64,000 bases of DNA, from IMG/VR virus record IMGVR_UViG_3300033977_000049, positions 23,975-87,974 of that record; one strand, written 5' to 3'. Numbering within the stretch: position 1 is the first letter of the stretch; every line of letters starts with the position of its first letter. Positions 1 through 64,000 of the stretch are shown here, piece by piece. The notes beneath the pieces are model-generated. The model was not told the origin of the DNA, ran no database searches, and saw only the letters and a program-made list of their open reading frames with translations. The stretch comes from a virus. The position numbers were made by a program, and so were the translations under genes.

Positions 1-3000
1 TGAGTTTTTAATCTAGTTAAGGCATCGGAAACTTGCTCAATTGTATTAGGATTGAGTCGCCCAAATTGAATACCTACAAATCCAGCATGTTGATCGCCTG
101 GATTCATAATACGGATTAATCCTGCATTAAATGCATCTTCATAGTCTGTATATCCATGCTCTGTCAACCATTCAGGATGCCCAAGGGGAACCGTTTCAGA
201 TCGGCCATCGGGAAAGATAAATGAAGATCCCTCAACCGGGCCTAATATTATGCTAGGGCGCTTTCCTTTTATATCCACTCCAGCTTCTTCCCGAACTTTA
301 TCCTTCATTTGCAGGAGAACATTAAATTGTTGCTGTTCAAATTTCCTGCCTTGTTCTTTTCTCATTTCCCCAAGGCGATCTTCGGGATTAGGCCATGCCG
401 CGTCCCCTGGTTTTATACCGGTTCCACCGGTGGAAATAAATGGATAATTTTTACCATCAAGATGTACGATTCCCTGCTGGTTATATTTTTTCCCCAGCAT
501 CATAGCTTGCCCTATATCCGGCACAGTTACACTAACTTCCATTATCCATTGTTTAGCATCTTTATCATACCAAACTCCTACGTTATTAGAAGGATCGCGC
601 AATAATCCTATTATTTTAGGGCTAGCAATAAACCCCTGCACTTCTTTAGCAGTAGGTTTATGATCTAATTTAATTGTATATTCATTTTCGGGATAGATAC
701 TAACTGCATATTCTCCCGAAACTCCCATATTACCGCGATATAAATTAAAGGTAGCTCCATTATTAGCCTGAACTAAATCAGAAATAGCTTCATGGGGATT
801 TAATATTTCTTTTCTAGGTCTACCTATGCGTCCGAATATTTCTTCAAGAAAAGGAGGTAGTGGGATCTTAAGCATTTGGGCAGATGGATTTCTTAGGCCA
901 TCATATATATCTCTCATCCACCGCTTGAACTTAGCAAATACCCCTGCCATTTCCGGTACATAAGTTCTACCGGTAATTAAATGAGATTCCAAAGCTCTTG
1001 CAGTTTTTTCTTCAGCATCAACAGTCCATGTTCCGTTTTTCACTCCAGCCCAATTTTCTAATATCCTTAAATCTTCTTCCGGTAGCCCTCTCCGGAAAAC
1101 GTGGAACATTTCATGCACAAGCGTACTAAAATCGGCCCCTTGCATAGCGCGTATAATCACCTTGCCATCATTCTGAAAATCGGCCATGCCTTTTACACCG
1201 GCCCATCTTTCTCTAGGTATGCCAGCAGCCCTTAAATGCTCTTCAGTCCCTCGTTCAAATCCTTCTAATCCTCTTTCCCTCCAATATTCTTCTAGTGACA
1301 CCCCTCGCATGCGAGCAAAGGCGCGAGCCAAGGAAATTCCACCCTCCACTTGTTCATCTGTTAATCCCATTCCCCAGGCATCTTTAATTTGCTGTCTAAA
1401 TTTATCTGTAACAGGTTCCAGTCCAACCGTTTCTTGTAATAATGGCTTTTCTACTTTAGGAACCGCTTCTTCTGGGGGAGCTAATTTAGGAAATCTGACA
1501 ACAATATCACCATTTTTAATGGCCTTATCTAATGTTCCTTCTTTTCTCCTAGCTTCGATTTCCTTAGCGGCAATGCGAATATCTCTAATTCTACGTCCGT
1601 CAATCAAAAGAAATGGATTTTCACCATTAGGCATTTCCACAACTTTTCCGGAACCGGAATAGGCTGCTATTGGCCTGCCATCTGAAGTTTTATTACCGCG
1701 ATCAATCATATCGGCTACAAATTCACGAGCCGCAATAGCCTCTCCCAAACGGGCTTTATAATTAGCCATTAATTCAATAGGATCGGTTATAAGAAGTTTT
1801 TTACCCAAAAGCATGCCCAGCACTGTATCATCTATAATACGATGATTCAGCATGGAAATATTAGTATGAAATTCTGAATAGTTTCTTATTTCATGCACAA
1901 AACGATTAACTGCCTGATTATCGGTATCTTTACCCCAAATACGAGTAATATAATCTTCGATAAAAGGTATGTGTATATCATGCAGGGCCGCATTTGCTAA
2001 ATCCGCTGCAAATTCATTTTCAGACAATTTTGCCAATTCCCGAATACGGGCAGTAGGATTAATTGATTTTTCATATATCTTGATTATTCTATCAATTTCT
2101 TCTGGAGTATATTTTGTTGATACTAAACGACGCCCCGCAACCTCCAGTTTTCTTTTATCCATTTCTTCATGAATAGAAGTCAGGTCCGGCCTAATATCAG
2201 TCCGTCCCATTTCTAGCACAGGAATGTGTTCAAATCCTAAATCTTTATAGGCTTGCAAAGCATATCTTCCATTAACGCCAACAATATTACCTTCCGCATC
2301 TCGATAAATTTCAATCGGATCTATCGGCCTTCCCGCTCTAATGCGATGAATAACAGTATCAATATTCTTTTGGGCTTCTTCTCTAAGCTCTGGAGACATG
2401 CCTTGACGTATATCAAGGCTTCCAGATGTTGCCATAAGCGTAGCATCAACAGATTTAAGAATAGGCTCTTGATTAGCCCTAGCGTTTGGATCGTAAATTT
2501 CAGCGCGGGGCCTTAATCTTTCTGTGTCTTCGGCGGTAGCCCTTCCAGCCGATTCTTTGAATAAACTTAAATCTCTCTGAAGAGCTTCTTTATCTTCTCC
2601 TCTATCCCTTAAAAGAAAGGCAGCAAATCTATCTTCAGGATTTACATCTTTAAATGTTTTGTTTTTATCAGCCCTAAATAAATCCGCCGTTCGATTTACT
2701 TCGGTAACTTTTCTATCAAATTCACCACCCATCTGTCGTGTTTTTTGAGCTTCCTCGCTAGGTATTAAATTTTGAATTCCAAATTTTTCTGCTAATGCTC
2801 CCACTTCTGGCCTTAAATGAGCGCGAGCTTGAAATCCTGCTGCCACTCCTAGTCCTATATTACCCAAAATAGAAGGTGCCATTTCAAGTGCTTGTGCCGG
2901 ATCTTCAGAAAGAGCCTTTCTAAATTGAGGATATTGGTATATCGCTCCCAATATCATATTTGTACTAAAACCTAAATCAGTTAACCCCTGTATGGTTTTT

Positions 3001-3926
3001 GCAATAGTATCAGCCTTGGTTAATGGCATTCTAGCGCTACGAAGTATAGCGCCAAGTCCATTAATAATCAGTCCGCGATTTCTTAAATCGGAAAGATCAA
3101 GCCCTATCCTTCTTAGCCAATATCTTCCTTCTGTAAATAAGCGAGGATTAATGCCAGCCGATGAAAGAGCTTCTGGAACGCTTCTTCCTAAAGACATGGC
3201 TTTTTCAGCTATTTGTGCTCCACGGGCGATTTCTCCTATTTCATCATTTGTAAATAATCTAGCGGCAGCGGCAACTCCCTGCTTGCCTAGCGCTTCAATG
3301 GTTTCTTTACTGGCAGCACCAGCCGCTACATCTCTAAGCGCTGCCTCTCCAGCCGCCGTACCCAATCCACCTCCCCAGGTTCCTATAGTCAATGCGAGCA
3401 TAGCAGGAGCGGTTTGAGAATATAGCAAATCTGTAATAAATCTACCCACACCTCCCACAAGTGCTCCAGTATATTTCCCGGCAGCCTCTCCAGCAAAAGT
3501 GCTAACAGCTTCTTTAGTGGATTCTCCGATCTCTTTAGCCCATCTTCCTCCTTCATATTTTAATACATCTGGTAATCCCAAGGCATCAACTATTTGATTG
3601 CCCTTAGGTTCCCAAATCCAATCCCACATAGATCTGATAACGCCTTCTTTATCTCGCTGGGAAGTGGCAGGTGGGGCTATAGCCGGTTCGGTAGAAACTG
3701 GAGTTGAACTGATCGGAATTAATCCTAATTCCTCTGGGCTTTTGTAACCAATGGATTCTTTTGTTATAGAAGTTAATGGTGTTAGCCCAAGTTCTTCAGG
3801 AGATTTATAAGTAGTAGGAAATCGCCCTGCTATAGGCGGTGCTACTGGCATGGGAGATTTAGCTTTTGTTGCTACGGGAATTAATCCAAGCTCTTCCGGC
3901 GATTTGTAAATATCTTGATCTGCCAT
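1..3926 (-). CDS. Giant virion-associated/ejection-type multidomain protein, truncated by window edge (>1300 aa)
   Basis: Absent from ORF track (no stop in window). ATG at 3926 reads MADQDIYKSPEELGLIP; frame open where spot-checked, including at 3-80. Contains ADFSTLVHEMFHVFRR (HExxH, ~1100-1135) and a ParB/Srx-like segment PIEIYRDAEGNIVGVNGRYALQAY (~2250-2330). Confidence 0.8.
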   Translation of the reverse strand, partial: MADQDIYKSPEELGLIPVATKAKSPMPVAPPIAGRFPTTYKSPEELGLTPLTSITKESIGYKSPEELGLIPISSTPVSTEPAIAPPATSQRDKEGVIRSMWDWIWEPKGNQIVDALGLPDVLKYEGGRWAKEIGESTKEAVSTFAGEAAGKYTGALVGGVGRFITDLLYSQTAPAMLALTIGTWGGGLGTAAGEAALRDVAAGAASKETIEALGKQGVAAAARLFTNDEIGEIARGAQIAEKAMSLGRSVPEALSSAGINPRLFTEGRYWLRRIGLDLSDLRNRGLIINGLGAILRSARMPLTKADTIAKTIQGLTDLGFSTNMILGAIYQYPQFRKALSEDPAQALEMAPSILGNIGLGVAAGFQARAHLRPEVGALAEKFGIQNLIPSEEAQKTRQMGGEFDRKVTEVNRTADLFRADKNKTFKDVNPEDRFAAFLLRDRGEDKEALQRDLSLFKESAGRATAEDTERLRPRAEIYDPNARANQEPILKSVDATLMATSGSLDIRQGMSPELREEAQKNIDTVIHRIRAGRPIDPIEIYRDAEGNIVGVNGRYALQAYKDLGFEHIPVLEMGRTDIRPDLTSIHEEMDKRKLEVAGRRLVSTKYTPEEIDRIIKIYEKSINPTARIRELAKLSENEFAADLANAALHDIHIPFIEDYITRIWGKDTDNQAVNRFVHEIRNYSEFHTNISMLNHRIIDDTVLGMLLGKKLLITDPIELMANYKARLGEAIAAREFVADMIDRGNKTSDGRPIAAYSGSGKVVEMPNGENPFLLIDGRRIRDIRIAAKEIEARRKEGTLDKAIKNGDIVVRFPKLAPPEEAVPKVEKPLLQETVGLEPVTDKFRQQIKDAWGMGLTDEQVEGGISLARAFARMRGVSLEEYWRERGLEGFERGTEEHLRAAGIPRERWAGVKGMADFQNDGKVIIRAMQGADFSTLVHEMFHVFRRGLPEEDLRILENWAGVKNGTWTVDAEEKTARALESHLITGRTYVPEMAGVFAKFKRWMRDIYDGLRNPSAQMLKIPLPPFLEEIFGRIGRPRKEILNPHEAISDLVQANNGATFNLYRGNMGVSGEYAVSIYPENEYTIKLDHKPTAKEVQGFIASPKIIGLLRDPSNNVGVWYDKDAKQWIMEVSVTVPDIGQAMMLGKKYNQQGIVHLDGKNYPFISTGGTGIKPGDAAWPNPEDRLGEMRKEQGRKFEQQQFNVLLQMKDKVREEAGVDIKGKRPSIILGPVEGSSFIFPDGRSETVPLGHPEWLTEHGYTDYEDAFNAGLIRIMNPGDQHAGFVGIQFGRLNPNTIEQVSDALTRLKT

Positions 3927-3938
3927 AATTTATTTTTA

Positions 3939-5864
3939 TTAGGGAAGTATGGCTCCCGCCACAGTTGGGAGCACAGTCCTGGCAGTTGAAATTGCGCCGG
4001 GGCGCTGTGAAGGAGGAATTGCTTCTGCCGCTGCTTCAACTGGAATTTTTTGATATTTTTTATTGTTAATATACCATTGTACATCTTTTATTGGGACTTG
4101 TTCTATTTTACCTTCGGGAGTCAGCATGGCTGTATAACCCGCACGCTCTCCTGGATGAAATTCTTTCATAAGTTCTGTCGTTCCACGAGGGGGAATTCTT
4201 TTATAGCCAGCCTTAATCGCAGCTTCAGCTTTTTCTTTAGTATCGGCCTTTACTGGTACGCCACCCCTAGGATTATATAGCCATTCCTGCCCTGGCTTAA
4301 GACTATCCCATTCTTCTATTGGTATTTGAGCTTGTAGCGCCGCTATATCCTCGGGTGGAGGGGCCGCAGCTTGAACCTTTCCTCTTAATAGGCCTAGGCG
4401 TTGTTGATAGCTATCTCTTTCTCTTTGTAAACTATCTACAATATCCATTTGTTTTGCAACTGCGGGATCTTTCGGGTCTGCATCTTTAGGAAAGCTAATA
4501 TGTGATAATTGATCGTTAATAGCATCCATTCTTTCTTCAAACGTTCCCGCTAAATCAACCGCATCTGAAACGGTTAATGTATCCGCAACCCGTTTTTGAG
4601 CCTCATCTGTAGGAACTCCTTGCCTTTCAAGCGTCATAACATCGCTAGACCATTTTTTGAGAAGATCTAATTGAGCTTGTTTTTGTAGTTGTTCTTTCCG
4701 GGTGCCCTTTTCCACGTCTATTTCAAGATTTCTAAGTAATTGAGATAATCTTTCCGTTTCTAATCTACTCTTTTCAGTTGCCAGTTTAGCTTGTTCTTCT
4801 TGTTCTGCTAAATCCCTTATTCGTTTACCCGAATTCTTTTCCTCGGCCTGCTCTGTATGTAAAAGTATAGTATTAAATTGATCCCAAGTTATGGATTTAT
4901 TATTTGCAGCATAACCCTTAAGGGTATTAGTCAAGCCTTCAAAATCTTTATCTACTCCGCTTTTTTCTAATTTATCAATAATAGCTTGACCTTCGGGAGT
5001 ATTGAAGGGGATGGGCTTATTTGGATCAATATCAATTACCCCTATATTATTATCGAAACTCACACTACCCCTAGACCCATCTGGATTTAATACATTAGGA
5101 TCATCTTTCCAGGTTGAAAGATTTGGACCAAGATCAATAAATAATTTTTTATGAGCATCACCTGCCATTTTTTTAGCCTCAGCGGTGCTAACTATTTGAC
5201 CGGACATTTGAAGCTTATTAACTAATAGATCATATATAGGACGATTTCCTTCCGTTGCCATTTGTTGAATTTTTAAATCCTGATTAGCCCTGTTATACAT
5301 ACCTTGAATCATTTCTTGATTTAAATGAGCTATATTAGCTTGGACTAATGTTTCTTCGCGCTTTTCTCTGGATAATTCCATGCCCCGCTGAAATTCCTGT
5401 TGAGCTTGCTGTATTTGCTGTTGGCGTTGTCCGCCTAAAAATTGACGCTCTGTTTCTGCCCCTGCTATTTCAGCCTGGAATCCTCCGCCCCAGATGTTTC
5501 GCTGGTGCTGCTCCATACCAGCCGCTCCACCTAATATAGAAGCCGCTAATATATCCCGAAAGAATGCTCCGGGCCGTCTTCGGCCAACATTAACTTCTTC
5601 CATTTGTCCGGTTTTCGGATTAATTCTAGGAACAGATTGCTCTGCATTCATTGAGCGATATAAAGATCGTGCTGCGCCACGAATATCTCTTCCCATTCTT
5701 TGCCTTAATCCGGGGCGTTGCATTGCCGGTGGTGCCGCTTGAGTTGCGGCAGGAGGTATAGTAGTAGGGGCAAGAGCGGTTGGCAGTTGCGCACCTGGAC
5801 TTCCAAGCACTGCTATTCCCGGCGCTGTATTTGCTTGTGGAGTAATATTATTTCCGTTTGCCAT
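3939..5864 (-). CDS. Putative ejection/internal virion protein (coiled-coil, Q/A-rich)
   Basis: 641-aa ORF with helical composition, between a pilot-like gene and the giant protein, as in podovirus ejectosome operons (inference from position). Confidence 0.55.
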   Translation of the reverse strand: MANGNNITPQANTAPGIAVLGSPGAQLPTALAPTTIPPAATQAAPPAMQRPGLRQRMGRDIRGAARSLYRSMNAEQSVPRINPKTGQMEEVNVGRRRPGAFFRDILAASILGGAAGMEQHQRNIWGGGFQAEIAGAETERQFLGGQRQQQIQQAQQEFQRGMELSREKREETLVQANIAHLNQEMIQGMYNRANQDLKIQQMATEGNRPIYDLLVNKLQMSGQIVSTAEAKKMAGDAHKKLFIDLGPNLSTWKDDPNVLNPDGSRGSVSFDNNIGVIDIDPNKPIPFNTPEGQAIIDKLEKSGVDKDFEGLTNTLKGYAANNKSITWDQFNTILLHTEQAEEKNSGKRIRDLAEQEEQAKLATEKSRLETERLSQLLRNLEIDVEKGTRKEQLQKQAQLDLLKKWSSDVMTLERQGVPTDEAQKRVADTLTVSDAVDLAGTFEERMDAINDQLSHISFPKDADPKDPAVAKQMDIVDSLQRERDSYQQRLGLLRGKVQAAAPPPEDIAALQAQIPIEEWDSLKPGQEWLYNPRGGVPVKADTKEKAEAAIKAGYKRIPPRGTTELMKEFHPGERAGYTAMLTPEGKIEQVPIKDVQWYINNKKYQKIPVEAAAEAIPPSQRPGAISTARTVLPTVAGAILP

Positions 5865-5866
5865 AT

Positions 5867-6274
5867 TTATTCCTTATCCGTTAACCGGACAGATTCATTA
5901 AAATATTCTAAAATCGTTTTTTCCGATACCTTCTCATCCTGCAACGCTCGCCGGAGAAATGATATTATTTTTTTTACATTACCGGGATCTGATATTCCAT
6001 ATACTCTAAGAAGAGAAGCTAAAGTATCAGTGGTTTTGATATTCGCCCGGCTACTACCGCTAATCTTTTTCTCAAGATCGAAATAACCGGCTCTATAACC
6101 AGCCACTAAACTTGTAAATTTTCGTCTACCTTCATCATCGGTTTCATGTTTTCCTGGAGGACCGAAACTTTTAAGCATAAGGGGATTGCGAAGTTTGTAA
6201 GCTGTTGATCCAGGATCGGTGAATGCCCCGTTGAGATTGCCAAGTGCATCTAATAGAGCTTCAAGCTTATTCAT
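5867..6274 (-). CDS. Hypothetical virion protein, possibly lysozyme-like fold
   Basis: Likely start MNKLEALL at 6274. RNPLML...RKFTSLVAGYRAG resembles the NNP...F.s...G.rA motif of phage lysozyme-like proteins. Confidence 0.4.
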   Translation of the reverse strand: MNKLEALLDALGNLNGAFTDPGSTAYKLRNPLMLKSFGPPGKHETDDEGRRKFTSLVAGYRAGYFDLEKKISGSSRANIKTTDTLASLLRVYGISDPGNVKKIISFLRRALQDEKVSEKTILEYFNESVRLTDKE

Positions 6275-6275
6275 T

Positions 6276-7226
6276 TTAAAAACCCTCAGGAACCACGGGT
6301 TCAAATGTAGAAGGTCCGGTACTAGTTACGGCTGATGCTATAGTAGGATTACTTACATCTGCAATTAACTGAGGAGTGCTATTGGTAGGGGTAGAACTTC
6401 CACCACCTAAAACCCCTCCCCATTGCCCAAGACCTCCGCTAAGATAATTAGCTCCAGGTCCAGTTGCCCAGGATGATCCGCTGGCTGCGCCCCCTACGGC
6501 CTGCCCGAATTGCGCTCCTAATTGTGCCCCTGCTGGTCCGCCCAAAACTGCTCCTGCTATTCCACCCAAAGCTCCTCCAATTGCGCCCCATGGACTTGCA
6601 GCGGCTTGTTCTGCTGCTATTTGAGTTTGAGCAGCAAAGGCTTCTTTACCAGCCGCGCTAGCTTGAGCGGCCATAGATGAGGGCGCTTCTAATGCAGCGG
6701 TTTGACCAAGCACACCAAGGGCGGTCTGCCAATTCTGTCTTCCCTGTGCATATCCAGCTTCCGTAATTCCTGTCATTAATTGTGATTCTTGACCTGCCGC
6801 TGCTTGATAGCCTTGACCTTGTAATTGTGCCGCAGCGCCACTAGGGAGGAACGCATTACCCCCTCCCCTTGCCGCCAAAGCTTCATTTAGCGCCTGTTGA
6901 TTGGCCGCAAAAGTAGTTGCAGTTTGTCCAATAGCCTGAGTTTCAAGCGCTGCCTGTTCTGTTGGAGAAAATCCATATTGATTAGGCCCGGCAGCTACGA
7001 TCCCTTGAGCAGCATTTCTAAGGCTGCCTAAAATAGCCTGTTGACCAGAAAAGGCAGTCGCCCATGCATTATTAAGAGCGGCATAAGTTCCGGACATATC
7101 ATTAGCAATAGTAGTTTGTGCCACTGAAGGTCCCTTGGCTAATTCTAATAGGCCATGGTATTCATAAAATTCATGCTCAAGAATATTACCATGCCAATCT
7201 ATAACAAATTTGGTTGTTATTCTCAT
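6276..7226 (-). CDS. Putative DNA pilot/ejection protein
   Basis: A/G/Q-rich body with GAIGGALGGIAGAVLGG glycine zipper; distinct N-terminal leader ending ELAKG. Confidence 0.6.
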   Translation of the reverse strand: MRITTKFVIDWHGNILEHEFYEYHGLLELAKGPSVAQTTIANDMSGTYAALNNAWATAFSGQQAILGSLRNAAQGIVAAGPNQYGFSPTEQAALETQAIGQTATTFAANQQALNEALAARGGGNAFLPSGAAAQLQGQGYQAAAGQESQLMTGITEAGYAQGRQNWQTALGVLGQTAALEAPSSMAAQASAAGKEAFAAQTQIAAEQAAASPWGAIGGALGGIAGAVLGGPAGAQLGAQFGQAVGGAASGSSWATGPGANYLSGGLGQWGGVLGGGSSTPTNSTPQLIADVSNPTIASAVTSTGPSTFEPVVPEGF

Positions 7227-7227
7227 A

Positions 7228-7401
7228 TTACTTCTCTTTGGGACTAACTAACTCGTGGGCAGCAGAAATTACTTTCTTTGCCAACACGTTAATTTCTTTT
7301 GCAGATACGTTAGGGAAATGGGATCTGACTATGCGCCCAACAGTAAAGTGCGATAATCTATTAATAGAATTATGGATTTCTCGCCTTTGATTTTTATTCA
7401 T
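7228..7401 (-). CDS. Small hypothetical protein (57 aa)
   Basis: Hand-translated MNKNQRREIHNSINRLSHF...PKEK*; fills the gap and is coupled to neighbours. Confidence 0.6.
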   Translation of the reverse strand: MNKNQRREIHNSINRLSHFTVGRIVRSHFPNVSAKEINVLAKKVISAAHELVSPKEK

Positions 7402-8609
7402 TAAATATTTAACGCTCCCGCTGGTCTATATCCATTTTTTAAGGATACTAATTCGGCCACTACCCAGCATTCTCCGTCAAAATTTTTCTCGGTTGTAAAT
7501 AAGCGAGGGGCTTGAAATCTTACCGGAGTTCCTATTTGCTGAGCTTTGATTTTATTAGTAAAATATAGAAAGCTATTTTGATTCCAAAAGCTTTTATTAG
7601 AAGAGTCTTGAAAGGCTCCTCTGCCATCGGTTGAAGAAACTTGAATGAATGCCCATCCAGCCGGGGCTAAAACTCTATACAATTCCTTTATAACGTGAAT
7701 GGGATCTTTTAATTTAGAAAATATATCGAAAGCCCTTATAACTCCCACCGAACTATCGGCTAAGGGCCATTTCTTATTTAAATTATTATCTAGGCATGTA
7801 AATCCTTGGCGCGTGACTTTACCCAATTCTATTTTCTTCAACCCATTAATATCTGCCCAGCGCTCTGTAAGTTGTTTAATATATTTATCATATATCGTAA
7901 AAACATTATCTTGAATCTCTGCATTAATATCTGATTTTAGCCAAGTATTTTCTCCATGAATTCTGTAAATATATAAACCTTTATCAATTCTGAGAAATTT
8001 AGTGGCTAAATACATTCTGCATATTAAATCCAAATCATCTAATACCCTTAAATCTTTTGCATATCCACCAATAGATTCATAAACGGATTTGCGAAATGCT
8101 CTTATGTGATCTGGGGCATACCAAATTCTGGAAACAGAATCGGGATATGGATCAAAGGCAATGAATTCATTTAATTTTATCCCATTCCATTCTATTTCTC
8201 TATATTTCCAACCATGAGTTTCATCGTACAATGCAGGCTTCGTATAGCGCGGGCCTTCTTTATTCAATTGAGCATGGACTAGATTAGAATATACAAATCC
8301 AATTTCTGGATCTTGAAAGGCTTTATAAACTTCCTCTAAGGCGTTGGGCATTAAAAGATCATCGTGATCCATTTCCACAAATATCTCTCCTGTAGCTTTT
8401 GCACATGCCGCCGCCTTTAGCGGACCAATCATTTTAGGGGCATTCCATTCTAAAAATCCCTTAACCCTAGAATCACTAAATTGAATGGGCTGTGCCCCGT
8501 TATTATAAAGGATTATCCATTCCCAATCCGTATAGGATTGTAATTTTAAAGATTCGTATAACTCATTCAACCATTTAGAATCATGCGTTGCAGTGTATAC
8601 TGAAATCAT
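7401..8609 (-). CDS. GT2 glycosyltransferase fused to SAM-methyltransferase-like domain
   Basis: ISVYTAT start, EMDHDDLL DxD motif; C-terminal WPLADSSV...RVLAPAGW...STDGRGAFQD. Confidence 0.8.
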   Translation of the reverse strand: MISVYTATHDSKWLNELYESLKLQSYTDWEWIILYNNGAQPIQFSDSRVKGFLEWNAPKMIGPLKAAACAKATGEIFVEMDHDDLLMPNALEEVYKAFQDPEIGFVYSNLVHAQLNKEGPRYTKPALYDETHGWKYREIEWNGIKLNEFIAFDPYPDSVSRIWYAPDHIRAFRKSVYESIGGYAKDLRVLDDLDLICRMYLATKFLRIDKGLYIYRIHGENTWLKSDINAEIQDNVFTIYDKYIKQLTERWADINGLKKIELGKVTRQGFTCLDNNLNKKWPLADSSVGVIRAFDIFSKLKDPIHVIKELYRVLAPAGWAFIQVSSTDGRGAFQDSSNKSFWNQNSFLYFTNKIKAQQIGTPVRFQAPRLFTTEKNFDGECWVVAELVSLKNGYRPAGALNI

Positions 8610-9136
8610 TATTTTGGTGCGCTCCGACTTCCAGAATGAATTCTATATATCCAAGTAATTTCTGGAATAAATTTAAATTTAGCTCCAAGCTCGCCCAATC
8701 TTAACCACATATCCCAATTGGGATAAACGGCCTTTCTAAATCCATTTACACTTAGCAGTGTAGATTTTTTGGTTAAAACAGTTGTTGGAATATAATTTTT
8801 TACCCTTAATGAAAATAAATCAAAATCTTGAGATGTCCAGCTTTTACAGGCTCCCTGCATTTCGCAATCAGAATAAATTACGTCACATTCATCATGTTCT
8901 GCCCATAATCTTTCTAAATGATGTGGAAGAAATAAGTCATCGTCATTTAAAAATGCAATCCATTCTGTTTTTGATTCTCTTAATAAAGTATTAAGGGTAT
9001 CAGCCTCTCCCTTGCGCTGTTGATCTATGGCAATAATATGGTCAAACGCCTTCATAGTTTGATGTGAAACGGATTTCCTGCATTCCGTTAGCATACAATA
9101 GCGCTCTGGAAGAGATGGAGTTAAAACTGTAATCAT
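8609..9136 (-). CDS. GT2 glycosyltransferase
   Basis: ITVLTPS, WIAFLNDDDLFLPHHL, WDMWLRL motifs; likely start MITVL at 9136. Confidence 0.85.
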   Translation of the reverse strand: MITVLTPSLPERYCMLTECRKSVSHQTMKAFDHIIAIDQQRKGEADTLNTLLRESKTEWIAFLNDDDLFLPHHLERLWAEHDECDVIYSDCEMQGACKSWTSQDFDLFSLRVKNYIPTTVLTKKSTLLSVNGFRKAVYPNWDMWLRLGELGAKFKFIPEITWIYRIHSGSRSAPK

Positions 9137-9137
9137 A

Positions 9138-10862
9138 TTACACCACAATTAAAGTTGCTGAAGAATAACCTTGAAGATCTGCAACTTGACCGGCATTTGT
9201 AGTCTGTCCTTGTACGTATAAGTGTGCAGCGCTACTAGGAGTAACAATTGTTCCTTTAATTAAAACCCAACTATATCCGGTTGCTTGACACATTACCGCC
9301 CCGACTGATCCAAAGCCAACAGTACCCACAGCCCCTATCAATTGTGCGCTTAGAGAAGTATTTACTCCCTGTGCTCCTTGCGCTCCCATAATTAATACAG
9401 AACCACTAGACATGGCTACAGTACCCTGTATAGTAAACTGCAAGCCCTGTGCTCCAGCGGAGACGTAAATGGGTAAATATATATCTACTTGATAAGCCGT
9501 GGATGTGGCTAATGTTGGAAAGGCAAATATATTAGATAAAGTAGTGCTTAAAGAAGCTGCCGCAGCATAGTAAGCATAAAGTGCTCCAGTTGGCCCTGTA
9601 TAGCCAGTATATCCTGTATATCCAGTGAAATTACCTGCTCCAGTATAGCCCGTGTAGCCTGTATATCCAGTAGGGCCTGTATAGCCGGTATAACCTGTAA
9701 AATTTCCTGGGCCAGTATAGCCAGTAGGGCCAGTATATCCAGTATATCCAGTAAAGTTTCCCGGTCCAGTATATCCCGTTGGACCTGTGTATCCTGTATA
9801 TCCAGTATATCCCGTGAAGTTGCCCGCTCCCGTATATCCAGTAGGGCCTGTATAGCCGGTATAACCTGTAAAATTTCCTGGGCCAGTATAGCCAGTAGGG
9901 CCAGTATATCCAGTATATCCAGTAAAGTTTCCCGGTCCAGTATATCCAGTTGGGCCGGTATATCCGGTATAGCCTGTATATCCTGTAAAATTTCCCGGTC
10001 CTGTGTAACCGGTGTATCCCGTTGGACCGGTTCCGGTATATCCAGTATATCCGGTATAGCCGGTTGCACCCGCTCCTGTATAGCCTGTATATCCAGTATA
10101 ACCAGTAAAATTACCAGGTCCGGTATATCCGGTATAGCCGGTTGCACCCGCTCCTGTATAGCCTGTATATCCAGTATAACCAGTAAAATTACCAGGTCCG
10201 GTATATCCAGTTGGCCCTGTATATCCAGTTGGTCCTATTACTCCAGCAGTACCTTGAGGTCCTGTATAGCCGGTATAACCGGTATATCCAGTTGGGCCAG
10301 TGTATCCAGTAAAAGCTCCAGATCCGGTATAACCGGTATATCCAGTTGGACCGGTATATCCCGTAAATGCCCCAGGGCCGGTATAGCCTGTATAACCCGT
10401 AGGGCCGGTATATCCAGTATAACCTGTAAATGCACCGGGGCCAGTATAGCCTGTATAGCCAGTGGGACCTGTATACCCCGTATATCCAGTAAATGCACCC
10501 GCGCCGGTATATCCAGTGGGTCCAGTATATCCCGTATAACCAGTATAACCAGTTGGTCCAGTCGCTCCAGCCACGCCAATAGGTCCAGTATAACCTGTAT
10601 AGCCGGATGGTCCGGTATATCCAGTATATCCAGTTGGGCCAGTATAACCAGTAAAATTACCCGGACCTGTATATCCGGTATAACCAGTAGGACCCGAAAA
10701 TCCACCATAGGGAAGAGAATTCCAAGCTGTTACACCATCCCCAATTTTTATTTGATGGGTATCGATTTCTAGTCCCATTTCTCCTGAATAGAGAACTGGG
10801 TTATTCGATGTCCAGTTGGAGGCGGTATCTCTTCGGAATTGAAAGATCAAATCGAAAGACAT
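9138..10862 (-). CDS. Collagen-like fibre with Mtd_N-like N-terminus and Gly-Tyr-Thr repeats
   Basis: [25 protein letters not shown]...[13 protein letters not shown] is the typical fibre-attachment N-domain; ~370 aa of GYT/GPT triplets; globular C-terminus. Confidence 0.85.
9590..10695 (-). repeat. 9-bp-period coding repeat (GYT/GPT collagen)
   Basis: Degenerate ccagtatat/ccggtatag/cctgtatag units with longer duplicated blocks. Confidence 0.9.
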
Positions 10863-11095
10863 TATGAAACCTGTGCAGAATTACCAAAATCTATCGCAAA
10901 ACAACTACTGGTTCTCGGGGTAGAAGCAGAACCTCCATCAATAAGTAAATTGCCAAAGAAAATAGTAGCCATCTGATTTAATGAAGCCTGTACCGTTTGG
11001 CCGCTTTGCACTAGGGGTATAATTTCCCCTCCCTGTAGGGCAGCGGCTTGCGGCAATTGGCTTATTTTTATCTCTTGTCTATTAATATATGCCAT
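10862..11095 (-). CDS. Small fibre-associated protein
   Basis: [23 protein letters not shown] resembles fibre N-terminal attachment motif; IDGG motif. Confidence 0.55.
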
Positions 11096-11097
11096 GA

Positions 11098-11424
11098 TTA
11101 ATATTTATTAAAAAATCCAGACAGCCACGGTTCTTCTTTTAAAAAAGTAGAAATTAAATTGTGCATAGAATCGTTCAAGGGATTTTGAAGCATGATCGCT
11201 GACTTGGCTGCTGTAATGGAATCGTTTTGAGTTAAAGATAGATCGCAAGCGGCGCTTGACGCATACATTTTAATCCAAAAAGAATACCAAGCATAACTTA
11301 CCGCATTTAATAAAAGCGTTCCATTTAATTGATCCAGCCAATTTACTGTGTTATCATCTAAAATGGTTTCGCATTCTAATAATGTACTAGATTCGGTATC
11401 TATAAGCGTTTCACTTTCTGTCAT
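11098..11424 (-). CDS. Hypothetical protein (probable paralog of 23239-23499)
   Basis: C-terminus MHNLISTFLKEEPWLSGFFNKY aligns with IHGMIKNRLAEDPSLAQFFSSY. Confidence 0.55.
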   Translation of the reverse strand: MTESETLIDTESSTLLECETILDDNTVNWLDQLNGTLLLNAVSYAWYSFWIKMYASSAACDLSLTQNDSITAAKSAIMLQNPLNDSMHNLISTFLKEEPWLSGFFNKY

Positions 11425-14400
11425 TAAGTCGAACATTCTAGCTTAGCCAACTCTTCTTTTAAAATCTTTCTATCTTCTTCGCGGTGCGACCATCCAAGTC
11501 GATATATATCATCCATAACTTTTGGCTCTCTGGAAAAATGATGATGAATCATTTTGGCATCTTCGCACCTATGGGCTTCATTTATTTTAATGGCCCTGGA
11601 CCATAACAGGTTATCGCATCCTACATGAAAAAACTTTTCCGAAAAGATTTCTCCGAATTTTTCAATCAAATCTTTTCTAATTAAAAAGTGCTCGCAAATA
11701 TTACTTTTGTCTGGATAAAGCTCTCCGGTATTAAATGTTACAAGGCCATGATTCTTTGATGCCTTTACTGCATTATAAAGGCTCCAGGATTCAAACTCCG
11801 TATCATTAGCGGCAAAAACATAAACATCAGAATTGTTGTTTGCGCGGTACATTCTATTAACTTTTTGAGGAACTGTAGCTTTTTTATCGTTATCTATAAT
11901 AACATCAATGAGATGCTTGGGATAATAAAGGCGATCAATTGAATCCAAGCACCGCTTTAGTCCCGATTCTCTTTCTAGGGTTGGAATTAAAATGCCCACC
12001 CTAGGAAGGAAATTGGGTGAATCAGAAGCCCAACTTTTCATAAAATGATGGAATCCTATAGTATTATCCGTTAACCGGATAGTCCCATCTTGATGATTAT
12101 AGGGGAAAAAATATTCAGGGGAAAGAATTTTAATGGTATAATCCGATGCTACCTTTCCTGGCGCTAACCATAGACATCTAGGCTCGCCATAAGCTTGAAG
12201 ATATATCTTTGGGGTAATCACTTCTTGCGCTGCTTCAAAGACATATGCATCATCTCCGGAAAATTTTTCTTCTATTTCCCTAAGGCACTCTTTCATAATT
12301 GGATGATGCGGAATAGATCCCATTATAGAATTAGCAATAAAACAATTTTCTTCTTGGCATACAAATAGCTTATATTGTAATAAATTATCAAAATTTTTTC
12401 CCGAAAGAATTTCCATATCGGCATCACAATAAATGCCACCTTCTTTTTCTAAATACCACATGCGCAGATAATCAACCGCCTTAATCCATTTTCCCGATGC
12501 CAAAGCCTTTTCCACATAAGATATATTTCTTGGAATGTCTTTTAATCCAATAATTTTATGCTCGTAACCTAGCACCGCTCGCTGGCTGTTAATACATTTT
12601 TCTATAAAGGGTGGCATGGTTTCATTATTAGGTAATCCCCATATAGTAAAAATTTTCTTGGGAATTAATAATTCTAAAGAAATCATGTCTTTATATAATT
12701 CCTGCATTTCTATTAGAGGGGGTTGATAATCTCTTGTTTGGCCTAAAAAAATAGGATCAAATGCACTTCCCGTATCTAAGCATGTAACATTATGATTGGC
12801 TTCCAATACACTAGCTATCAGTGGTTTAGCTGCAAGTCCACAGCTAAATATAAAAATAGAATTATTTTGGCAATATGGGCGTAGCTTGTCTAAAATGGCG
12901 TTGTAATTTGCAAATGCATTTCTTTCTGGAACTTCTATAAATTTAGCCTTCAACATTTCTGTAACTTTACTTAGCTTAGACGGTCCTATAAAAACCTTTA
13001 TCCTGTCAAGATTGCTTAGGGTTTTATAAAAATCATGGATGGGAGTTAGGTCTTTATCTTTTGGATGTAATAAAATATTTCCCAATTGTAAGCTATCTTT
13101 ATCTCTCCAGAATGCAATGTAAGTATCGGGCAGATTATATAAAAAGTTGAATGCTTTGCGCAGGGCTTGATTAAGTTCTAGGGAATAAGCTTGCCCATCA
13201 CAATTTTCGCCCTTTACATATTCCATGCAATGTTGTTCACCGTCGCCAAATTTGATGAAAGCAAATGGTTCGTTCGATATAAGTTTTTGTAAAAGTTCGT
13301 TTAACGATTTTGGATATTTTCCAAATGGTTTCTCTACTATATCACTATGCCATAACAGACCATCCGGCACTTGTTCCACCTGAGATTCCTCAACAGGATT
13401 TCTTTCTTCAAAATATTGTCTATCTTGATTATATTTTGGATGTTGAGGGTCATAAGCTATAGCTTTTTGCCAGTGCTCTTTTGATTTTTCTTGCTGGCCT
13501 AAACGCCAAAATGCCCAATATAACATTTCATGGGGATAATTTGTATAGTGCGATCCTATATTGCAATAACAATCATTAAGGGGAATTTCTAATGCAGCCG
13601 CTCCATAACATACTGTCTTTTGAGCATCGCCCTTTTTATAAAAATATTCAGCTAGTTTAATTAAAGGTTCGCGCCTAGTTCCGTCTACCGTAAAAGATTT
13701 ATGGTAAGCTTCTAGCGCCCTGTCATCTTCACCCAAAGCGAGATAGGAATCCCCTATAAAAATAAAAGATTGCCCGCGCTCCTGTGCCCACCTATTCATT
13801 GCAACGTGTCTGTTTAATTCCTGAATAGCAGATTTGAAACGCCCATTCCAACATAATTCTCGGCCAAAATAGTGTGCATTTCGGTCATTTTCCGGATGTA
13901 AATAACAATCTAGGGCAAGGGCTGGTAAATAATTAGAGCGATGTTCGTGAGGTGCTTGATGGTGCTCTACTAACATGATTTCTTGGGGTAAATAGGTGCA
14001 TTTAGCTTGTCCAACTAATATTTCATGTACGATTCCCTGCCAGTGCATTTTGCGCCGATCATAAGTTCTGCAATGTCGAAATTGAATAGCGGGCTGCCCA
14101 TTAGGATATCGGCAGAATATAAAATGCATTTCCATCTGCTCGTATCCTTCATCAATTAATTTTTCGATAGCATCTATATTTAAGGTGTTATATTTTTCAT
14201 CACAATCAACAATGGATACGATATTATTGTTAGCCAATTCCACGGCGCGATTTCGGGCAGCAGCAAAATCAAATAATTTATCTCCGGCCTTGATAATAGA
14301 TTCTTCGCCTTCAATAATAAACTTTTTATTTACCGCGTCGGCCACTTCTTCGGTAACTATGTGTTTAAATTTCTCGCCTTCTTCAAATACTCTATAGCCA

Positions 14401-14597
14401 TAATTTCTGGCTACCTTAACAGTATCATCCTTACTTCCGGTATCAACTAGGACGACTTCCCCGCCTCGCTTTAAAAATTCAGATAAAGATTTATGAAGTC
14501 TCCAGAGATTCGGTGCTTCATTGCGAGCAATTAAGCATACCGAGAAGCGAACTCCTGATTTATGGATTTTTATTGGATGCCGACTTTTCTTTTCCAT
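11424..14597 (-). CDS. Multidomain glycosyltransferase: GT2 + TPR + GT-D-like + GT32-like + GT2
   Basis: FSVCLIARNE/VDTGSKDDT/VDCDE; TPR-like helices; FIKFGDGE...LDTGSAFDP; IPKKIFTIW...DYLR...EGGIYCDAD; VGILIPT...FAANDT. Confidence 0.85.
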   Translation of the reverse strand: MEKKSRHPIKIHKSGVRFSVCLIARNEAPNLWRLHKSLSEFLKRGGEVVLVDTGSKDDTVKVARNYGYRVFEEGEKFKHIVTEEVADAVNKKFIIEGEESIIKAGDKLFDFAAARNRAVELANNNIVSIVDCDEKYNTLNIDAIEKLIDEGYEQMEMHFIFCRYPNGQPAIQFRHCRTYDRRKMHWQGIVHEILVGQAKCTYLPQEIMLVEHHQAPHEHRSNYLPALALDCYLHPENDRNAHYFGRELCWNGRFKSAIQELNRHVAMNRWAQERGQSFIFIGDSYLALGEDDRALEAYHKSFTVDGTRREPLIKLAEYFYKKGDAQKTVCYGAAALEIPLNDCYCNIGSHYTNYPHEMLYWAFWRLGQQEKSKEHWQKAIAYDPQHPKYNQDRQYFEERNPVEESQVEQVPDGLLWHSDIVEKPFGKYPKSLNELLQKLISNEPFAFIKFGDGEQHCMEYVKGENCDGQAYSLELNQALRKAFNFLYNLPDTYIAFWRDKDSLQLGNILLHPKDKDLTPIHDFYKTLSNLDRIKVFIGPSKLSKVTEMLKAKFIEVPERNAFANYNAILDKLRPYCQNNSIFIFSCGLAAKPLIASVLEANHNVTCLDTGSAFDPIFLGQTRDYQPPLIEMQELYKDMISLELLIPKKIFTIWGLPNNETMPPFIEKCINSQRAVLGYEHKIIGLKDIPRNISYVEKALASGKWIKAVDYLRMWYLEKEGGIYCDADMEILSGKNFDNLLQYKLFVCQEENCFIANSIMGSIPHHPIMKECLREIEEKFSGDDAYVFEAAQEVITPKIYLQAYGEPRCLWLAPGKVASDYTIKILSPEYFFPYNHQDGTIRLTDNTIGFHHFMKSWASDSPNFLPRVGILIPTLERESGLKRCLDSIDRLYYPKHLIDVIIDNDKKATVPQKVNRMYRANNNSDVYVFAANDTEFESWSLYNAVKASKNHGLVTFNTGELYPDKSNICEHFLIRKDLIEKFGEIFSEKFFHVGCDNLLWSRAIKINEAHRCEDAKMIHHHFSREPKVMDDIYRLGWSHREEDRKILKEELAKLECST

Positions 14598-15009
14598 GGT
14601 CGCTCCTTTTTTCTATATCTGATATTCTTAACCTATAAACCTTCCAGGGCAATTCTTCAAATCCAAATTTTTTGGAAAATGTAGGAATAGTTTCTTCAGT
14701 AGCTACATAATATATTTCCCCGGAACCTTCTTGTATAGCTGATGTAATGGCATCTTGGAATAGCGTCTGTAATGCTACTGCAATTTCCCCTATCGAAGCT
14801 GAAGGATTAATACAAAGGCTTTCTAAATGCAAGGGCCTTTGAATTGGTGCAAACATAATTGGCCCATTTTTATTGCAAATAGCTCGAATGGATGTATTTT
14901 TATAAGTTAAAACGCTGGGATCTATCTCATTATTTCTAGTAGACAGTGCCCATTCACAGAATAATTTCCTATCGCTAGCCTTTGCTGGACGCACGAATAC
15001 GGGTAGCAT
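14560..15009 (-). CDS. GNAT-like protein
   Basis: VRPAKASD start and FSKKFGFEE end typical of GNAT fold; tail-region position. Confidence 0.5.
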   Translation of the reverse strand: MLPVFVRPAKASDRKLFCEWALSTRNNEIDPSVLTYKNTSIRAICNKNGPIMFAPIQRPLHLESLCINPSASIGEIAVALQTLFQDAITSAIQEGSGEIYYVATEETIPTFSKKFGFEELPWKVYRLRISDIEKRSDHGKEKSASNKNP

Positions 15010-15017
15010 ATATTCTC

Positions 15018-15410
15018 CTAATTTTTGGGATCGGCGGTTGCAGCAGTGGACATTTTTGAAGGACTGACCGCAGTGCTAATTTTAGCCTTTGCCATGCCCA
15101 GCCTTTCCCTTTCCGCAGTATCCAATCGTTTATTAATATCAGTTATGGCTTGTTCTATTCGAGCCACGGCGGGAACAATTATATCTAATTTTTGTTTAAA
15201 GTCTTCATTGGCACTTTGCAATGCCGTTACTTTTTCATTAATAGATGTGGATTGTATGGCATTTCCTGACAGTTGATCCGCCACTTTGGAGCGGTCTGAC
15301 CATAGCCACCCTATTAATCCAAATAGAGCACAAAGCAGCATAATAATAACCGTTGCTGCTCCCCAATTAATATGTGGCGATCTACATTCCGGATGATGGT
15401 GATTATGCAT
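15018..15410 (-). CDS. Single-TM coiled-coil protein
   Basis: Hydrophobic N-terminal helix followed by heptad region. Confidence 0.55.
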   Translation of the reverse strand: MHNHHHPECRSPHINWGAATVIIMLLCALFGLIGWLWSDRSKVADQLSGNAIQSTSINEKVTALQSANEDFKQKLDIIVPAVARIEQAITDINKRLDTAERERLGMAKAKISTAVSPSKMSTAATADPKN

Positions 15411-16542
15411 TTATTTTTCCTTCAGCAAAGGACCTATTACTGATAATTCTTGATGCTTCATTTTCCGGTAAAGACAAGTTTAAAATTCTATCGCATATTA
15501 GTTTGGATAGATAATATTTGCCGACCCAATAGGCAGAAATGGCAAGTTCGTCTAGTGCTCGCCATTCATATACTTCTTTTTCCACAAACAATCTATCATT
15601 TGGAATCGGTATGTTTACTGCTTGTTGGGCAAAAAGAAAAGCAGCATCATGATAATTATGACATCTATAATATCTAGCCAGGCGATATATAGGTTCGGCC
15701 CTAGTCGGACGGCGATTATAGGCCCTTAAATATGAAAATACTATTTCTTTTTCTGATAAATCAAGTTGCTCTGATACGCAGCCAATTTGATATGCCGACC
15801 ACCAAGCCTCTTCATCCCAGCCGCCCATTTCCATCCGTCGTGTATAAAGATCTATGGCTTCCTTAAAATTTCCAAGATCACGATGGGTTTGGGCTAGATA
15901 AAATATTGTACGGCAATCGTCTGGATTTTTTCTATAAGCCCCTAAAAGAAGCCCCAAATCCCTTTCTAGCTTTTCTTTATATTGTTCCGGAGTTTTTCCG
16001 GGTCGTTCTCTATAAATTCCGGAAAGCGGATACGTGGTATAAAATCTCTGACAATCCAGATATTCATGAGTCTCACCTTTCCAAATCCAAGGTAAATTGC
16101 TTCTAATTAAAAATGGCCTTAAATATTGCAGTGAACAATATTTTTCCAATATTTCATAGCAATCTTTTTCTAGGGGATCGGGAAGTTTGAAATTCGTGTC
16201 TGGAAATAATTTTGTGCGCCCATCCATAAGCATAATATAATCACAATTCATTTCTTGGGCTAATTTTAGTGCTTCATTTCTATTATGCTCAAAATTTTTC
16301 CATTCGCTAGTTTTTATTGTTATCGGAAGGCCAAGATTATTACACGTTTCCTGGCAAATCTGTAAAGTATTATCTTTGCTTCCGGTATCTATAATTGCGG
16401 CATGTGTAATAAAGGGCAATGCCGATTTAATAGTATTTTCTATGTATTGCGCCTCATCTCGCACAATCATATTCCAGCAAATTGTATTTTTAGTTAAAGC
16501 ATTTGGCTCGTTAAAACGACGCCGATCAATAACTTTTATCAT
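15403..16542 (-). CDS. GT2 glycosyltransferase with TPR repeats
   Basis: ICWNMIVRDE, IDTGSKDNT, F..NRNEAL, GETHEYL, FYLAQT, RPTRAEP. Confidence 0.85.
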   Translation of the reverse strand: MIKVIDRRRFNEPNALTKNTICWNMIVRDEAQYIENTIKSALPFITHAAIIDTGSKDNTLQICQETCNNLGLPITIKTSEWKNFEHNRNEALKLAQEMNCDYIMLMDGRTKLFPDTNFKLPDPLEKDCYEILEKYCSLQYLRPFLIRSNLPWIWKGETHEYLDCQRFYTTYPLSGIYRERPGKTPEQYKEKLERDLGLLLGAYRKNPDDCRTIFYLAQTHRDLGNFKEAIDLYTRRMEMGGWDEEAWWSAYQIGCVSEQLDLSEKEIVFSYLRAYNRRPTRAEPIYRLARYYRCHNYHDAAFLFAQQAVNIPIPNDRLFVEKEVYEWRALDELAISAYWVGKYYLSKLICDRILNLSLPENEASRIISNRSFAEGKINA

Positions 16543-16553
16543 TTTCCCCTTTT

Positions 16554-19307
16554 TTAAGTTACACTTATCAAAAATACAATTTGATAATTACCATTACTTC
16601 CTGCAACTGAATAAGAAAATGTGGGATTTAATGGCCCGCCCGTAGGAATGCCTGTATATAAACAACCAGAAGCATTAGCACCATCATTAACCTGTTGCTG
16701 TTTCGTAACCGTAGCTGCTGGATCGGATACAGTATCAGTAGAAGCAGCGCGATTAGAACCAAAATAAATCGCCAAATCCGTAGAACATGGAGAGGGTGAG
16801 GTACTTGAGTTCATGCTAAGTGTTATAGAAGAAGATCCAGTTGTATTAATTTGACTGGTAATGGGAAACCAAATTCTATCCATGCCCTTGAGAGTTATAA
16901 TGGCTAAGACCGCATCATACGTTCCACTAAAACTGATTGTAACTGATCCATTGCTAATGTCAGTAGAATTTAAAACTTTCCAAAAAGTATTTTTTGTCCA
17001 ACTAGCTTGATTAACTGAATCAATGGAAACCCATCCGTTAGGAGTTGTGGCATAATAACCTCCAGCCGTAAAAATAATAGCCAAATCACCAGCTTGGGTT
17101 CCCGAAGGCCAAGAAACTGTATAACTTGACGCACTCGATGCTTGAATGCCAGTTCCCCTAATGGATGGCGTGGAAACCGCCCCTCCCGTAGCACCAGTTG
17201 GTCCGGTTGCTCCAGTGGCTCCTGCTCCAGTTACTCCAGTTAGTCCAGTGGGTCCAGCGGGTCCAGTGGGTCCAGCGGGTCCAGTGGGTCCAGTGGGTCC
17301 AGCGGGTCCAGTTGGCCCTTGTAATCCAGCAGCCGCCGTATTTGGCGGACCTTGCACAATAGTTGTATCTGTAACGGCTCCGGCCCATCCATTACCACTT
17401 AAATCCGGCTCTGGGCTAGTGCCCATAAATTTCCAATAAACTGTAGGATAGCCCACCGATACATCCATTGAGGGATATCCATTTGCCAGATTAGTTATAT
17501 CTGTTGCGGTTAATTCTTTTCCTATCCACACCGCAGGCTCGGCAACGGAATGAGGTGAAAAATAGCTTGTAGTAGTTCCCACTATACCAGCATTAGTCTG
17601 GAAAAATCCATTAGTACCAGTCATAGGACCTTGATTGCTTCCCGGACCAATCGTAGAAACTAATGCTCCGTTTAAATAAGTATAATATGTTCCATTCCCA
17701 GAAGTAATAAAGGCTATATGATTCCAAACTCCCACCATTCCAGCCCAATAACTCGATGGAATACATACAGCGCCCCAATCGATCCAGGCTTGGGAACCGG
17801 AATTATAATAAGAAGTCCATAATAATGCTCCTGATGGGCCGCTTTGCACATCCCAATCTAGGGCCATGTCGAAATAATAATTTGCCGATCCATCATTCCA
17901 ATATGATTCTGCAAAACAGCATTCTATAGTATCACTTGCTTGGCCAGTTTTAGGTTGCCATAATGGTTTAAACCAAAATGACATAGACATAGAACCGCCA
18001 GAATATGTAATTCCAGAACTGGTGGTATAGGTTGTGGTTATATGTCCTGTAGAGCCATCGCCTTTACGTCCGGAAAATGGAGCAGTGGCATTAGCGCCCG
18101 TTGTTCCGGTTAATCCGGTTGGACCAGTCATGCCAGTTGGCCCTGTTGATCCAGTGGGTCCTGTTCCCCCACCACCCGATCCTCCCGTTGGAGCTTCCCA
18201 ATTTATTCCATAGGGCTGAGAAGGATCAACGGTTAATACATAACCAGCGGTTGCTCCTACTGGTAACACTACATCTTGTTTGCCGCTGCCAGTAATTAAT
18301 CCGCCTTCAGGCAATAAGGGTAGTCCCGTTATAATTTGCTGAGCCGCAGAGGAAAATGTTGCTAAAATGACCGCATAAGCTGCCGCTGATGTTCCCGGAC
18401 CCCCTACCGATGAGGTTACTTGACCAGATGGCAGATTGCTTATCGATGCAGTAGCAATCTCATACCAACCGCTACTCCAGGAGGGAACCGTAAATGAAGA
18501 GGGAGACCAAGATCCCCATGTTGGGGTATAATAAAATGAAAAAGTAGCAAGGGCCAATACCGGACCAGATGAACTAACTGTGCTAGTAGCAAGTGTTCCC
18601 GGTTGATTTCCAGCATTTCCCGTACCAACTGTTAGACTTGGCTTTCCTTGAATTTCAATAACATAACAAACATCATATCCGTATCCCGGAGTTGGCCAAG
18701 TGTTAGAAGTAAAATTCCAAGAGCTTCCATCTCCCGATTGGACAATTTTTTCTCCTATAACTGCATTGCCGCCATATCCAGAACCGCTATAACTGGATAA
18801 TTGTTTAAATCCAGTCGGAAGATTTATTGTAACCGGACCACTGGACGAACTAGAGAGTGCTATAGCTATTAACGTATTTCCTGGTGTGGGAGAATTAGGA
18901 AGAGTAACGGTAAGTGGATTGGAATAAACATTTCCAGTTTGAGAAGCTTGTACGATTTGAGGAATAGTAGGCGCTGTGGGTTGTACCGTTACAGTTCCAG
19001 CAGCAGCTTTTTGAGCCGCTTGATTAGCTTTTACAAGAGCTTGCTGCGCTGTATTACTTATCAGCGTAGGCATTGTAGGAAGATTTCTAACAAAAGTTGG
19101 CCGATCTGGAAAGAATCTGGTTGTATAAATATCAGCAGCCGGATCTACGGGAAGATTCCCACGATTGGGAGATGGATTTCCGGGAACAGATAGAAGGGTT
19201 CCTTGATCCTTAGTTGGCGCTATGGGAATTTGTGGCGCTGGATTTTGCGAGGATTGAAATTCCGCCTGCGTTGCTGGCGTTGCCGCTCTTGATTCAAGTG
19301 ATGGCAT
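16554..19307 (-). CDS. Tail fibre/adhesin with collagen segments and LamG-like domain
   Basis: GPT/GPA triplets; MSFWFKP...WNHIAF...YLNGALV concanavalin/LamG signature; S/T-rich beta domains. Confidence 0.75.
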
Positions 19308-19312
19308 CTAAT

Positions 19313-22300
19313 TTATTCTCGTCCGCTTAGACTTCCCCAAACGGAAAGGGTATAAAGCTCATTTCTTACGGCTTCCGCTGGAAATGCTATTTGCATTTGT
19401 ATATGCCGACCAATAATTGGTACAGCGCCTTGCAAAAGATAAAACCTCTTACTCATAATCGAGGTACTAGGGGTTAAAATCGGAGGATCGCTTACGCTAT
19501 TAGGAAGTGCTTCAAATGAAATGCGAGTTGGATTTAAATAATCATAAACCTCATCTAATATAACGCTAACGGTTGGAATGCTTCCTTTATTAGGCAATTC
19601 AACAGTAATACTTTCAATTTCCGCTATCTGTCCCGGTTGGGCCAAAACCAAGCTACCAAGAATAATAGAACCAGTATATGTATTTCCTAAATCGGTAAAT
19701 ATTCCATTGGGTCCGGGAGGAGTTCTATAGGCAACCATTGCCTGATTCGTGTATGAATTCCATACCCCAACTAATAATTGATGAACTCCAGGGGCGGTTT
19801 CGACAGAGCCGATAGATGTATAGCTCCATTGAGAATTATCGTATCCGGTTCCAGTATTTCCAGTTGCAGCAACTCCATTAGCATTGGTCACTGTGAATGT
19901 ACTAGAGCCGATTGCCGTTACGGGAAATGTTCCGTTATTACCAGCATTCGCCATGCCGATAACAGTAATGTTATCTCCAACTACTATAGCATTACCCGTT
20001 AAGCTGGTATAGGTATAAGTCCAAGAACTTCCCGAACCTGACACCGTGGTTATGGTATTTATTATAGGACCAGCAAAAAATTTTGCCTTTGGACTCCACG
20101 CGGGTCCGCCTTCTGGAGGCTGATTCCAATTACACCTGTACCAAGTAGAACTTCCATCAGCAAGAAATACCGCTTTATCTGAACTTCCTGAAATCAATGA
20201 TGCTACGTAAACTGTACTAGGATTATATGCCGGATCAATTTCCAGCCGATTACCAATTGCGAATCCATCCTCATTAATACCAGCAGCCGAAAATCTTATA
20301 AATTGGCGGTCGGCAGAATACAACCAAGTATTTACCCCATCTGCGGCAAGAGCATTATACGAACTAAGTCCAAGGCCCGTTAACATGGGCATGGGATACA
20401 TGGATGCAAGAGTACTTCCGGCAATATAATAAAGATCGGATTGAGTCCATACTAATAAGGCAGATGATGTGGGAACTAATCTATTGATTTGTGTTGGAAA
20501 GGTAAAATAATTTAATGGCGGAAATGCCTCTGAGCCATTTCCAACAAGGCAATCTGGACCAGCAGAATAATAAAGTAAATTGCCGACCGCTCCCCATATC
20601 CGCCCTAAATGATAAGCCATCTTAACAATGCCAGATGGAGGAGGGTTGTTTACATAATTTACTGGTCCTGGTTGGGTTATTATAAGTGATATATCGGGAG
20701 AGTTATCTTCTATTTGTACCGTGCTTACGCCCGGAGTCCATCCACTAGGCCAAAGAGTGGTGCAAAGATATGGAGAAGTTGGAATATTTAAAAATATTGA
20801 TCCACCATCAGTAATACGAAATACCCAAATTTGATCTACCTGTGGATCGGTAGGGGCTAAAAGCGTTACCTTAACTCCCGTAGCATTTGTAAATATTCCC
20901 GTGCCCGTACTAGGAGGAGTGGTGGAAGAAACATGTCCACTTTTACTATTTCCATAAGCCGCAACATATTGATATCCAGTAAAGGCATTAAATGTTCCGG
21001 GCGTGGTATCAATAGATATAGGCGGACCTCCGGTTGCCCATATAGTGATTTTAACCCAAGTAATATACCACGTTGCCAATCCCGTTCCTTGAGGATTAAA
21101 TGCTTGAAGCGCTACACCAAATCCAATTCCACCCACACTAGAAGCGGCGATATTTTGTATGCCCCAAAAATCTCCAGCCCCTCCTATGGAAATTGTACTC
21201 GAAGAAGTCCCTAACTGTACCGTTCTTACATTTCCGGTAGGCTGTCCGGCCAATAAAAGCTGAGCGGTTAAATAACATCCCGAAGGATTGCTTCCTTGAT
21301 ATCCATTTACCTGAACCTGAATTCCTTGCACGACAGATGGAGAAGTAATATTAAATCCAAAATTAGTTCCCTCTAATAAGTCGCTTTTATTAGACGATGG
21401 CAAGCTATAAGTAACCGCAATTTTAATGGCATCTACTTCACCCACATTTGCTTGCGTTGCCGGATAACCAGTTGCGGTAACTATTAAACTTACTCCAAAG
21501 GCAGATGAATTAATAAGATCGGGAGTTAATGACGATCCCCATAAAACTCCATCGTAACTTCTCCAAGTCAAATTTCCGGGCCATGAATTGGGACTAACAT
21601 CATATTGGGCATTACTAGATCCAACTCCCAAAAGTTGCAAAGAGCCATATAATCCGGGATATTGAGAAGTTTGATATTGAGCGGCACATTTTACCGATAC
21701 TGTAACATCAATAATTTTTGCATATGAAGGTATGGTAAATCCAAATCCACTTGCCTGTAATGGGCTGGAGGTTGTTCCCGGCTGCATAGTAATAGTAGCA
21801 CAATTTCCATCTTCGATTTCCACATAGAAAGGATTCTGCCATTCATTCATGTAATCAATGGCAGCGGTGGGAAATAAAGGCCCCACGACTTTTGAAGGAA
21901 TAGACCCAACTGTTACTGTAGCGGGTCCGCCAGTTCCGGTAGTAATACTACCATAAGCGAACCAAGGAACTCCATTACCAAAACTATAATTAGACCCATT
22001 GCTAATAACTACATTACCGGCTCCAGAATTTACAATAGATACTATAAATGGGCTGCTAGGAGATCCCAGCAAAGGCATTGTTACTGCCACGCCGGATGCG
22101 TTATTACAAATAATATAAGTACCATTATCATTGCTTTGAATTGTATAAGTTGATCCAGTTACAGGGGAATTTGGGCTTTGTGTGGTAGTCAAAACCTGAC
22201 CGGACTGATAATGAAGATTAGTTCCGTCACAATAAAGCGTTACAGTATCGTTAGTGCGAAGCGTAATACTTAATACTCCTGCCGCTGATACATCAGCCGC

Positions 22301-22876
22301 AGTACCCGGCAGGGAAGGCCCAGATGGTCCGGAAAACGGACCAATAGAAATACCCCAATTTCTTACTCCCTGTGTGATTCCGCTTACATTAGGGTCGCAC
22401 CATGCTAAGGCGCGAGAGCCGGTACCCATATAGAGCACATTTCCCACGCCTTGAAAATAACATTGATTATTAATTTCGGAAGCTTGTTTGGAAAAAATTT
22501 GGGTAGATAACGAAGGGGTAATGACATCTACTTCCACCGCCGTATCCACTATTACATCAAACGGATTGGGGATAGAAGCTATTTGGCGGAAGGAATAAAA
22601 ACTTTTGATTTGTGCGGATAGGCTTGCAGTAGAATAAGGGGCTAATCCAGGACGGCGAATATATGTACCATAATTAGTCAACTCCATATTCGAGCCGTCA
22701 ACCAACATGTCAGTGCGGACGCCATAGAATCTGGTATAATACCTACTGTCGGGTCCGTTGAAAGGACTGCGATTAGTCCAAAGGCCAGAGAAGAAATGCT
22801 GTGTGGACAGGGGTATAAAATGAGTCGCGTTTTTAGGTTGAGCGCCAGAAGACTGAAGCAGTCCTGGATCTGCCAT
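19313..22876 (-). CDS. Tail nozzle/stabilisation-type protein with inserted beta domains
   Basis: 1187 aa downstream of adaptor genes; beta-propeller-like segments (HLGRIWG, LYYS); two internal GF.I...I..V.V repeats. Confidence 0.6.
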   Translation of the reverse strand: MADPGLLQSSGAQPKNATHFIPLSTQHFFSGLWTNRSPFNGPDSRYYTRFYGVRTDMLVDGSNMELTNYGTYIRRPGLAPYSTASLSAQIKSFYSFRQIASIPNPFDVIVDTAVEVDVITPSLSTQIFSKQASEINNQCYFQGVGNVLYMGTGSRALAWCDPNVSGITQGVRNWGISIGPFSGPSGPSLPGTAADVSAAGVLSITLRTNDTVTLYCDGTNLHYQSGQVLTTTQSPNSPVTGSTYTIQSNDNGTYIICNNASGVAVTMPLLGSPSSPFIVSIVNSGAGNVVISNGSNYSFGNGVPWFAYGSITTGTGGPATVTVGSIPSKVVGPLFPTAAIDYMNEWQNPFYVEIEDGNCATITMQPGTTSSPLQASGFGFTIPSYAKIIDVTVSVKCAAQYQTSQYPGLYGSLQLLGVGSSNAQYDVSPNSWPGNLTWRSYDGVLWGSSLTPDLINSSAFGVSLIVTATGYPATQANVGEVDAIKIAVTYSLPSSNKSDLLEGTNFGFNITSPSVVQGIQVQVNGYQGSNPSGCYLTAQLLLAGQPTGNVRTVQLGTSSSTISIGGAGDFWGIQNIAASSVGGIGFGVALQAFNPQGTGLATWYITWVKITIWATGGPPISIDTTPGTFNAFTGYQYVAAYGNSKSGHVSSTTPPSTGTGIFTNATGVKVTLLAPTDPQVDQIWVFRITDGGSIFLNIPTSPYLCTTLWPSGWTPGVSTVQIEDNSPDISLIITQPGPVNYVNNPPPSGIVKMAYHLGRIWGAVGNLLYYSAGPDCLVGNGSEAFPPLNYFTFPTQINRLVPTSSALLVWTQSDLYYIAGSTLASMYPMPMLTGLGLSSYNALAADGVNTWLYSADRQFIRFSAAGINEDGFAIGNRLEIDPAYNPSTVYVASLISGSSDKAVFLADGSSTWYRCNWNQPPEGGPAWSPKAKFFAGPIINTITTVSGSGSSWTYTYTSLTGNAIVVGDNITVIGMANAGNNGTFPVTAIGSSTFTVTNANGVAATGNTGTGYDNSQWSYTSIGSVETAPGVHQLLVGVWNSYTNQAMVAYRTPPGPNGIFTDLGNTYTGSIILGSLVLAQPGQIAEIESITVELPNKGSIPTVSVILDEVYDYLNPTRISFEALPNSVSDPPILTPSTSIMSKRFYLLQGAVPIIGRHIQMQIAFPAEAVRNELYTLSVWGSLSGRE

Positions 22877-22887
22877 CTAATTACTCC

Positions 22888-23229
22888 TTACATTTCTTCT
22901 ATGCCGTAAATATAGCCGCTGACGGCACCGCTTGCCGTTACGTCGAGATAAAGTTTATTATTTTGTGTGCTAGATAGATATCCGGAATACGGAAATTGTG
23001 CGACAATGCCAATTCCCGCTGCCAGTAATGGAGTGCGTATAAATTCCGTTCCGCTTCCATCTTCAAAAAGAATACTACCGGCAACGCTTAATGATAAAGC
23101 CCATCCTAATAGCCTAAACCATTTACCGGTAGCTGGAGTCCAAACCGCTACGGGAGTTCCAGCGGTAATAGATGTAGCTTTTAGTTCATTTATAACCAAC
23201 TTTATTTGGTCTAATCTGTCTAAAATCAT
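22888..23229 (-). CDS. Small beta-rich virion protein
   Basis: 113 aa, beta-strand pattern, in tail operon. Confidence 0.5.
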   Translation of the reverse strand: MILDRLDQIKLVINELKATSITAGTPVAVWTPATGKWFRLLGWALSLSVAGSILFEDGSGTEFIRTPLLAAGIGIVAQFPYSGYLSSTQNNKLYLDVTASGAVSGYIYGIEEM

Positions 23230-23238
23230 AATTGCTCC

Positions 23239-23499
23239 TTAATAACTGGAGAAAAATTGTGCTAAGCTGGGGTCTTCCGCCAGCCTGTTTTTAATCATGC
23301 CATGAATCGGGGCATCGGGTGCAATGCCTTCCAGGGCGGTATTCCATGCAAGAAAATAATTATTCCATACAGCTTTTTGCGCTATGGATTTTCCGGATAA
23401 TATTTGGGCACACGAATTTCTAGTACTATAGGGAAAGAAAATATTTCCTACTATATCCAAGAGTATATTGGGAGGCATTGCATCAAAAGGAAGGGCCAT
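23239..23499 (-). CDS. Hypothetical protein
   Basis: 86-aa ORF coupled to neighbours. Confidence 0.55.
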   Translation of the reverse strand: MALPFDAMPPNILLDIVGNIFFPYSTRNSCAQILSGKSIAQKAVWNNYFLAWNTALEGIAPDAPIHGMIKNRLAEDPSLAQFFSSY

Positions 23500-23758
23500 G
23501 TAAATGTTTCTTTAAATAAATTATACCAAAAGCCAAGAGTGCTCCTATTAAATAAGCTGTGGTATCATGCCAGCCACTCTGAATAGTTTGTTCTTCTACG
23601 ATAATATCAAAAATAAACTCCTTCAAAATTGACCAGATAATGAGCAGCAGAAATGCCAGCTTTATATGCTTAAAATAAGCGCCGGTCATGATAAAGGCAT
23701 AACCAGCAGCAATATGGGCCAAACAACAAATTAAAGCATCTGAAGGTGCCCAAATCAT
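23483..23758 (-). CDS. Small membrane protein
   Basis: Three hydrophobic segments; H...KE..D...D pattern. Confidence 0.6.
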   Translation of the reverse strand: MIWAPSDALICCLAHIAAGYAFIMTGAYFKHIKLAFLLLIIWSILKEFIFDIIVEEQTIQSGWHDTTAYLIGALLAFGIIYLKKHLHGPSF

Positions 23759-23808
23759 AATTTGCTCATTTTACAAAAATCTGTGGTATAATAATCGTGG
23801 AGGATGCT

Positions 23809-24513
23809 ATGCCACGACCAGTTCACTTACGGGCTAATAATGGCCTAAAAATATGTTCAAAATGTCACCTAGAAAAGCCGCTATCGGAATTCTTTAAAGA
23901 TAAGCGGAATGCCTATGACGGCCTACAAGGGCACTGCAAAGATTGCCATAGACACGCTATTAAGAGATGGGGGTTGGCACATAGGAGAAAAATCCCCATT
24001 GTTATTGGCTCCGTTGATCCATTAAAAGAATTGCCACAGGGACCACCTAAAAATGAAAAAGGTAAATATGTCAGGGAGCCTATTATGGAAGGATCAAAAA
24101 TCTGTTCTCAATGCCATCAAAACAGGTTGGTTATTGAATATCAACCCCAATCTGAAAATTTAGATGGAAGGCGTAATATGTGCAATGAATGTCGTAGTTT
24201 AAGAAGAAGAAAATTTGACCAATTAAATCCAGAATTGGCAATTAAAAGAAATAGAAAAAATACTCTAAAACAGTTTCATAATATGACACTTGAAGAATAT
24301 AACAATTTATTAAAAAAGCAAAATAGAGTTTGTGCTATTTGTAAAAATCCTCAAAAATGGACGCAAACTAAAAATCTCGTTATAGATCACGATCATAAAA
24401 CAAATACAAGGCGAGGTTTATTATGTGTTCATTGTAATAGTATGTTAGGTCAGGCCCATGATAATCCTGACATTCTTCGCTCTGCCGCTGATTATTTAGA
24501 AAAATATTCCTAA
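23809..24513 (+). CDS. Endonuclease VII-like HNH nuclease with N-terminal Zn-ribbons, opposite strand
   Basis: CAIC...IDHDH...RGLLCVHCN.MLG; GGAGG before ATG 23809; TG/TATAAT-like -10 at ~23781-23794. Confidence 0.85.
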   Translation: MPRPVHLRANNGLKICSKCHLEKPLSEFFKDKRNAYDGLQGHCKDCHRHAIKRWGLAHRRKIPIVIGSVDPLKELPQGPPKNEKGKYVREPIMEGSKICSQCHQNRLVIEYQPQSENLDGRRNMCNECRSLRRRKFDQLNPELAIKRNRKNTLKQFHNMTLEEYNNLLKKQNRVCAICKNPQKWTQTKNLVIDHDHKTNTRRGLLCVHCNSMLGQAHDNPDILRSAADYLEKYS

Positions 24514-24638
24514 TTTATTCCTAGCCTATAAATATAATCTAATTATAATTTAATTCTTTGATTTTAAAGAAGATATTTTTATAATCAACATACATATGGG
24601 TTTTCAGGACCAAGGAAAATTGAATAAGTCCTTTATTA

Positions 24639-25637
24639 TCACCACTGTCCATATGCGTAAGGATTCGCGGGTCCTAGCGGATATCCGAAACTGCCTGCCC
24701 CTGTAATCCCACTACTAGGATAAAATGAAAATGCCTGCTGTTCTCTATCAGCCGCTCTCAATGCAGTATTCAAATCCAGCAACCATTGCTGAAATGCATC
24801 AACCGATTTTCTATCTCCGGCATCCTGGTGCTTTCTCAGCATCGATATAAATCCCTGGCGGAATAGATAGCTGTAATCATCTGGTATGGGTGTAATTAAA
24901 CTGGTTAATGAATTTAACTTGGGGGCTTTTTTCTGATATACACAATAAACGGACCATACGATACCCGATGATGGGGGAAGCGTAGACATTCTCAGGGCTG
25001 CACCAGCAGGATCGGCAACGGTCCATACAACTGTCCCATCAGAAACCGTTGTCCCCGGCGTGGCATTCATCGGTGCATACGGTGCCGTAGTTCCAGTAGT
25101 TCCCCATGTAGAAACAAATAAATAATTTCCATTGCTATCTATAATTTGTTGAATTGGACTTGCTGGACAAGTCGTAGCTCCTAATCCTGTAGGATAAAGA
25201 GTGTTAGCCAACCAAGTTCCATATATAGCAAGCGGAACGGGCACCCAGCAAATTCCAAATGGCTGCGCCTGCATATAAATAGGTTGTAAATCACGCACCG
25301 CTTCCATAGGAAAGAGTGGCTTGGGTATCGAAGTATTATTTATATCAACCCTAGTGCATGCCTCTAGCCATCCCATATCTATGATACTTGGATAGGTGCT
25401 ATAAAGAGCCTGCACGCCTATATAATCCTGCTGAAGGGCAACAGTACAAAATGGTGCAACATATTGCCGGTTCCATTTCCAATTCATGGGCTGTGCTAAC
25501 ATGCGTTGCATAACATCGTTAGCAATAGTAAGCGCTGGTTCTTGTGCCCATCCAGCGTCCGGGAATAAAGAGACTAATTCCGGAATAGTTCTGGCAAAGT
25601 GAAGAACTTGATCTATCGTTATTGTAGTGCTAGGCAT
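24639..25637 (-). CDS. Head-tail adaptor/ring protein paralog 3
   Basis: EPALTIA...WKWNR...PIPDDYSYL shared with the two upstream genes. Confidence 0.6.
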   Translation of the reverse strand: MPSTTITIDQVLHFARTIPELVSLFPDAGWAQEPALTIANDVMQRMLAQPMNWKWNRQYVAPFCTVALQQDYIGVQALYSTYPSIIDMGWLEACTRVDINNTSIPKPLFPMEAVRDLQPIYMQAQPFGICWVPVPLAIYGTWLANTLYPTGLGATTCPASPIQQIIDSNGNYLFVSTWGTTGTTAPYAPMNATPGTTVSDGTVVWTVADPAGAALRMSTLPPSSGIVWSVYCVYQKKAPKLNSLTSLITPIPDDYSYLFRQGFISMLRKHQDAGDRKSVDAFQQWLLDLNTALRAADREQQAFSFYPSSGITGAGSFGYPLGPANPYAYGQW

Positions 25638-25638
25638 A

Positions 25639-26385
25639 TTATGCTCCGCGTGGCTGTTGCTGAACTTGCATTCCTAGTTCAGCGCGGGATGTCACAATGC
25701 GTTGCACATCCTTTTGAGTTATAAGGCGCTCTTTAAGAAATATATTTCTTTCAGTTTCGGTTAGCCCGGTATTCGCCGCCACGACTTGCCGGATAAATAA
25801 ATCCATGGCAACCTCGGCACGGGGATCGCCTGAATATTCATAGCTTCGGGCAATAAAACCCTGCTCGATTAAATAAAAGAATTGATCCGGCACTGGAGAA
25901 AATGTTCCACTTAAAGCTGTTAATCTGGCCGGGGCTTGCTGGAAAACCACTACCACGCTATATGCCTGATCGGAAAGTGGAAATAATCTAAAAGTAACAT
26001 TTCCAGTAGATGGATCTTGTTTAAAAACGCAAATACTATTGGGCCTCATTACGGTTTGATCTATGCCCAATACATGCCTAACATTTAGAGTTAAATTACT
26101 AGGGCTAGTCCCCGCAATGCTTAAATTGGCATTTTCGATATATCCATATGCTGTTAAAGCACTAACTACATTATCTTGCGTACTTGTGCTGGCAGTAAAG
26201 GTTGTGGTATTGCGATTCCAGGGATAGCTAAATGGAGGAGAAAGAATAAATGAAAGAACATAGTTGGCAATGGATAGGGCAGGTTCCATGCTCCATCCTG
26301 AAATTGCATTAATTGGTATTAACGATGGATTAGCCCTTGCATATCTTACAAGGTCATTAACTGTATAGGTGGAAATGCCCGCCAT
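25639..26385 (-). CDS. Head-tail adaptor/ring protein paralog 2
   Basis: EPALSIA...YPWNR...FRLFP..DQAY...PVPDQFFYL; likely start MAGIS at 26385. Confidence 0.6.
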   Translation of the reverse strand: MAGISTYTVNDLVRYARANPSLIPINAISGWSMEPALSIANYVLSFILSPPFSYPWNRNTTTFTASTSTQDNVVSALTAYGYIENANLSIAGTSPSNLTLNVRHVLGIDQTVMRPNSICVFKQDPSTGNVTFRLFPLSDQAYSVVVVFQQAPARLTALSGTFSPVPDQFFYLIEQGFIARSYEYSGDPRAEVAMDLFIRQVVAANTGLTETERNIFLKERLITQKDVQRIVTSRAELGMQVQQQPRGA

Positions 26386-26386
26386 A

Positions 26387-27127
26387 TTAACCTCGTTCCG
26401 CAATATTATAACGAACGCTTTGCGGAGGTTCTTTCATTTGAGTACCCGAATAGTCTGCCATGCGATTGCGCAAATGAAGATTTTGCTGCGTTTCCCCTTG
26501 GCCTGCATGATGGGAATTAAGCATTTGGAAAAAGTTATTCATGATATAGGCAAATCGCTCATCACCCTTTTGCTCATAAGCCTTAGCCATAAATCCCGTA
26601 TTATATATATAACTAAGAAAATCGGGGATGGGTGTCCATGTTCCGGTAGTGGCAGTAAAGAGAGGAGCTTGGGATTGCGCGATAAGGGTTACGGTATAAG
26701 CTTGATCGGGGGTAGGAAAAATTCTAAAACCAATATTACCGGCATTATCATCTGTTTGAACGGCAATAGCAGTTGGCTCAGATGTAGTAGTATCTATAGC
26801 CAGGGAATCTCTAATAAATAATTCTTTAACTACGCCGGTTGTACTGATAACAGCTTTTTCCAGCCATCCAAAATTAGTTATGGATGTAGAATAATCCTGA
26901 CCCCCGGCAGTGGATATTGATAAGGTGGGATATGGAGTTATCCGATTCCACCTCCAGGCATAGGGTGGTGCGAGCATGGCTTGGCGAACCCAATCTCCCA
27001 TACTAAGAGCCGGTTCATTGGAGAAACCAGAAATAGCTCCAAGACCTACAAGGGGGCGCATTTGCACGAAAGTCTGTACAAATGCCACAGTACGGGCAAG
27101 TGTATTCGTACAGTTAGAATACGGCAT
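26387..27127 (-). CDS. Head-tail adaptor/ring protein paralog 1
   Basis: EPALSMG...WRWNR...FRIFPTPDQAY...PIPDFLSYI. Confidence 0.6.
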   Translation of the reverse strand: MPYSNCTNTLARTVAFVQTFVQMRPLVGLGAISGFSNEPALSMGDWVRQAMLAPPYAWRWNRITPYPTLSISTAGGQDYSTSITNFGWLEKAVISTTGVVKELFIRDSLAIDTTTSEPTAIAVQTDDNAGNIGFRIFPTPDQAYTVTLIAQSQAPLFTATTGTWTPIPDFLSYIYNTGFMAKAYEQKGDERFAYIMNNFFQMLNSHHAGQGETQQNLHLRNRMADYSGTQMKEPPQSVRYNIAERG

Positions 27128-27141
27128 TTAAATATCCAGAT

Positions 27142-27657
27142 TTATTCTTTCTTACCTTGACCTAGGCGGATAGCTTTGGCGGGATCGGTAAAGGTTCTCC
27201 GACCAGAAGCAGAGGGTTGATTTCCAGACTTCTTTCGCATGAATAAGTTATAATCCGGATCTCCCTGTCTCCATACTCGCGTGCAATTGGTGCAAATACC
27301 AATCACTTCTCCGCTATCCAAATAATGCTTAATAATAGCAGTTAAACCGTAGGGACTTTTAAAATCGCTTTGACTATTTGAACCCTGAATATGTTCACAA
27401 CTCTGTTGGTCAAGAAGGCGATTAGCCTCTAGCTGTTCCCGCTGCTTTTTCATGGCAGCCCTAATGCGCCTATTATTTTCATCTACAACAGGGCTTACAT
27501 AAGGTTCGCGGGACTTGATAATAGCCTCGACAAGCGCTTTTTGCTGTTCGGCTTGCTGGTCAGCTATTTTTCCTATCAATTCTGCAAGATCATTCTTGGT
27601 AAGAGTAATTTTTTGTTCGTCTCCTGCGAAAGCAGGATCTTCTACCTTATTAGTCAT
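27142..27657 (-). CDS. Hypothetical morphogenesis protein, possible Zn site
   Basis: AGGAG RBS; coiled coil plus CEH...CTNC. Confidence 0.6.
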   Translation of the reverse strand: MTNKVEDPAFAGDEQKITLTKNDLAELIGKIADQQAEQQKALVEAIIKSREPYVSPVVDENNRRIRAAMKKQREQLEANRLLDQQSCEHIQGSNSQSDFKSPYGLTAIIKHYLDSGEVIGICTNCTRVWRQGDPDYNLFMRKKSGNQPSASGRRTFTDPAKAIRLGQGKKE

Positions 27658-27676
27658 TTCATTCTCCTTAACTCGG

Positions 27677-28417
27677 TTACAATCCGGTAACCACGGTTGA
27701 GTTAGGCCCTTTTATCAGACGGCTGCGAAGATTGTATAAATCCCGCCTCCATACAATACTAGCTGGCCCTTGTGCTTCACCAAAAGCTTTATTACAATCT
27801 TCTTCGGTGATTAATCCTTTTAAAATAAAGCGCATTAGTGGAGTGCGCCACCCGCGAATTTGTTCTTTAACTGGTACATCTCTGGAATTAAAAACATAAA
27901 TACTATATTCGGGAAGTGGCCCCATGGGAATGTAACCCATATAAGAATAATCTTTGCCATCTGCCTGGGGTCTACCATAAGCAACCCATAGGGCAATATC
28001 AAAAACAAATCTTCCGTCCATCAAATAAAGCAAACGATCTCCGCTTAAAGATACAAGTTTTCTTAATTTATTTAAAAACTCACTATGGTGCATCCATTTT
28101 CCGGATAAACGCGCTGCAACATTCATATAATCTTCTTGATTTTCCCAGCGCTGGATTTTAGTGCCTTCTAGATTATAATTTAATTCTTTAAGCCTGTGAA
28201 TATGTTCAGCGGTAGATAATTTAGGCGCCATTTCACATTGAGCGCATTGATTACGAACACCTTCACGATACGAAGAGTCTCGCCTAAAAGCTGAATGGGG
28301 TAAAATATTCCAACAACTTTGGCATTGTTTCCAATTGGGGGTATTTATTGTTTGATCTAAAACCTCTAGGGGAACCGGAATTCCGTTATGTCCCAAAATC
28401 TGCTCTGCTGTCAGCAT
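27677..28417 (-). CDS. Hypothetical protein with N-terminal Zn-ribbon
   Basis: CQSC...CAQC; 246 aa. Confidence 0.6.
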   Translation of the reverse strand: MLTAEQILGHNGIPVPLEVLDQTINTPNWKQCQSCWNILPHSAFRRDSSYREGVRNQCAQCEMAPKLSTAEHIHRLKELNYNLEGTKIQRWENQEDYMNVAARLSGKWMHHSEFLNKLRKLVSLSGDRLLYLMDGRFVFDIALWVAYGRPQADGKDYSYMGYIPMGPLPEYSIYVFNSRDVPVKEQIRGWRTPLMRFILKGLITEEDCNKAFGEAQGPASIVWRRDLYNLRSRLIKGPNSTVVTGL

Positions 28418-28428
28418 TTTGTTAACTC

Positions 28429-29067
28429 CTAAGTGAAAACTTCTTCTCTTTTGCTAATTCTTTCTAGATCAGGCTTGAATATTGGATCTGCCTGTAATTT
28501 TCCGTTTGCAAGATATACCATGGCCACTCCCCCTGGCTGGACAAGGGTACGGGTATGGTCTTGATGTAAGAGTACGCCCAATTCATGTACTATACTAGAA
28601 TGGCCTGAAATGATATCCGGTATTCCAGTTGCCAATCCATGCTCTATTCCTTCTAAAATAACAGGATCAACTCTCCGGCGAAAATCATTCAAAGTTTCTC
28701 CTCCGGGAAATGGGATATCTGGATATAATACGGTATAGTAATGAACAATGTTTTCTGTTTCTGGGTTTCGCTCTTTGCCGCTAAGCTCTCCGACATCTAA
28801 AGCATGTAATTGTTCTGTATAAATCGGAGTAATACCCTTTTTACGGCCAATAATATCAGAAGTCTGGACTGATCTTAATTTATCAGAAGAAACAATTAAT
28901 CCCACTTCGAGTGGTTCAAAGAAATAGGCCAAAACATTAGCATCTTTAAAGCCTTGTTTATCCAGGGGTGGATTGGCCGGACCGCGAAATTTATGCTGTT
29001 CGTTTAAAACGGTTGTGCCATGGCGCACAACATATAAAACAGGAATTTTATCTGGATTTTGGGCCAT
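28429..29067 (-). CDS. Histidine phosphatase family protein
   Basis: LYVVRHG, SSDKLRSVQT, PGGET, SGH catalytic motifs. Confidence 0.9.
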   Translation of the reverse strand: MAQNPDKIPVLYVVRHGTTVLNEQHKFRGPANPPLDKQGFKDANVLAYFFEPLEVGLIVSSDKLRSVQTSDIIGRKKGITPIYTEQLHALDVGELSGKERNPETENIVHYYTVLYPDIPFPGGETLNDFRRRVDPVILEGIEHGLATGIPDIISGHSSIVHELGVLLHQDHTRTLVQPGGVAMVYLANGKLQADPIFKPDLERISKREEVFT

Positions 29068-29268
29068 GTTATATCCTAATCGTAAAATATAGCATTAAGA
29101 TTTGGCATTCCGTTTTTAGTGGTTACGGATGCTTGGAATGGACTGTCAGATGTTCCGCTGGCAGGGTTTGAAGGATCTGATATTACTCTTCCGCACTCTT
29201 TGCACATATTTCCGGGAGTTAAAAAATAAACCAAAACCCATTTCTTACAAAATTGGCAATATTTCATA

Positions 29269-29541
29269 TTATTGGGTGGGATTTTGAGAATTGCTTTTTC
29301 CATTCCAACTAGGATGGGAAGTAATAACTTCCGCACCTTTATCTAATCCATAAAGGGCAGATAAAAATATCGTACCACCACTCCAATCCGGCATAGCGTG
29401 GGTTTTCAATAAAACATGCATTCCACATGCCAACACTACAACAGCGGCAGCGGCAAAAGCTATCTTGCCTATAGAAAGAGTTCCGTCGGGATCTTCAAAA
29501 AGCTGGCGGATATCTGTATATAGTGTAGATAGTATTGTCAT
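29269..29541 (-). CDS. Holin-like two-TM protein
   Basis: DPDGTLSIGK followed by two hydrophobic helices. Confidence 0.5.
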   Translation of the reverse strand: MTILSTLYTDIRQLFEDPDGTLSIGKIAFAAAAVVVLACGMHVLLKTHAMPDWSGGTIFLSALYGLDKGAEVITSHPSWNGKSNSQNPTQ

Positions 29542-29810
29542 TAATATTCAACTTCCTTGTATAATTTATAATCGTTCCTATACATTTTACTATGTCTAAA
29601 TGTAAATTTGGGTAAATATGCATTGCCATTGACAGAGTTTGCGATATATTTTTTATCGCCAATAAATAATATAACAGTAAGCCTATCGGTTATCAATTTT
29701 TCCAAAAATCCAGCAGGATCACATACGCCGGGGGAATAATATATACGATTGCTACAATTTCTACACAATTTATTATTTTTAATATGTTGAAATGTTATTT
29801 TCATGGACAC
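29541..29810 (-). CDS. Hypothetical protein
   Basis: GAGG RBS; coupled ORF. Confidence 0.5.
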   Translation of the reverse strand: MSMKITFQHIKNNKLCRNCSNRIYYSPGVCDPAGFLEKLITDRLTVILFIGDKKYIANSVNGNAYLPKFTFRHSKMYRNDYKLYKEVEY

Positions 29811-30000
29811 CTCGTTAAGGCTGTATTTTTTGTCCGCATAGCGGACACTTTTTAGGCGCTATCCCTATCCAAATCCATCCGCAAAAACATTTTACGTCTT
29901 CACAGATATCTTTCTTTGTTAAAACCATCGTACAATTTGGGCACTTACGAACCCAAACTAAATCTTCTCTGTAGGCCATAAAGCCTCCAGAATGCATAAA

Positions 30001-30312
30001 TTACTTACATAGCAATGGAACTGGTGTACTTATATTCCATGTGCTTTCATGTTTACAGCGGCATCGATATGTATAAATTCCTAAAAGATCATTTGTAATA
30101 TAAATTATTGTTAAAGGATCTGAGCATAATTCATTATTACAAGCGGGACAATAAATATAAGTTACCTGATTTTTAACACCATGATTTTCATCACATTTTT
30201 CCAAAGACCACATGGGTATTTGTATCCAGCGCGTACCAAATAAAAATCCGGTTACTTTAGCCCATTTACCTCGCTTATATTTTCGATACCATTTGAAATT
30301 TTCCAAAAACAT
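30001..30312 (-). CDS. Cys-rich hypothetical protein
   Basis: Likely start MFLENFKWY at 30312; upstream part of the track ORF is hairpin-rich. Confidence 0.5.
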   Translation of the reverse strand: MFLENFKWYRKYKRGKWAKVTGFLFGTRWIQIPMWSLEKCDENHGVKNQVTYIYCPACNNELCSDPLTIIYITNDLLGIYTYRCRCKHESTWNISTPVPLLCK

Positions 30313-30334
30313 AAATTCTTCTGTTAATGAAAAT

Positions 30335-30530
30335 CCTTTGGGCTGCCGGGTGGCAGCGCGACAGCCCCAAGGGTGGCGTACAACTAATCTGCCAATTAGT
30401 TCATCGCCAAAAGCCACATCTTTTAATGGGGCTTAGCTATCTTCCAATCCGGTTTCAAGCCTATAAACCCATCAATCATGCGGCGTGCTCGCCCATTATA
30501 TTGTTATATTAGGGGGCGAGAAGTGAGGGA
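30335..30530 (-). ncRNA. Candidate structured RNA (four tandem stem-loops) downstream of capsid gene
   Basis: Minus-strand stems CTCGCCC/GGGCGAG, GCCGCAT..TGATGGG/CCCATTA..ATGTGGC, TGGCG..AACTAAT/ATTAGTT..CGCCA, GGGCTGTCG/CGGCAGCCC. Confidence 0.45.
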
Positions 30531-30590
30531 AAATATATATATTTTCCCCCAAAAATCATTAGCAATCGTTCTGTATAATCAATCCGATTA

Positions 30591-31491
30591 TTAAGGAGCG
30601 ACAGCTTCAATCCTACGCAGAGTCATAACGGAGCCGGGTCGCAATGTGTTAGTATATTTCACATTATATGAAACCCAACCACCAATTTGACGGGCAGGAT
30701 CGGAAACGGAACCACTAGCTGGTGCCTCTTGGATCATGAGGCGGTAATTTTTCTCACCAGTTGTGGGGTTTTTACCCAAGAACACACTGAATATAGCGTC
30801 ATCACCAAATACATATGTGATATATTTGGGAACGCCATCCACGGTCGGCGTGGGGCAAGTCGTGGTTTGCTTGAAGCGGCATCCGGCAAATTCGATCACT
30901 TCATCATCAGTGAGAGGAGAGAACAATTTGCGGACGGTACTTTCATTGCGCTTCAAAATGTCAGTCAATCCATTGTTAGTTGTGTCGTTAAGAATATCCT
31001 CAACAACATAAGGATGAATAATGCCTCCCCAATAACCATCTTTGGTTAGGGGGCGAGCATTAACGCCCTTAAGAGACTGAGTAGCAGCACGGATAGTCGA
31101 TGCGGTAACGAGTGCACCACCAGTAAGGTCGATGTTTACATTACCATCAACCGCCGCAGCAGCATCAGCCGTCAACTGAACAAGGGTATTAAGAGACAGT
31201 GCCAACCGGTAATTCAGTTCGGTAGCCAAATTTTGGAGCAGAGACGGATCATCAATTGCCACGTCCATCGCTAGATCGGAACTGTTAATAAAATCACAAT
31301 ATTGTCCGATTGTGGCGACTATCTTTGACGTAGACTCTGAGATCGGAGATCCAACTGAACCTTCACTAGCAGGTTGAGTGTTAGCACCAAATAGCGAATA
31401 AGTGAAGAATTGGATCTGGTTCCCGGCATGGAGCGGAAGGGGCTTCTGCTTAGTCATAAGCAAGAAGGGCGTTTCCGCTTTCAGGTTTGGG
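30591..31491 (-). CDS. Major capsid protein, exon 2
   Basis: Resumes C-CCA-AAC-CTG after terminal G; KQKPLP..AGNQIQF, EGS, IIHPYV..DI, DPARQ.G fit an N4-gp56-like HK97 capsid; spliced product 326 aa. Confidence 0.85.
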
Positions 31492-32509
31492 CAAATGTGT
31501 TTAGGCTTTAATTATCACTAATAAAGCGCTCTACATGTTACCATGTAGTTCGGACTCTATCTTAACTTCCAAAGAAGTTTCCGGCGTATTAGTCTCTGGG
31601 GATAATGGCTGATAAAGTTTTTGGAATTGTTGATATAAATCTTCTCTAGCTTCCTGATTTACTTTACTATCTAAACGTATAAATTGTAAAATCAAGTTTG
31701 CTTCTTGTTTTTTTAATATTAAATATGGCAATATTGCCAGTAGAAGATTTTCTTGAATTTCATTCCCGAATATAGTCCATCGGAAAGCAGGTATATAATT
31801 TTCATTTGCAGAATGTTTTGGTTTAAATATTCCACCAAAATGTAAAACTAAATATTCCATTAATGCCCTACTGCAATTAGTAATATTTATAACCTTGTGA
31901 TAGCAATAGCCATTGGCATTATATTGTTTAGTTTTAATTATTCTTAAAGAACCCTCGCCATCGATTAATGCTGCAAGGTAGGAAAAATCTGATTTTGTAT
32001 TATGCATTAATCCAATAGATTTCGATGACCCGCTATTTAATATCTTACTTTTAAAATAAAAATTTTCACGTATATCGGGAATGATTTTATTTCCTAAATC
32101 AATAAAAGAAAGACATAATTTTGCCTGTTCTTTTTTAATGATAAGGGAATCTAAAACAGATAGTAACAGAGACTTTATCCTCTCTTTACCACCATGCGGT
32201 TCCCAATTAAAAGATCTTGTTCCGGGTTTAAAGGAACCGCCAAAATGCTTTATTAGGTAATTCATTAACCTTTTATCTTTATTAGATACGCTAAGATTAA
32301 TAGAATATCCCCAATAGCCTTTTTGATTTTTACAGCGATAGACACCAATATTGCCTTCTCCGTCAATTAATCCCGCAAGATAAGCATAATGTCTATCTTT
32401 TCTAGCCATTCTTTCCTCCGTCTAGTCCTCCCACAATCATTATAACATATTTTTTAAAAAATATGTGGATTTTGACGGATATAGCCGAATTTAAAGGCGA
32501 CCAAATTTT
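31492..32509 (-). mobile_element. Group I intron (1018 nt) in major capsid gene
   Basis: Exon ends GGCGAU pairing with intron GUCGCC (P1, U-G at splice site); UUUGG pairs exon-2 CCAAA (P10); P7 strands AGAGACU (31591-31597) and AAGAUAGAGUCCG (31551-31563); ends in G; splicing restores frame (ERQAI-PNLKAE). Confidence 0.9.
31531..32409 (-). CDS. Intron-encoded double-motif LAGLIDADG homing endonuclease
   Basis: YLAGLIDGEG and YLAALIDGEG; GGAGG RBS; TGnTATAAT just upstream. Confidence 0.93.
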   Translation of the reverse strand: MARKDRHYAYLAGLIDGEGNIGVYRCKNQKGYWGYSINLSVSNKDKRLMNYLIKHFGGSFKPGTRSFNWEPHGGKERIKSLLLSVLDSLIIKKEQAKLCLSFIDLGNKIIPDIRENFYFKSKILNSGSSKSIGLMHNTKSDFSYLAALIDGEGSLRIIKTKQYNANGYCYHKVINITNCSRALMEYLVLHFGGIFKPKHSANENYIPAFRWTIFGNEIQENLLLAILPYLILKKQEANLILQFIRLDSKVNQEAREDLYQQFQKLYQPLSPETNTPETSLEVKIESELHGNM

Positions 32510-32589
32510 ATCGCCTGACGCTCATAGAAAATGGCAACCAAGTTCGGGAATGTTCCCGAAGTTAACACCGAAGCAGGAGTATAACTCAT
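32510..32589 (-). CDS. Major capsid protein, exon 1
   Basis: Hand-translated MSYTPASVLTSGTFPNLVAIFYERQA + AT (80 nt), directly after the scaffold gene. Confidence 0.85.
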
Positions 32590-32634
32590 GGTTGTTTTGC
32601 CCTAAACGGGCTAAATACCTCTTGTTAAGATAGT

Positions 32635-33909
32635 TTAGCGCCGAGCGGATTGACGTGTCTTAAAGCGAATAACTGAAGCCATAAGCTCGTTAATATCTTT
32701 ATCAGACATGCTCTCCAACTCTTCGACTGTGGGCGCTGCGCTTGGTTCTGAAGTAGGTGCTCCACTGGCCTCGCTGGTTCTAACTCCAAATCCAATACTA
32801 GCCGCTCGCGGACGTGGCGCTCCAGGAATCCCCGTGGGCGCTGGCGTCGGTGCCGGTGTTGCCGGTTGTGCTGTTACAGGTGCCACTGGTGCGGGCGCTG
32901 GCTGTGCTGCTGGCACTGGTGCTGGCGTTGGCTCAACTTCTTCTTCTACGGCTTGTAGCTCAAGCAATCCGTCTTGAGCTAAAACATCGAAGGCCTCTGC
33001 CAGTGTTTGTCTATTGAAAAATCCTCGTTTTGGCAATTCAAGCATAACTTGATTAGCATTTGCATCTGTAAGTTCTACGCCTAATTTCGCCTTTGCCAAA
33101 TATCCTATAATCATCCTATAATTAGTATCAGTAGAAAGATATTCAGGATGTGATTCCACAAATGCCCTAGCTTCTGTATCGATATAAAGTTCTTGAGATG
33201 CCTGGGCACCCAATCTTGCATTTTCAACTATATCTTCGAGCTTCATGCCCGTCTTTTTCTCGATAAGAGCAGTTAGGGCAGCATCGGGATCGCTCGTAAG
33301 TTGATTCTTAATTTCAAACTTCTCATCTGCCGTCAATTCACGAACTCTAGTTCTGGCTCGTGCAGGTGTTGGTGCGGCTGACTGTGTGGCAACTTTTAAT
33401 TTCAACTGTTTATTTTGCTGCCTAATTTGCTTAGTTGCGTTAAGTTTAGCAGTAAGAACTTGTCTTAGAAGTTCGCTTTCGTCTTTTCCATAAAAAACCT
33501 CCGCTCCGCTTCCTTCTCCAATGCTCAGCGTAGCCTTTTTACCAGTTGGGGTATCTTCGATAACCACCACAGAACCATCGTCATATTCATATACTTCAGG
33601 TTCTTTAGCGGTTGGTGCGGTTACTACAGGCTGAGGTGCCGTTACTGGAGTTGACGCAGGCGTGTTTGTAATAACTTCCGGCTGTAGTACTGCTTCCGGT
33701 TCGGGTGCAAAGGGATGTGCTTGAGCAGCATCCAATTTAGCTTGCGCGGCTGCAATAGCTGCTTTATCTTCATCTGTTGCGGTATCTTCTACTAGACCTG
33801 TTAAAAAATCTGACCCTCCGGTGCGAGTATCCATAGGCGCAAATTTATCATCTAGCCAAGGCTTCACATCGGGATCTTCTGTCGGGTATTGCACTGTATC
33901 TGTGGCCAT
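32635..33909 (-). CDS. Capsid scaffolding protein
   Basis: Acidic, P/A-rich, between portal and capsid; C-terminal EELESMSDKDI helix. Confidence 0.7.
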   Translation of the reverse strand: MATDTVQYPTEDPDVKPWLDDKFAPMDTRTGGSDFLTGLVEDTATDEDKAAIAAAQAKLDAAQAHPFAPEPEAVLQPEVITNTPASTPVTAPQPVVTAPTAKEPEVYEYDDGSVVVIEDTPTGKKATLSIGEGSGAEVFYGKDESELLRQVLTAKLNATKQIRQQNKQLKLKVATQSAAPTPARARTRVRELTADEKFEIKNQLTSDPDAALTALIEKKTGMKLEDIVENARLGAQASQELYIDTEARAFVESHPEYLSTDTNYRMIIGYLAKAKLGVELTDANANQVMLELPKRGFFNRQTLAEAFDVLAQDGLLELQAVEEEVEPTPAPVPAAQPAPAPVAPVTAQPATPAPTPAPTGIPGAPRPRAASIGFGVRTSEASGAPTSEPSAAPTVEELESMSDKDINELMASVIRFKTRQSARR

Positions 33910-33957
33910 ATCATTCTCCTGGTTAGAATCCGCTAACCACGGGTTTAATTATGGGAT

Positions 33958-34320
33958 TTAAATTCCCTCCATTGGACCCGGTGTATGATGCCTTAAACTC
34001 TCTGAAAGCACCGCAGGGGGCTTTCGAGCGGCTTCAATCGCCGCATCCACGTCTTGCTTAAATTTAATAAATAATTGATTGGCAACTATAAAAACCGTGC
34101 TAGCTGCATTTACTTCATCTCTATCTTTAGGATCAATCTTAGTTATTTCTTCTGCTGATTTTGCAACATAAGATTGAAGCATTTCTAAAACCACATCAAA
34201 TCCTGGAAGTACTCGAATTTGAGAAAGGGCACGGCCCTTTTCCCACATAGTAATATTATATTCTTCCTCTTCCGTAAGCTGGCGATTAAGAATTTGAGTT
34301 AATTTGGCAGTATCAAACAT
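33958..34320 (-). CDS. Head morphogenesis-region helical protein
   Basis: 120-aa helical ORF between portal and scaffold. Confidence 0.55.
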   Translation of the reverse strand: MFDTAKLTQILNRQLTEEEEYNITMWEKGRALSQIRVLPGFDVVLEMLQSYVAKSAEEITKIDPKDRDEVNAASTVFIVANQLFIKFKQDVDAAIEAARKPPAVLSESLRHHTPGPMEGI

Positions 34321-34323
34321 ATC

Positions 34324-34551
34324 TTATACTCCATTGGATATATATTTTGGTGATATAAATTGTAATATAGGCTGTGGTATAAATGAAAATATAGGTTGTG
34401 GTATAAAAGGAAGAATAGGATTAGGTATAAATTGAGGAATAGTGGACAGTGCTATGCTCCATCCGCAAAATGGACACATATCTATGGGCGGTGGGTAATC
34501 TATTAATCGATGGCAATTAGGACAATACATTTTTCTTTTCAGCCCTTTCAT
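34324..34551 (-). CDS. Zn-ribbon protein with 8-aa FIPQPI repeats
   Basis: CPNC...CPFC then QFIPNPIL-PFIPQPIF-SFIPQPIL-QFISP. Confidence 0.45.
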   Translation of the reverse strand: MKGLKRKMYCPNCHRLIDYPPPIDMCPFCGWSIALSTIPQFIPNPILPFIPQPIFSFIPQPILQFISPKYISNGV

Positions 34552-34987
34552 ATTGAGTCCTTACAATTTGCTCAACACAACTAGTGGCATCTCCACACCA
34601 AGCAGCTATTCCTTCTTGAGTAAGGGCATCTAAAATAGCTAGCATTATTTCATTCGGATTACGCCTACATCCCGGCTGCCTCCAAAGCCATTGCAGACAT
34701 TTAGTATTAACATCTTCATCGCTTTTACATTCTTCAGCCGGTAAAAATCCTTTGCTATGTAGTTCGGTAATAACAGATTTACGGCATAATTGAAGGGTAT
34801 GAAATGTATCTCTGCCAATTTCATAACCCGCACGCCATGCTAAAAATTGTTTTTTATAATCGGCAGATTCTCTATCGGCTTCAATAATTTCCTCGCAGAT
34901 TATATTACCAATGCGATTTTGCGAGTATCTCCAATTTTCAAATGCTTCTCGCCATTGTGCATTAATATTATTAGGCATTGGCTCCAA
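34517..34987 (-). CDS. Hypothetical protein
   Basis: 156-aa ORF overlapping the portal stop. Confidence 0.5.
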   Translation of the reverse strand: MEPMPNNINAQWREAFENWRYSQNRIGNIICEEIIEADRESADYKKQFLAWRAGYEIGRDTFHTLQLCRKSVITELHSKGFLPAEECKSDEDVNTKCLQWLWRQPGCRRNPNEIMLAILDALTQEGIAAWCGDATSCVEQIVRTQYERAEKKNVLS

Positions 34988-37055
34988 ATCCTATCCCTCC
35001 AGGCGCTCCGGCCACTTCTTCCGGAGTCGCAGCTTGCTCTATACTTTGTCTGAGAACTTCATTAGCGGCCCTAGCAATATTTTTATCATCCTGAAGCTGA
35101 GCAGTATTAGTTGCTCTTTGTTGTTCTAAGGCCATTTTACCTTGACTTTGAATTTGCGCTGCCGCTGCTTGTTTAGTAGCCATCCAGCGTTGTTTATCTT
35201 CAGCGGTCATGTCTACAACAACATCATTTATATTCTTCCAATCGCTAACTTCAAACATCATGCGTATCAATTCCCGCACATTAATCTTCTTCCCTTCAAT
35301 GGCCAGCGATTCAGTAATATTACTCGCTTGCAAAAATTGCATCATAATGGGAAGCGCCTGGGCCATATTGCGCCGGGCAAGCATTTTTGCAGCCGCGCTA
35401 ATAGTGAATTTCATGCGAGATTTCTTCGGATTCAATAAATCAATAATATCTCCCTGCTTATCTTTGATATATTCATGGTTTAATTCATCGCTTAGAATAT
35501 ATCTTACGGTTTGAAGGGGCATTAGGTTTCGGTTCATATCAGCAACTTTATATAAATATGGCACCACAACTTGATTACACAGTTTTTCTACAAAATCCTC
35601 TACCCTGGAACCGCTACCAGAAGCCATGAAATTAGCGCCCGCTGCTGATCTTGCTAAATTAGAATGCCCAGATGCTCCTGCCACTCCCTGTGTGGCAAAT
35701 TCACTGGCTCCCGAAGTTTGCTCCACCCTAGCTTGAGACATTGATAATGCCTGCATGGTTTCGGGAATGGGCTGTGGCCTTTGTAATGGCATTAGGGCAT
35801 TTTCTTTATCAATATCGATAATTTTACCGGGCGATACGCGCAAGTTTTGAGTGGGAACGCTCTGGCCTTTTACTCTGGTATAAACTCCATTCAACATGAT
35901 GGCTAACATATCAAGCCATGTATTGACAATGCCCATTTGCAAACGCTGTTCATTTCCTATAGTCTTTGCTAAGCCCATTGACCAAAATGCATTTGGGACA
36001 TCCCACCAGCCAATGCTAAAAAATGGAATTTCATTAAAATAATTTCTAGTATTGGCAATGACTAATTTTCTTTGCAAAACAAGAATATATCTTTGATTAT
36101 CCCATCTTTCTATTAATTCCAAGGGCTGATTAAATGGATCTTCGGTAGGTGCTTCCCATTGGGGTGTAGCGCGAGCATCAGATAATGGTGTGGGATAAAG
36201 AGTTTCGGCTGGGCCTTGAACGACTTCTTCTTTAGGGGGAAAGAAAAGTTCTAAAAGTTTTTCCCTGCTGGGAAGATTTTTAATATCTATGCGCTGTCTT
36301 AATCTATCCAATTCTTCCCAGGTTGGGTACATTTTATGGACAACATATTTAGCTTTTCGGATATCCGGTTCTTTTAATGTGGGATCGGGCAATACGCTTC
36401 TTAGATTACTAATATTTTCAAAGGTTGGCCTATCAACCAATCTTTCCGTAGGAACTTCTTCAAGCTCTTCATCAACGCTTGGAAGTTCTTCTACACCCCC
36501 TGCGGGAGAAGGCAATTTAATATTAGGAATAACACGCCGTAATTCAATATCTTCTTTTTTATAGACTTCCCATCCGTATTTCCAAATGCCAGTTCCATAT
36601 AACAAGCAATTCATTACGCCCAATCTTAAATGTTCACGTATATTCATTTCCTCAAGCTGCCATGCTATAATGGCTGCATTGGCTCTTGCAACTTGAGCGG
36701 AAGTCCCCGGCTTTGGTTGTGCTAAAAATGGGGGATCGTCATAAAATAATCCCTTAATAATCTGGGGAGCTAGGGAATTAACAACCGTAGCTAATGTAAA
36801 GAATGGAATATTGGCACGCTCAACCTGAGTGCCTTCCCAAAACCTAGTTACAACCGGAGCCTGATAAAGAGTTCCGGCGGTAGTCCATCCCAATACCCAA
36901 GATTTGGTAGCCTCAAAATTCTCTGCGCGATCAGCATCTTTTAGAACTATATTGAGCGCAGTGCGGTCATCCCATACGCCAGTGGAAAGAACTTTTTTGG
37001 CATCTTGAAATTGTACTGGCTGTTGTATTCCCGGTGGTTGCGGTAAAAGCGCCAT
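34971..37055 (-). CDS. Portal protein
   Basis: 694 aa after terminase; LLYGTGIWK, PDP, IPFF..W...P..FW.MG features of P22-type portals. Confidence 0.85.
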   Translation of the reverse strand: MALLPQPPGIQQPVQFQDAKKVLSTGVWDDRTALNIVLKDADRAENFEATKSWVLGWTTAGTLYQAPVVTRFWEGTQVERANIPFFTLATVVNSLAPQIIKGLFYDDPPFLAQPKPGTSAQVARANAAIIAWQLEEMNIREHLRLGVMNCLLYGTGIWKYGWEVYKKEDIELRRVIPNIKLPSPAGGVEELPSVDEELEEVPTERLVDRPTFENISNLRSVLPDPTLKEPDIRKAKYVVHKMYPTWEELDRLRQRIDIKNLPSREKLLELFFPPKEEVVQGPAETLYPTPLSDARATPQWEAPTEDPFNQPLELIERWDNQRYILVLQRKLVIANTRNYFNEIPFFSIGWWDVPNAFWSMGLAKTIGNEQRLQMGIVNTWLDMLAIMLNGVYTRVKGQSVPTQNLRVSPGKIIDIDKENALMPLQRPQPIPETMQALSMSQARVEQTSGASEFATQGVAGASGHSNLARSAAGANFMASGSGSRVEDFVEKLCNQVVVPYLYKVADMNRNLMPLQTVRYILSDELNHEYIKDKQGDIIDLLNPKKSRMKFTISAAAKMLARRNMAQALPIMMQFLQASNITESLAIEGKKINVRELIRMMFEVSDWKNINDVVVDMTAEDKQRWMATKQAAAAQIQSQGKMALEQQRATNTAQLQDDKNIARAANEVLRQSIEQAATPEEVAGAPGGIGFGANA

Positions 37056-37056
37056 G

Positions 37057-37572
37057 CTAATTTCCTAATAAATCTTGATGTTTCTGAAGATAAGATATCG
37101 CGGAAATAAGTGTCTGAATGTTATCTTTTGCCAATCCCAACATACCATTGCATGCAATACATAAAATTCCCCTAATTTTTATTCCACCAGTTCTATTTTC
37201 ATATGCATGACAATGATCTATGCACCATCCATCTCGCCTGCCTTGATTAAACGGCGGATTGGTGGTTCCGCATATAGCACATCTATTTCCTTGATTTTCT
37301 AACATTTTCGTGCGTTCTTCAAAAGTTATACCAAATTTTGATTTAATTTTTGAAGAATAATTATGAGGCCATTTTCTGGATTCATAAAATTTTCTTTTAT
37401 GTGCCCTAAATTCTTTATAATGGTCTCTCTTCCAATCTCTTGCTTTTTGATATTCTTTATCTTTTTGTCTAGCTCTATAACGTATTTGAGCTTCTCTTTT
37501 ATATTTTCTATATCCTACGGGATCTTCTTTCTTAAAATTTTCTCTCCATAATTTTGTAGTTTCTTTACTCAT
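37057..37572 (-). CDS. Endonuclease VII-like HNH nuclease
   Basis: KFGIT...QGNRCAIC...IDHCH...RGILCIACNGMLG. Confidence 0.88.
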   Translation of the reverse strand: MSKETTKLWRENFKKEDPVGYRKYKREAQIRYRARQKDKEYQKARDWKRDHYKEFRAHKRKFYESRKWPHNYSSKIKSKFGITFEERTKMLENQGNRCAICGTTNPPFNQGRRDGWCIDHCHAYENRTGGIKIRGILCIACNGMLGLAKDNIQTLISAISYLQKHQDLLGN

Positions 37573-37574
37573 AT

Positions 37575-39530
37575 TTATCCAACTAATCCCGCACCCAAGA
37601 GTGGTGGTAATCCATCACACGGAGTAATGGGCTTAAGCCCCGTATCTGGCTGTTCTGTTGGATTAATAACATGTGATCCGGCATCGCTAAATCCGGGTCT
37701 TCCAAATGCATCGCAATGCTCTTCGTAAATTAAATTCCAAGCCGCATCTTCCCTACTCCAAGCTGGCAATTCTCGCTTGGTAATCATTATTTCAATTTTA
37801 GGAAGCCATCTCACCTGCTGGGCAATGACATCTGGAATATCATCATGATGATGACTTATAAGGCAACGCTCGAATTCATTATATAAAACATCTAAATATG
37901 GCAAGTGAGAAACAAACCATAGCCTATCGGACATTAAGAGAGGATGCAAGGCTGCCATTCGTATTCTTTTTGCATCCTCTTGCTGATCCGGAACAAACCA
38001 TTCGATTCGCCTACACACATCTAAAAGCCATTGCTTTTTGCGATTTTCAGCTTCAGCCATAATTGTAGGCTCTAGCAATCTTGATCCAGCACAATCTTCT
38101 ATAGCTAAAACAGCGGGACGATATCTTTCAGCCTGATCCACTACAGATTTGGCCAATCCGGTAGGGCTGAATCTTTGCCTAACTAAATCAATCACATATA
38201 ATTGGCTTTTGGCATTGTAGACGCTTACGGCACAGGTGGAATAATCTCTTTTCTTTTTCTGGCTAAATGCAAAATCCCAAGTTATAATTGCAGGTGCCGT
38301 TGCTGGCACTTTATTAAAAGGTATAGTATGTAATTGCAGCAACGGCTTATCAAAAGTTATATTGCGTCGGGGGCGTGGATTTTGATTAATTTGTCCTTCA
38401 AATACAGCTTCATTTTCTTTTTGTTTACGACGCAAGGTTTCATAAGAAAGAAGTTCTGGAAATAAAATATACCAATCTTCTTTTTTTAAATCATCTTCTT
38501 TTATTTCATTTGCTAAAAGCTTTTTTCTAGGTTCTGGCTTAACTTCCCAACCCTTGCCAATTAAAATAATTTTTCCCGTAACTGGATTTTTAAATAATTC
38601 CCATGGGCGAGGATCACTGGCACTATCAAGGCCTTTGATTATTTCTATATCACCCACATTCTTTTCAATTTCTTCACCATAGCGATCTTCTTCGGCATAG
38701 CGAGTGCCAAGCATAACTACATAGCCATAAGTGACCAGCATATTCTTATCAATATCCCAATTTTTAGATACCTTAGCGCATCCTTCAGGTGTTTGGGAAT
38801 TGATATTGTCCACCATATCATCCGGTTTAATAATCTCAAAGTGGAGTCCGCTTACAGTGGATATGATAGAGGCTGCCATAATAGTTGACTCTTTACGAGT
38901 TACCTGATTGGCAAGCCATATTGGACAATTAAAAGTTTCTCCAACTAATTTCTTTTCATCAACACAAAATTCTGGAAAAAATAAATTCATGGGCGAGGGG
39001 TCTTCCCTGATAACAAAATGCCCTCGTGTTTCATCTACAAATCCAGCAGCCAATTTATCTGTAGCGGTAAGATATAAAATTCTAATATCTGGAAAATTTA
39101 ATATCCATTGCACGCTGTCTATAACATCTATTGAACTTTTAAAGCTTCCTCTAGGGTAGAGGATAAATCGTTCTTTATAGACCGGATCTTGATCGGCTAT
39201 TGATTTCGTATCATCTTTCTTGATAAAAACATCGCAAAGCGGGCGATGGGTGGCTTCATTAATAAGATTTACTTCAATAGGCTTGCCCACTCCGGTTGGG
39301 CATGAAGGCCAACAGAAATATTTAGCTGCCCAATAAAGATCCGCTTTGGTTCTCCGGCGCACTTCTTTAACTACAGGAATTTCTTTGAATTTATCCAGTC
39401 CTAATCTAATAGAATTTACTAGATTTTTCTTTACAACGGGATTTATAATAAAATTATATAATTCTAGATCGGGTATTAATTGCGGCCCATGAAATTGTAC
39501 AGATAATTCATCAAACGTGATTTGGGACAT
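37575..39530 (-). CDS. Terminase large subunit
   Basis: ILYPRGSFKS Walker A, GLHFEIIKPDD Walker B, LGTRY, WDFAFS and HDDIPD nuclease motifs. Confidence 0.92.
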   Translation of the reverse strand: MSQITFDELSVQFHGPQLIPDLELYNFIINPVVKKNLVNSIRLGLDKFKEIPVVKEVRRRTKADLYWAAKYFCWPSCPTGVGKPIEVNLINEATHRPLCDVFIKKDDTKSIADQDPVYKERFILYPRGSFKSSIDVIDSVQWILNFPDIRILYLTATDKLAAGFVDETRGHFVIREDPSPMNLFFPEFCVDEKKLVGETFNCPIWLANQVTRKESTIMAASIISTVSGLHFEIIKPDDMVDNINSQTPEGCAKVSKNWDIDKNMLVTYGYVVMLGTRYAEEDRYGEEIEKNVGDIEIIKGLDSASDPRPWELFKNPVTGKIILIGKGWEVKPEPRKKLLANEIKEDDLKKEDWYILFPELLSYETLRRKQKENEAVFEGQINQNPRPRRNITFDKPLLQLHTIPFNKVPATAPAIITWDFAFSQKKKRDYSTCAVSVYNAKSQLYVIDLVRQRFSPTGLAKSVVDQAERYRPAVLAIEDCAGSRLLEPTIMAEAENRKKQWLLDVCRRIEWFVPDQQEDAKRIRMAALHPLLMSDRLWFVSHLPYLDVLYNEFERCLISHHHDDIPDVIAQQVRWLPKIEIMITKRELPAWSREDAAWNLIYEEHCDAFGRPGFSDAGSHVINPTEQPDTGLKPITPCDGLPPLLGAGLVG

Positions 39531-39534
39531 AAAA

Positions 39535-39951
39535 TTACAATGGAGCTAAATGGCGATACCATAAGAGATAATATAGAAGCATGGCCGCATTAGTTAATAC
39601 GCCCTCTTTCATGGCAGTAAAAGCAATATACCAAGGATAAAAAGATATCAAAAAGGCGCTAAATCTTTTAGTAAAATAACACCGCAGTCCCTTATAAATT
39701 AAATATCCCATGGGTAAATAAAGTATGAGATAAAACTCTGCATGAAGAAAAAGGGCCGCGCTTGTAATTAATTTGTGGTTGAATGGATCACGGGCAAATG
39801 GATTTGCCTCTGACCAAGGTGGCATATAAACATCACAAACAAAAGATATAAGCAAGTCTAGAGCATTGGCTATTAACATGGCAGAAATAGACATCCATAA
39901 AGGTTTGAAATCCCCGCTGTAAGAATTTTTAATAGCCTTCCAGAGTCTCAT
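39535..39951 (-). CDS. Membrane protein
   Basis: D...EANP motif with several TM helices. Confidence 0.6.
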   Translation of the reverse strand: MRLWKAIKNSYSGDFKPLWMSISAMLIANALDLLISFVCDVYMPPWSEANPFARDPFNHKLITSAALFLHAEFYLILYLPMGYLIYKGLRCYFTKRFSAFLISFYPWYIAFTAMKEGVLTNAAMLLYYLLWYRHLAPL

Positions 39952-40193
39952 TATTTCCTTCGCCCACCCATACTCATTAGCCCTATGGCAGAACGGGCTT
40001 GGCTGGCAGTTTCACTCTTTCCCTTTTTCATCTTTTGGGCGTAGGCCCAAGTACTCATACCGGCCCGTTTAGCCTTTGCTCTAAATGCTCCGGGCTTAGT
40101 GATTTTAAAGCTTATGCCCTTTCTGCCAAGCTTGACAGTCCGAGGCTTCAATTTGCGTGTCTTTCCTTTTCCCAATACTTCTGCGGCTGCCAT
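39951..40193 (-). CDS. Small basic protein (MAAAEVLGKGK family)
   Basis: K/R-rich; ITKPGAFRAKAK...ARSAIGL. Confidence 0.75.
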   Translation of the reverse strand: MAAAEVLGKGKTRKLKPRTVKLGRKGISFKITKPGAFRAKAKRAGMSTWAYAQKMKKGKSETASQARSAIGLMSMGGRRK

Positions 40194-40203
40194 GATAATT
40201 CCT

Positions 40204-41571
40204 TTACATCTGTTCTATATGGGATAAAATTGCTGGCTCTTCCTGAGCCTGAAGATTAGTTAAAAATCTTATAGGTTCCCCGCCATTCATTTCCAAAGTT
40301 TTCATTAACTTTCCGATATGAAGCTCAGCCAATCCAACCTTTGGAATTTCTCCTTCAAGTAAAGAAAGACAAAATTCAAAAGTTTTATGGCCCACTTCTA
40401 TTTCCGGTTGGGATTCCCAGGGTATATTTGCTGGATTAAAAAATACAGGCTTCCCATCCACAATATCTAAAAATTGGGGATGGCGAGCAAAATTAGCGCA
40501 TTCAATCTGCGCTGCTACGTAATATTTTACCAAGCCTTCAGTTCGATTAGGTTTTGAATGCGGGAATTTGCTCAGTAAAACAATTGGAATGTTAGGATTT
40601 ATTTTATCAACCAGCTTAGGAAGTGTATTTCCATATCCACACAAATCCAATACTAATGTATGATCCGTAATTAAATTTTTAACATAGCTTAAATATTCTT
40701 GACTTGGATTAGTTCTAGACATCCGGCTAGAATAAAAATAAACAGCCTTTTCCGGCCATCTTCCAAAACATGATAATTGATTATATAGTTTAACCCAAAG
40801 ACATGAATCCCTAGATGACATCAATATATTAACTATTCCATCTTTAAGGCATCGTTCGTGAAGAATTAAACTAGCTAAATATAAAAGCGGAAAGTTGATT
40901 TGGGTTTGTAAATGCTGATAATCACGATATTTTTGATTATAGGTCATTAACCGAGCTTGGCGAATAGTTAAAGCCAAATCCGGAAATTCAGTTCGCAGCG
41001 CTGCTTCAACTTCCGTAAGAACCGGCCCCGTATATAAGTGCGCTGATACACCATGGCTTTTAGGGATATGATAATCGGCTGCTGGATTATCTCCATAATG
41101 GAAAGAGATGGTATGCCCTAAATCTTTCCATGCTTTTCCACTTAATTTATCGCTTTCGGATAAATAAAGTTCATTTTTAAGTCCAGTGGTAATTTCAATT
41201 AAATGTTTTAAAAAATCATAGGGAGCATAATGATCGGAAATCAGAAGATCTCCAGGCCTAACCTTCAAAACATTTTCCATAATAGGAAAAACGCCCTCTG
41301 GATCACGATGCTTGTCTTCTACAGATCTTCGGGATATAAGCGTATCCCAAACATCAAAAGAAGCCCGCTTGGAGGATCTGGAATCTATAGAAAATAAAAT
41401 CTGAGAAATTTCCGGGTCATCAATAAGTGGAGATTTACGTTCCAATAAAATTAAAGCATAATCGCGCCGAATATTAATGGAAACGCTTTCATTCTTGACA
41501 ACCGCTGCAATTATCCAGTCGGGCGCATTCTTTTCCGGAGGTTCCATGATGCCCCTTTCTAATTTTCCCAA
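40204..41571 (-). CDS. HAD-like hydrolase of polysaccharide-locus type
   Basis: SFDVWDTLI, LISD, K.SG..W, HYGDN..AD, SRD, DLCGYG. Confidence 0.7.
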   Translation of the reverse strand: MGKLERGIMEPPEKNAPDWIIAAVVKNESVSINIRRDYALILLERKSPLIDDPEISQILFSIDSRSSKRASFDVWDTLISRRSVEDKHRDPEGVFPIMENVLKVRPGDLLISDHYAPYDFLKHLIEITTGLKNELYLSESDKLSGKAWKDLGHTISFHYGDNPAADYHIPKSHGVSAHLYTGPVLTEVEAALRTEFPDLALTIRQARLMTYNQKYRDYQHLQTQINFPLLYLASLILHERCLKDGIVNILMSSRDSCLWVKLYNQLSCFGRWPEKAVYFYSSRMSRTNPSQEYLSYVKNLITDHTLVLDLCGYGNTLPKLVDKINPNIPIVLLSKFPHSKPNRTEGLVKYYVAAQIECANFARHPQFLDIVDGKPVFFNPANIPWESQPEIEVGHKTFEFCLSLLEGEIPKVGLAELHIGKLMKTLEMNGGEPIRFLTNLQAQEEPAILSHIEQM

Positions 41572-42569
41572 TAAGCTTCTTCTTCCCTGGATGGACTTAA
41601 AAATTCTTGATTTTCTATATATTCTTTAAGGCCTTCAGTTAAAGAAACGGATGGTACAAATCCAGTTATCTTCCTGAATTTTGTGGTATCTGCAGCCTTG
41701 CGAGATGCGCCTTCGGGCTTACTTCTATCAAATATAATTTGCGGATTTTTGCCTGTTACTTTGGATATTTTCTGTAATAATTCTAGCAAAGAAGTTTCTT
41801 GATCGTGTCCTATGTTAACAGGATCAGCATATGGATAAAGTTCGGTAATCAGCTTCAATCCTTTGGCTAAATCCCGATAATGAACAAAGCTTCTGGTTTG
41901 ATTTCCGCTTCCCCATACCACAATAGTATCATCGCCACGCAAAAATTTTCTGATTAAAAGTGGAAGAACGTGGGACTTATTGTCATCTTCTTTAGGTTCT
42001 CGGCCACCGTATCCGTTAAACGGACGCCCTATAGCAATTTCCATGCCATATTCTTGATAATAAAACAAGGCTTGCATTTCCAGGATACGCTTAGCCCATC
42101 CATATCCGCTATTAACTATTTCTGGAAAACGACTCCACCCCTCGGATTCAGGAGTAGGCACTGTAGCACTGTCCGAATAAACACAAGAACTGCTAACCAA
42201 TAAATACCTTTTAACACCTACCCTCCTTGCAGCTTCTAAAAGATTTAATCCAATTAATAAACTATTGGTTAACATTTCCCCGTGGTGGGAACTACTATAT
42301 TCTACCCCAAATACCGGGGCGGCTAAATTCATTACTATATCTTGGTTCCTGCAAACATTTATACAACTATCAAAATACCTAAGATCACACAAATGGAAAT
42401 CTATTTTACTAAAATTTATTTCGCTAAAATTAGATAGCCTGCCCCGAGACAAATTATCAGCAACGGAAATTTTGGCTCCATCTTCTATTAATTGTTCTAT
42501 TAAATAAGATCCAATCGCCCCAGCGCCTCCAGCAACTAGGACTTTTTTATCTTGCCAGAATATACTCAT
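41559..42569 (-). CDS. NAD-dependent NDP-sugar epimerase/dehydratase
   Basis: GGAGAIG, SSSCVY, YGWAK, RPFNGYG, WGSGNQTRSF. Confidence 0.9.
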   Translation of the reverse strand: MSIFWQDKKVLVAGGAGAIGSYLIEQLIEDGAKISVADNLSRGRLSNFSEINFSKIDFHLCDLRYFDSCINVCRNQDIVMNLAAPVFGVEYSSSHHGEMLTNSLLIGLNLLEAARRVGVKRYLLVSSSCVYSDSATVPTPESEGWSRFPEIVNSGYGWAKRILEMQALFYYQEYGMEIAIGRPFNGYGGREPKEDDNKSHVLPLLIRKFLRGDDTIVVWGSGNQTRSFVHYRDLAKGLKLITELYPYADPVNIGHDQETSLLELLQKISKVTGKNPQIIFDRSKPEGASRKAADTTKFRKITGFVPSVSLTEGLKEYIENQEFLSPSREEEAYWEN

Positions 42570-42585
42570 GAGTCATATTCCTAAT

Positions 42586-44247
42586 TTATAAAATTATCCA
42601 AGATGTCGGAAATAAATCTTCTGGTTTCCATCGCGGCCCATTAACAAACCATTTCTTGGGAGCAATAGTCAGGCCATCTCTCTTTTTTAACCAAGCTCCC
42701 CACCAGCTAAAAGTGGAATTAGCAATTATATGGTGCTTACAAAGGCTCATTAGGTACATATCAAGCTGGCCCGCCCTTTGATGAGTAGATGAATTCCATA
42801 GGCCATGATCTATACTAACAAGTTCTCCCTCAAAATCCTTAAGGCCGTTCCATTTTATATCATTGGTAAATATGAAAAATTTAGCTTCGGGATCAGCCGC
42901 TTTAATTACTGCGTAGGCTTCTTTATAATAATCTATCGGGCAAAGACCATGAAAATCTAGGGTAGATTTACTCTCCGCATATTCTCCGCGCCTGATATGG
43001 ACAGCTACGGAATTACTATTCCAAATTTTTCCTTCCCATGCATTATCAATTGGACGATGGAATTCAAAACAATCCCTAATTAATTGCTCTTGATCTTTAA
43101 AATATTTTTCAGATTGCCAATATCCAGCCAGAGAAACCAACCCATTTTTGATTAATATATTTGGATCAAAATAGAAATTAAGTTCTCTAGTATTAATTAT
43201 CTGAGCTTCACTTGTAGTTTTTTCATTGATTTTAAAACAACCTAAAGTATAACAACATCCTATAGGGTCGGGAAAGGCAGATATATCAAGCAAAAGAGGA
43301 GATTTATTTCTAGCTGCCATGGCTTTTGCAATAGCATATTGAAACATTTGATTGCCTATTCCCCCTGTCAGCTTGGTTATTACAAGAGAGTCAGGCATAT
43401 TTTTTTCCCAAATGCTTTTAAATTTTATAACATCTAGATCTTGTTTATAAATAGAATCTTCTTGACTAAGAATGGCAGCGGCAGCAACCTTCATTATATA
43501 AGGAGTATTAGCGCTTTTAACCAAATTCATAAGAAGAAAATCCGGCGAGCGAATTATGCACATTTGTATTTGATCGGTAATTTTTAAATCGGGCTTACCA
43601 TCAAATTTATTATAAAATTCAATCATCATTGCTGGAGAGCAATGATGGGTTGAAATAAAGTTATTATCTTTCTGAGGTCTGCCTACAGTCCATTCTGGAA
43701 TATATTGGCTTTCCCAATGAGGAATTATTCCAGCATTTCTTAAAGCCACACCCACTGCAATGTCTTCGGCTTGATGAATTTTAGCAAAGTCTTCCCTATT
43801 TATCTTCAAGATTTCTTCCATTGCCCGTCTACTAACCCAATATCCAGGTCCGCCCGAACAATAAAAATTGGAATTATTCAAGCCGCTATAATCGTATTTT
43901 TCAAAATCGCTATTTAAAAGCCTATCCGGAATTAAAAATGTATCTGTATCTGCTTTAAAAAAGAAATCGTAATTATTATCCACTGCCCATCTAAACATAT
44001 CCCAAGTTTTATGAGATTGATGATCCCAATCATCCGGAACATCTAAATATATTTCATCGGAAGCTATATCCGATGGATAAGATTTTCGTAGGCCATTAAT
44101 ATCAACTGGATTAATAGAATGTCCTGGGAAAAATATAACATCTGCATCTTTTACATCTTTAATCCAGGTTTTTCTTTCGGCATCCTGATATGCTTTATAT
44201 TTAGCAGCAGTTGGAATGCCTATTAAAATTTTTAAATCTTTGAGCAT
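42586..44247 (-). CDS. Fusion of GT31/fringe-like and GT11 (alpha-1,2-fucosyltransferase-like) domains
   Basis: RKTW, FKADTDTF, SGGPGY, EDIAVG; then GGIGNQMFQYA, GYWQSEKYF, HIRRGEY, IANSTFSWWGAWL. Confidence 0.88.
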   Translation of the reverse strand: MLKDLKILIGIPTAAKYKAYQDAERKTWIKDVKDADVIFFPGHSINPVDINGLRKSYPSDIASDEIYLDVPDDWDHQSHKTWDMFRWAVDNNYDFFFKADTDTFLIPDRLLNSDFEKYDYSGLNNSNFYCSGGPGYWVSRRAMEEILKINREDFAKIHQAEDIAVGVALRNAGIIPHWESQYIPEWTVGRPQKDNNFISTHHCSPAMMIEFYNKFDGKPDLKITDQIQMCIIRSPDFLLMNLVKSANTPYIMKVAAAAILSQEDSIYKQDLDVIKFKSIWEKNMPDSLVITKLTGGIGNQMFQYAIAKAMAARNKSPLLLDISAFPDPIGCCYTLGCFKINEKTTSEAQIINTRELNFYFDPNILIKNGLVSLAGYWQSEKYFKDQEQLIRDCFEFHRPIDNAWEGKIWNSNSVAVHIRRGEYAESKSTLDFHGLCPIDYYKEAYAVIKAADPEAKFFIFTNDIKWNGLKDFEGELVSIDHGLWNSSTHQRAGQLDMYLMSLCKHHIIANSTFSWWGAWLKKRDGLTIAPKKWFVNGPRWKPEDLFPTSWIIL

Positions 44248-45230
44248 GTTGGATATCCAGGAACATCGCTCGCGTAAATTATTTTACTACCCTTTGGTTC
44301 AAAATTGACATCCACTTTACGGAAATTATTAAGCGCCTTAATTACTTGGTTTTGTTTGGATAGATCACATATTAAAACAAGGAATCCACATCCACCCGCC
44401 CCGGCTAGCTTGCCGCCTATAGCTCCGGCAGAAATGGCTTTATCGTAACACTCATCAATCCAAGAATTGCTAATATTTTTAGCCAGTTGCTTTTTAAGCA
44501 TCCATCCTTCATGAATAATCTGACCCAGCCCTTGTATATCTAATATAATAAACGATTTCCAAAATTCCTCTGCCAAATCATGTATTCTAGACAGATATTT
44601 ATAATTGCTGGTAATATTATCGGATTGATCTTTTAAAATAACAGCAGCATTTCTCTGCCCGTCTAAATAAAATACTAATAAACTTTGAAAAAATTTCCAA
44701 GTTAAAAAATCTTCTCTACGAGAACTAACATTAATACTTCCATCTTGATTAAATCGATATCTTCTAAGCCCACCGTAAGCAGCCGCACATTGATCTTGTT
44801 TTCCTATAGGTTCTCTTAAGACATCAATTTCTAAATGGCATGCCTTTGAGACTAACGACTCGGGTGTTTGATAATCTTTTTTATAAGCATAAAGAGCGTT
44901 TAAAAGCCCAACCGAAAAACTGCTAGATGATCCCAGCCCTGTACCAGCAGGAATGTCTCCTATGGAAGTCAATTCTATGCCATGATCTATCCCGGCTATT
45001 CTTAGTGCTTCCTTAAATCTAGTATGCTGAATCTGATCTATATTTTTAACAATTTCTGTTTTAGAATAACTTATTCTAATATCAGAGTCAAATCTTGGAT
45101 TGGCCGTAATATATATATATTTATCTATAGTAGAACTAACAGCGGTTCCTGTAAAATCTTTATAATATTGAGGAAAATCCGTACCACCGCCAATAAAACT
45201 AATCCTTAAGGGCGTGCGTGTAATAATCAT
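44232..45230 (-). CDS. GHMP sugar kinase, HddA-like (heptose-7-phosphate kinase family)
   Basis: TPLRISFIGGGTD, PAGTGLGSSS, GKQDQ, GGKLAGAGGCGF. Confidence 0.9.
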   Translation of the reverse strand: MIITRTPLRISFIGGGTDFPQYYKDFTGTAVSSTIDKYIYITANPRFDSDIRISYSKTEIVKNIDQIQHTRFKEALRIAGIDHGIELTSIGDIPAGTGLGSSSSFSVGLLNALYAYKKDYQTPESLVSKACHLEIDVLREPIGKQDQCAAAYGGLRRYRFNQDGSINVSSRREDFLTWKFFQSLLVFYLDGQRNAAVILKDQSDNITSNYKYLSRIHDLAEEFWKSFIILDIQGLGQIIHEGWMLKKQLAKNISNSWIDECYDKAISAGAIGGKLAGAGGCGFLVLICDLSKQNQVIKALNNFRKVDVNFEPKGSKIIYASDVPGYPTCSKI

Positions 45231-45922
45231 TTCCGGTGACCGTAAATTATTTCAGGGGATAATCCCTTGCCACGCCCAACAGGAGATAATTCATCCACCC
45301 AATCTGTCATATGAATATGATATGGTCCAATTCCATATTTATGAAGTGTAGATCCTACCCAAAAATCTTCGCTCCATTGGTCCACGCATGAATCTATGAG
45401 CCTATTCGATGCAGTTCTAGAAAGCCAATATCCATAGACCCCCGTAGTATATAATATTCTATCATAAACAACGCATGATCCGCTATATGGATACCGATCA
45501 AATTCTGAATAATAAATACCTTTCCATTCTCTTACAAAGCTATCCGCGCATAATTGTAAAATATATTCGTATTTATTATCTAATGCATATTGACTGATGC
45601 ATCTTTTCTTCCAGGGCAGGGCCATATATGCATCGAGGCAATCTAATTGAATTTCATCTTTTAGGAGGGGATTGGGGAAGGTTTCAAATGATCGAAACCC
45701 GTGAAAGGTGTCGCCATTTAAAAATATTAGATTTTCTTCTTTTTTGCAGCTATCAATATATTCTTGGCTTACGTCTTTAAGGAATAATTCACCCGGCTGA
45801 CCGACAAAAAATTTTAAATCCCAAGGGCATTTTCGCCCCCAGGTTTGTCGGATGGCCTCGTGAACACCATTTTGAATAAATTTTATACAGGAGTGTACGG
45901 CAACTAGAATGTTATCAACCAT
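45227..45922 (-). CDS. GT31/fringe-like glycosyltransferase
   Basis: IRQTW, CADSF, GYWLSR, SEDFWVG; paralogous to the N-domain of 42586-44247. Confidence 0.7.
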   Translation of the reverse strand: MVDNILVAVHSCIKFIQNGVHEAIRQTWGRKCPWDLKFFVGQPGELFLKDVSQEYIDSCKKEENLIFLNGDTFHGFRSFETFPNPLLKDEIQLDCLDAYMALPWKKRCISQYALDNKYEYILQLCADSFVREWKGIYYSEFDRYPYSGSCVVYDRILYTTGVYGYWLSRTASNRLIDSCVDQWSEDFWVGSTLHKYGIGPYHIHMTDWVDELSPVGRGKGLSPEIIYGHRK

Positions 45923-45940
45923 TATATTGCCTATTTCCGT

Positions 45941-46111
45941 TTAACGGATAACTGGTAAATCTGGATTTACGACTTTTTTAACGGCCTTTAGAACGGCAGA
46001 GGGATTTCCTTTAATCTTTAAACTCATCTTAGCAGAGGGCCTATGCTTTAATCTAGACCTTCTTGCCCTCTTGCGTTTTTTCCCTTTTCCTAGAATTTCG
46101 GCAGCGGCCAT
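45941..46111 (-). CDS. Small basic protein (MAAAEILGKGK family), 56 aa
   Basis: Below track cut-off; hand-translated MAAAEILGKGKKRKRARRSRLKHRPSAK...PVIR*. Confidence 0.75.
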   Translation of the reverse strand: MAAAEILGKGKKRKRARRSRLKHRPSAKMSLKIKGNPSAVLKAVKKVVNPDLPVIR

Positions 46112-46521
46112 TATTCAAACTCCATTTTAAGATATTGCATAGCAGCCAATAGCCAATGTGTTTTATCAAGCCATCCTAATACATTATTACATGTTGGGCA
46201 TAATAATCCACGTATTATATTATTTTTATGACTATGATCTACTGCTAATCTTTTCTTTCTAGGAGGTTGCTTGCAAATAGCACATACGCCATTTTGTTGT
46301 TTTAATAATTTATTATATTCTTCTATGGTAATGCCATATCTTGATTTCAGGCTATGTGATCTATGATATACTTTCCATTTATCTTTATCTTTATTTCTAG
46401 ATGCTATCGTAATTTGATTCATACAAAGCTTACATCTAGATAAAAGATATTGCTTATTTTTACCAGTTGAATAAAATTCGGATAATGGTTTTTCTACATG
46501 GCAAAGGGTGCATTTTTTCAT
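46111..46521 (-). CDS. Endonuclease VII-like HNH nuclease
   Basis: RYGIT...QNGVCAIC...LAVDHSH...RGLLCPTCN. Confidence 0.88.
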   Translation of the reverse strand: MKKCTLCHVEKPLSEFYSTGKNKQYLLSRCKLCMNQITIASRNKDKDKWKVYHRSHSLKSRYGITIEEYNKLLKQQNGVCAICKQPPRKKRLAVDHSHKNNIIRGLLCPTCNNVLGWLDKTHWLLAAMQYLKMEFE

Positions 46522-46958
46522 ACTTTATTAGCTTTTCTTGCTTCCGAGAGGGCAATTGCAACACCTTGTGCCCTACTTCTTACAACTGGTCCGTGCTTGC
46601 TACCGCTCCTCAGAGTTCCTGCCTTAAATTCTTTCATAACTTTGTGGATTTTGGACTGCCCTTTCTTGCTTTTCCAGGGCTTAGATTTCTTTCCTTTGCC
46701 AAGCACCTTAGCCGCACTTACAACTCTTTCGCCTTTATGTAACCTATATGTGCCAGTCTTTTTAACCTTGCCACCCTTTTTCAAACTAGGAATAGCTCCA
46801 CCACCAGTAATCTGTGTAGCTGGAACGGCCCCTCCACCAGCCAAGCCGACACCGGGAACTCTTCTAGCCGGAGAGAAACTTCTTAATCCAACAGATGCAG
46901 GCGCAATAGTTGAACCAGCACGAGTTGCCAGATTTATCATTGGTCTTAATATTGGCAT
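46518..46958 (-). CDS. Basic protein
   Basis: KGGKVKKTG...LHKGERV; KVMKEFKAGTLRSG...QGVAIALSEAR; internal AAKVLGKGK. Confidence 0.7.
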   Translation of the reverse strand: MPILRPMINLATRAGSTIAPASVGLRSFSPARRVPGVGLAGGGAVPATQITGGGAIPSLKKGGKVKKTGTYRLHKGERVVSAAKVLGKGKKSKPWKSKKGQSKIHKVMKEFKAGTLRSGSKHGPVVRSRAQGVAIALSEARKANKV

Positions 46959-46959
46959 A

Positions 46960-47451
46960 TTAAACTCCTATTGGAAGTTCTGGACGCTGTCCTGGAGCGG
47001 CAGCCGGAGGAGTTTCTTTTGTCTCTTCCTCTTCTTCTCGTGGCGATGCCATATATTCGCCTACATGAGCCTGAAGGGTATTTAAATCTGGTACGTGATG
47101 CTCTTCGTTCTCAACCGGAGTTGCACCCGGTTCCGATTTAAATTCATGTTCTGCGATATAACCGCCATTGGCAGTTCTGCGAATATGCATTTTATGGACA
47201 GTACGCTTCTTGCCGGTTTTCTTGGTGGCTTTCTTAGGCCCACCTAGATGAACCTTTGCTCTATTATCAGCCATATGTTCCTCTAATTCTTTTTTATGAT
47301 GTCTTTCTTCTGACCGAATATGCTTAAGCAAGGATGCGCCTTCTTCATCTCCTTCTTTTTCAAGAAGGGACGCTCCTTCGTCATAATGGTCTGCGGCTTC
47401 GACTTCTTCTTTGCGAAGCTTCTTTAATACTTTTCCAGCCTTATCCGCCAT
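46960..47451 (-). CDS. Half-ferritin-like N-terminus fused to basic/acidic phage domain
   Basis: EVEAADHY...IRSEERHHKKEL; second part begins MADNRAKVHLGG. Confidence 0.55.
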   Translation of the reverse strand: MADKAGKVLKKLRKEEVEAADHYDEGASLLEKEGDEEGASLLKHIRSEERHHKKELEEHMADNRAKVHLGGPKKATKKTGKKRTVHKMHIRRTANGGYIAEHEFKSEPGATPVENEEHHVPDLNTLQAHVGEYMASPREEEEETKETPPAAAPGQRPELPIGV

Positions 47452-47504
47452 GCGATAAACCCCTACTACATTTGTGGTATGATTTTACAACAAGGCTAAG
47501 ACAA

Positions 47505-47804
47505 TTACACGCCAACCTGATCTGTCATATGCTTATCGCGGGTAACATAAGATTCATGCTCGCCAGTTTCTAGGCATACATAGACATTGGAATCAACTTT
47601 TGTGCCGGTTTCCCCATCATTTTCGGTAGCCTTAAAATCTCCACCACGTGCTAAAGTTGGGCTAGATTCTGCGGCACCACCAGCGCGTTCATTTTTGCCT
47701 TCGCCCTCGATTTCACCTTTCTTGCCGCTAAATTTAAAATCTTCGGCTTTAGCTTGGTAAGGACTGGTCTGTGTGGTGTTTAAATCAACAAGTTCATTCG
47801 CCAT
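47505..47804 (-). CDS. Hypothetical low-complexity protein
   Basis: GGAG RBS; 99 aa. Confidence 0.6.
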   Translation of the reverse strand: MANELVDLNTTQTSPYQAKAEDFKFSGKKGEIEGEGKNERAGGAAESSPTLARGGDFKATENDGETGTKVDSNVYVCLETGEHESYVTRDKHMTDQVGV

Positions 47805-47895
47805 TATAATACTCCATTAAGAAAGGCCAGTAATGGCCCTTTTGCCCGTTATCCTGGGCCCGGGAATACACTTAGATTTTCGCTAAGTTACTATA

Positions 47896-48102
47896 TTAAA
47901 GCTTTTTTAGATCGGCAACAACATCCGCAACGACTTTGCTAACTTCGGAAGATGCGGCTGATTCAAGTTTTGACACTGCTACTTTAAGCTTAGCCTCTAA
48001 TGTAGCCACTTCTACCCTTAACTTAGCTTCAACAGTTTTGCGATTTAGATAAACCACAATAGCTGCGGCTGCGCCGATTAATAGTCCTGCTAAGAATTCC
48101 AT
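47896..48102 (-). CDS. TM + coiled-coil small protein
   Basis: MEFLAGLLIGAAAAIVVYL followed by amphipathic helix. Confidence 0.6.
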   Translation of the reverse strand: MEFLAGLLIGAAAAIVVYLNRKTVEAKLRVEVATLEAKLKVAVSKLESAASSEVSKVVADVVADLKKL

Positions 48103-48707
48103 TATTTTAATCCCCTTCCCAAAATTACGCCAGTGATAACAGAAAGTCCTACCACTTTAGCGTCATGCTTCAGGCGATCAAAAAATGATCCGCCTTTTGC
48201 AGCTTTCTTCCATGTTTGAACTTCATTATTACAAGCCGTAAGCTCATTTTGCAGATTGGTAATGGATGCTTTGGCCGTAGTTAAATTCACTTGACATTCC
48301 TGGCATGATTCAGCACTTTTAGCCAGAGACATCATAACTTCCGGAGTCATTGTGTAAACCATTTGAGGCGTCGGATTAGGATTGCTAGCCGTGGGAGTAG
48401 AAGGAACTTGCATGGGAACTATTTTAACATCTGGGAAATATGTAGGAACAGATGCAGCGGCCTGTGCTGGAGTTTTAATCTTTTCCAATTCGGCCCTTAA
48501 CTGACTAATTTGCTGGGTATTATCACTGGCTAATTTAGCCCGCTCTGCCTCTAACTGTTTAACAGTAGATTCATAAACTTCGGCTTTAGCAACTGCCGCT
48601 GTAATTAAATCATGAGACCTGCGAATCTCTCCCCATGCTACCACAGCAATAATTATTACAATAGAGAATTCTATAATTCTCCATTCTCGATGAGTTATAC
48701 TAGTCAT
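48102..48707 (-). CDS. Membrane-anchored coiled-coil protein, possibly spanin-like
   Basis: N- and C-terminal hydrophobic segments, coiled coils, CQEC. Confidence 0.45.
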   Translation of the reverse strand: MTSITHREWRIIEFSIVIIIAVVAWGEIRRSHDLITAAVAKAEVYESTVKQLEAERAKLASDNTQQISQLRAELEKIKTPAQAAASVPTYFPDVKIVPMQVPSTPTASNPNPTPQMVYTMTPEVMMSLAKSAESCQECQVNLTTAKASITNLQNELTACNNEVQTWKKAAKGGSFFDRLKHDAKVVGLSVITGVILGRGLK

Positions 48708-48801
48708 TGGTTACCTCGCCGCCCAATACTTTTGATTTTGTCCGGACTTATATCATGTCCATTAGTAATGGACAGATTACAACTCTAACCTCTAACTGAC
48801 A

Positions 48802-49389
48802 TTAACTCGGATACGAAACATTCTTCATTCCAAAGTTAGCACATAGCCATTGCGTATAACGAAGGATTTGCGCTAAAGTTGGGTCGGTAGTGGCCGCTGC
48901 CGCCGCTTGTTTGGCAGCTTCTGCTTGCTGCTGTGCCTGAAACAATGTATTATTTTGAACTAAAACCGAAAATGGATTTGGCGCTATTAAACTTTCACAT
49001 GCAGCCAATGACCTGCGGGGAACTGGACGAGAAGGATTAACATTAGGGGGATATTGTTCCACGGCTAAATTAGGTACATTATAAGCAGCCGCTTCTGCCC
49101 TGGTTAACAAGAGATGGCTATATTGAACTGAAACATTTCCACCAACCCCTACTGTATAAGAAAGGATAGGATACAAAACGTTATTGCTATCAATGTACCA
49201 AATTCCTGTTACGGGATCGGCACTGGTAGTAACGGGAGCCGTTAATGCCTGTGGGTCTACCCAATCTTTAAACCCTTTAGTGGTGTCATAAGGCGGAGTG
49301 GGATTCGCCTGCTGGTCCGCTGGCTGTAATTCTGGAAATAAATTAAGCACCGACAAGGGGGCAGTTGCAGTTGTAATGGGGTTATCCAT
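48802..49389 (-). CDS. Hypothetical protein
   Basis: AGGAG RBS; 195 aa. Confidence 0.65.
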   Translation of the reverse strand: MDNPITTATAPLSVLNLFPELQPADQQANPTPPYDTTKGFKDWVDPQALTAPVTTSADPVTGIWYIDSNNVLYPILSYTVGVGGNVSVQYSHLLLTRAEAAAYNVPNLAVEQYPPNVNPSRPVPRRSLAACESLIAPNPFSVLVQNNTLFQAQQQAEAAKQAAAAATTDPTLAQILRYTQWLCANFGMKNVSYPS

Positions 49390-49568
49390 TTATTTCTCCT
49401 TTTTAATTTCTGGCGCTATTATATTTTTCGTACTACGGGGAATCCTACAAGTGCGCGATGAACTAATATCAAATTTTAATCCGCAACCATCGCAGGTTAC
49501 GGAAATATTTTGAGCATAAAAATCATGAGAACAGCGTGGACATATAAAATGATTCCAATTTTGGGTCA

Positions 49569-49998
49569 TTATGTTATTCCACTTCCAATTAAATCAGGGT
49601 CATTATCAGGCAGGGGATTAGATGCTTTTAGAGGCTTAAAGGAAGGTAATGCAAATATAGACAGAATTTTATCCAACATATCAGGTTTAATTATACCATC
49701 GATAACAGCAAGAAATATAAGCGCAAGTAGCTGAACTTGGCGAGTAGCCTTGGGATCTTCGGATAGCCTTCTTAGGCCATTGGCTATAAATCGCCTTCTA
49801 TTCACATACCTATACGTGTTTGTCTGAATGGATTCTGTCAAGCCAGTAACGCCTTTCTTCCTTATTTGGCCGTTCTGCCCGATCATGCAAAGCGATAAGT
49901 TTAGCAATTTCAATTGAGGTCATGGTATCTAAAACCATAATGTCCAATCTAGTTGCTACAGACACGAGTGCTTTACGCTCTGCGTCATTATTTTTCAT
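49569..49998 (-). CDS. Two small adjacent hypothetical ORFs (49810-49998 and ~49569-49806)
   Basis: Track ORFs; the second probably starts at GTG (VNRRRF). Confidence 0.4.
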
Positions 49999-50007
49999 AG
50001 AATAAAA

Positions 50008-50098
50008 ATAGGGCGGGTAATTTTCCCCATAGGTAGCAACCGCGCTAAGACGTTGTTAAGTTGGCAACAGGAGTTTGCCAGCGCGACCCGCCCCTAAA
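50008..50098 (-). terminator. Branched stem-loop ending in U-tract (terminator or small RNA)
   Basis: Minus strand GGGCGGGT...ACCCGCCC-TATTTTT enclosing CGCGCT/AGCGCG and TGGCAA/TTGCCA stems. Confidence 0.55.
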
Positions 50099-50115
50099 AC
50101 CGGAAGGCTTTAAGA

Positions 50116-50730
50116 TTAATAACGTTCCATGCAGAATTCAACCACGGTATAAGTATTACCAGCATTAGCTGTAGCAAAAGTAAATGATGGCATAAAGTTG
50201 AGTTCCTTAGAACTTGCCACACCTGAAGTAAGCTGAGTACCAACAGCAGCTAAAGTAACCACGGCATTATTTACTGATCCAACGTGCCCACCGTCTAATT
50301 TGGCCACCATGGAGTCCCATTGGAAAATCCATTGAATCTGGAAGTGTCCGCTTGCTGGAGTAGTAAAAGCAATGCTATCAATATTCTGATCGCCAGAACC
50401 GGGGGCACCAGCGCTAGTCACAGAACCAGAAGCACTGATAGTACCCAATGAGAGAGACGGGACTTGATATAACTTGACCGTCAAGTTTCCAGCACCCGGA
50501 TTGGCTATCTTGCACGTTAGCTGAACACCAAAAGCATGACCATCCAACGCTCCACCGGTAGCTAGATCATAAGTAGCAGGAATGCAAAGTCCCGAACCTA
50601 CTGGATATTCTGGAGTTGGAAATCCTGGATAAGTTCCCGCTGCCGGAACAAGCAAGGCATGTTCGTTGGTATCGGTAAGAGTTACCGTAGGAAGATTCCA
50701 TATTCCATTATAGGAATTAACATTCGACAT
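50116..50730 (-). CDS. Probable virion structural/decoration protein
   Basis: G/T/S-rich beta composition; GAGG RBS. Confidence 0.5.
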   Translation of the reverse strand: MSNVNSYNGIWNLPTVTLTDTNEHALLVPAAGTYPGFPTPEYPVGSGLCIPATYDLATGGALDGHAFGVQLTCKIANPGAGNLTVKLYQVPSLSLGTISASGSVTSAGAPGSGDQNIDSIAFTTPASGHFQIQWIFQWDSMVAKLDGGHVGSVNNAVVTLAAVGTQLTSGVASSKELNFMPSFTFATANAGNTYTVVEFCMERY

Positions 50731-50800
50731 ATTTCTTTACCTCAAATTAATTAAAATTTTCATCCCTACTTCCGCTATCGCGGTTCTTTCGGGCCTAGCA

Positions 50801-51046
50801 TTACTGCATTAACGGAACCCAATAAGTAGTTCCGTTTAAAACGACCTGTTGCCATCCAACCACCTTAAGAGGAGCTTGCGGTCCCGTTCCGGTTGCCTGA
50901 GCAGTGCCATAGGCATACGTTGTACCTGTAGCGCCAGTCGCTCCACCTACGAATACCGTACCCTGGGGATCTCCCGCTGGCTGTGATAGGCTTTGCAAGA
51001 AAGTAGTTGGATTAGCACCAGCATAAGTTGGGGTTCCAAAAGCCAT
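50801..51046 (-). CDS. Small fibre-tip-like virion protein
   Basis: GATGATG and terminal GW.....NGTTYWVPL motif. Confidence 0.5.
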   Translation of the reverse strand: MAFGTPTYAGANPTTFLQSLSQPAGDPQGTVFVGGATGATGTTYAYGTAQATGTGPQAPLKVVGWQQVVLNGTTYWVPLMQ

Positions 51047-51058
51047 ATTTTTATCCTA

Positions 51059-51343
51059 TTACCGGCTAGACTCTTTTCTTAGATAGGACTCGCCTAGCCA
51101 GCTATTTTCTTCATCTTCTATATCTCTTTCAATTTCTGAAAGTGAAGGTGTGGGGGATACCCTGCGACCACGAAGGTTCCGATGAAGTAAATAAATACTT
51201 CTCGTTGCTCCCTTTCCACTACCACGGGTTTCATCTAAAAATTCTTTTTCGATTTCTCTGTCAGTGAAGGCCATGGCCCCCTCATATATCCTGTAAAATG
51301 GGGTCGGCTTAGCTATAACTTCTTTAGTCTCTTGAGAATGCAT
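51059..51343 (-). CDS. Hypothetical protein
   Basis: Track ORF; start uncertain. Confidence 0.45.
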   Translation of the reverse strand: MHSQETKEVIAKPTPFYRIYEGAMAFTDREIEKEFLDETRGSGKGATRSIYLLHRNLRGRRVSPTPSLSEIERDIEDEENSWLGESYLRKESSR

Positions 51344-51687
51344 TTAATAGTATTGATAGATATATGCATCTCCTCAGCAATATCCCTAGCGGCATGGCTT
51401 AGAATATAATAGGAATAGATAATATCAAGCCATTGAATAAACTTCTGCCGTCGAAGATTATTGGGAGTGGTTTTAAGATGTTTACAAAGGTGAGACTCAC
51501 AAGCCTTGCGGGTTTTTAAATAGGCAGGTTTTTTATGGGGATGTCTCTTGCTCTTGAAAATTTGCATCCGGTTAATATCTTCTTGCCCAAACCGGGAAAA
51601 AAGTGATTGCCGATAAATGCTCAATCTAACATCATCAAATTGCCATCGGTCAAAATGTACGTTTTTTCCGCTATCCTCTGTAAGCAT
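51313..51687 (-). CDS. HTH DNA-binding protein (sigma region-4-like C-terminus)
   Basis: ARDIAEEMHISINTIKCILKRL. Confidence 0.65.
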   Translation of the reverse strand: MLTEDSGKNVHFDRWQFDDVRLSIYRQSLFSRFGQEDINRMQIFKSKRHPHKKPAYLKTRKACESHLCKHLKTTPNNLRRQKFIQWLDIIYSYYILSHAARDIAEEMHISINTIKCILKRLKKL

Positions 51688-54417
51688 ATGAACTGTAACC
51701 CCTTGGCTTAAAAACTATTTGTTCCCTTTTTACAACATCTCTTTCATCAAGCCATGTATCGCTATGAATGTATCTTGATGATTTAAAAGCATTTTTAGAT
51801 ACATAAACGATAGCGATGCCATCAAATCCCTCGAATTTCTCTGCCGATGTAAGAACTCGTATCGTCTTTCTTTTCTTAGATTTTAAATGTATAGACATTT
51901 TATTACTTTCCGTAAAGCGGAAATTAAAAAGTAACCGCTGCCGTTACAATTACCACCCCAAGCCAATAAATTGCCCTTCTAAAATCTCCAACTATACAAT
52001 AACCAACCGAAGCCCCAGCAGATAGAGCTATAACCCCAATTGCTAGCCATTTTCCAATATTCATATTATCTCCTTTCATTTTGGCGCATCCGTATAACGG
52101 ACAGAAATTTTTGCTTTTAAAGGAATTAGGGTATAATCAAATTCGTCTTCCCCTTCTTCCATTTCTGTAATAACTAGTAAATAATGTCCGATTTTAGCTA
52201 TCCGGCCAATGGAAGTTACCTTAGCAGCTAGGAATTCTTTGCCCTGGCGCATAGCATCAAAATTGGGAAGTTGCTCTTTATAGCGGGTTTGGGCATCTTC
52301 CCAATCAACTTCTCCATGCCGAAAGCGAATACCATTAATAATTACACTCTTACTAGCCATACATTCCCCTAATTTTTCTTGCTTTGCTTCCAAGCTGCAA
52401 TAATTACTGCAATCAAAATCCATGCTGGAAAGAGTAGGATTAAACCAAGAACAGAAGTGATGATATATTTCATGTTTATTCTCCCATGGAATTACAAACC
52501 ATTAATCTTTATCTCCAAATTTTCCAATCGCCGTTCTGCTTCTTTTAAACTGTTGTCTTCCTCAAGCAAGGGAGGTGCATCTGGTTCTTTGTCTTCGATC
52601 TCCGGCCTTGGATAATACGTATCCCATGCGATTTGCGCTTCATGGGCCGACTTGAGCACAAATATCCACAAATGTTTAATGACCAGGGTTCCTACAGCTA
52701 CGAACAAAAACAAAGACATGGTTAATCCAAAAACATTCCAAAACATTGAAAACACTCCGTCCATTATACCCTCCTATTTGTTTTTATAACTTCTAGCCCA
52801 GCCCGTAAACCATAATACCAATCCACTTAATATCAATAAATCTCCTAGGCTAAAAATCATATAACTTTTCCACGGGATGATATCGCATAAAAATAAAAGG
52901 CGTGTAGATGAACTTGCCACGCTATGGTATCCATCCACTATCTTCATTGTGCCCGCGCATGGCATGGAACTATAATTGGCTGCTATCACTAGGGCATTGC
53001 ATAAACATCCTGTGCCACACATAAATCTTCCGGCCCTCTGAAGGAAATTATCCACTAAGGCATACAGCATAAAAGCAAATGAACACATAAACATGGCCGG
53101 TACAAAATAATGAGGATGTTTCGTGTTAATAATATTACTTACTATAGAGAACATCATTCCTAGCCATAAAATCAAAAGCGATCCTCCCCTAATTGCACCT
53201 TCATTCATTTTTATCATTCCTCCATAATTCATACCACACCAGAAAGAACATCACCAGGCATCCTACTGCTATGCATATTAAAATCCGCTCCATTATTTTA
53301 AAGTTATCTGCCTTTCTTGAGTTTGCACTTGGCTGGGTGCCTGTGTAGCCCCCATAATTGTCGGCTGCCTCATGCCTACAATTTGCACATTAATTAAAGC
53401 ATGGCAATCTCGACAAAAGAAAATCTGAACAATTGGGATTGGAGCACCTGGGAGCGCTGGCATTTCTTTTGCGATTGACGCTAGATTAAGTGGACATGTT
53501 TGGCAAAATCCGCATGCTATTTCAATTTTTTCTTCTTTTGGCTCGTCCATTATAGACTCCTGCCTTCTAAAAATTTTCTATAAGCTATCGCTTCTTGGCG
53601 AAGCTTTTCCCAGCCCGGATCTGAACATTGTCTGAAATGCGACCCGGTTTTTTCATTAATAATATCCAGGGCGCATTGACCACAAGCAAATCCGTAAAGC
53701 ATCTTGAAATTCATAAGTGCTCTTACTAATCGCCCCGGATAATCGATCTTACAAAAATCACATAACATCGTCTTCCCAATTTTTCACCCTAGTTACACCA
53801 AGGCATAAGTTTAAAATTTCTTTAATACGTTCTCGCATCATGAGAATTTCTTTAAAAGCCCTCCATTGAACATCAAAATTAGCCGCTCCCGTTTCAAGGG
53901 AACCAAGCTCGGCATCATTTAATTTATCAGATTCTTGTTTAATCATTTTAATCTCGCAACGGTATCTATAAGTTGGGCCAATAAATTATTTTGCCATTCA
54001 AGATTTGCAGCGATTGCCTGTAGACAAAGAGCCTTAAATGCTTCTACGCGCTCTGCATTATCAAATCTATCCTTGAAAGCCAAAACATCTTGTACTGTAA
54101 ATTTAAAATTTATAATTTTATTCCAGGCTCGTATATTATCGGCCATAATAATTCTCCTTTCATCTGACATCTAAATGTTCAGGAATTTGACATTGAATTG
54201 TCGTTCCACAAGTACAATGAGGCGTAAGTTTTAATCCAGGATTATCAAAATTTTTTATATGAATTGTATGCCCAGCCGATACTGTTATATATGTTTTTGG
54301 CAAATAAGCATTCAAAAATGCACCAACGTATCTTTCCCTAGTCCAGCCGGAATCTATAATCCTATCTTTTATAATATTCCAAGCAGCAAGAGCTTCATCA
54401 ACCAAATCTTTTGACAT
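51671..54417 (-). CDS. Run of small coupled hypothetical genes incl. a multi-TM protein at 52774-53232
   Basis: Track ORFs 51671, 52076, 52492, 52774 (N.LVI.AN..MP...L.D, FSLGD motif), 53293, 53550, 53758, 53943, 54160, many with overlapping stop/start. Confidence 0.6.
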
Positions 54418-54438
54418 AAATATTCCTCCAATCTAAAA

Positions 54439-54557
54439 GCGATGGCCGGTTTCCCCACCCGGTTCCCTATGGGCATGTCTTGGCCTGTTGGCCCTTGGCT
54501 CCAACCGCATGAGCGCTCGCAACCTCCACACCCTCCAATCCCAGCCAATCGCATCGC
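54439..54557 (-). ncRNA. Candidate GC-rich structured RNA
   Basis: Closing stem GCGATG/CATCGC with inner TTGGCT/AGCCAA, GGCC/GGCC and CCGG/CCGG stems in an AT-rich neighbourhood. Confidence 0.4.
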
Positions 54558-54560
54558 TAT

Positions 54561-55179
54561 TTATTCCTGTTTTCGGCTATAGTAATTTCTTACATCATCC
54601 TTTGAATAAAAATTTTCTTTCTTATCAATATTTTCTATGGCGGTTAAAATTTTGTTCGTTATCCGGATACCGATAGTGCCAATGTAAAATATAAAGCCAA
54701 ATATAATCATAATAACCAATACCAACACGCGCACCAGAAGCAATAACCATCCAAGAAATTTTTCCATTTTAATCTCCTTATTTCAATTTCTTGGCATTTA
54801 ATAAAATAAACCAAGGTTTCGTGCGCCCTTATTTTATTTTTGGCACCCAGGTTCCGGGGAAAAATAATTTTTGGATCTCTTTGCGCATTTTGACTTTATA
54901 TTTCCCTGCCCTTTTCTCCAGGCATTTGGTGCAAAGTTTATATCCAGTATCGCACATATAGCCCACTCTTACCGTTTTATGGCAATCGTCACATGTAATA
55001 TTTGCTTCCGCTAGTAATTCACTATGAACATAGACTGTAACTTTTTCGGTATGAGAGCCTACAAATTTTCCCTCCCCTAGGTATTTATTTTTCATTATCT
55101 TGCCCCTATTATTTTTAATATCCAATATACCAACCCAATTGAACCACAGAATGCATATATCCAAGAAGCAACAAGCCAA
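54561..55179 (-). CDS. Two small hypothetical genes (54561-54767 TM protein; 54829-~55095 Zn-finger-like)
   Basis: Track ORFs; CDDC...C...CTKC in the second. Confidence 0.5.
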
Positions 55180-55452
55180 AATGTCCTTCTATATACATTA
55201 GTTTCCGTTTTCCGGAAATAAGTAAAAACTATTGCACATGCGAAGGCTAATATGGTAAAAACAATTATCATCTATTTCCTCGATGCCCGCACCATAAAGC
55301 ATAAAGAAATGCAAGGCAGAGTAATAAAAGCATAAGGCATAAATCCATTAGCTATTCCTCGTCTTTATTTCTATTTACAAGCCTATGGAAGGCCCATAGA
55401 AATACAACCATAAGCCATGCCCAAATAAGGGCGATATCAATTATGATTTTCA

Positions 55453-55836
55453 TTACCAAATTCCCTTAAAGGCTCCAGCCTTAGCTAATCTAAGCATCCC
55501 CTTTTGAAATAATGGCCCATGCCGTACTCCTGAATGGCCGGTTATAGAAAGATATACATGGTTCATTTCATGGAACATAGTAAATTTAAGTTCATTTAGG
55601 TAAAGATTATGAGCGACGACAATGGTAAAGGGAACTGTCTTAAGTTGATATTTTCTTTTGTCGCTAACCCTCTGCATTTCCATATCATATACTATTTTGC
55701 CCAGCCTTCTATATCCATCTTCTTTCCCCAGATTAGCAATAAACACCGGCACATCTTTAGGAAGCCGATTATTAAAATATCTACGATTCAGGCATTTATA
55801 TATTCTCTCAAGGCAATAACTTCTCTCTCCAATCAT
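55453..55836 (-). CDS. SprT-like zinc metalloprotease
   Basis: LNRRYFNNRLP, TMFHEMNH, HGPLF. Confidence 0.8.
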   Translation of the reverse strand: MIGERSYCLERIYKCLNRRYFNNRLPKDVPVFIANLGKEDGYRRLGKIVYDMEMQRVSDKRKYQLKTVPFTIVVAHNLYLNELKFTMFHEMNHVYLSITGHSGVRHGPLFQKGMLRLAKAGAFKGIW

Positions 55837-55845
55837 CTTAACCCC

Positions 55846-57056
55846 CTAAATAAAGGAATCTTCATTATCCAATTCCGCTGCCTCAAATGGATCGTCTATT
55901 CGCCGTTTAATATTTATTCCCGGAGTTTCCAATTCCCCCGGTGGCTTATTGTCTCTAAGTCCAGTTAAATCAACCGTTGGCAAATTAGGCCCTAATTTAT
56001 TAATAGTTAATTCATCCAGTAATTGCTTGAATAAAAATTTTAATTCTTCATTGGGTAATTCAATCATTCCAGTAATGGATTTGCGTTTTCCATAGACCAC
56101 ACAATCAGGATCAAATATCTTAAGATTAACTTTTAATTGCATGTTATTCCTCCTTGATATTGTTAATAATTGACTTGTACATCTCTTGATAATTATATAA
56201 TTCATTAAGTAATTTTTTAAATTCATTTTCCGGTAATTCGGTAATACCAGGCTTGATATTGGTATTCCTATGTATTTTAAAGAGTCGGCAGAAATATACC
56301 AATGCGAAATGCTGTATAGTATTCATTTCGCAATTCAATGGGCCAATTATAGGAAGATTAATTTTTAATTGCATGCTATTCCTTCTTACTATTTATAAAG
56401 CGGCTTAAAATTATCCGGTCATCTAAATAAGTTCCGCAATAATCATATCCCTGTGCCGTTAATTCATTTAATTGCTTGATGGCATCATCTGAAGCCGCGT
56501 CTAATATAATAACCTTAAATGCATAATAAACCATTTTATTCTCTTTAATTCAATTAATAATCAATATAGGATCAATTAAATATATTTTCCAATAAAGCCA
56601 ATTAATAAATCGCCTATTCACTTTATTCATTTTTTATTACATCAATTAGGAATCTTATAGCCATGGCCCCTAATTAAAAAGTTTAATTTATATTCCATAT
56701 GGATTGAAGTTTATTATTCCCATTAAAGGAGGGCTTTTCTCAGTAATTGGTGCCATGGAATATTCATTAGTATCTCCAATTAATGGGCTTACCTGTCCCC
56801 AGTGAGATGATTTAATATATTTAGACAATTCGATATGTTCTTGATTAGAAACCGCTTTTTGTATATCTTGACTAAGATTACGAAGCGTAATGGCTTGATT
56901 ATCTTGATTGGCCTGAAATGCTTCTAGGGCTTGCTCTTCAATAAATTCCAATACCCATTTTAATCCATAGATATATCCTGACATATTATTCCACGTCTTG
57001 TCAAATTTAATACATTCAGGGCAATTAGTATGTTCTCCAATATGCTGAACGGGCAT
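55846..57056 (-). CDS. Small hypothetical genes; 55846-56142 and 56144-56374 share an N-terminal motif
   Basis: MQLKVNL...GMIELPNEELKFL versus MQLKINL...GITELPENEFKKL; 56688-57056 has a GGAGG RBS. Confidence 0.55.
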
Positions 57057-57598
57057 AAATCCTCCTATTGCGAAAAGTTTAATTTATCCTAATAAAAGTT
57101 ATAAGTGGTTGGGGGGTCACTCTCAGTCCATCGCCGCCCCCGAAGGGGGTTCCACCGGCCCCCAGGGCCGATTCCAAAAGTAGTACCTAACTCCTTTCCT
57201 ATCAATAAATTATCGGCCATCACCAATTCCCCTCCCATCTTATTTAGATGCTTATAAGCTATCCCTGGTCCTCTATTCTATCGCGCCCCTGGCTCCGCAC
57301 CTGGAATTTTATTCAAAGCCCAGGTTGCGCCCTATTGCGAGTTGTTAAGTCCTTTATTTACAATAAATGTTGTAGAGTTTCCTACTCTACAACATTACTC
57401 GTTATCTGCTATTAAGTCAGTATGTTACGCGAATGCCGATATTTCGGCGCGGGCCGTGCAACCCTTCCACTCCTATCCACTATTTACCACATTCCACCAC
57501 TTAAAATCTTTATGTAACGATGTCTTTGTTATAGACAAGTTCCTATAGACTCCGTTTTGTACACCCATAGTTGACAAAATAGCATGGATTTAAACCGC

Positions 57599-59219
57599 CT
57601 ATTCTTCGCTTTCAGATTGCACTATTTCCTTTAACTCCTCCTCGCTTAATTGCTCAATTAACTCGCTCATTGCTAATTGCCGGGGTAATGGCTTACGAAG
57701 GTCATTGCCGTCTAAGTCCACTTCTGCTATAACCCAGGAGGCTTTACTAATCATTAGTTTATACCTTGCGGTCATAATATTTCCTCTCGAACTTTCTCAG
57801 ATAATTCTTCAAAATCTTCCTCCAGAGAATCAACTTGCCCTTGTAAGGAATAATCTTTTTGCTTATCAAACTTTGCCATATTCCCCGGCCATTTATTAAT
57901 AACTTCCAATGACCTTTTTACAGTCGCCGGACATGGTAATTCGCCGGGATCGGGTTCATATCCGGTAAAACAAATACCCCACAGGAGTCTAAGCGCTTGC
58001 CATTCGGGATGCCGGTCACAATATTCGCATTCCCCAGGCGCATGTAGAACTCTGGCATCGCAATGAGGTGTTTGTTTAATCAAATTAATTGCATCCAATT
58101 TAGGGATTTGTTTTCTAAACATTTAATCCTCCGTAATATCCGCTTCATCAATCAGTGTTATTGTGCCACCGATTTTATTTACCCATTTTTCAAGGTCGGT
58201 AATAGGTCTTGAAATAAACTTATGTAAGATTGGCGCTGCCTCAATAATACACTGATCCGGCTCGGTTATGCCTACAGCAGCGCAAAAATTTTTAGTGGTT
58301 ATTTGATACCATTTCATTGTATTTTCCCCTGTCCGCTTTCCGGCTGTTCAATCAATTCTTCCAATTCAATATCCTTTTTCTTATTCAATTCGCTCAATTC
58401 CTGGTAAATTCGCTTAAGGTATTTCACTTGCTCTGCCTGTCGCGCCGAATCTCGCCACCATAAATAGGCTTCCAGACCACCTAACGCTAGAATAATGATT
58501 AGCGCTTCGATCATATCCCACCTCCGCATTTCACACACTTTCCAGTTTGCGGATAATTTCCAGTTTGTGGAATGTGGGGTTTGTGATAATTATCCCACGC
58601 ATGACACATTCCGCATTCGCATGGATCAGATTTGGTTGCGAATGCTGGGTCTGGAATCCATGATTTTTCATCATGCCAACCTATGCGCTTGGCCTCAATT
58701 CCGCTATACCATCTTTTTTGTTTTTCCATTTTTAGGTTTTTGTCCTATACGTAAAATTTGGTAACGGGATTCAGAATGCCCCCAAAAGGCCATATTCATA
58801 TTTCTACGTTCACAGGCAGCCTTGCGAGTTTTATAACAAGAAGCATATTTCCAATCTGAGTCGCGCAATCGAAACCATACCCATTTGCCACGCACAACAC
58901 TAAATACAGAGCACCAAACACACCAATTTTTATTTGAAGTCATTTAACAATTCCCTTGCCAACATCGACATTTCTCGAAAATTACTGAGCGTATTGTTTT
59001 ATCTCGACACTGCCATACCCATTTAAATTTTCCTTGAAGGTAAATTGCTGTATGTTCACATTGATAACATCCTCCACACCTAGAGCACTTATAAAGTAAG
59101 TCACCACATTTAGCACACCGTTTTTCATGGACGGCACACCTCACACTCTCTCCACCATTATAATACCATACTTTCGTGAAATTATTGGAATATTTATTCA
59201 TTCCAGGGGGCATATCCAA
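57599..59219 (-). CDS. Run of small hypothetical genes, several Cys/Trp-rich
   Basis: Track ORFs 57772, 58123, 58314, 58511, 58704, 58944 plus hand-translated 57599-57775 (MTARYKL...). Confidence 0.55.
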
Positions 59220-59486
59220 TGTGTGAAAATTCTCAACTTTCGGTATAAATGTCAGTGGGAGTTTTTTCGCACTCGGTTATTTCACTCATTCCTAGCAATT
59301 GGAATTCCATAAAATGTTTAATATTGGACGGGATGTTGAAATTTACAATACCTAATCCAGATGATTGATTCCAAACAATTTAGGGCGATAAGAGAACTTT
59401 TGTCCGCATAAAATTTCAACACATTTTTCCGCTTAACGGACAAGGCCAAGCCTCTAAAATCCAAGTAAAAACTATATTTGGTTTAT

Positions 59487-59522
59487 TTTCAATAAGTTAA
59501 ATATTTTGGCACCGAGAGTGCT
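59487..59522 (+). promoter_or_regulatory. Sigma54 -24/-12 promoter with upstream IHF-like site
   Basis: TGGCAC-CGAGA-GTGCT (59507-59522; GG and GC 10 nt apart); TTTCAATAAGTTA (59487-59499) is one mismatch from WATCAANNNNTTR. Confidence 0.65.
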
Positions 59523-59530
59523 CTATATAT

Positions 59531-59975
59531 GGACGTCCGGGGAAACCCGGATGATCGAAATGGTTCTACCGCTCAGCACATAGTCCTAGATCGGGAATAC
59601 CTGATGCAACTAGGGGCGCATGGCTCAGAAATGCGGTATGAAAAAGCCGCAAGGCGAGACAAGTTCCCATAAGTCCTGTACGGAGGCAGGGAGCGCACCT
59701 GGAGAGCGCGGTGAGAACGTAGCCCTTAGCTAATAAGTGGTCCGGGCGAGGATAGCTCACGACTCTAGGATTCTCTCTTTTTAGATTATCAATCGCTTTG
59801 ATGCCTTAGCTTAGAAAAAACCGGCAGCATTATAAGTCAGGCTGCAACGGTGCGGGCAAGCGGAAACCGCGCTAAGGCATCTAAGCGGTTGATAATTTCA
59901 ATTGCAGGCATAAGTCCTGACCTATCGGCAGGCAGCGTTTAAAAGAGCAAACATGGCAACGTATCAAGCGTTATC
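59531..59975 (+). ncRNA. Long structured leader/ncRNA region
   Basis: No credible ORF; starts at predicted +1 with TCCGGG-GAAA-CCCGGA; many stems, some GNRA-capped; 26-bp stem 59785-59896. Confidence 0.6.
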
Positions 59976-59983
59976 GGAGGTAA

Positions 59984-60325
59984 ATGATATCCATGATTAA
60001 AATATTCTATCATGGAACTTCAAGTAAAAATCTTAAATCCATTCTCAAGATAGGCCTGCTTCCCGGTAACGGAAGAAATTACCAAGAAGATATTTGGCTA
60101 AAGAACCATTGCCAAAAGGGGGTTTTCATGGATGCCCAGGCTAGTGTAGCTCAACACTATGCCGAAATAGCAGCGGGTAAATATATTCCCAACAGTCAAT
60201 TAGGGCAACCTGTTATATTGGCGGTGAGAATAAATCCAAAAAGATTACATCGCGATATAGCCGCAGGTGGAGCGGCTTATTTTTGTACTTCTAGAATACC
60301 CCCTAAACATATAAAGAAAATCTAA
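59984..60325 (+). CDS. ADP-ribosyltransferase/Tpt1-like fold protein
   Basis: GGAGG RBS; FYHGTS...I...GL.P, GVF....A..YA, ILAV, IPP..I. Confidence 0.6.
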   Translation: MISMIKIFYHGTSSKNLKSILKIGLLPGNGRNYQEDIWLKNHCQKGVFMDAQASVAQHYAEIAAGKYIPNSQLGQPVILAVRINPKRLHRDIAAGGAAYFCTSRIPPKHIKKI

Positions 60326-60338
60326 TTTTGGAGGCTTT

Positions 60339-60494
60339 ATGTCATTCCTAGATTACGTTAGGGAATACGGAACAATAGCAGTCGCGCAAGCTCTAAAAGC
60401 GGTTGATGAAGAGGTTGCGGATTCCCGCATCAAAACCGGTGACCAGGAATATGACCCTCTGACTTTTCAAGATTCGATTCTTTATTGGAATTAG
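60339..60494 (+). CDS. Small acidic protein (51 aa)
   Basis: GGAGG RBS; MSFLDYVREYG...ILYWN*. Confidence 0.7.
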   Translation: MSFLDYVREYGTIAVAQALKAVDEEVADSRIKTGDQEYDPLTFQDSILYWN

Positions 60495-60738
60495 CTTTGC
60501 CCTTGCCCCTAATTGAGCGCTAAATGCTGCTAGCCAGGAAAGAAGGTCCAATTTAACGGACGCGAGTGGCGGGTCAATTCACTTATAGAATTGCGGGTGT
60601 TTAGCCTATTAGGGGCAACATGGAAAGCTAAATCAAATCGGAAGCGGAAGGAAATTAAATTAGCTTTACTCCCGGCCTTGAGTAATCTCAGGGCCGTATG
60701 GAAAGTTAATCTAAAGAGAAAGCTAAATGGAGGCTGTA

Positions 60739-60837
60739 ATGTCTTGGAAACTACGTGTACGTTTTTGGATTATGTACTTTCGTCTGATCCCAATAGCCCT
60801 AAGAATGGGCAGGCGACCACATATTGTATGGTATTAA
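60739..60837 (+). CDS. Cationic hydrophobic peptide (32 aa)
   Basis: GGAGG RBS; MSWKLRVRFWIMYFRLIPIALRMGRRPHIVWY*. Confidence 0.55.
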   Translation: MSWKLRVRFWIMYFRLIPIALRMGRRPHIVWY

Positions 60838-60859
60838 AAAGACATGATTCAAGAATCAG

Positions 60860-60987
60860 GCCGGGCCTTTCCCGGCAAACAGGATAGAAGCTCAGGCTGA
60901 AAAGCTGGCGAGAGCTTGACCTGCTCAATAGTGTCCCACTTATCTGCAAAGCGGAAAGGCGAGAGGATTGAGAAAAGGATTAACATG
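60860..60987 (+). repeat. Structured leader repeat, copy 1
   Basis: ~128-nt near-identical to 63099-63226, ending at ATG. Confidence 0.9.
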
Positions 60988-62088
60988 CATAATCTAGAAA
61001 TCGTGGACGATAAAGCGTCTATGGTTTATGTCAGTAAATGGGGTAATCCTTGGCATGAATTAGGAACGCCCGTCGAAAATGCTATGACTGCCGTACAAGC
61101 CTTGGAATTAAGCCGCCAAAATTTCAAAGTCGAAAAGTTCCAACTTGAATTTCAGGGAAAGCCGGTTCCGGCATGGGGCATTTTCCGCACCGATTCAATG
61201 GGGCTTTTAGGAACCTGCGGAGAAGGTTATCTTCCAATTCAAAATGATGCACAATTCGACGCCATTGATGCTCTCTTGCAAGGTTCTGACGGTGCCCATT
61301 ATGATACCGCCGGGGTATTAGGTAAAGGTGAAAGAGTATGGGCCTTGGCCCGAATCCCCCAAGCCGATATCAATATCGGTTCCGATAAACACGAGGCCTA
61401 TCTTTTGGCATCCACTTCACACGATGGTTCCGAAGCATTTACTTTAAAGCTGGTCAATATTCGGGTGGTTTGCCAGAATACGCTAAGTATGGCGCTTTCC
61501 AGTAACGGCGCACTCGCCAGAATTCGACATACCAAAAACGCCCTAGGCCGCATGGAAGCAGCCAAAGAATATTTCAAGATGATCGAAAAGAACGCCCATA
61601 CCCTAGCCGAAAAACTACAGGTACTTGCTGGGCGTAACATGACCAAGCAAAGCTATATGCAGGTCATGGACCGCTTATTCCCTGTCAGGCGCGACCAACA
61701 GGGTAATATTGTGAACGCTACGCGCCGGGAAAACATCTTGAACGAAATTGTACGGTTGTACGAAAGCAATGACCGCAATGCGGTTCCTGAAGTCAAGGGC
61801 ACTGCATACAATCTCCTGAACGCTGTTACGGAATACACTGACCACTGCCGTAACGCTCGCATGACTGAAGATCGGGAAGAAGCCGGATATACCGTAAAAC
61901 AAGCCCGCGCTGAAAGCGCCCTGTTTGGATCGGGGGAACAATTGAAAACACGCGCCCTAGAAGTGATTCTTGAGGATACCAAGGGCAATCCGGTTCATAC
62001 TATCCAGCAGTGCGCCGCCCCTGCGGTTGAAATGCTACAAAGCACGGGTAGCGCCTTGCTCGATCAGGTAATTGATGAGAATAACTAA
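60985..62088 (+). CDS. DUF932-like phage/plasmid protein
   Basis: PWHELG, YLPIQN, TAGVLGKGERVW, SHDGS, RVVCQNTL, IRHT, GTAYNLLNAVTEY.DH; true start MHNL at 60985. Confidence 0.85.
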   Translation: MHNLEIVDDKASMVYVSKWGNPWHELGTPVENAMTAVQALELSRQNFKVEKFQLEFQGKPVPAWGIFRTDSMGLLGTCGEGYLPIQNDAQFDAIDALLQGSDGAHYDTAGVLGKGERVWALARIPQADINIGSDKHEAYLLASTSHDGSEAFTLKLVNIRVVCQNTLSMALSSNGALARIRHTKNALGRMEAAKEYFKMIEKNAHTLAEKLQVLAGRNMTKQSYMQVMDRLFPVRRDQQGNIVNATRRENILNEIVRLYESNDRNAVPEVKGTAYNLLNAVTEYTDHCRNARMTEDREEAGYTVKQARAESALFGSGEQLKTRALEVILEDTKGNPVHTIQQCAAPAVEMLQSTGSALLDQVIDENN

Positions 62089-62209
62089 GATTGGCTAGCC
62101 AATACTGGCTAGCATAACCCCCACACCATTGCGTAAGCCCCTTTTAATAAGGGCACGGGGTATACAAAAAGCTGGGGGTTATGCTGGCTAGTAATGGACT
62201 GGAGGGAAC

Positions 62210-62287
62210 ATGAAACTATCTTGCCGCATTATGCACGCAATATGGCTTTTCCTGTTGCGGCATCATGTAGTAAAGTTTGTTGTTTAG
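62210..62287 (+). CDS. Cationic hydrophobic peptide (25 aa)
   Basis: GGAGG RBS; MKLSCRIMHAIWLFLLRHHVVKFVV*. Confidence 0.5.
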   Translation: MKLSCRIMHAIWLFLLRHHVVKFVV

Positions 62288-62349
62288 TCTTGCTCCCGGC
62301 CCTGAACAATTTCAGGGTCGCATGGAAAGCCAAATTTTTGGAGGAAAAC

Positions 62350-63099
62350 ATGTGCAACTTTGCTTCAGGAATACTCACAAAAGACAAAGAATTTTGGTGC
62401 GATACATCTGATTCGCACGAGGATATTATACAAAAACACGGCCTGCACGAAGATGGGGCGCAAGGCCCCAATCTGCTGAAATACGAACTTCTCCCTCCGG
62501 TAAATGGCGAAAACCTTTTCAGCCTTGCTGAATGGGAATTCAAGATCGACCAGGATATTAAGCCGGAATGGGTGAAGGGGAATGAAGAAGAAAGAGCGCG
62601 AGCGGCGTTCTTACGAAGATTCCCTGATTTTGGCAAGCGCAAGCTGAGCGCGGATGGGAGCCTTAATTTGAGTAGCCTGACTACACTGCCCGCCGATGCC
62701 AAGCTGAGCGTGGGTGGGGACCTTTATTTGCGCAACCTGACCTCACTGCCTGCTAATGCCAAGCTGAGCGCGGGTGGGAACCTTGATTTGCGCAACCTGA
62801 CTAAGCTCCCTGCTAATGCCAAGCTGAGCGTGGGTGGGAGCCTTGATTTGAGCGGCCTGACTACGCTCCCTGCTAATGCCAAGCTGAGCGTGGGTGGATA
62901 CCTTGATTTGCGCAACCTGACTAAGCTCCCTGCTAATGCCAAGCTGAGCGCGGGCGGGGGCCTTAATTTGAGTAGCCTGACTACGCTGCCTGCTGATGCC
63001 AAGCTGAGCGCGGGTGGGAACCTTTATCTTATCAATGCCTTACAAGGTAAGGAATTGCCCGCAGGTATTACCATTAAAGGCAGGGTTATATATTATTAG
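62350..63099 (+). CDS. Leucine-rich-repeat protein
   Basis: GGAGG then MCNFASG; 20-aa KLS(A/V)GGxLxLxxLTxLPAxA repeats. Confidence 0.85.
   Translation: MCNFASGILTKDKEFWCDTSDSHEDIIQKHGLHEDGAQGPNLLKYELLPPVNGENLFSLAEWEFKIDQDIKPEWVKGNEEERARAAFLRRFPDFGKRKLSADGSLNLSSLTTLPADAKLSVGGDLYLRNLTSLPANAKLSAGGNLDLRNLTKLPANAKLSVGGSLDLSGLTTLPANAKLSVGGYLDLRNLTKLPANAKLSAGGGLNLSSLTTLPADAKLSAGGNLYLINALQGKELPAGITIKGRVIYY
62641..63030 (+). repeat. 60-bp tandem repeat, six full copies plus one partial
   Basis: Units begin aagctgagcg every 60 nt from 62641 to 63001. Confidence 0.95.
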
Positions 63100-63226
63100 C
63101 CGGGCCTTTCCCGGCAAATAGGATAGAAGCCCAGGCTGCAAAGCTGGCAAAGGTTCGACCTGCTCAATAGTGCCCCACCTATCCATAAAGCGGAAGGGCG
63201 AGAGGATTGAGAAAAGGATTAACATG
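63099..63226 (+). repeat. Structured leader repeat, copy 2
   Basis: Near-identical to 60860-60987. Confidence 0.9.
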
Positions 63227-63418
63227 CAAAAACCTCAAATCGAATTGCGAAGCAAACTTTATCTTTTACCGGGCATTATTGGCCTGCAAGATGCGTTTAT
63301 GGCCAATCCCCGCATGTCGCCTAATGAATATCTTATGGCCGAAATAGCCTGGAGGGAGTTTATAAACGAAAAGCGCGGGGAATTTCTTTTGCGATTAACC
63401 CGGCCTTATCCGAATTAG
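63224..63418 (+). CDS. Hypothetical protein (64 aa)
   Basis: Start MQKPQ directly after the leader repeat. Confidence 0.6.
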   Translation: MQKPQIELRSKLYLLPGIIGLQDAFMANPRMSPNEYLMAEIAWREFINEKRGEFLLRLTRPYPN

Positions 63419-63445
63419 GTTCAAAGTACTAGTACTTTAGTGCTG

Positions 63446-63474
63446 TTGACATTTTCTTGCAAACAAGATATAAG
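63446..63474 (+). promoter_or_regulatory. Sigma70-type promoter
   Basis: TTGACA-17 nt-TATAAG, preceded by perfect palindrome AAAGTACTAGTACTTT (63423-63438). Confidence 0.7.
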
Positions 63475-63612
63475 GATACTTGATCTTGTGCAAGCTAGGC
63501 GAATAGATAAGGGCTGCCTTTATGCAGCTACGGTTATTTACCTAGAATCAGGTGGGTGTGTAAAGGGCTGCCTATTTGCGGCCACGACCACCCACCAAAA
63601 AGTTTTAGTTAT

Positions 63613-63695
63613 CGCGGGAGAGTGGACACGGATATATAAACCACGCCAGCCCCATAAGCTGGAAATAGCCAGTTCGACTCTGGTTCCCGCAACCA
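63613..63695 (+). tRNA. Atypical tRNA-Met(CAT), initiator-like acceptor stem
   Basis: CGCGGGA/TCCCGCA-ACCA; D stem GTGG/CCAC; anticodon arm CCAGC-CCCATAA-GCTGG; T arm GCCAG-TTCGACT-CTGGT. Confidence 0.8.
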
Positions 63696-63881
63696 ATTTT
63701 AATCCGCTGGCCTTATGGCGGCTCTAAGGACTAACAGCGACTTCACCCTACCTCTGCCTTAGTGGTTTATGACAGCGGATTTTCCCAAAGCGTGTTATAG
63801 TTTCGAGGTTAGCATTGCTCGTGCCCATCAGGATATCCCACTGATGGGCGTTATGGAATGCTAATCTAATTTGGAGGAATC

Positions 63882-64000
63882 ATGTGCAATTTTGCTTCAG
63901 GAATACTCACAAAAGACAAAGAATTTTGGTGCGATACATCTGATTCGCACGAGGATATTATACAAGAACATGGCTTGCACGAAGATGGCGTGCAAGGTCC
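63882..64000 (+). CDS. Paralog of 62350 LRR gene, truncated by window edge
   Basis: MCNFASGILTKDKEFWCDTSDSHEDIIQEHGLHEDGVQG; DNA near-identical to 62350-62468. Confidence 0.85.
   Translation, partial: MCNFASGILTKDKEFWCDTSDSHEDIIQEHGLHEDGVQG

What the first reader, a model, noticed from the sequence alone, without database searches (positions are those of the whole stretch)
5605..59442. Dispersed palindrome TCCG-nWWWn-CGGA, 13 exact copies across the window
Exact TCCG-N5-CGGA sites were found by eye starting at 5607, 5877, 12067, 16018, 22328, 22981, 29833, 42012, 45936, 51909, 52089, 55204 and 59428. In all 13 the central three bases are A/T, and most extend to T-n-TCCG...CGGA-n-A (17 bp). 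Assuming ~40% GC, my arithmetic gives ~0.3-0.4 chance copies of the 8 fixed bases in 64 kb. Sites lie inside unrelated CDSs and at gene junctions, so codon context does not explain them. Inference: genome-wide binding sites for one dimeric protein (parS-like organiser, packaging/protection factor, repressor or sigma54 activator). Candidate binders in the window are the HTH protein 51313-51687 and the ParB-like segment of the giant protein.
Basis: partly seen in the sequence, partly recalled or inferred. Interest (0 to 1): 0.85.

Follow-up and report, generated by a model that had tools for sequence, protein, structure and literature searches.

The report
Dispersed palindromic protein-binding sites in phage
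This peat phage and many of its relatives carry dozens of copies of one short DNA palindrome scattered through genes and gaps alike; it is most likely the landing site of a still unidentified two-part phage DNA-binding protein, a kind of system seen before in phages but not understood.

Summary
About 0.3-1 copies are expected by chance, and the excess appears at spacer 5 only. The working site is TCCR-N5-YGGA (40 copies). T, C and C are invariant, the centre is 92% A/T, and T/A flanks are frequent. All three reading frames are used.

The site is strand-symmetric: half-degenerate sites show no G·U over A·C preference on the mRNA strand. That fits double-stranded DNA read by a dimer, not an RNA hairpin.

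The motif is family-wide. Related 90-110-kb soil and peat phages carry 24-47 copies of lineage variants: GTCCG-N5-CGGAC, TTCCA-N5-TGGAA, ATGTCC-N7-GGACAT and a spacer-4 form. Some clades have few or none. Positions are not conserved, about 85% lie inside genes, and there is a 2.4-fold excess just upstream of start codons.

The best candidate, still weak, is a conserved 233-aa protein outside the window with a ParB/KorB-like DNA-binding fold.

The closest published analogue is the 17-bp repeat of Cluster O mycobacteriophages. This scan has noted the same kind of system on other phage DNA.

The parts
5607..5619 (.). exact site TCCGGTTTTCGGA, inside the 641-aa gene
5877..5889 (.). exact site TCCGTTAACCGGA, 12 nt upstream of the start of gene 3939-5864 (-)
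12067..12079 (.). exact site, inside the 1057-aa glycosyltransferase gene
16018..16030 (.). exact site, inside the 379-aa gene
22328..22340 (.). exact site, inside the 1187-aa gene
22981..22993 (.). exact site, inside the 113-aa ORF
29833..29845 (.). exact site, 22 nt upstream of ORF 29541-29810 (-)
42012..42024 (.). exact site, inside the epimerase-like gene
45936..45948 (.). exact site, 13 nt upstream of the start of gene 45227-45922 (-)
51909..51921 (.). exact site, intergenic, 10 nt upstream of ORF 51671-51898 (-)
52089..52101 (.). exact site, 9 nt upstream of ORF 51924-52079 (-)
55204..55216 (.). exact site, intergenic, 24 nt upstream of ORF 54829-55179 (-)
59428..59440 (.). exact site in the divergent intergenic region between the two transcription arms
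18069..18081 (.). half-degenerate site (TCCA...CGGA class)
   Evidence: this class has 13 copies against 2.8 in shuffles
20105..20117 (.). half-degenerate site
28093..28105 (.). half-degenerate site
34462..34474 (.). half-degenerate site
37611..37623 (.). half-degenerate site at the 3' end of the terminase gene, 38 nt upstream of the EndoVII gene 37057-37572
42134..42146 (.). half-degenerate site
44311..44323 (.). half-degenerate site
45479..45491 (.). half-degenerate site
50347..50359 (.). half-degenerate site
50488..50500 (.). half-degenerate site
52201..52213 (.). half-degenerate site, third member of the 51909/52089 cluster
58541..58553 (.). half-degenerate site, 2 nt upstream of ORF 58314-58538 (-); a TCCA...TGGA copy follows at 58559
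63182..63194 (.). half-degenerate site in the plus-strand arm
51313..51687 (-). It has no homologue in motif-rich relatives.

Best explanation
The sites are double-stranded-DNA landing sites for one sequence-specific homodimeric protein that the phage itself encodes and that co-evolves with them. Each half of the dimer reads (T/G)TCC(R), and the two half-sites sit across a bendable A/T-rich centre. What selection maintains is the number of sites along the genome (one per 2-4 kb, in genes and gaps alike), not particular positions. The protein therefore acts on the genome as a whole rather than on single promoters. My preferred sub-mechanism (about 0.35) is genome-wide silencing or roadblocking, of the kind done by KorB at OB sites, by cluster A stoperators or at phiC31 CIRs. 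Sites just upstream of start codons would act on individual genes, and intragenic sites would block elongation from either direction. The second sub-mechanism (about 0.25) is loading or organising sites that mark phage DNA for replication, compaction or packaging. Shown here: enrichment, symmetry, base-specific constraint, family-wide inheritance with variants. Inferred: that a protein binds, that it is phage-encoded, and what it does. The best candidate binder (about 0.25-0.3) is a conserved 233-aa protein in the replication module (genome 10524-11195, about 13 kb before the window) with a ParB/KorB-type DNA-binding-domain fold.
For: The motif occurs 22 times against about 1 expected, and only at spacer 5. 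T, C and C tolerate no change; only position 4 allows G<->A (13 against 2.7 at control spacers), and the centre is 92-99% A/T. All frames are used. TCCA..CGGA and TCCG..TGGA are equally frequent on the sense strand: 59:56 pooled, 7:6 in this genome. The spacer ends do not pair. Whole genomes of relatives carry 24-47 copies of lineage variants, including a spacer-4 form. Motif presence and type cluster on the terminase tree. There is a 2.4-fold excess of sites 0-40 nt upstream of start codons: 38 against 15.6 expected. Spacing is more even than random in 3 of 6 genomes. Core positions change less than background in close pairs: 8% against 14%, P=0.03, few independent sites. For the candidate protein: it is present in all 8 motif-bearing genomes. 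Its AF2 model has pLDDT 94. The top structural matches are ParB, KorB, VirB, Spo0J and SopB DNA-binding domains, Z 5.5-6.7.
Against: No binding was shown and no binder was identified. About 85% of sites lie deep inside genes, far from any promoter. Promoter-like matches near the sites are at chance level. The candidate protein also occurs in a relative with no motif enrichment (G009). No site lies next to its gene. Foldseek found no significant match, and a profile search of PDB sequences found no ParB relative. The Z scores are in the range the tool warns can be a common helical arrangement. The variants could equally track different hosts' proteins.
Confidence: 0.62

Rival explanations
1. 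The sites bind a host protein (a global regulator or nucleoid protein) that the phage exploits. The lineage variants reflect different hosts.
For: No phage gene's presence matches the motif's presence across 11 genomes. Relatives span 40-62% GC and so probably infect different hosts.
Against: Closely related phages from similar soils differ in spacer length and half-site, while very divergent ones share a type. One clade keeps all core genes yet has no sites. The hosts are unknown, so this could not be tested directly.
Confidence: 0.12
2. The motif is the target of a DNA modification or cleavage enzyme: a methyltransferase, a restriction-like enzyme, or an HNH/EndoVII nickase producing T5-like nicks.
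For: 4-N5-4 interrupted palindromes are typical of some type II enzymes such as SfiI (own knowledge). The genome carries 4-5 EndoVII-type genes, an HNH gene and a LAGLIDADG gene.
Against: Enzyme targets are normally avoided, not enriched 20-fold. N6_N4 methylase is found in only 1 of 5 genomes and C5 methylase in none. EndoVII genes show no spatial link to sites (P=0.70). LAGLIDADG presence does not track enrichment in 38 loci (P=0.19).
Confidence: 0.08
3. These are classical operators or enhancers of a gene-specific regulator: a repressor at promoters, or a sigma54 activator.
For: There is an excess of sites 5-25 nt upstream of start codons. One site lies about 80 bp upstream of a TGGCAC-N5-GTGC match at window 59507. 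A tyrosine recombinase in 5 relatives hints at a temperate lifestyle.
Against: 85% of sites are intragenic and far from starts. Only one gene family has a site upstream in more than one genome. There is no Sigma54_activat domain in this genome and there are only 3 loose -24/-12 matches. Sigma70-like matches are at chance.
Confidence: 0.1
4. The sites act as RNA or single-strand DNA hairpins: a processing site, a translational operator, a terminator or a hairpin promoter.
For: Several sites end 9-13 nt before a start codon. The giant virion protein recalls N4-like phages that use hairpin promoters (own knowledge).
Against: The stem has only 4 pairs. The sequence, not the pairing, is conserved. 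The G·U-compatible and A·C-mismatched hybrids are equally frequent on the sense strand. Spacer ends are not complementary. No site meets the terminator scan. Sites are indifferent to the direction of transcription.
Confidence: 0.04
5. It is chance, or a by-product of codon usage or repeated protein motifs.
For: One recurrent TerL site at residue 437 is explained by a conserved S-I-I-W-N peptide. TATA-N5-TATA (35 copies) is a by-product of the collagen-like repeat.
Against: Shuffles that preserve protein and codon usage do not reproduce the count. All frames and the intergenic DNA are used. Only one spacer length is enriched.
Confidence: 0.01

Closest known systems
17-bp palindromic repeat of Cluster O mycobacteriophages (Corndog, TGTTCGG-N3-CCGAACA; PMC4351075)
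   Same: One dyad-symmetric word occurs more than 30 times throughout a 70-kb phage genome. The arms are invariant and the centre is A/T-rich. Orientation is not linked to transcription, and most copies are not at promoters. The function is unknown, and the authors infer a dimeric DNA-binding protein.
   Different: The sequence, the phage family and the host phylum are different. There about two thirds of sites are intergenic or near gene starts; here about 85% are intragenic. Here the motif is followed over a deep family with half-site and spacer variants and with clades that lack it. The Cluster O genomes studied were near-identical.
KorB and its OB operators on IncP plasmid RK2 (PMC11790492)
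   Same: A palindromic operator is repeated around a mobile genome. It is read by a dimeric ParB-family DNA-binding domain, and some copies lie far from promoters, giving long-range silencing. The candidate binder's best structural matches include KorB.
   Different: KorB needs its ParB_N CTPase clamp domain and the partner KorA. No ParB_N domain exists in these phages. OB has about a dozen copies (own knowledge) against 22-47 here. The binder here is unproven.
Stoperators of cluster A mycobacteriophages (PMC9283540, PMC6550527)
   Same: Tens of repressor sites are distributed over the whole phage genome, including inside genes, with lineage-specific variants.
   Different: Stoperators are asymmetric, are read by a monomer and are oriented with transcription. 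Here the sites are symmetric and orientation-free. No repressor is known here.
Chromosomal dispersed palindromes: Noc-NBS, SlmA-SBS, MatP-matS (own knowledge; the Noc-NBS structure 6y93 appears)
   Same: 12-14-bp palindromes occur in tens of copies. They are read by dimers and act through their distribution along the chromosome rather than through promoters.
   Different: These are cellular systems tied to cell division and chromosome segregation. No homologous protein was detected here.

Membership tests
ParB-parS partition system | ParB_N (CTPase) domain protein | tested here: not met
   PF02195 finds nothing in G000, G001, G003, G004 or G005, while 11 of the 14 control genomes match (9 above the family cut-off). 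Pfam on the giant protein gives only Radical_SAM and DUF7178.
ParB-parS partition system | parS sites clustered at one centromere-like locus | tested here: not met
   Sites are spread over the whole genome, 1-5 per 5 kb.
ParB-parS partition system | ParB-type HTH DNA-binding domain | tested here: inconclusive
   For the 233-aa core protein, VIA-align gives Z 5.5-6.7 to ParB, KorB, VirB, Spo0J and SopB DNA-binding domains. Foldseek gives E>0.1, and the profile search of PDB sequences gives no ParB match.
KorB-OB global silencing | Palindromic operator repeated around the replicon, partly distant from promoters | tested here: met
KorB-OB global silencing | CTP-dependent clamp (ParB_N) and KorA partner | tested here: not met
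   There is no ParB_N domain. A KorA-like partner was not searched for.
Stoperators (cluster A mycobacteriophages) | Asymmetric site oriented with transcription | tested here: not met
   The site is a perfect dyad, and there is no orientation bias of hybrids or spacers.
Stoperators (cluster A mycobacteriophages) | Temperate phage with immunity repressor | tested here: inconclusive
   A tyrosine recombinase is found in 5 relatives but not in this 89%-complete contig. No repressor was identified.
Cluster O-type dispersed dyad repeat | One dyad-symmetric word in tens of copies throughout a phage genome, not tied to promoters | tested here: met
   compared with PMC4351075
Cluster O-type dispersed dyad repeat | Same sequence or homologous phage | tested here: not met
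   The word is different (TCCG-N5-CGGA against TGTTCGG-N3-CCGAACA). The nearest cultured phage by TerL is Tunturiibacter phage Tunturi_3 at 30% identity.
sigma54 enhancer (bEBP upstream activating sequence) | AAA+ Sigma54_activat protein and -24/-12 promoters downstream of the sites | tested here: not met
   PF00158 is absent from this genome. There are 3 loose GG-N10-GC matches in 88 kb, and only one lies near a site.
Restriction-modification target | Cognate DNA methyltransferase conserved with the motif | tested here: not met
   PF01555 is found in 1 of 5 genomes and PF00145 in 0 of 5. Other methylase families were not tested.
Intrinsic terminator / RNA hairpin element | Stable stem with compensatory changes and strand-specific placement | tested here: not met
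   The stem has 4 bp with invariant letters. A·C hybrids are as common as G·U hybrids. No site appears in the terminator scan.

The most novel reading that the evidence does not exclude
The palindromes form a genome-tiling lattice of loading sites for a clamp-less, ParB-DBD-like phage protein. This would mark phage DNA as self and organise it for replication, silencing or packaging. It would be a widespread, heritable and rapidly re-specifying 'phage chromosome code', shared by many uncultured 90-110-kb soil phages and analogous to systems the scan has met in unrelated phages.
Probability: 0.25. Interest if true: 0.8.

Novelty: new variant of a known kind. Interest (0 to 1): 0.6.

Why it matters
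Dispersed dyad repeats in lytic-looking phages have been described (Cluster O) but never explained. Here the same kind of element is traced through a large, deeply diverged family of uncultured soil and peat phages. It shows natural variants of half-site and spacer, and there are sister clades that lack it. That comparative material is what is needed to find the reader protein by covariation and to test whether such sites silence, organise or mark phage DNA.

Tried and rejected
- **HTH protein 51313-51687 as the conserved binder:** no homologue in G001, G002, G003 or G005.
- **ParB-like segment of the giant protein:** not detected by Pfam, by PDB sequences or by PF02195.
- **EndoVII paralogues as site-linked nucleases:** no proximity to sites.
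- **LAGLIDADG protein (31531-32409):** its presence matched the six motif-rich genomes, but the match failed in 38 loci.
- **Phyletic profiling of all G000 protein families, BLAST clusters plus iterated HMMs, over 11 genomes:** no family present only where the motif is present.
- **Autoregulatory site next to the 233-aa candidate gene:** none found.
- **Positional conservation of sites in TerL:** only a peptide-driven recurrence at residue 437.
- **De novo search for another palindrome in the motif-free relatives and in Tunturi_3:** none found.
- **Apparent depletion of TCC-N7-GGA in six loci of one clade:** borderline, not pursued.
- **Covariation test via loci around the candidate gene:** The search for related loci could not build patterns from A2 or A3.
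- **Sequencing runs:** only the probable source run is listed, a peat metagenome kept as contigs. No RNA holder is listed.
Full report
**Observation**

The pattern TCCG-N5-CGGA has 14 exact copies in the window. One hundred dinucleotide-preserving shuffles give a mean of 0.33 and a maximum of 3. Spacers 0-15 other than 5 give 0-2 copies.

The window is bases 23975-87974 of an 87,974-bp single-contig phage genome of 40% GC. CheckV rates the contig 89% complete. Its only listed sequencing run is a peat metagenome. Genome-wide there are 22 copies at spacer 5 and 0-3 at every other spacer. Shuffling synonymous codons, or permuting codons within genes, leaves about 4 copies. About 3 of those are simply sites in stretches that were not shuffled.

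Among all 4+4 interrupted palindromes, only TATA-N5-TATA is more frequent in raw count, and that one is a by-product of the collagen-like GYT repeat in a tail-fibre gene.

**Anatomy of the site**

- **Working site.** The site is broader than the exact match. TCCR-N5-YGGA has 40 copies at spacer 5 against 2-9 at other spacers.
- **Half-degenerate sites.** Sites with one TCCA half number 13 against 2.8 in codon-permuted genomes. The doubly A-type form is not enriched in this phage.
- **Base constraint.** A position-by-position test shows that T, C and C tolerate no substitution. Only position 4 accepts the other purine.
- **Centre and flanks.** The three central bases are 92% A/T in a 60% A/T genome. 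T at -2 occurs in 16/22 sites and A at +2 in 13/22.
- **Frames.** Sites fall in all three reading frames and in intergenic DNA.

**DNA site or hairpin?**

The spacer ends are not complementary. The decisive point is the orientation of the half-degenerate sites relative to the mRNA. The G·U-compatible form (TCCG..TGGA) and the A·C-mismatched form (TCCA..CGGA) are equally common. The counts are 6:7 in this genome and 56:59 over all related loci. The pooled profile is a perfect mirror image. None of the sites in the scanned stretch (window 44000-60500) is picked up as a terminator, and sigma70-like matches there are at chance level. This is what a dimer reading double-stranded DNA predicts. It is not what an RNA or single-strand hairpin predicts.

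**Distribution**

Genes run outward from a divergent region near window 59500, in a long minus-strand arm and a plus-strand arm.

- The minus-strand arm holds small early ORFs, then glycosyltransferases, terminase, portal, capsid, fibres and a 3340-aa virion protein.
- The plus-strand arm holds the primase-helicase and other replication and lysis genes.

Sites occur in both arms at 1-5 per 5 kb. Over six motif-rich genomes, 38 of 256 sites have a start codon 0-40 nt downstream, against 15.6 expected (maximum 28 in 300 trials). These tend to end about 9-14 nt before the ATG. The remaining 85% lie inside genes. Only one gene family has a site upstream in more than one genome.

Spacing is more even than random in three of six genomes (CV 0.67-0.72, P 0.003-0.047) and not in the other three.

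**Relatives**

No close relative exists among cultured phages. The best TerL match is Tunturiibacter phage Tunturi_3 at 30% identity. Metagenomes hold a large family of 90-110-kb phages with TerL 36-58% identical.

In 20-kb loci around TerL, the top over-represented palindromes in many of them are TCCG-N5-CGGA, TCCA-N5-TGGA or GTCC-N7-GGAC. These are one register of the same word.

| Genome | Size | Motif | Copies | Expected |
|---|---|---|---|---|
| G000 (this phage) | 88 kb | TCCG-N5-CGGA | 22 | 1.1 |
| G001 | 96 kb | GTCCG-N5-CGGAC | 47 | 2.4 |
| G002 | 95 kb | GTCCG-N5-CGGAC | 24 | 1.8 |
| G003 | 92 kb | TTCCA-N5-TGGAA | 43 | 2.2 |
| G004 | 109 kb | ATGTCC-N7-GGACAT | 46 GTCC-N7-GGAC | not computed for the whole genome |
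| G005 | 94 kb, terminal repeats | GTCCGGWWCCGGAC (spacer 4) | 27 | 1.7 |

Two further genomes (G006, G008) have only 5-9 copies. G009, the fragment G007 and Tunturi_3 have none, and no other palindrome is enriched in them.

On a quick TerL tree, motif presence and type are clustered. Absence needs 9 changes against 17 in shuffles, and a well-supported 16-row clade is entirely A-type or mixed.

Site positions are not conserved between lineages. In the few alignable pairs, core positions change less than background (8% against 14%, P=0.03). Several of the changes seen are purine-purine swaps at position 4 that keep the site. That sample is small and redundant.

**Who reads it?**

- The 124-aa protein at 51313-51687 does have a sigma-region-4/LuxR-like C-terminal HTH by eye, plus a weak antiterminator-Q hit. 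It has no homologue in four motif-rich relatives.
- The giant protein shows only Radical_SAM and DUF7178 domains.
- No ParB_N domain exists in five genomes.
- A sigma54 activator domain is absent from this genome.

Conserved DNA methylases are also absent. EndoVII paralogues show no link to sites. A LAGLIDADG gene in the capsid region looked promising by phyletic pattern, but failed in a larger sample.

Among core families shared by motif-bearing genomes, the only non-structural protein of unknown function is a 233-250-aa protein in the replication module (genome 10524-11195, outside the window).

- It has no Pfam hit.
- It has 509 representatives in the 50% identity library.
- Its model is confident (pLDDT 94): a long N-terminal helix, a helical core and a C-terminal helical hairpin.
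- The exhaustive structural search puts ParB, KorB, VirB, Spo0J and SopB DNA-binding domains in seven of the first nine places (Z 5.5-6.7, 86-103 residues aligned).
- Foldseek lists Noc, P1 ParB, SopB and KorB among non-significant top rows.
- The protein atlas gives DUF3102 and 'ParB HTH' clusters as sub-threshold leads.

- The Z scores are modest.
- A sequence profile finds no ParB in the PDB.
- The protein also exists in motif-free G009.
- No site flanks its gene.

**Lifestyle**

A tyrosine recombinase is present in five relatives, including motif-free G009, but not in this contig. A temperate or plasmid-like phase is therefore possible for the family but not shown. The recombinase does not correlate with the motif.

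**Mechanism**

The evidence supports base-specific, symmetric recognition of double-stranded DNA. It also supports selection for the number of sites rather than for particular positions. Within that, I put about 0.35 on genome-wide silencing or roadblocking and about 0.25 on an organising or loading role.

- **For silencing or roadblocking:** the excess at gene starts, the lineage-specific specificities that resemble immunity groups, and the possible temperate lifestyle.
- **For organising or loading:** the even spacing in some genomes, the site turnover, and a candidate reader sitting in the replication module.

The remaining rivals are a host protein (0.12), a gene-specific operator or enhancer (0.10), an enzyme target (0.08), a hairpin (0.04) and chance (0.01).

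**Comparison with known systems, and novelty**

The closest published case is the 17-bp dyad repeat of Cluster O mycobacteriophages. It has 34 copies, an A/T-rich centre and no orientation, mostly lies away from promoters, and its function is unknown (PMC4351075).

KorB-OB on RK2 (PMC11790492) and the cluster A stoperators (PMC9283540, PMC6550527) are functional analogues. Membership of those families fails on defining features: there is no ParB_N clamp, and the site is symmetric rather than oriented.

Earlier notes of this scan describe the same kind of system in other phages. One of them is a peat phage with TCCAAAWTTTGGA, which matches the A-type variant I found independently in G003 and its clade. 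Those notes are unchecked AI notes, not independent evidence.

I class this as a new variant of a known but unexplained kind. What is added here is the family-wide inheritance with half-site and spacer variants, and the clades that lack the motif.

**Limits**

- No binding or expression data exist.
- The hosts are unknown.
- Gene calls are my own greedy ORF calls.
- The tree is the quick version.

Noticed in passing
window 30591-32589: The ORF at 31531-32409, between pieces of the capsid gene, is labelled HNH by PHROGs. Pfam calls it a double-motif LAGLIDADG endonuclease (LAGLIDADG_1, E=2e-10). Homologues occur in all six motif-rich genomes compared and in none of the other five, some as single-motif forms.
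   Followed up: partly
window 23797-24513 (+), 37057-37572 (-), 46111-46521 (-); genome 14557-15009 (+): There are four EndoVII-domain paralogues per genome (2-5 in relatives). One is always between terminase and portal, and one sits on the opposite strand inside the structural arm. They look like free-standing homing endonucleases.
   Followed up: partly
genome 17878-27900 (window 1-3926 is its N-terminal part): This is a 3340-aa virion-module protein with a Radical_SAM domain (aa 1600-1759) and DUF7178. It is conserved in most relatives.
   Followed up: no
L039, L041, L110 (TerL loci); P0062, P0084, P0117: Some relatives' terminase genes are about 300 codons longer and carry a LAGLIDADG_3 domain. 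These are probably inteins in TerL.
   Followed up: no
L058 / L131: These loci show enrichment of TCC..GGA at two spacings at once (N6: 18 and 15 copies; N7: 20 and 18). One phage may therefore carry both spacer forms.
   Followed up: no
L017, L018, L027, L048, L095, L102: In six loci drawn from motif-poor relatives, TCC-N7-GGA is rarer than at other spacers (5 observed against about 28 expected). This is borderline after multiple testing, but it could mean avoidance.
   Followed up: partly
whole contig: No DNA polymerase gene was found in this 88-kb contig, although relative G001 has a family-A-like polymerase next to its recombinase. A beta-clamp-like gene (genome 8793-9866) is present. The missing ~10% may hold the polymerase and the recombinase.
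   Followed up: partly
genome 1-294 and window 62194-63099: The contig begins inside a leucine-rich-type repeat ORF (LPANAKLSAGGDL...). A paralogue of it lies near the other end, so the assembly probably broke in this repeat.
   Followed up: no
genome 10524-11195 (P0121), residues 147-196: The candidate ParB-DBD-like protein has a single TPR-like sequence motif (W..LG..Y....A...F..A...DP). It produces spurious matches to designed TPR proteins.
   Followed up: no

Follow-up and report, generated by a model that had tools for sequence, protein, structure and literature searches.

The early genes of phage T7 contain RNase III sites, which are related structured elements that recur between cistrons, just upstream of the ribosome-binding sites (RBSs). 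Each site is one irregular hairpin with some 20 pairs or more; cutting by RNase III leaves hairpins behind that are protective, and it can influence how the following gene is translated. In T4-type phages, PeSL cassettes occur as short repeated intergenic units in the variable, accessory-gene part of the genome, where a G/C-rich stem-loop closely follows the upstream ORF and is combined with an early promoter, strong and sigma70-like, that has an AT-rich region upstream (PMC2839356, PMC4122927). The PeSLs flank ORFans and unrelated genes, and they have been proposed to supply the stretches of homology through which gene modules are shuffled (PMC2839356, PMC4122927). A duplicated leader that can be compared with both systems was found in an uncultured peat phage (IMG/VR record IMGVR_UViG_3300033977_000049; 87,974 bp), of which a stretch of 64,000 nucleotides (the window) was analysed. 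The features of the locus, in window coordinates, are:

60739-60840, plus strand: 33-amino-acid ORF before copy 1, with a GGAGG SD, read from the sequence only
60860-61003, plus strand: leader copy 1, with a core at 60860-60987 and likeness extending about 16 nt beyond it (repeat search, alignment, BLAST, CM)
60860-60876, plus strand: P1 hairpin of copy 1, with six G-C pairs and a 5-nt loop (CCUUU), followed by AAA
60880-60923, plus strand: predicted central domain of copy 1 (element positions 21-64), with a GCU-GNRA-AGC hairpin
60924-60972, plus strand: predicted 3' domain of copy 1 (positions 65-113), with the closing helix CUCAAU/AUUGAG
60975-60987, plus strand: translation-initiation region of copy 1 (SD AAGGA at 60975-60979, 5-nt spacer, ATG at 60985-60987)
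60985-62088, plus strand: gene after copy 1, coding for a DUF932 protein of 367 amino acids (PF06067, E 7e-52; phrog_1221, E 1e-69)
62350-63099, plus strand: gene before copy 2, coding for a protein of 249 amino acids with about six tandem repeats of 60 nt (20 amino acids)
63099-63242, plus strand: leader copy 2, with a core at 63099-63226 (sequence, repeat search, alignment, BLAST, CM)
63099-63115, plus strand: P1 hairpin of copy 2, adjoining the stop codon of the repeat protein gene
63214-63226, plus strand: translation-initiation region of copy 2 (SD at 63214-63218, ATG at 63224-63226)
63224-63418, plus strand: ORFan of 64 amino acids after copy 2, without Pfam or PHROG match

A repeat search of the window aligned 60860-61003 with 63099-63242 over 144 nt at 87% identity, and the 128-nt cores have 114 of their 128 bases in common (89%), the 14 differences comprising 13 transitions and one transversion. 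With copy 1 as BLAST query, copy 2 was recovered from the 87,974-bp record with an E value of 3e-44, and no third full copy was found in this record, which is 89% complete and of which the last base lies 774 bases past copy 2. The 5' edge of the repeat is sharp and coincides with the first G of the P1 hairpin. In copy 2, this G is also the final base of the TAG stop codon of the upstream gene, whereas P1 of copy 1 starts 19 nt past the stop codon of the 33-amino-acid ORF. The 3' edge is gradual and fades about 19 nt inside each coding region. An ATG closes both cores, with AAGGA 5 nt before it in each. A first-pass annotation of this DNA had proposed a leader duplicated at these positions, running to the start codon and preceding unrelated genes, and it was right in all three respects, as comparison of the DUF932 product with the product of the 64-amino-acid ORF revealed no relationship. 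DUF932 proteins, whose function is unknown, are widespread on mobile elements. Twelve DUF932 homologs share the MHNLE start of the peat phage protein, and the 64-amino-acid product matched only itself among 5.8 billion proteins.

Like a PeSL, each copy carries a GC stem-loop (P1; six G-C pairs, -12.2 kcal/mol in copy 1) at or shortly after a stop codon, namely 0 and 19 nt past it. Likewise, the setting, with an ORFan and an accessory DUF932 gene downstream, is where T4-type phages carry repeated stem-loop cassettes. Unlike PeSLs, the copies share no promoter-like site. Indeed, a promoter scan, which need not recognise the promoters of the host, found no plus-strand promoter inside either copy, and the only promoter-like site nearby (63068-63096) is not part of the repeat and is unmatched at copy 1. 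By eye, the sigma70 and sigma54 motifs within the element were poor and not conserved from one copy to the other. The peat phage unit is also longer than a PeSL and runs on past the SD and the ATG to include the first codons. PeSLs recur in many copies, and here two full copies, one of them preceding an ORFan, and one further P1 junction were found in a record that is 89% complete. Finally, the peat phage does not seem to be T4-like, judging by its terminase, for which IMG/VR contains no close relative; the repeat protein has no IMG/VR relatives either. The T7 RNase III sites differ from the leader in another way, as P1 comprises only six pairs and the remainder is a multi-stem predicted fold of uncertain reality. 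Long near-perfect stems at 59780-59901 and 62099-62197, in neighbouring intergenic regions, resemble RNase III substrates more than the duplicated leader does. Other repeated hairpin-plus-SD leaders (repeat family D4) are present in neighbouring intergenic regions of the same gene block.

Compared with the cis-regulatory leaders and riboswitches of Rfam 15, the element has a similar length, predicted stems, and a position directly before the SD, but it matches no family, was found in one phage only, precedes no coherent set of genes, and leaves its SD mostly unpaired in the predicted ensemble. No Rfam 15 family reached its gathering score anywhere in the window, and at E <= 10 the region 60400-64000 gave four weak matches, none of them on either copy, in agreement with the earlier statement that the leader does not match familiar riboswitch or ribozyme consensuses. 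With ARAGORN, neither tRNA nor tmRNA genes were detected in the window. Pattern scans of IMG/VR, made with sequences of 16 and 22 nt, the 17 nt of P1, and a gapped pattern of the 3' domain, returned no further copy; what they matched was chance 16-mers, the hairpin alone (13.6 bits), or an AT-rich repeat resembling an operator. Similarly, no other copy was found by blastn in INPHARED and PLSDB or by a CM search of 3 + 151 Acidobacteriota genomes. A single DUF932 query retrieved no IMG/VR relatives, and an alignment of 12 close DUF932 relatives led to loci at most 52% identical (IMG/VR, JGI metagenomes, and GTDB genomes). The element was absent from 105 DUF932 loci (blastn, nhmmer, and CM), a set returned by the collection scans that does not include the closest DUF932 relatives (P0002-P0012; 54-72% identity). 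These other DUF932 genes have their own, unrelated leaders, indicating that the leader of the peat phage is not tied to DUF932. One DNA run, a peat metagenome and probably the sample of origin, contained the element, and no RNA runs were listed; the contigs of that run carried the leader with zero variant letters.

The differences between the copies are unevenly placed. All 14 are confined to the central 78 nt (span p = 0.006) and none falls in positions 1-20 or 99-128, so that the hairpin and a region around the ATG of the size of a ribosome footprint are the best-kept parts. The longest difference-free run, of 30 nt, is unremarkable alone (p 0.28). The central part has diverged by 18%, and the share of transitions exceeds the baseline of about 0.66 in the same run (p ~0.03). 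This excess and the confinement of the differences to the central 78 nt are two weak hints. P1 has the same sequence in both copies and is present in all predicted folds; on the plus strand it is followed by AAACAGG in copy 1 and AAAUAGG in copy 2. It also occurs at a third junction. In the contigs of the peat run, at a depth of 16.9, P1 and its AAA (to 63118) are fused directly to 62340, i.e. to the SD and ATG of a paralog of the repeat protein, without the rest of the leader, indicating that P1 behaves as a separate module. The initiation region sits within the invariant 30-nt stretch (positions 99-128). Its SD and AUG are mostly unpaired in the predicted ensemble, with or without flanks, the unpaired probability of the SD being 0.4-1.0 over all folded contexts. 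The loop of P1 (CCUUU) is able to pair with the SD (-4.4 kcal/mol duplex), although this match is 5 nt only.

The reading that accounts best for these observations, and that we hold with about as much belief as doubt, is that of a reused intercistronic cassette, in which a post-stop hairpin and a spacer of loose structure precede a translation-initiation region that is conserved. The junction would be reused in a plus-strand accessory-gene block at the end of the peat phage genome. At or just past the upstream stop codon, the six-pair GC hairpin, predicted to be very stable, would stabilise the upstream message, as a 3'-end or processing element, or would weakly terminate it. A spacer of about 95 nt would follow, probably loosely structured. 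Lastly, the AAGGA, the 5 nt, the ATG, and the first six or so codons, identical in both copies, would provide a strong, exposed initiation region. This unit may have been copied by recombination ahead of the second, unrelated gene, which would give both genes one junction and one initiation context. The position of P1 relative to the stop codons, the edges of the repeat and its presence in two copies only, the identical ends around a variable centre, the exposed SD, the constant formation of P1 and its recurrence at a third junction, the nature of the two downstream genes, the hairpin-plus-SD repeats and long stems of the neighbouring regions, and the lack of DUF932 specificity all argue for a reused cassette. 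Against it stand the absence of a sigma70-like promoter common to the copies, as present in PeSLs, and the lack of a plus-strand U-tract after P1, which thus is not a canonical intrinsic terminator. Moreover, the transition excess and the number of differences in tolerated pairs (see below) both hint at a pairing constraint on the spacer that a cassette does not require, and two copies cannot separate neutral divergence of the centre after duplication from relaxed constraint.

A specific structured cis-regulatory RNA, i.e. a protein-binding operator or a riboswitch-like element with a nested three-domain fold (P1, 21-64, and 65-113) that jointly controls both genes, is rather unlikely. In its favour, the plus strand folds better than the minus strand, with nested MFE folds of -44.0 kcal/mol for copy 1 and -39.0 kcal/mol for copy 2, versus -37 and -39.4 kcal/mol. 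Copy 1 folds better than shuffles (z -2.76), but copy 2 hardly does (z -1.08), and the central domain of the latter refolds with context; this domain holds eight of the 14 differences and its predicted fold is unlike between the copies. In the alifold consensus of both copies, which has 34 pairs, one pair (33:54) changes in a compensatory manner from U-A to C-G, eight further tolerated changes affect a single side of a pair, and the GNRA loop survives the sole transversion. Nine differences in tolerated pairs compare with about five expected (p 0.02-0.065) and, together with the predominance of transitions, favour a conserved fold. However, tolerated changes are expected anyway because 13 of the 14 differences are transitions. 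Indeed, in alifold energy and SCI the two real copies are no different from copies mutated by random transitions (p 0.2-0.6), and placing the changes of one copy on the MFE fold of the other breaks four pairs and keeps six, or breaks two and keeps four, no better than random. In all, four tests of fold preservation on the 14 differences gave p values of ~0.4, ~0.4, ~0.7, and 0.03-0.06, so that the earlier claim that the differences preserve the fold did not reach significance. The CUCAAU/AUUGAG closing helix is invariant and hence carries no covariation information, and no significant covariation was obtained from two copies. In addition, a riboswitch is recognised as an aptamer in many genomes with covarying pairs, which was found neither in IMG/VR, INPHARED, and PLSDB nor in the 105 DUF932 loci and 154 Acidobacteriota genomes. 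The absence of a common known function of the two downstream genes and the predicted exposure of the SD likewise weigh against a regulatory RNA.

A non-functional duplication scar would be a segment with a hairpin and an RBS that illegitimate or homologous recombination had copied and that is now drifting, with only the generic RBS being of importance. The restriction to two copies of 89% identity without relatives, the diverged centre, the mostly null structure tests, and the depth of the copy-2 centre (4.5 versus 16-27 in the sole run containing the element), which suggests a variable arrangement, are consistent with such a scar. The perfectly kept ends next to a variable centre, the transition excess, and the return of P1 at the third junction speak against this explanation, which is unlikely. 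Less likely still, the 128-nt unit may be an undescribed regulatory RNA with the nested three-domain fold and a possible loop-to-3'-domain contact, through which a phage or host factor would co-switch two early accessory genes (DUF932 and the ORFan); it would then be the first member of a family limited to peat phages of a little-sampled lineage.

A product of the minus strand, either a cis-antisense RNA over the RBS ending at the P1 complement or an antisense protein of 45 or 61 amino acids, is very improbable. In copy 1, the minus-strand hairpin has a T-rich tail behind it and was marked as a possible terminator, a weak promoter-like site lies at 61034-61007, and one frame is open through both copies. 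The tail and the promoter-like site are, however, absent or unconserved at copy 2, the repeat does not include the promoter-like site, and minus-strand folds are not superior to those of shuffles (z -1.45 and -0.53). In the antisense ORF, the 14 differences cause nine replacements versus one synonymous codon, indicating that this frame is not under protein-level selection. On the plus strand, an N-terminal extension from TTG 60916 or GTG 63170 is open in frame, with three synonymous and two replaced codons; it was rejected, as these starts are unlike between the copies and lack an SD, and the 12 DUF932 homologs start at MHNLE.

The first-pass annotation had further predicted that the leader forms a double pseudoknot, in which the P1 loop region (positions 6-12) pairs with 95-101 (PK1) and 23-28 pairs with 81-86, crossing 65-70/108-113. 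Every proposed complementary segment is literally present in both copies, but complementarity of this kind is at chance level, with 10 and 12 complementary 6-bp windows versus 8.0 +/- 4.0 and 7.2 +/- 3.6 in shuffles. PK1 demands the closing pair of P1 and its entire 5-nt loop, and thus part of a hairpin worth -12.2 kcal/mol, and PK2 contributes +0.3 and -4.9 kcal/mol by itself. Scored through its nested subsets only, the model reaches -13 to -18 kcal/mol, far from the nested MFE folds. Four of the 14 differences fall within its helices or loops, three of them within helices and all one-sided; three out of three tolerated transitions are expected in at least one case in eight. The same nucleotides pair in nested alternatives, and a plain nested fold tolerates all 14 differences as well as the pseudoknot model does. 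With neither covariation nor, by the nested-subset energies, stability above nested alternatives in favour of the crossing helices, a double pseudoknot acting as riboswitch, ribozyme, or nuclease block is hardly credible. As to these three roles themselves, the absence of a conserved family is the one observation that bears on them.

If the central domains were proven to have a conserved fold, they would represent a novel regulatory RNA, carried by a phage ahead of DUF932, but this claim would go beyond the present data. If the reading as a reused intercistronic cassette is true, the duplicated leader would be a further case, outside the T4-like phages, of repeated junctions by which phages place unrelated accessory genes under one shared set of expression signals. 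This would not be surprising, but it would help to understand the mosaicism of phage genomes.

Two copies of the leader, and exactly two, were retrieved from the whole record with BLAST and a covariance model. As the first-pass annotation had proposed, a core of about 128 nt is duplicated at 60860-60987 (copy 1) and 63099-63226 (copy 2), identical at 114 of 128 bases, and both copies end at a start codon and precede unrelated genes. Indeed, BLASTP gave no alignment between the two downstream products, the second of which matched only itself among 5.8 billion proteins.

60860-61003 and 63099-63242, + strand: direct repeat, two copies, 144 nt, 87% identity (repeat search)
Downstream of copy 1, + strand: DUF932 protein, 367 aa (PF06067, E 7e-52; phrog_1221)
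Downstream of copy 2, + strand: 64-aa ORF, without family match

The left edge is sharp and coincides with the first G of a hairpin, P1 (GCCGGG-CCUUU-CCCGGC). On the right, both copies end in AAGGA, five bases and ATG, beyond which partial identity dwindles until about +19 in each ORF. In copy 1, the stop codon of a 33-aa ORF (preceded by a GGAGG SD) lies 19 nt 5' of P1; in copy 2, the first G of P1 is the final base of the TAG stop of the upstream gene. The P1 region (positions 1-20) and a 30-nt block spanning the AUUGAG arm, the SD and the ATG, similar in size to the ribosome footprint at initiation, are invariant.

The record (87,974 bp), whose last 64 kb make up the window, is 89% complete according to CheckV. 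Minus-strand genes, including those for terminase, a portal or adaptor protein and tail fibres, extend to about 59.4 kb of the window, from where a plus-strand block continues to the contig end (G+C 0.46-0.49, versus about 0.40 before it). At its head, a sigma54-like -24/-12 motif (TGGCAC, five bases, GTGCT; 59507-59522) is separated from the first ORF, at 59984, by a non-coding stretch of about 460 nt. Directly 3' of the 64-aa ORF, TTGACA, 17 nt and TATAAG were seen by eye (63446-63474), a site absent from the promoter scan because the latter demands T at the last position; the non-coding stretch that follows carries twin GGGCTGCC hairpins (repeat family D5) and a weak tRNA-like match (63622-63684; 17.4 bits versus a gathering score of 29), where ARAGORN found no tRNA. 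The block also encodes a 249-aa protein with about six tandem repeats of 60 nt (20 aa; 62580-63059), for which no relatives were found in IMG/VR, and its paralog, which begins at 63883 (63883-64000 in the window), is 93% identical at the N-terminus.

Only one public run, a peat metagenome that is probably the sample of origin, contains the stretch, and no RNA run was listed. Its contigs contained no variant letters in the leader; in the repeat-protein region, many variant contigs reached a summed depth of up to 950x. In one contig (depth 16.9), P1 plus AAA (to 63118) continues straight into 62340, where a repeat-protein paralog has its SD and ATG; thus, P1 also exists without the remaining 108 nt and acts as a module of its own. 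Depth in the centre specific to copy 2 (63126-63226) was 4.5 versus 16-27 in its flanks, so that the arrangement at this junction seems variable in the population. Both observations point to variable or additional arrangements past the contig end.

The reading that survives best, although evenly balanced, is a reused intercistronic cassette. A post-stop hairpin, P1, would stabilise or delimit the upstream message, a spacer would separate it from the initiation region, and the latter, strong and conserved, would serve the downstream gene, recombination having placed a copy before a second gene. This reading is drawn from the invariant P1 and initiation block, the exposed SD (P1 was present in every computed fold, with SD and AUG mostly unpaired), the absence of a U-tract after P1 and of promoter-like sites on the plus strand inside the repeat (promoter scan), and the hairpin leaders and stems nearby. 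Indeed, a second leader family, made up of a hairpin with compensatory changes in its arms, YAUGGAAWG, GGAGG and ATG, precedes other plus-strand genes (60610-60640, 60668-60740, 62290-62350 and 63822-63885); two of its copies were retrieved by the repeat search as family D4, a repeated hairpin-plus-SD type. A mini-ORF of three codons begins with this AUGGAA in all but one of the four copies (ATG GAA AGC TAA, ATG GAA AGT TAA and ATG GAA TGC TAA). Similarly, two long, near-perfect intergenic inverted repeats (59780-59901 and 62099-62197; arms of 31 and 25 nt, 87-88% complementary, 60 and 49 nt between them) would, if transcribed, be long enough as substrates for double-strand-specific RNases.

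It is rather unlikely that the leader is a specific regulatory RNA structured by a nested fold. An RNAalifold consensus of P1 and domains 21-64 and 65-113 (34 pairs) fits all 14 differences, with one compensatory change (33:54, U-A to C-G) and eight that are one-sided and tolerated. The idea that the differences preserve a fold did not hold up against a null in which either copy was mutated at random (13 transitions and one transversion) and the analysis repeated. When the changes of one copy were scored on the MFE structure of the other, four pairs were broken and six kept, or two broken and four kept (p 0.35-0.7), no better than random.

Consensus statistics of the two copies (observed; null; p)
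Alifold energy (kcal/mol): -33.55; -32.6 +/- 4.2; 0.2-0.6
SCI: 0.81; 0.80 +/- 0.08; 0.4-0.6
Differences in tolerated consensus pairs: 9; about 5; 0.02-0.065

In addition, the predicted fold of the copy 2 central domain changes with context. All differences are confined to the central 78 nt (p 0.006), in contrast to a longest difference-free run that is not unusual (p 0.28), and 13 of the 14 are transitions against a share of about 0.66 among variant letters of the peat run (p about 0.03). Transition excess and clustering are weak hints that allow, and do not establish, some pairing constraint in the centre; such signals are inflated, as the element was chosen for looking compensatory. That the repeat is a non-functional duplication scar is unlikely too.

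A minus-strand product is very improbable; a frame is open in both copies, but the differences cause nine replacements and one synonymous codon. As for an N-terminal extension, the reading frame set by the downstream ATG stays open 5' of it, but candidate starts differ (TTG or GTG) and are without an SD; all 12 DUF932 homologs (54-72% identity) start at the same MHNLE. The leader is not coding. The double pseudoknot first proposed is hardly credible: its helices were all found in both copies, but complementary 6-bp windows (10 and 12) are at chance (about 8 +/- 4 for 128 nt of this composition), the pairing of the P1 loop region would consume the closing pair and whole 5-nt loop of P1 (-12.2 kcal/mol alone), the second pseudoknot is weak (+0.3 and -4.9 kcal/mol), and nested subsets of the model (-13 to -18 kcal/mol) are far less stable than ordinary nested MFE folds (-44.0, z -2.76, for copy 1; -39.0 kcal/mol, z -1.08, for copy 2). 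Its helices or loops cover just four of the 14 differences, and the nested consensus, which takes in all 14, is an equally good fit. No test possible with two copies supports this exciting structural interpretation.

The annotation's failure to match a known riboswitch or ribozyme was borne out by Rfam 15, which was empty for the whole window at gathering score and gave nothing overlapping either copy at E <= 10 over 60400-64000. Four patterns searched in IMG/VR yielded chance matches or the bare hairpin only, and blastn against INPHARED and PLSDB found no further copy. Terminase, DUF932 and repeat protein revealed no close relatives of the phage in IMG/VR. Alignment of close DUF932 relatives led to 105 loci (<=52% identity; IMG/VR, JGI metagenomes and GTDB genomes; without the contigs of the closest relatives, P0002-P0012), the three named genomes being Acidobacteriota MAGs. 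The element was absent from these loci (blastn, nhmmer and covariance model), and the covariance model had no match in 154 Acidobacteriota genomes. The DUF932 genes there have their own conserved, unrelated leaders, indicating that the duplicated leader is not a DUF932-family feature. Such conserved non-coding leaders were seen about 100-140 nt upstream of the DUF932 genes at loci L024, L025 and L026; in one group, the SD is preceded by two hairpins and an operator-like perfect palindrome (ACACTGTAAT-N-ATTACAGTGT type), and an Acidobacteriota group of 12 loci shares another, different leader.

The leader is real, duplicated and orphan, without a match among known families, and is of modest significance unless diverged copies appear. 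RNase III sites lie between cistrons in phage T7 and may represent a second analog. Among described elements, PeSL cassettes of T4-type phages come closest; these consist of a G/C-rich stem-loop with an early promoter, are repeated around ORFans and are proposed to be where modular gene shuffling takes place (PMC2839356, PMC4122927). Unlike PeSL, the leader has no recognisable promoter of this kind, so that it is PeSL-like at most in part and falls outside that class.
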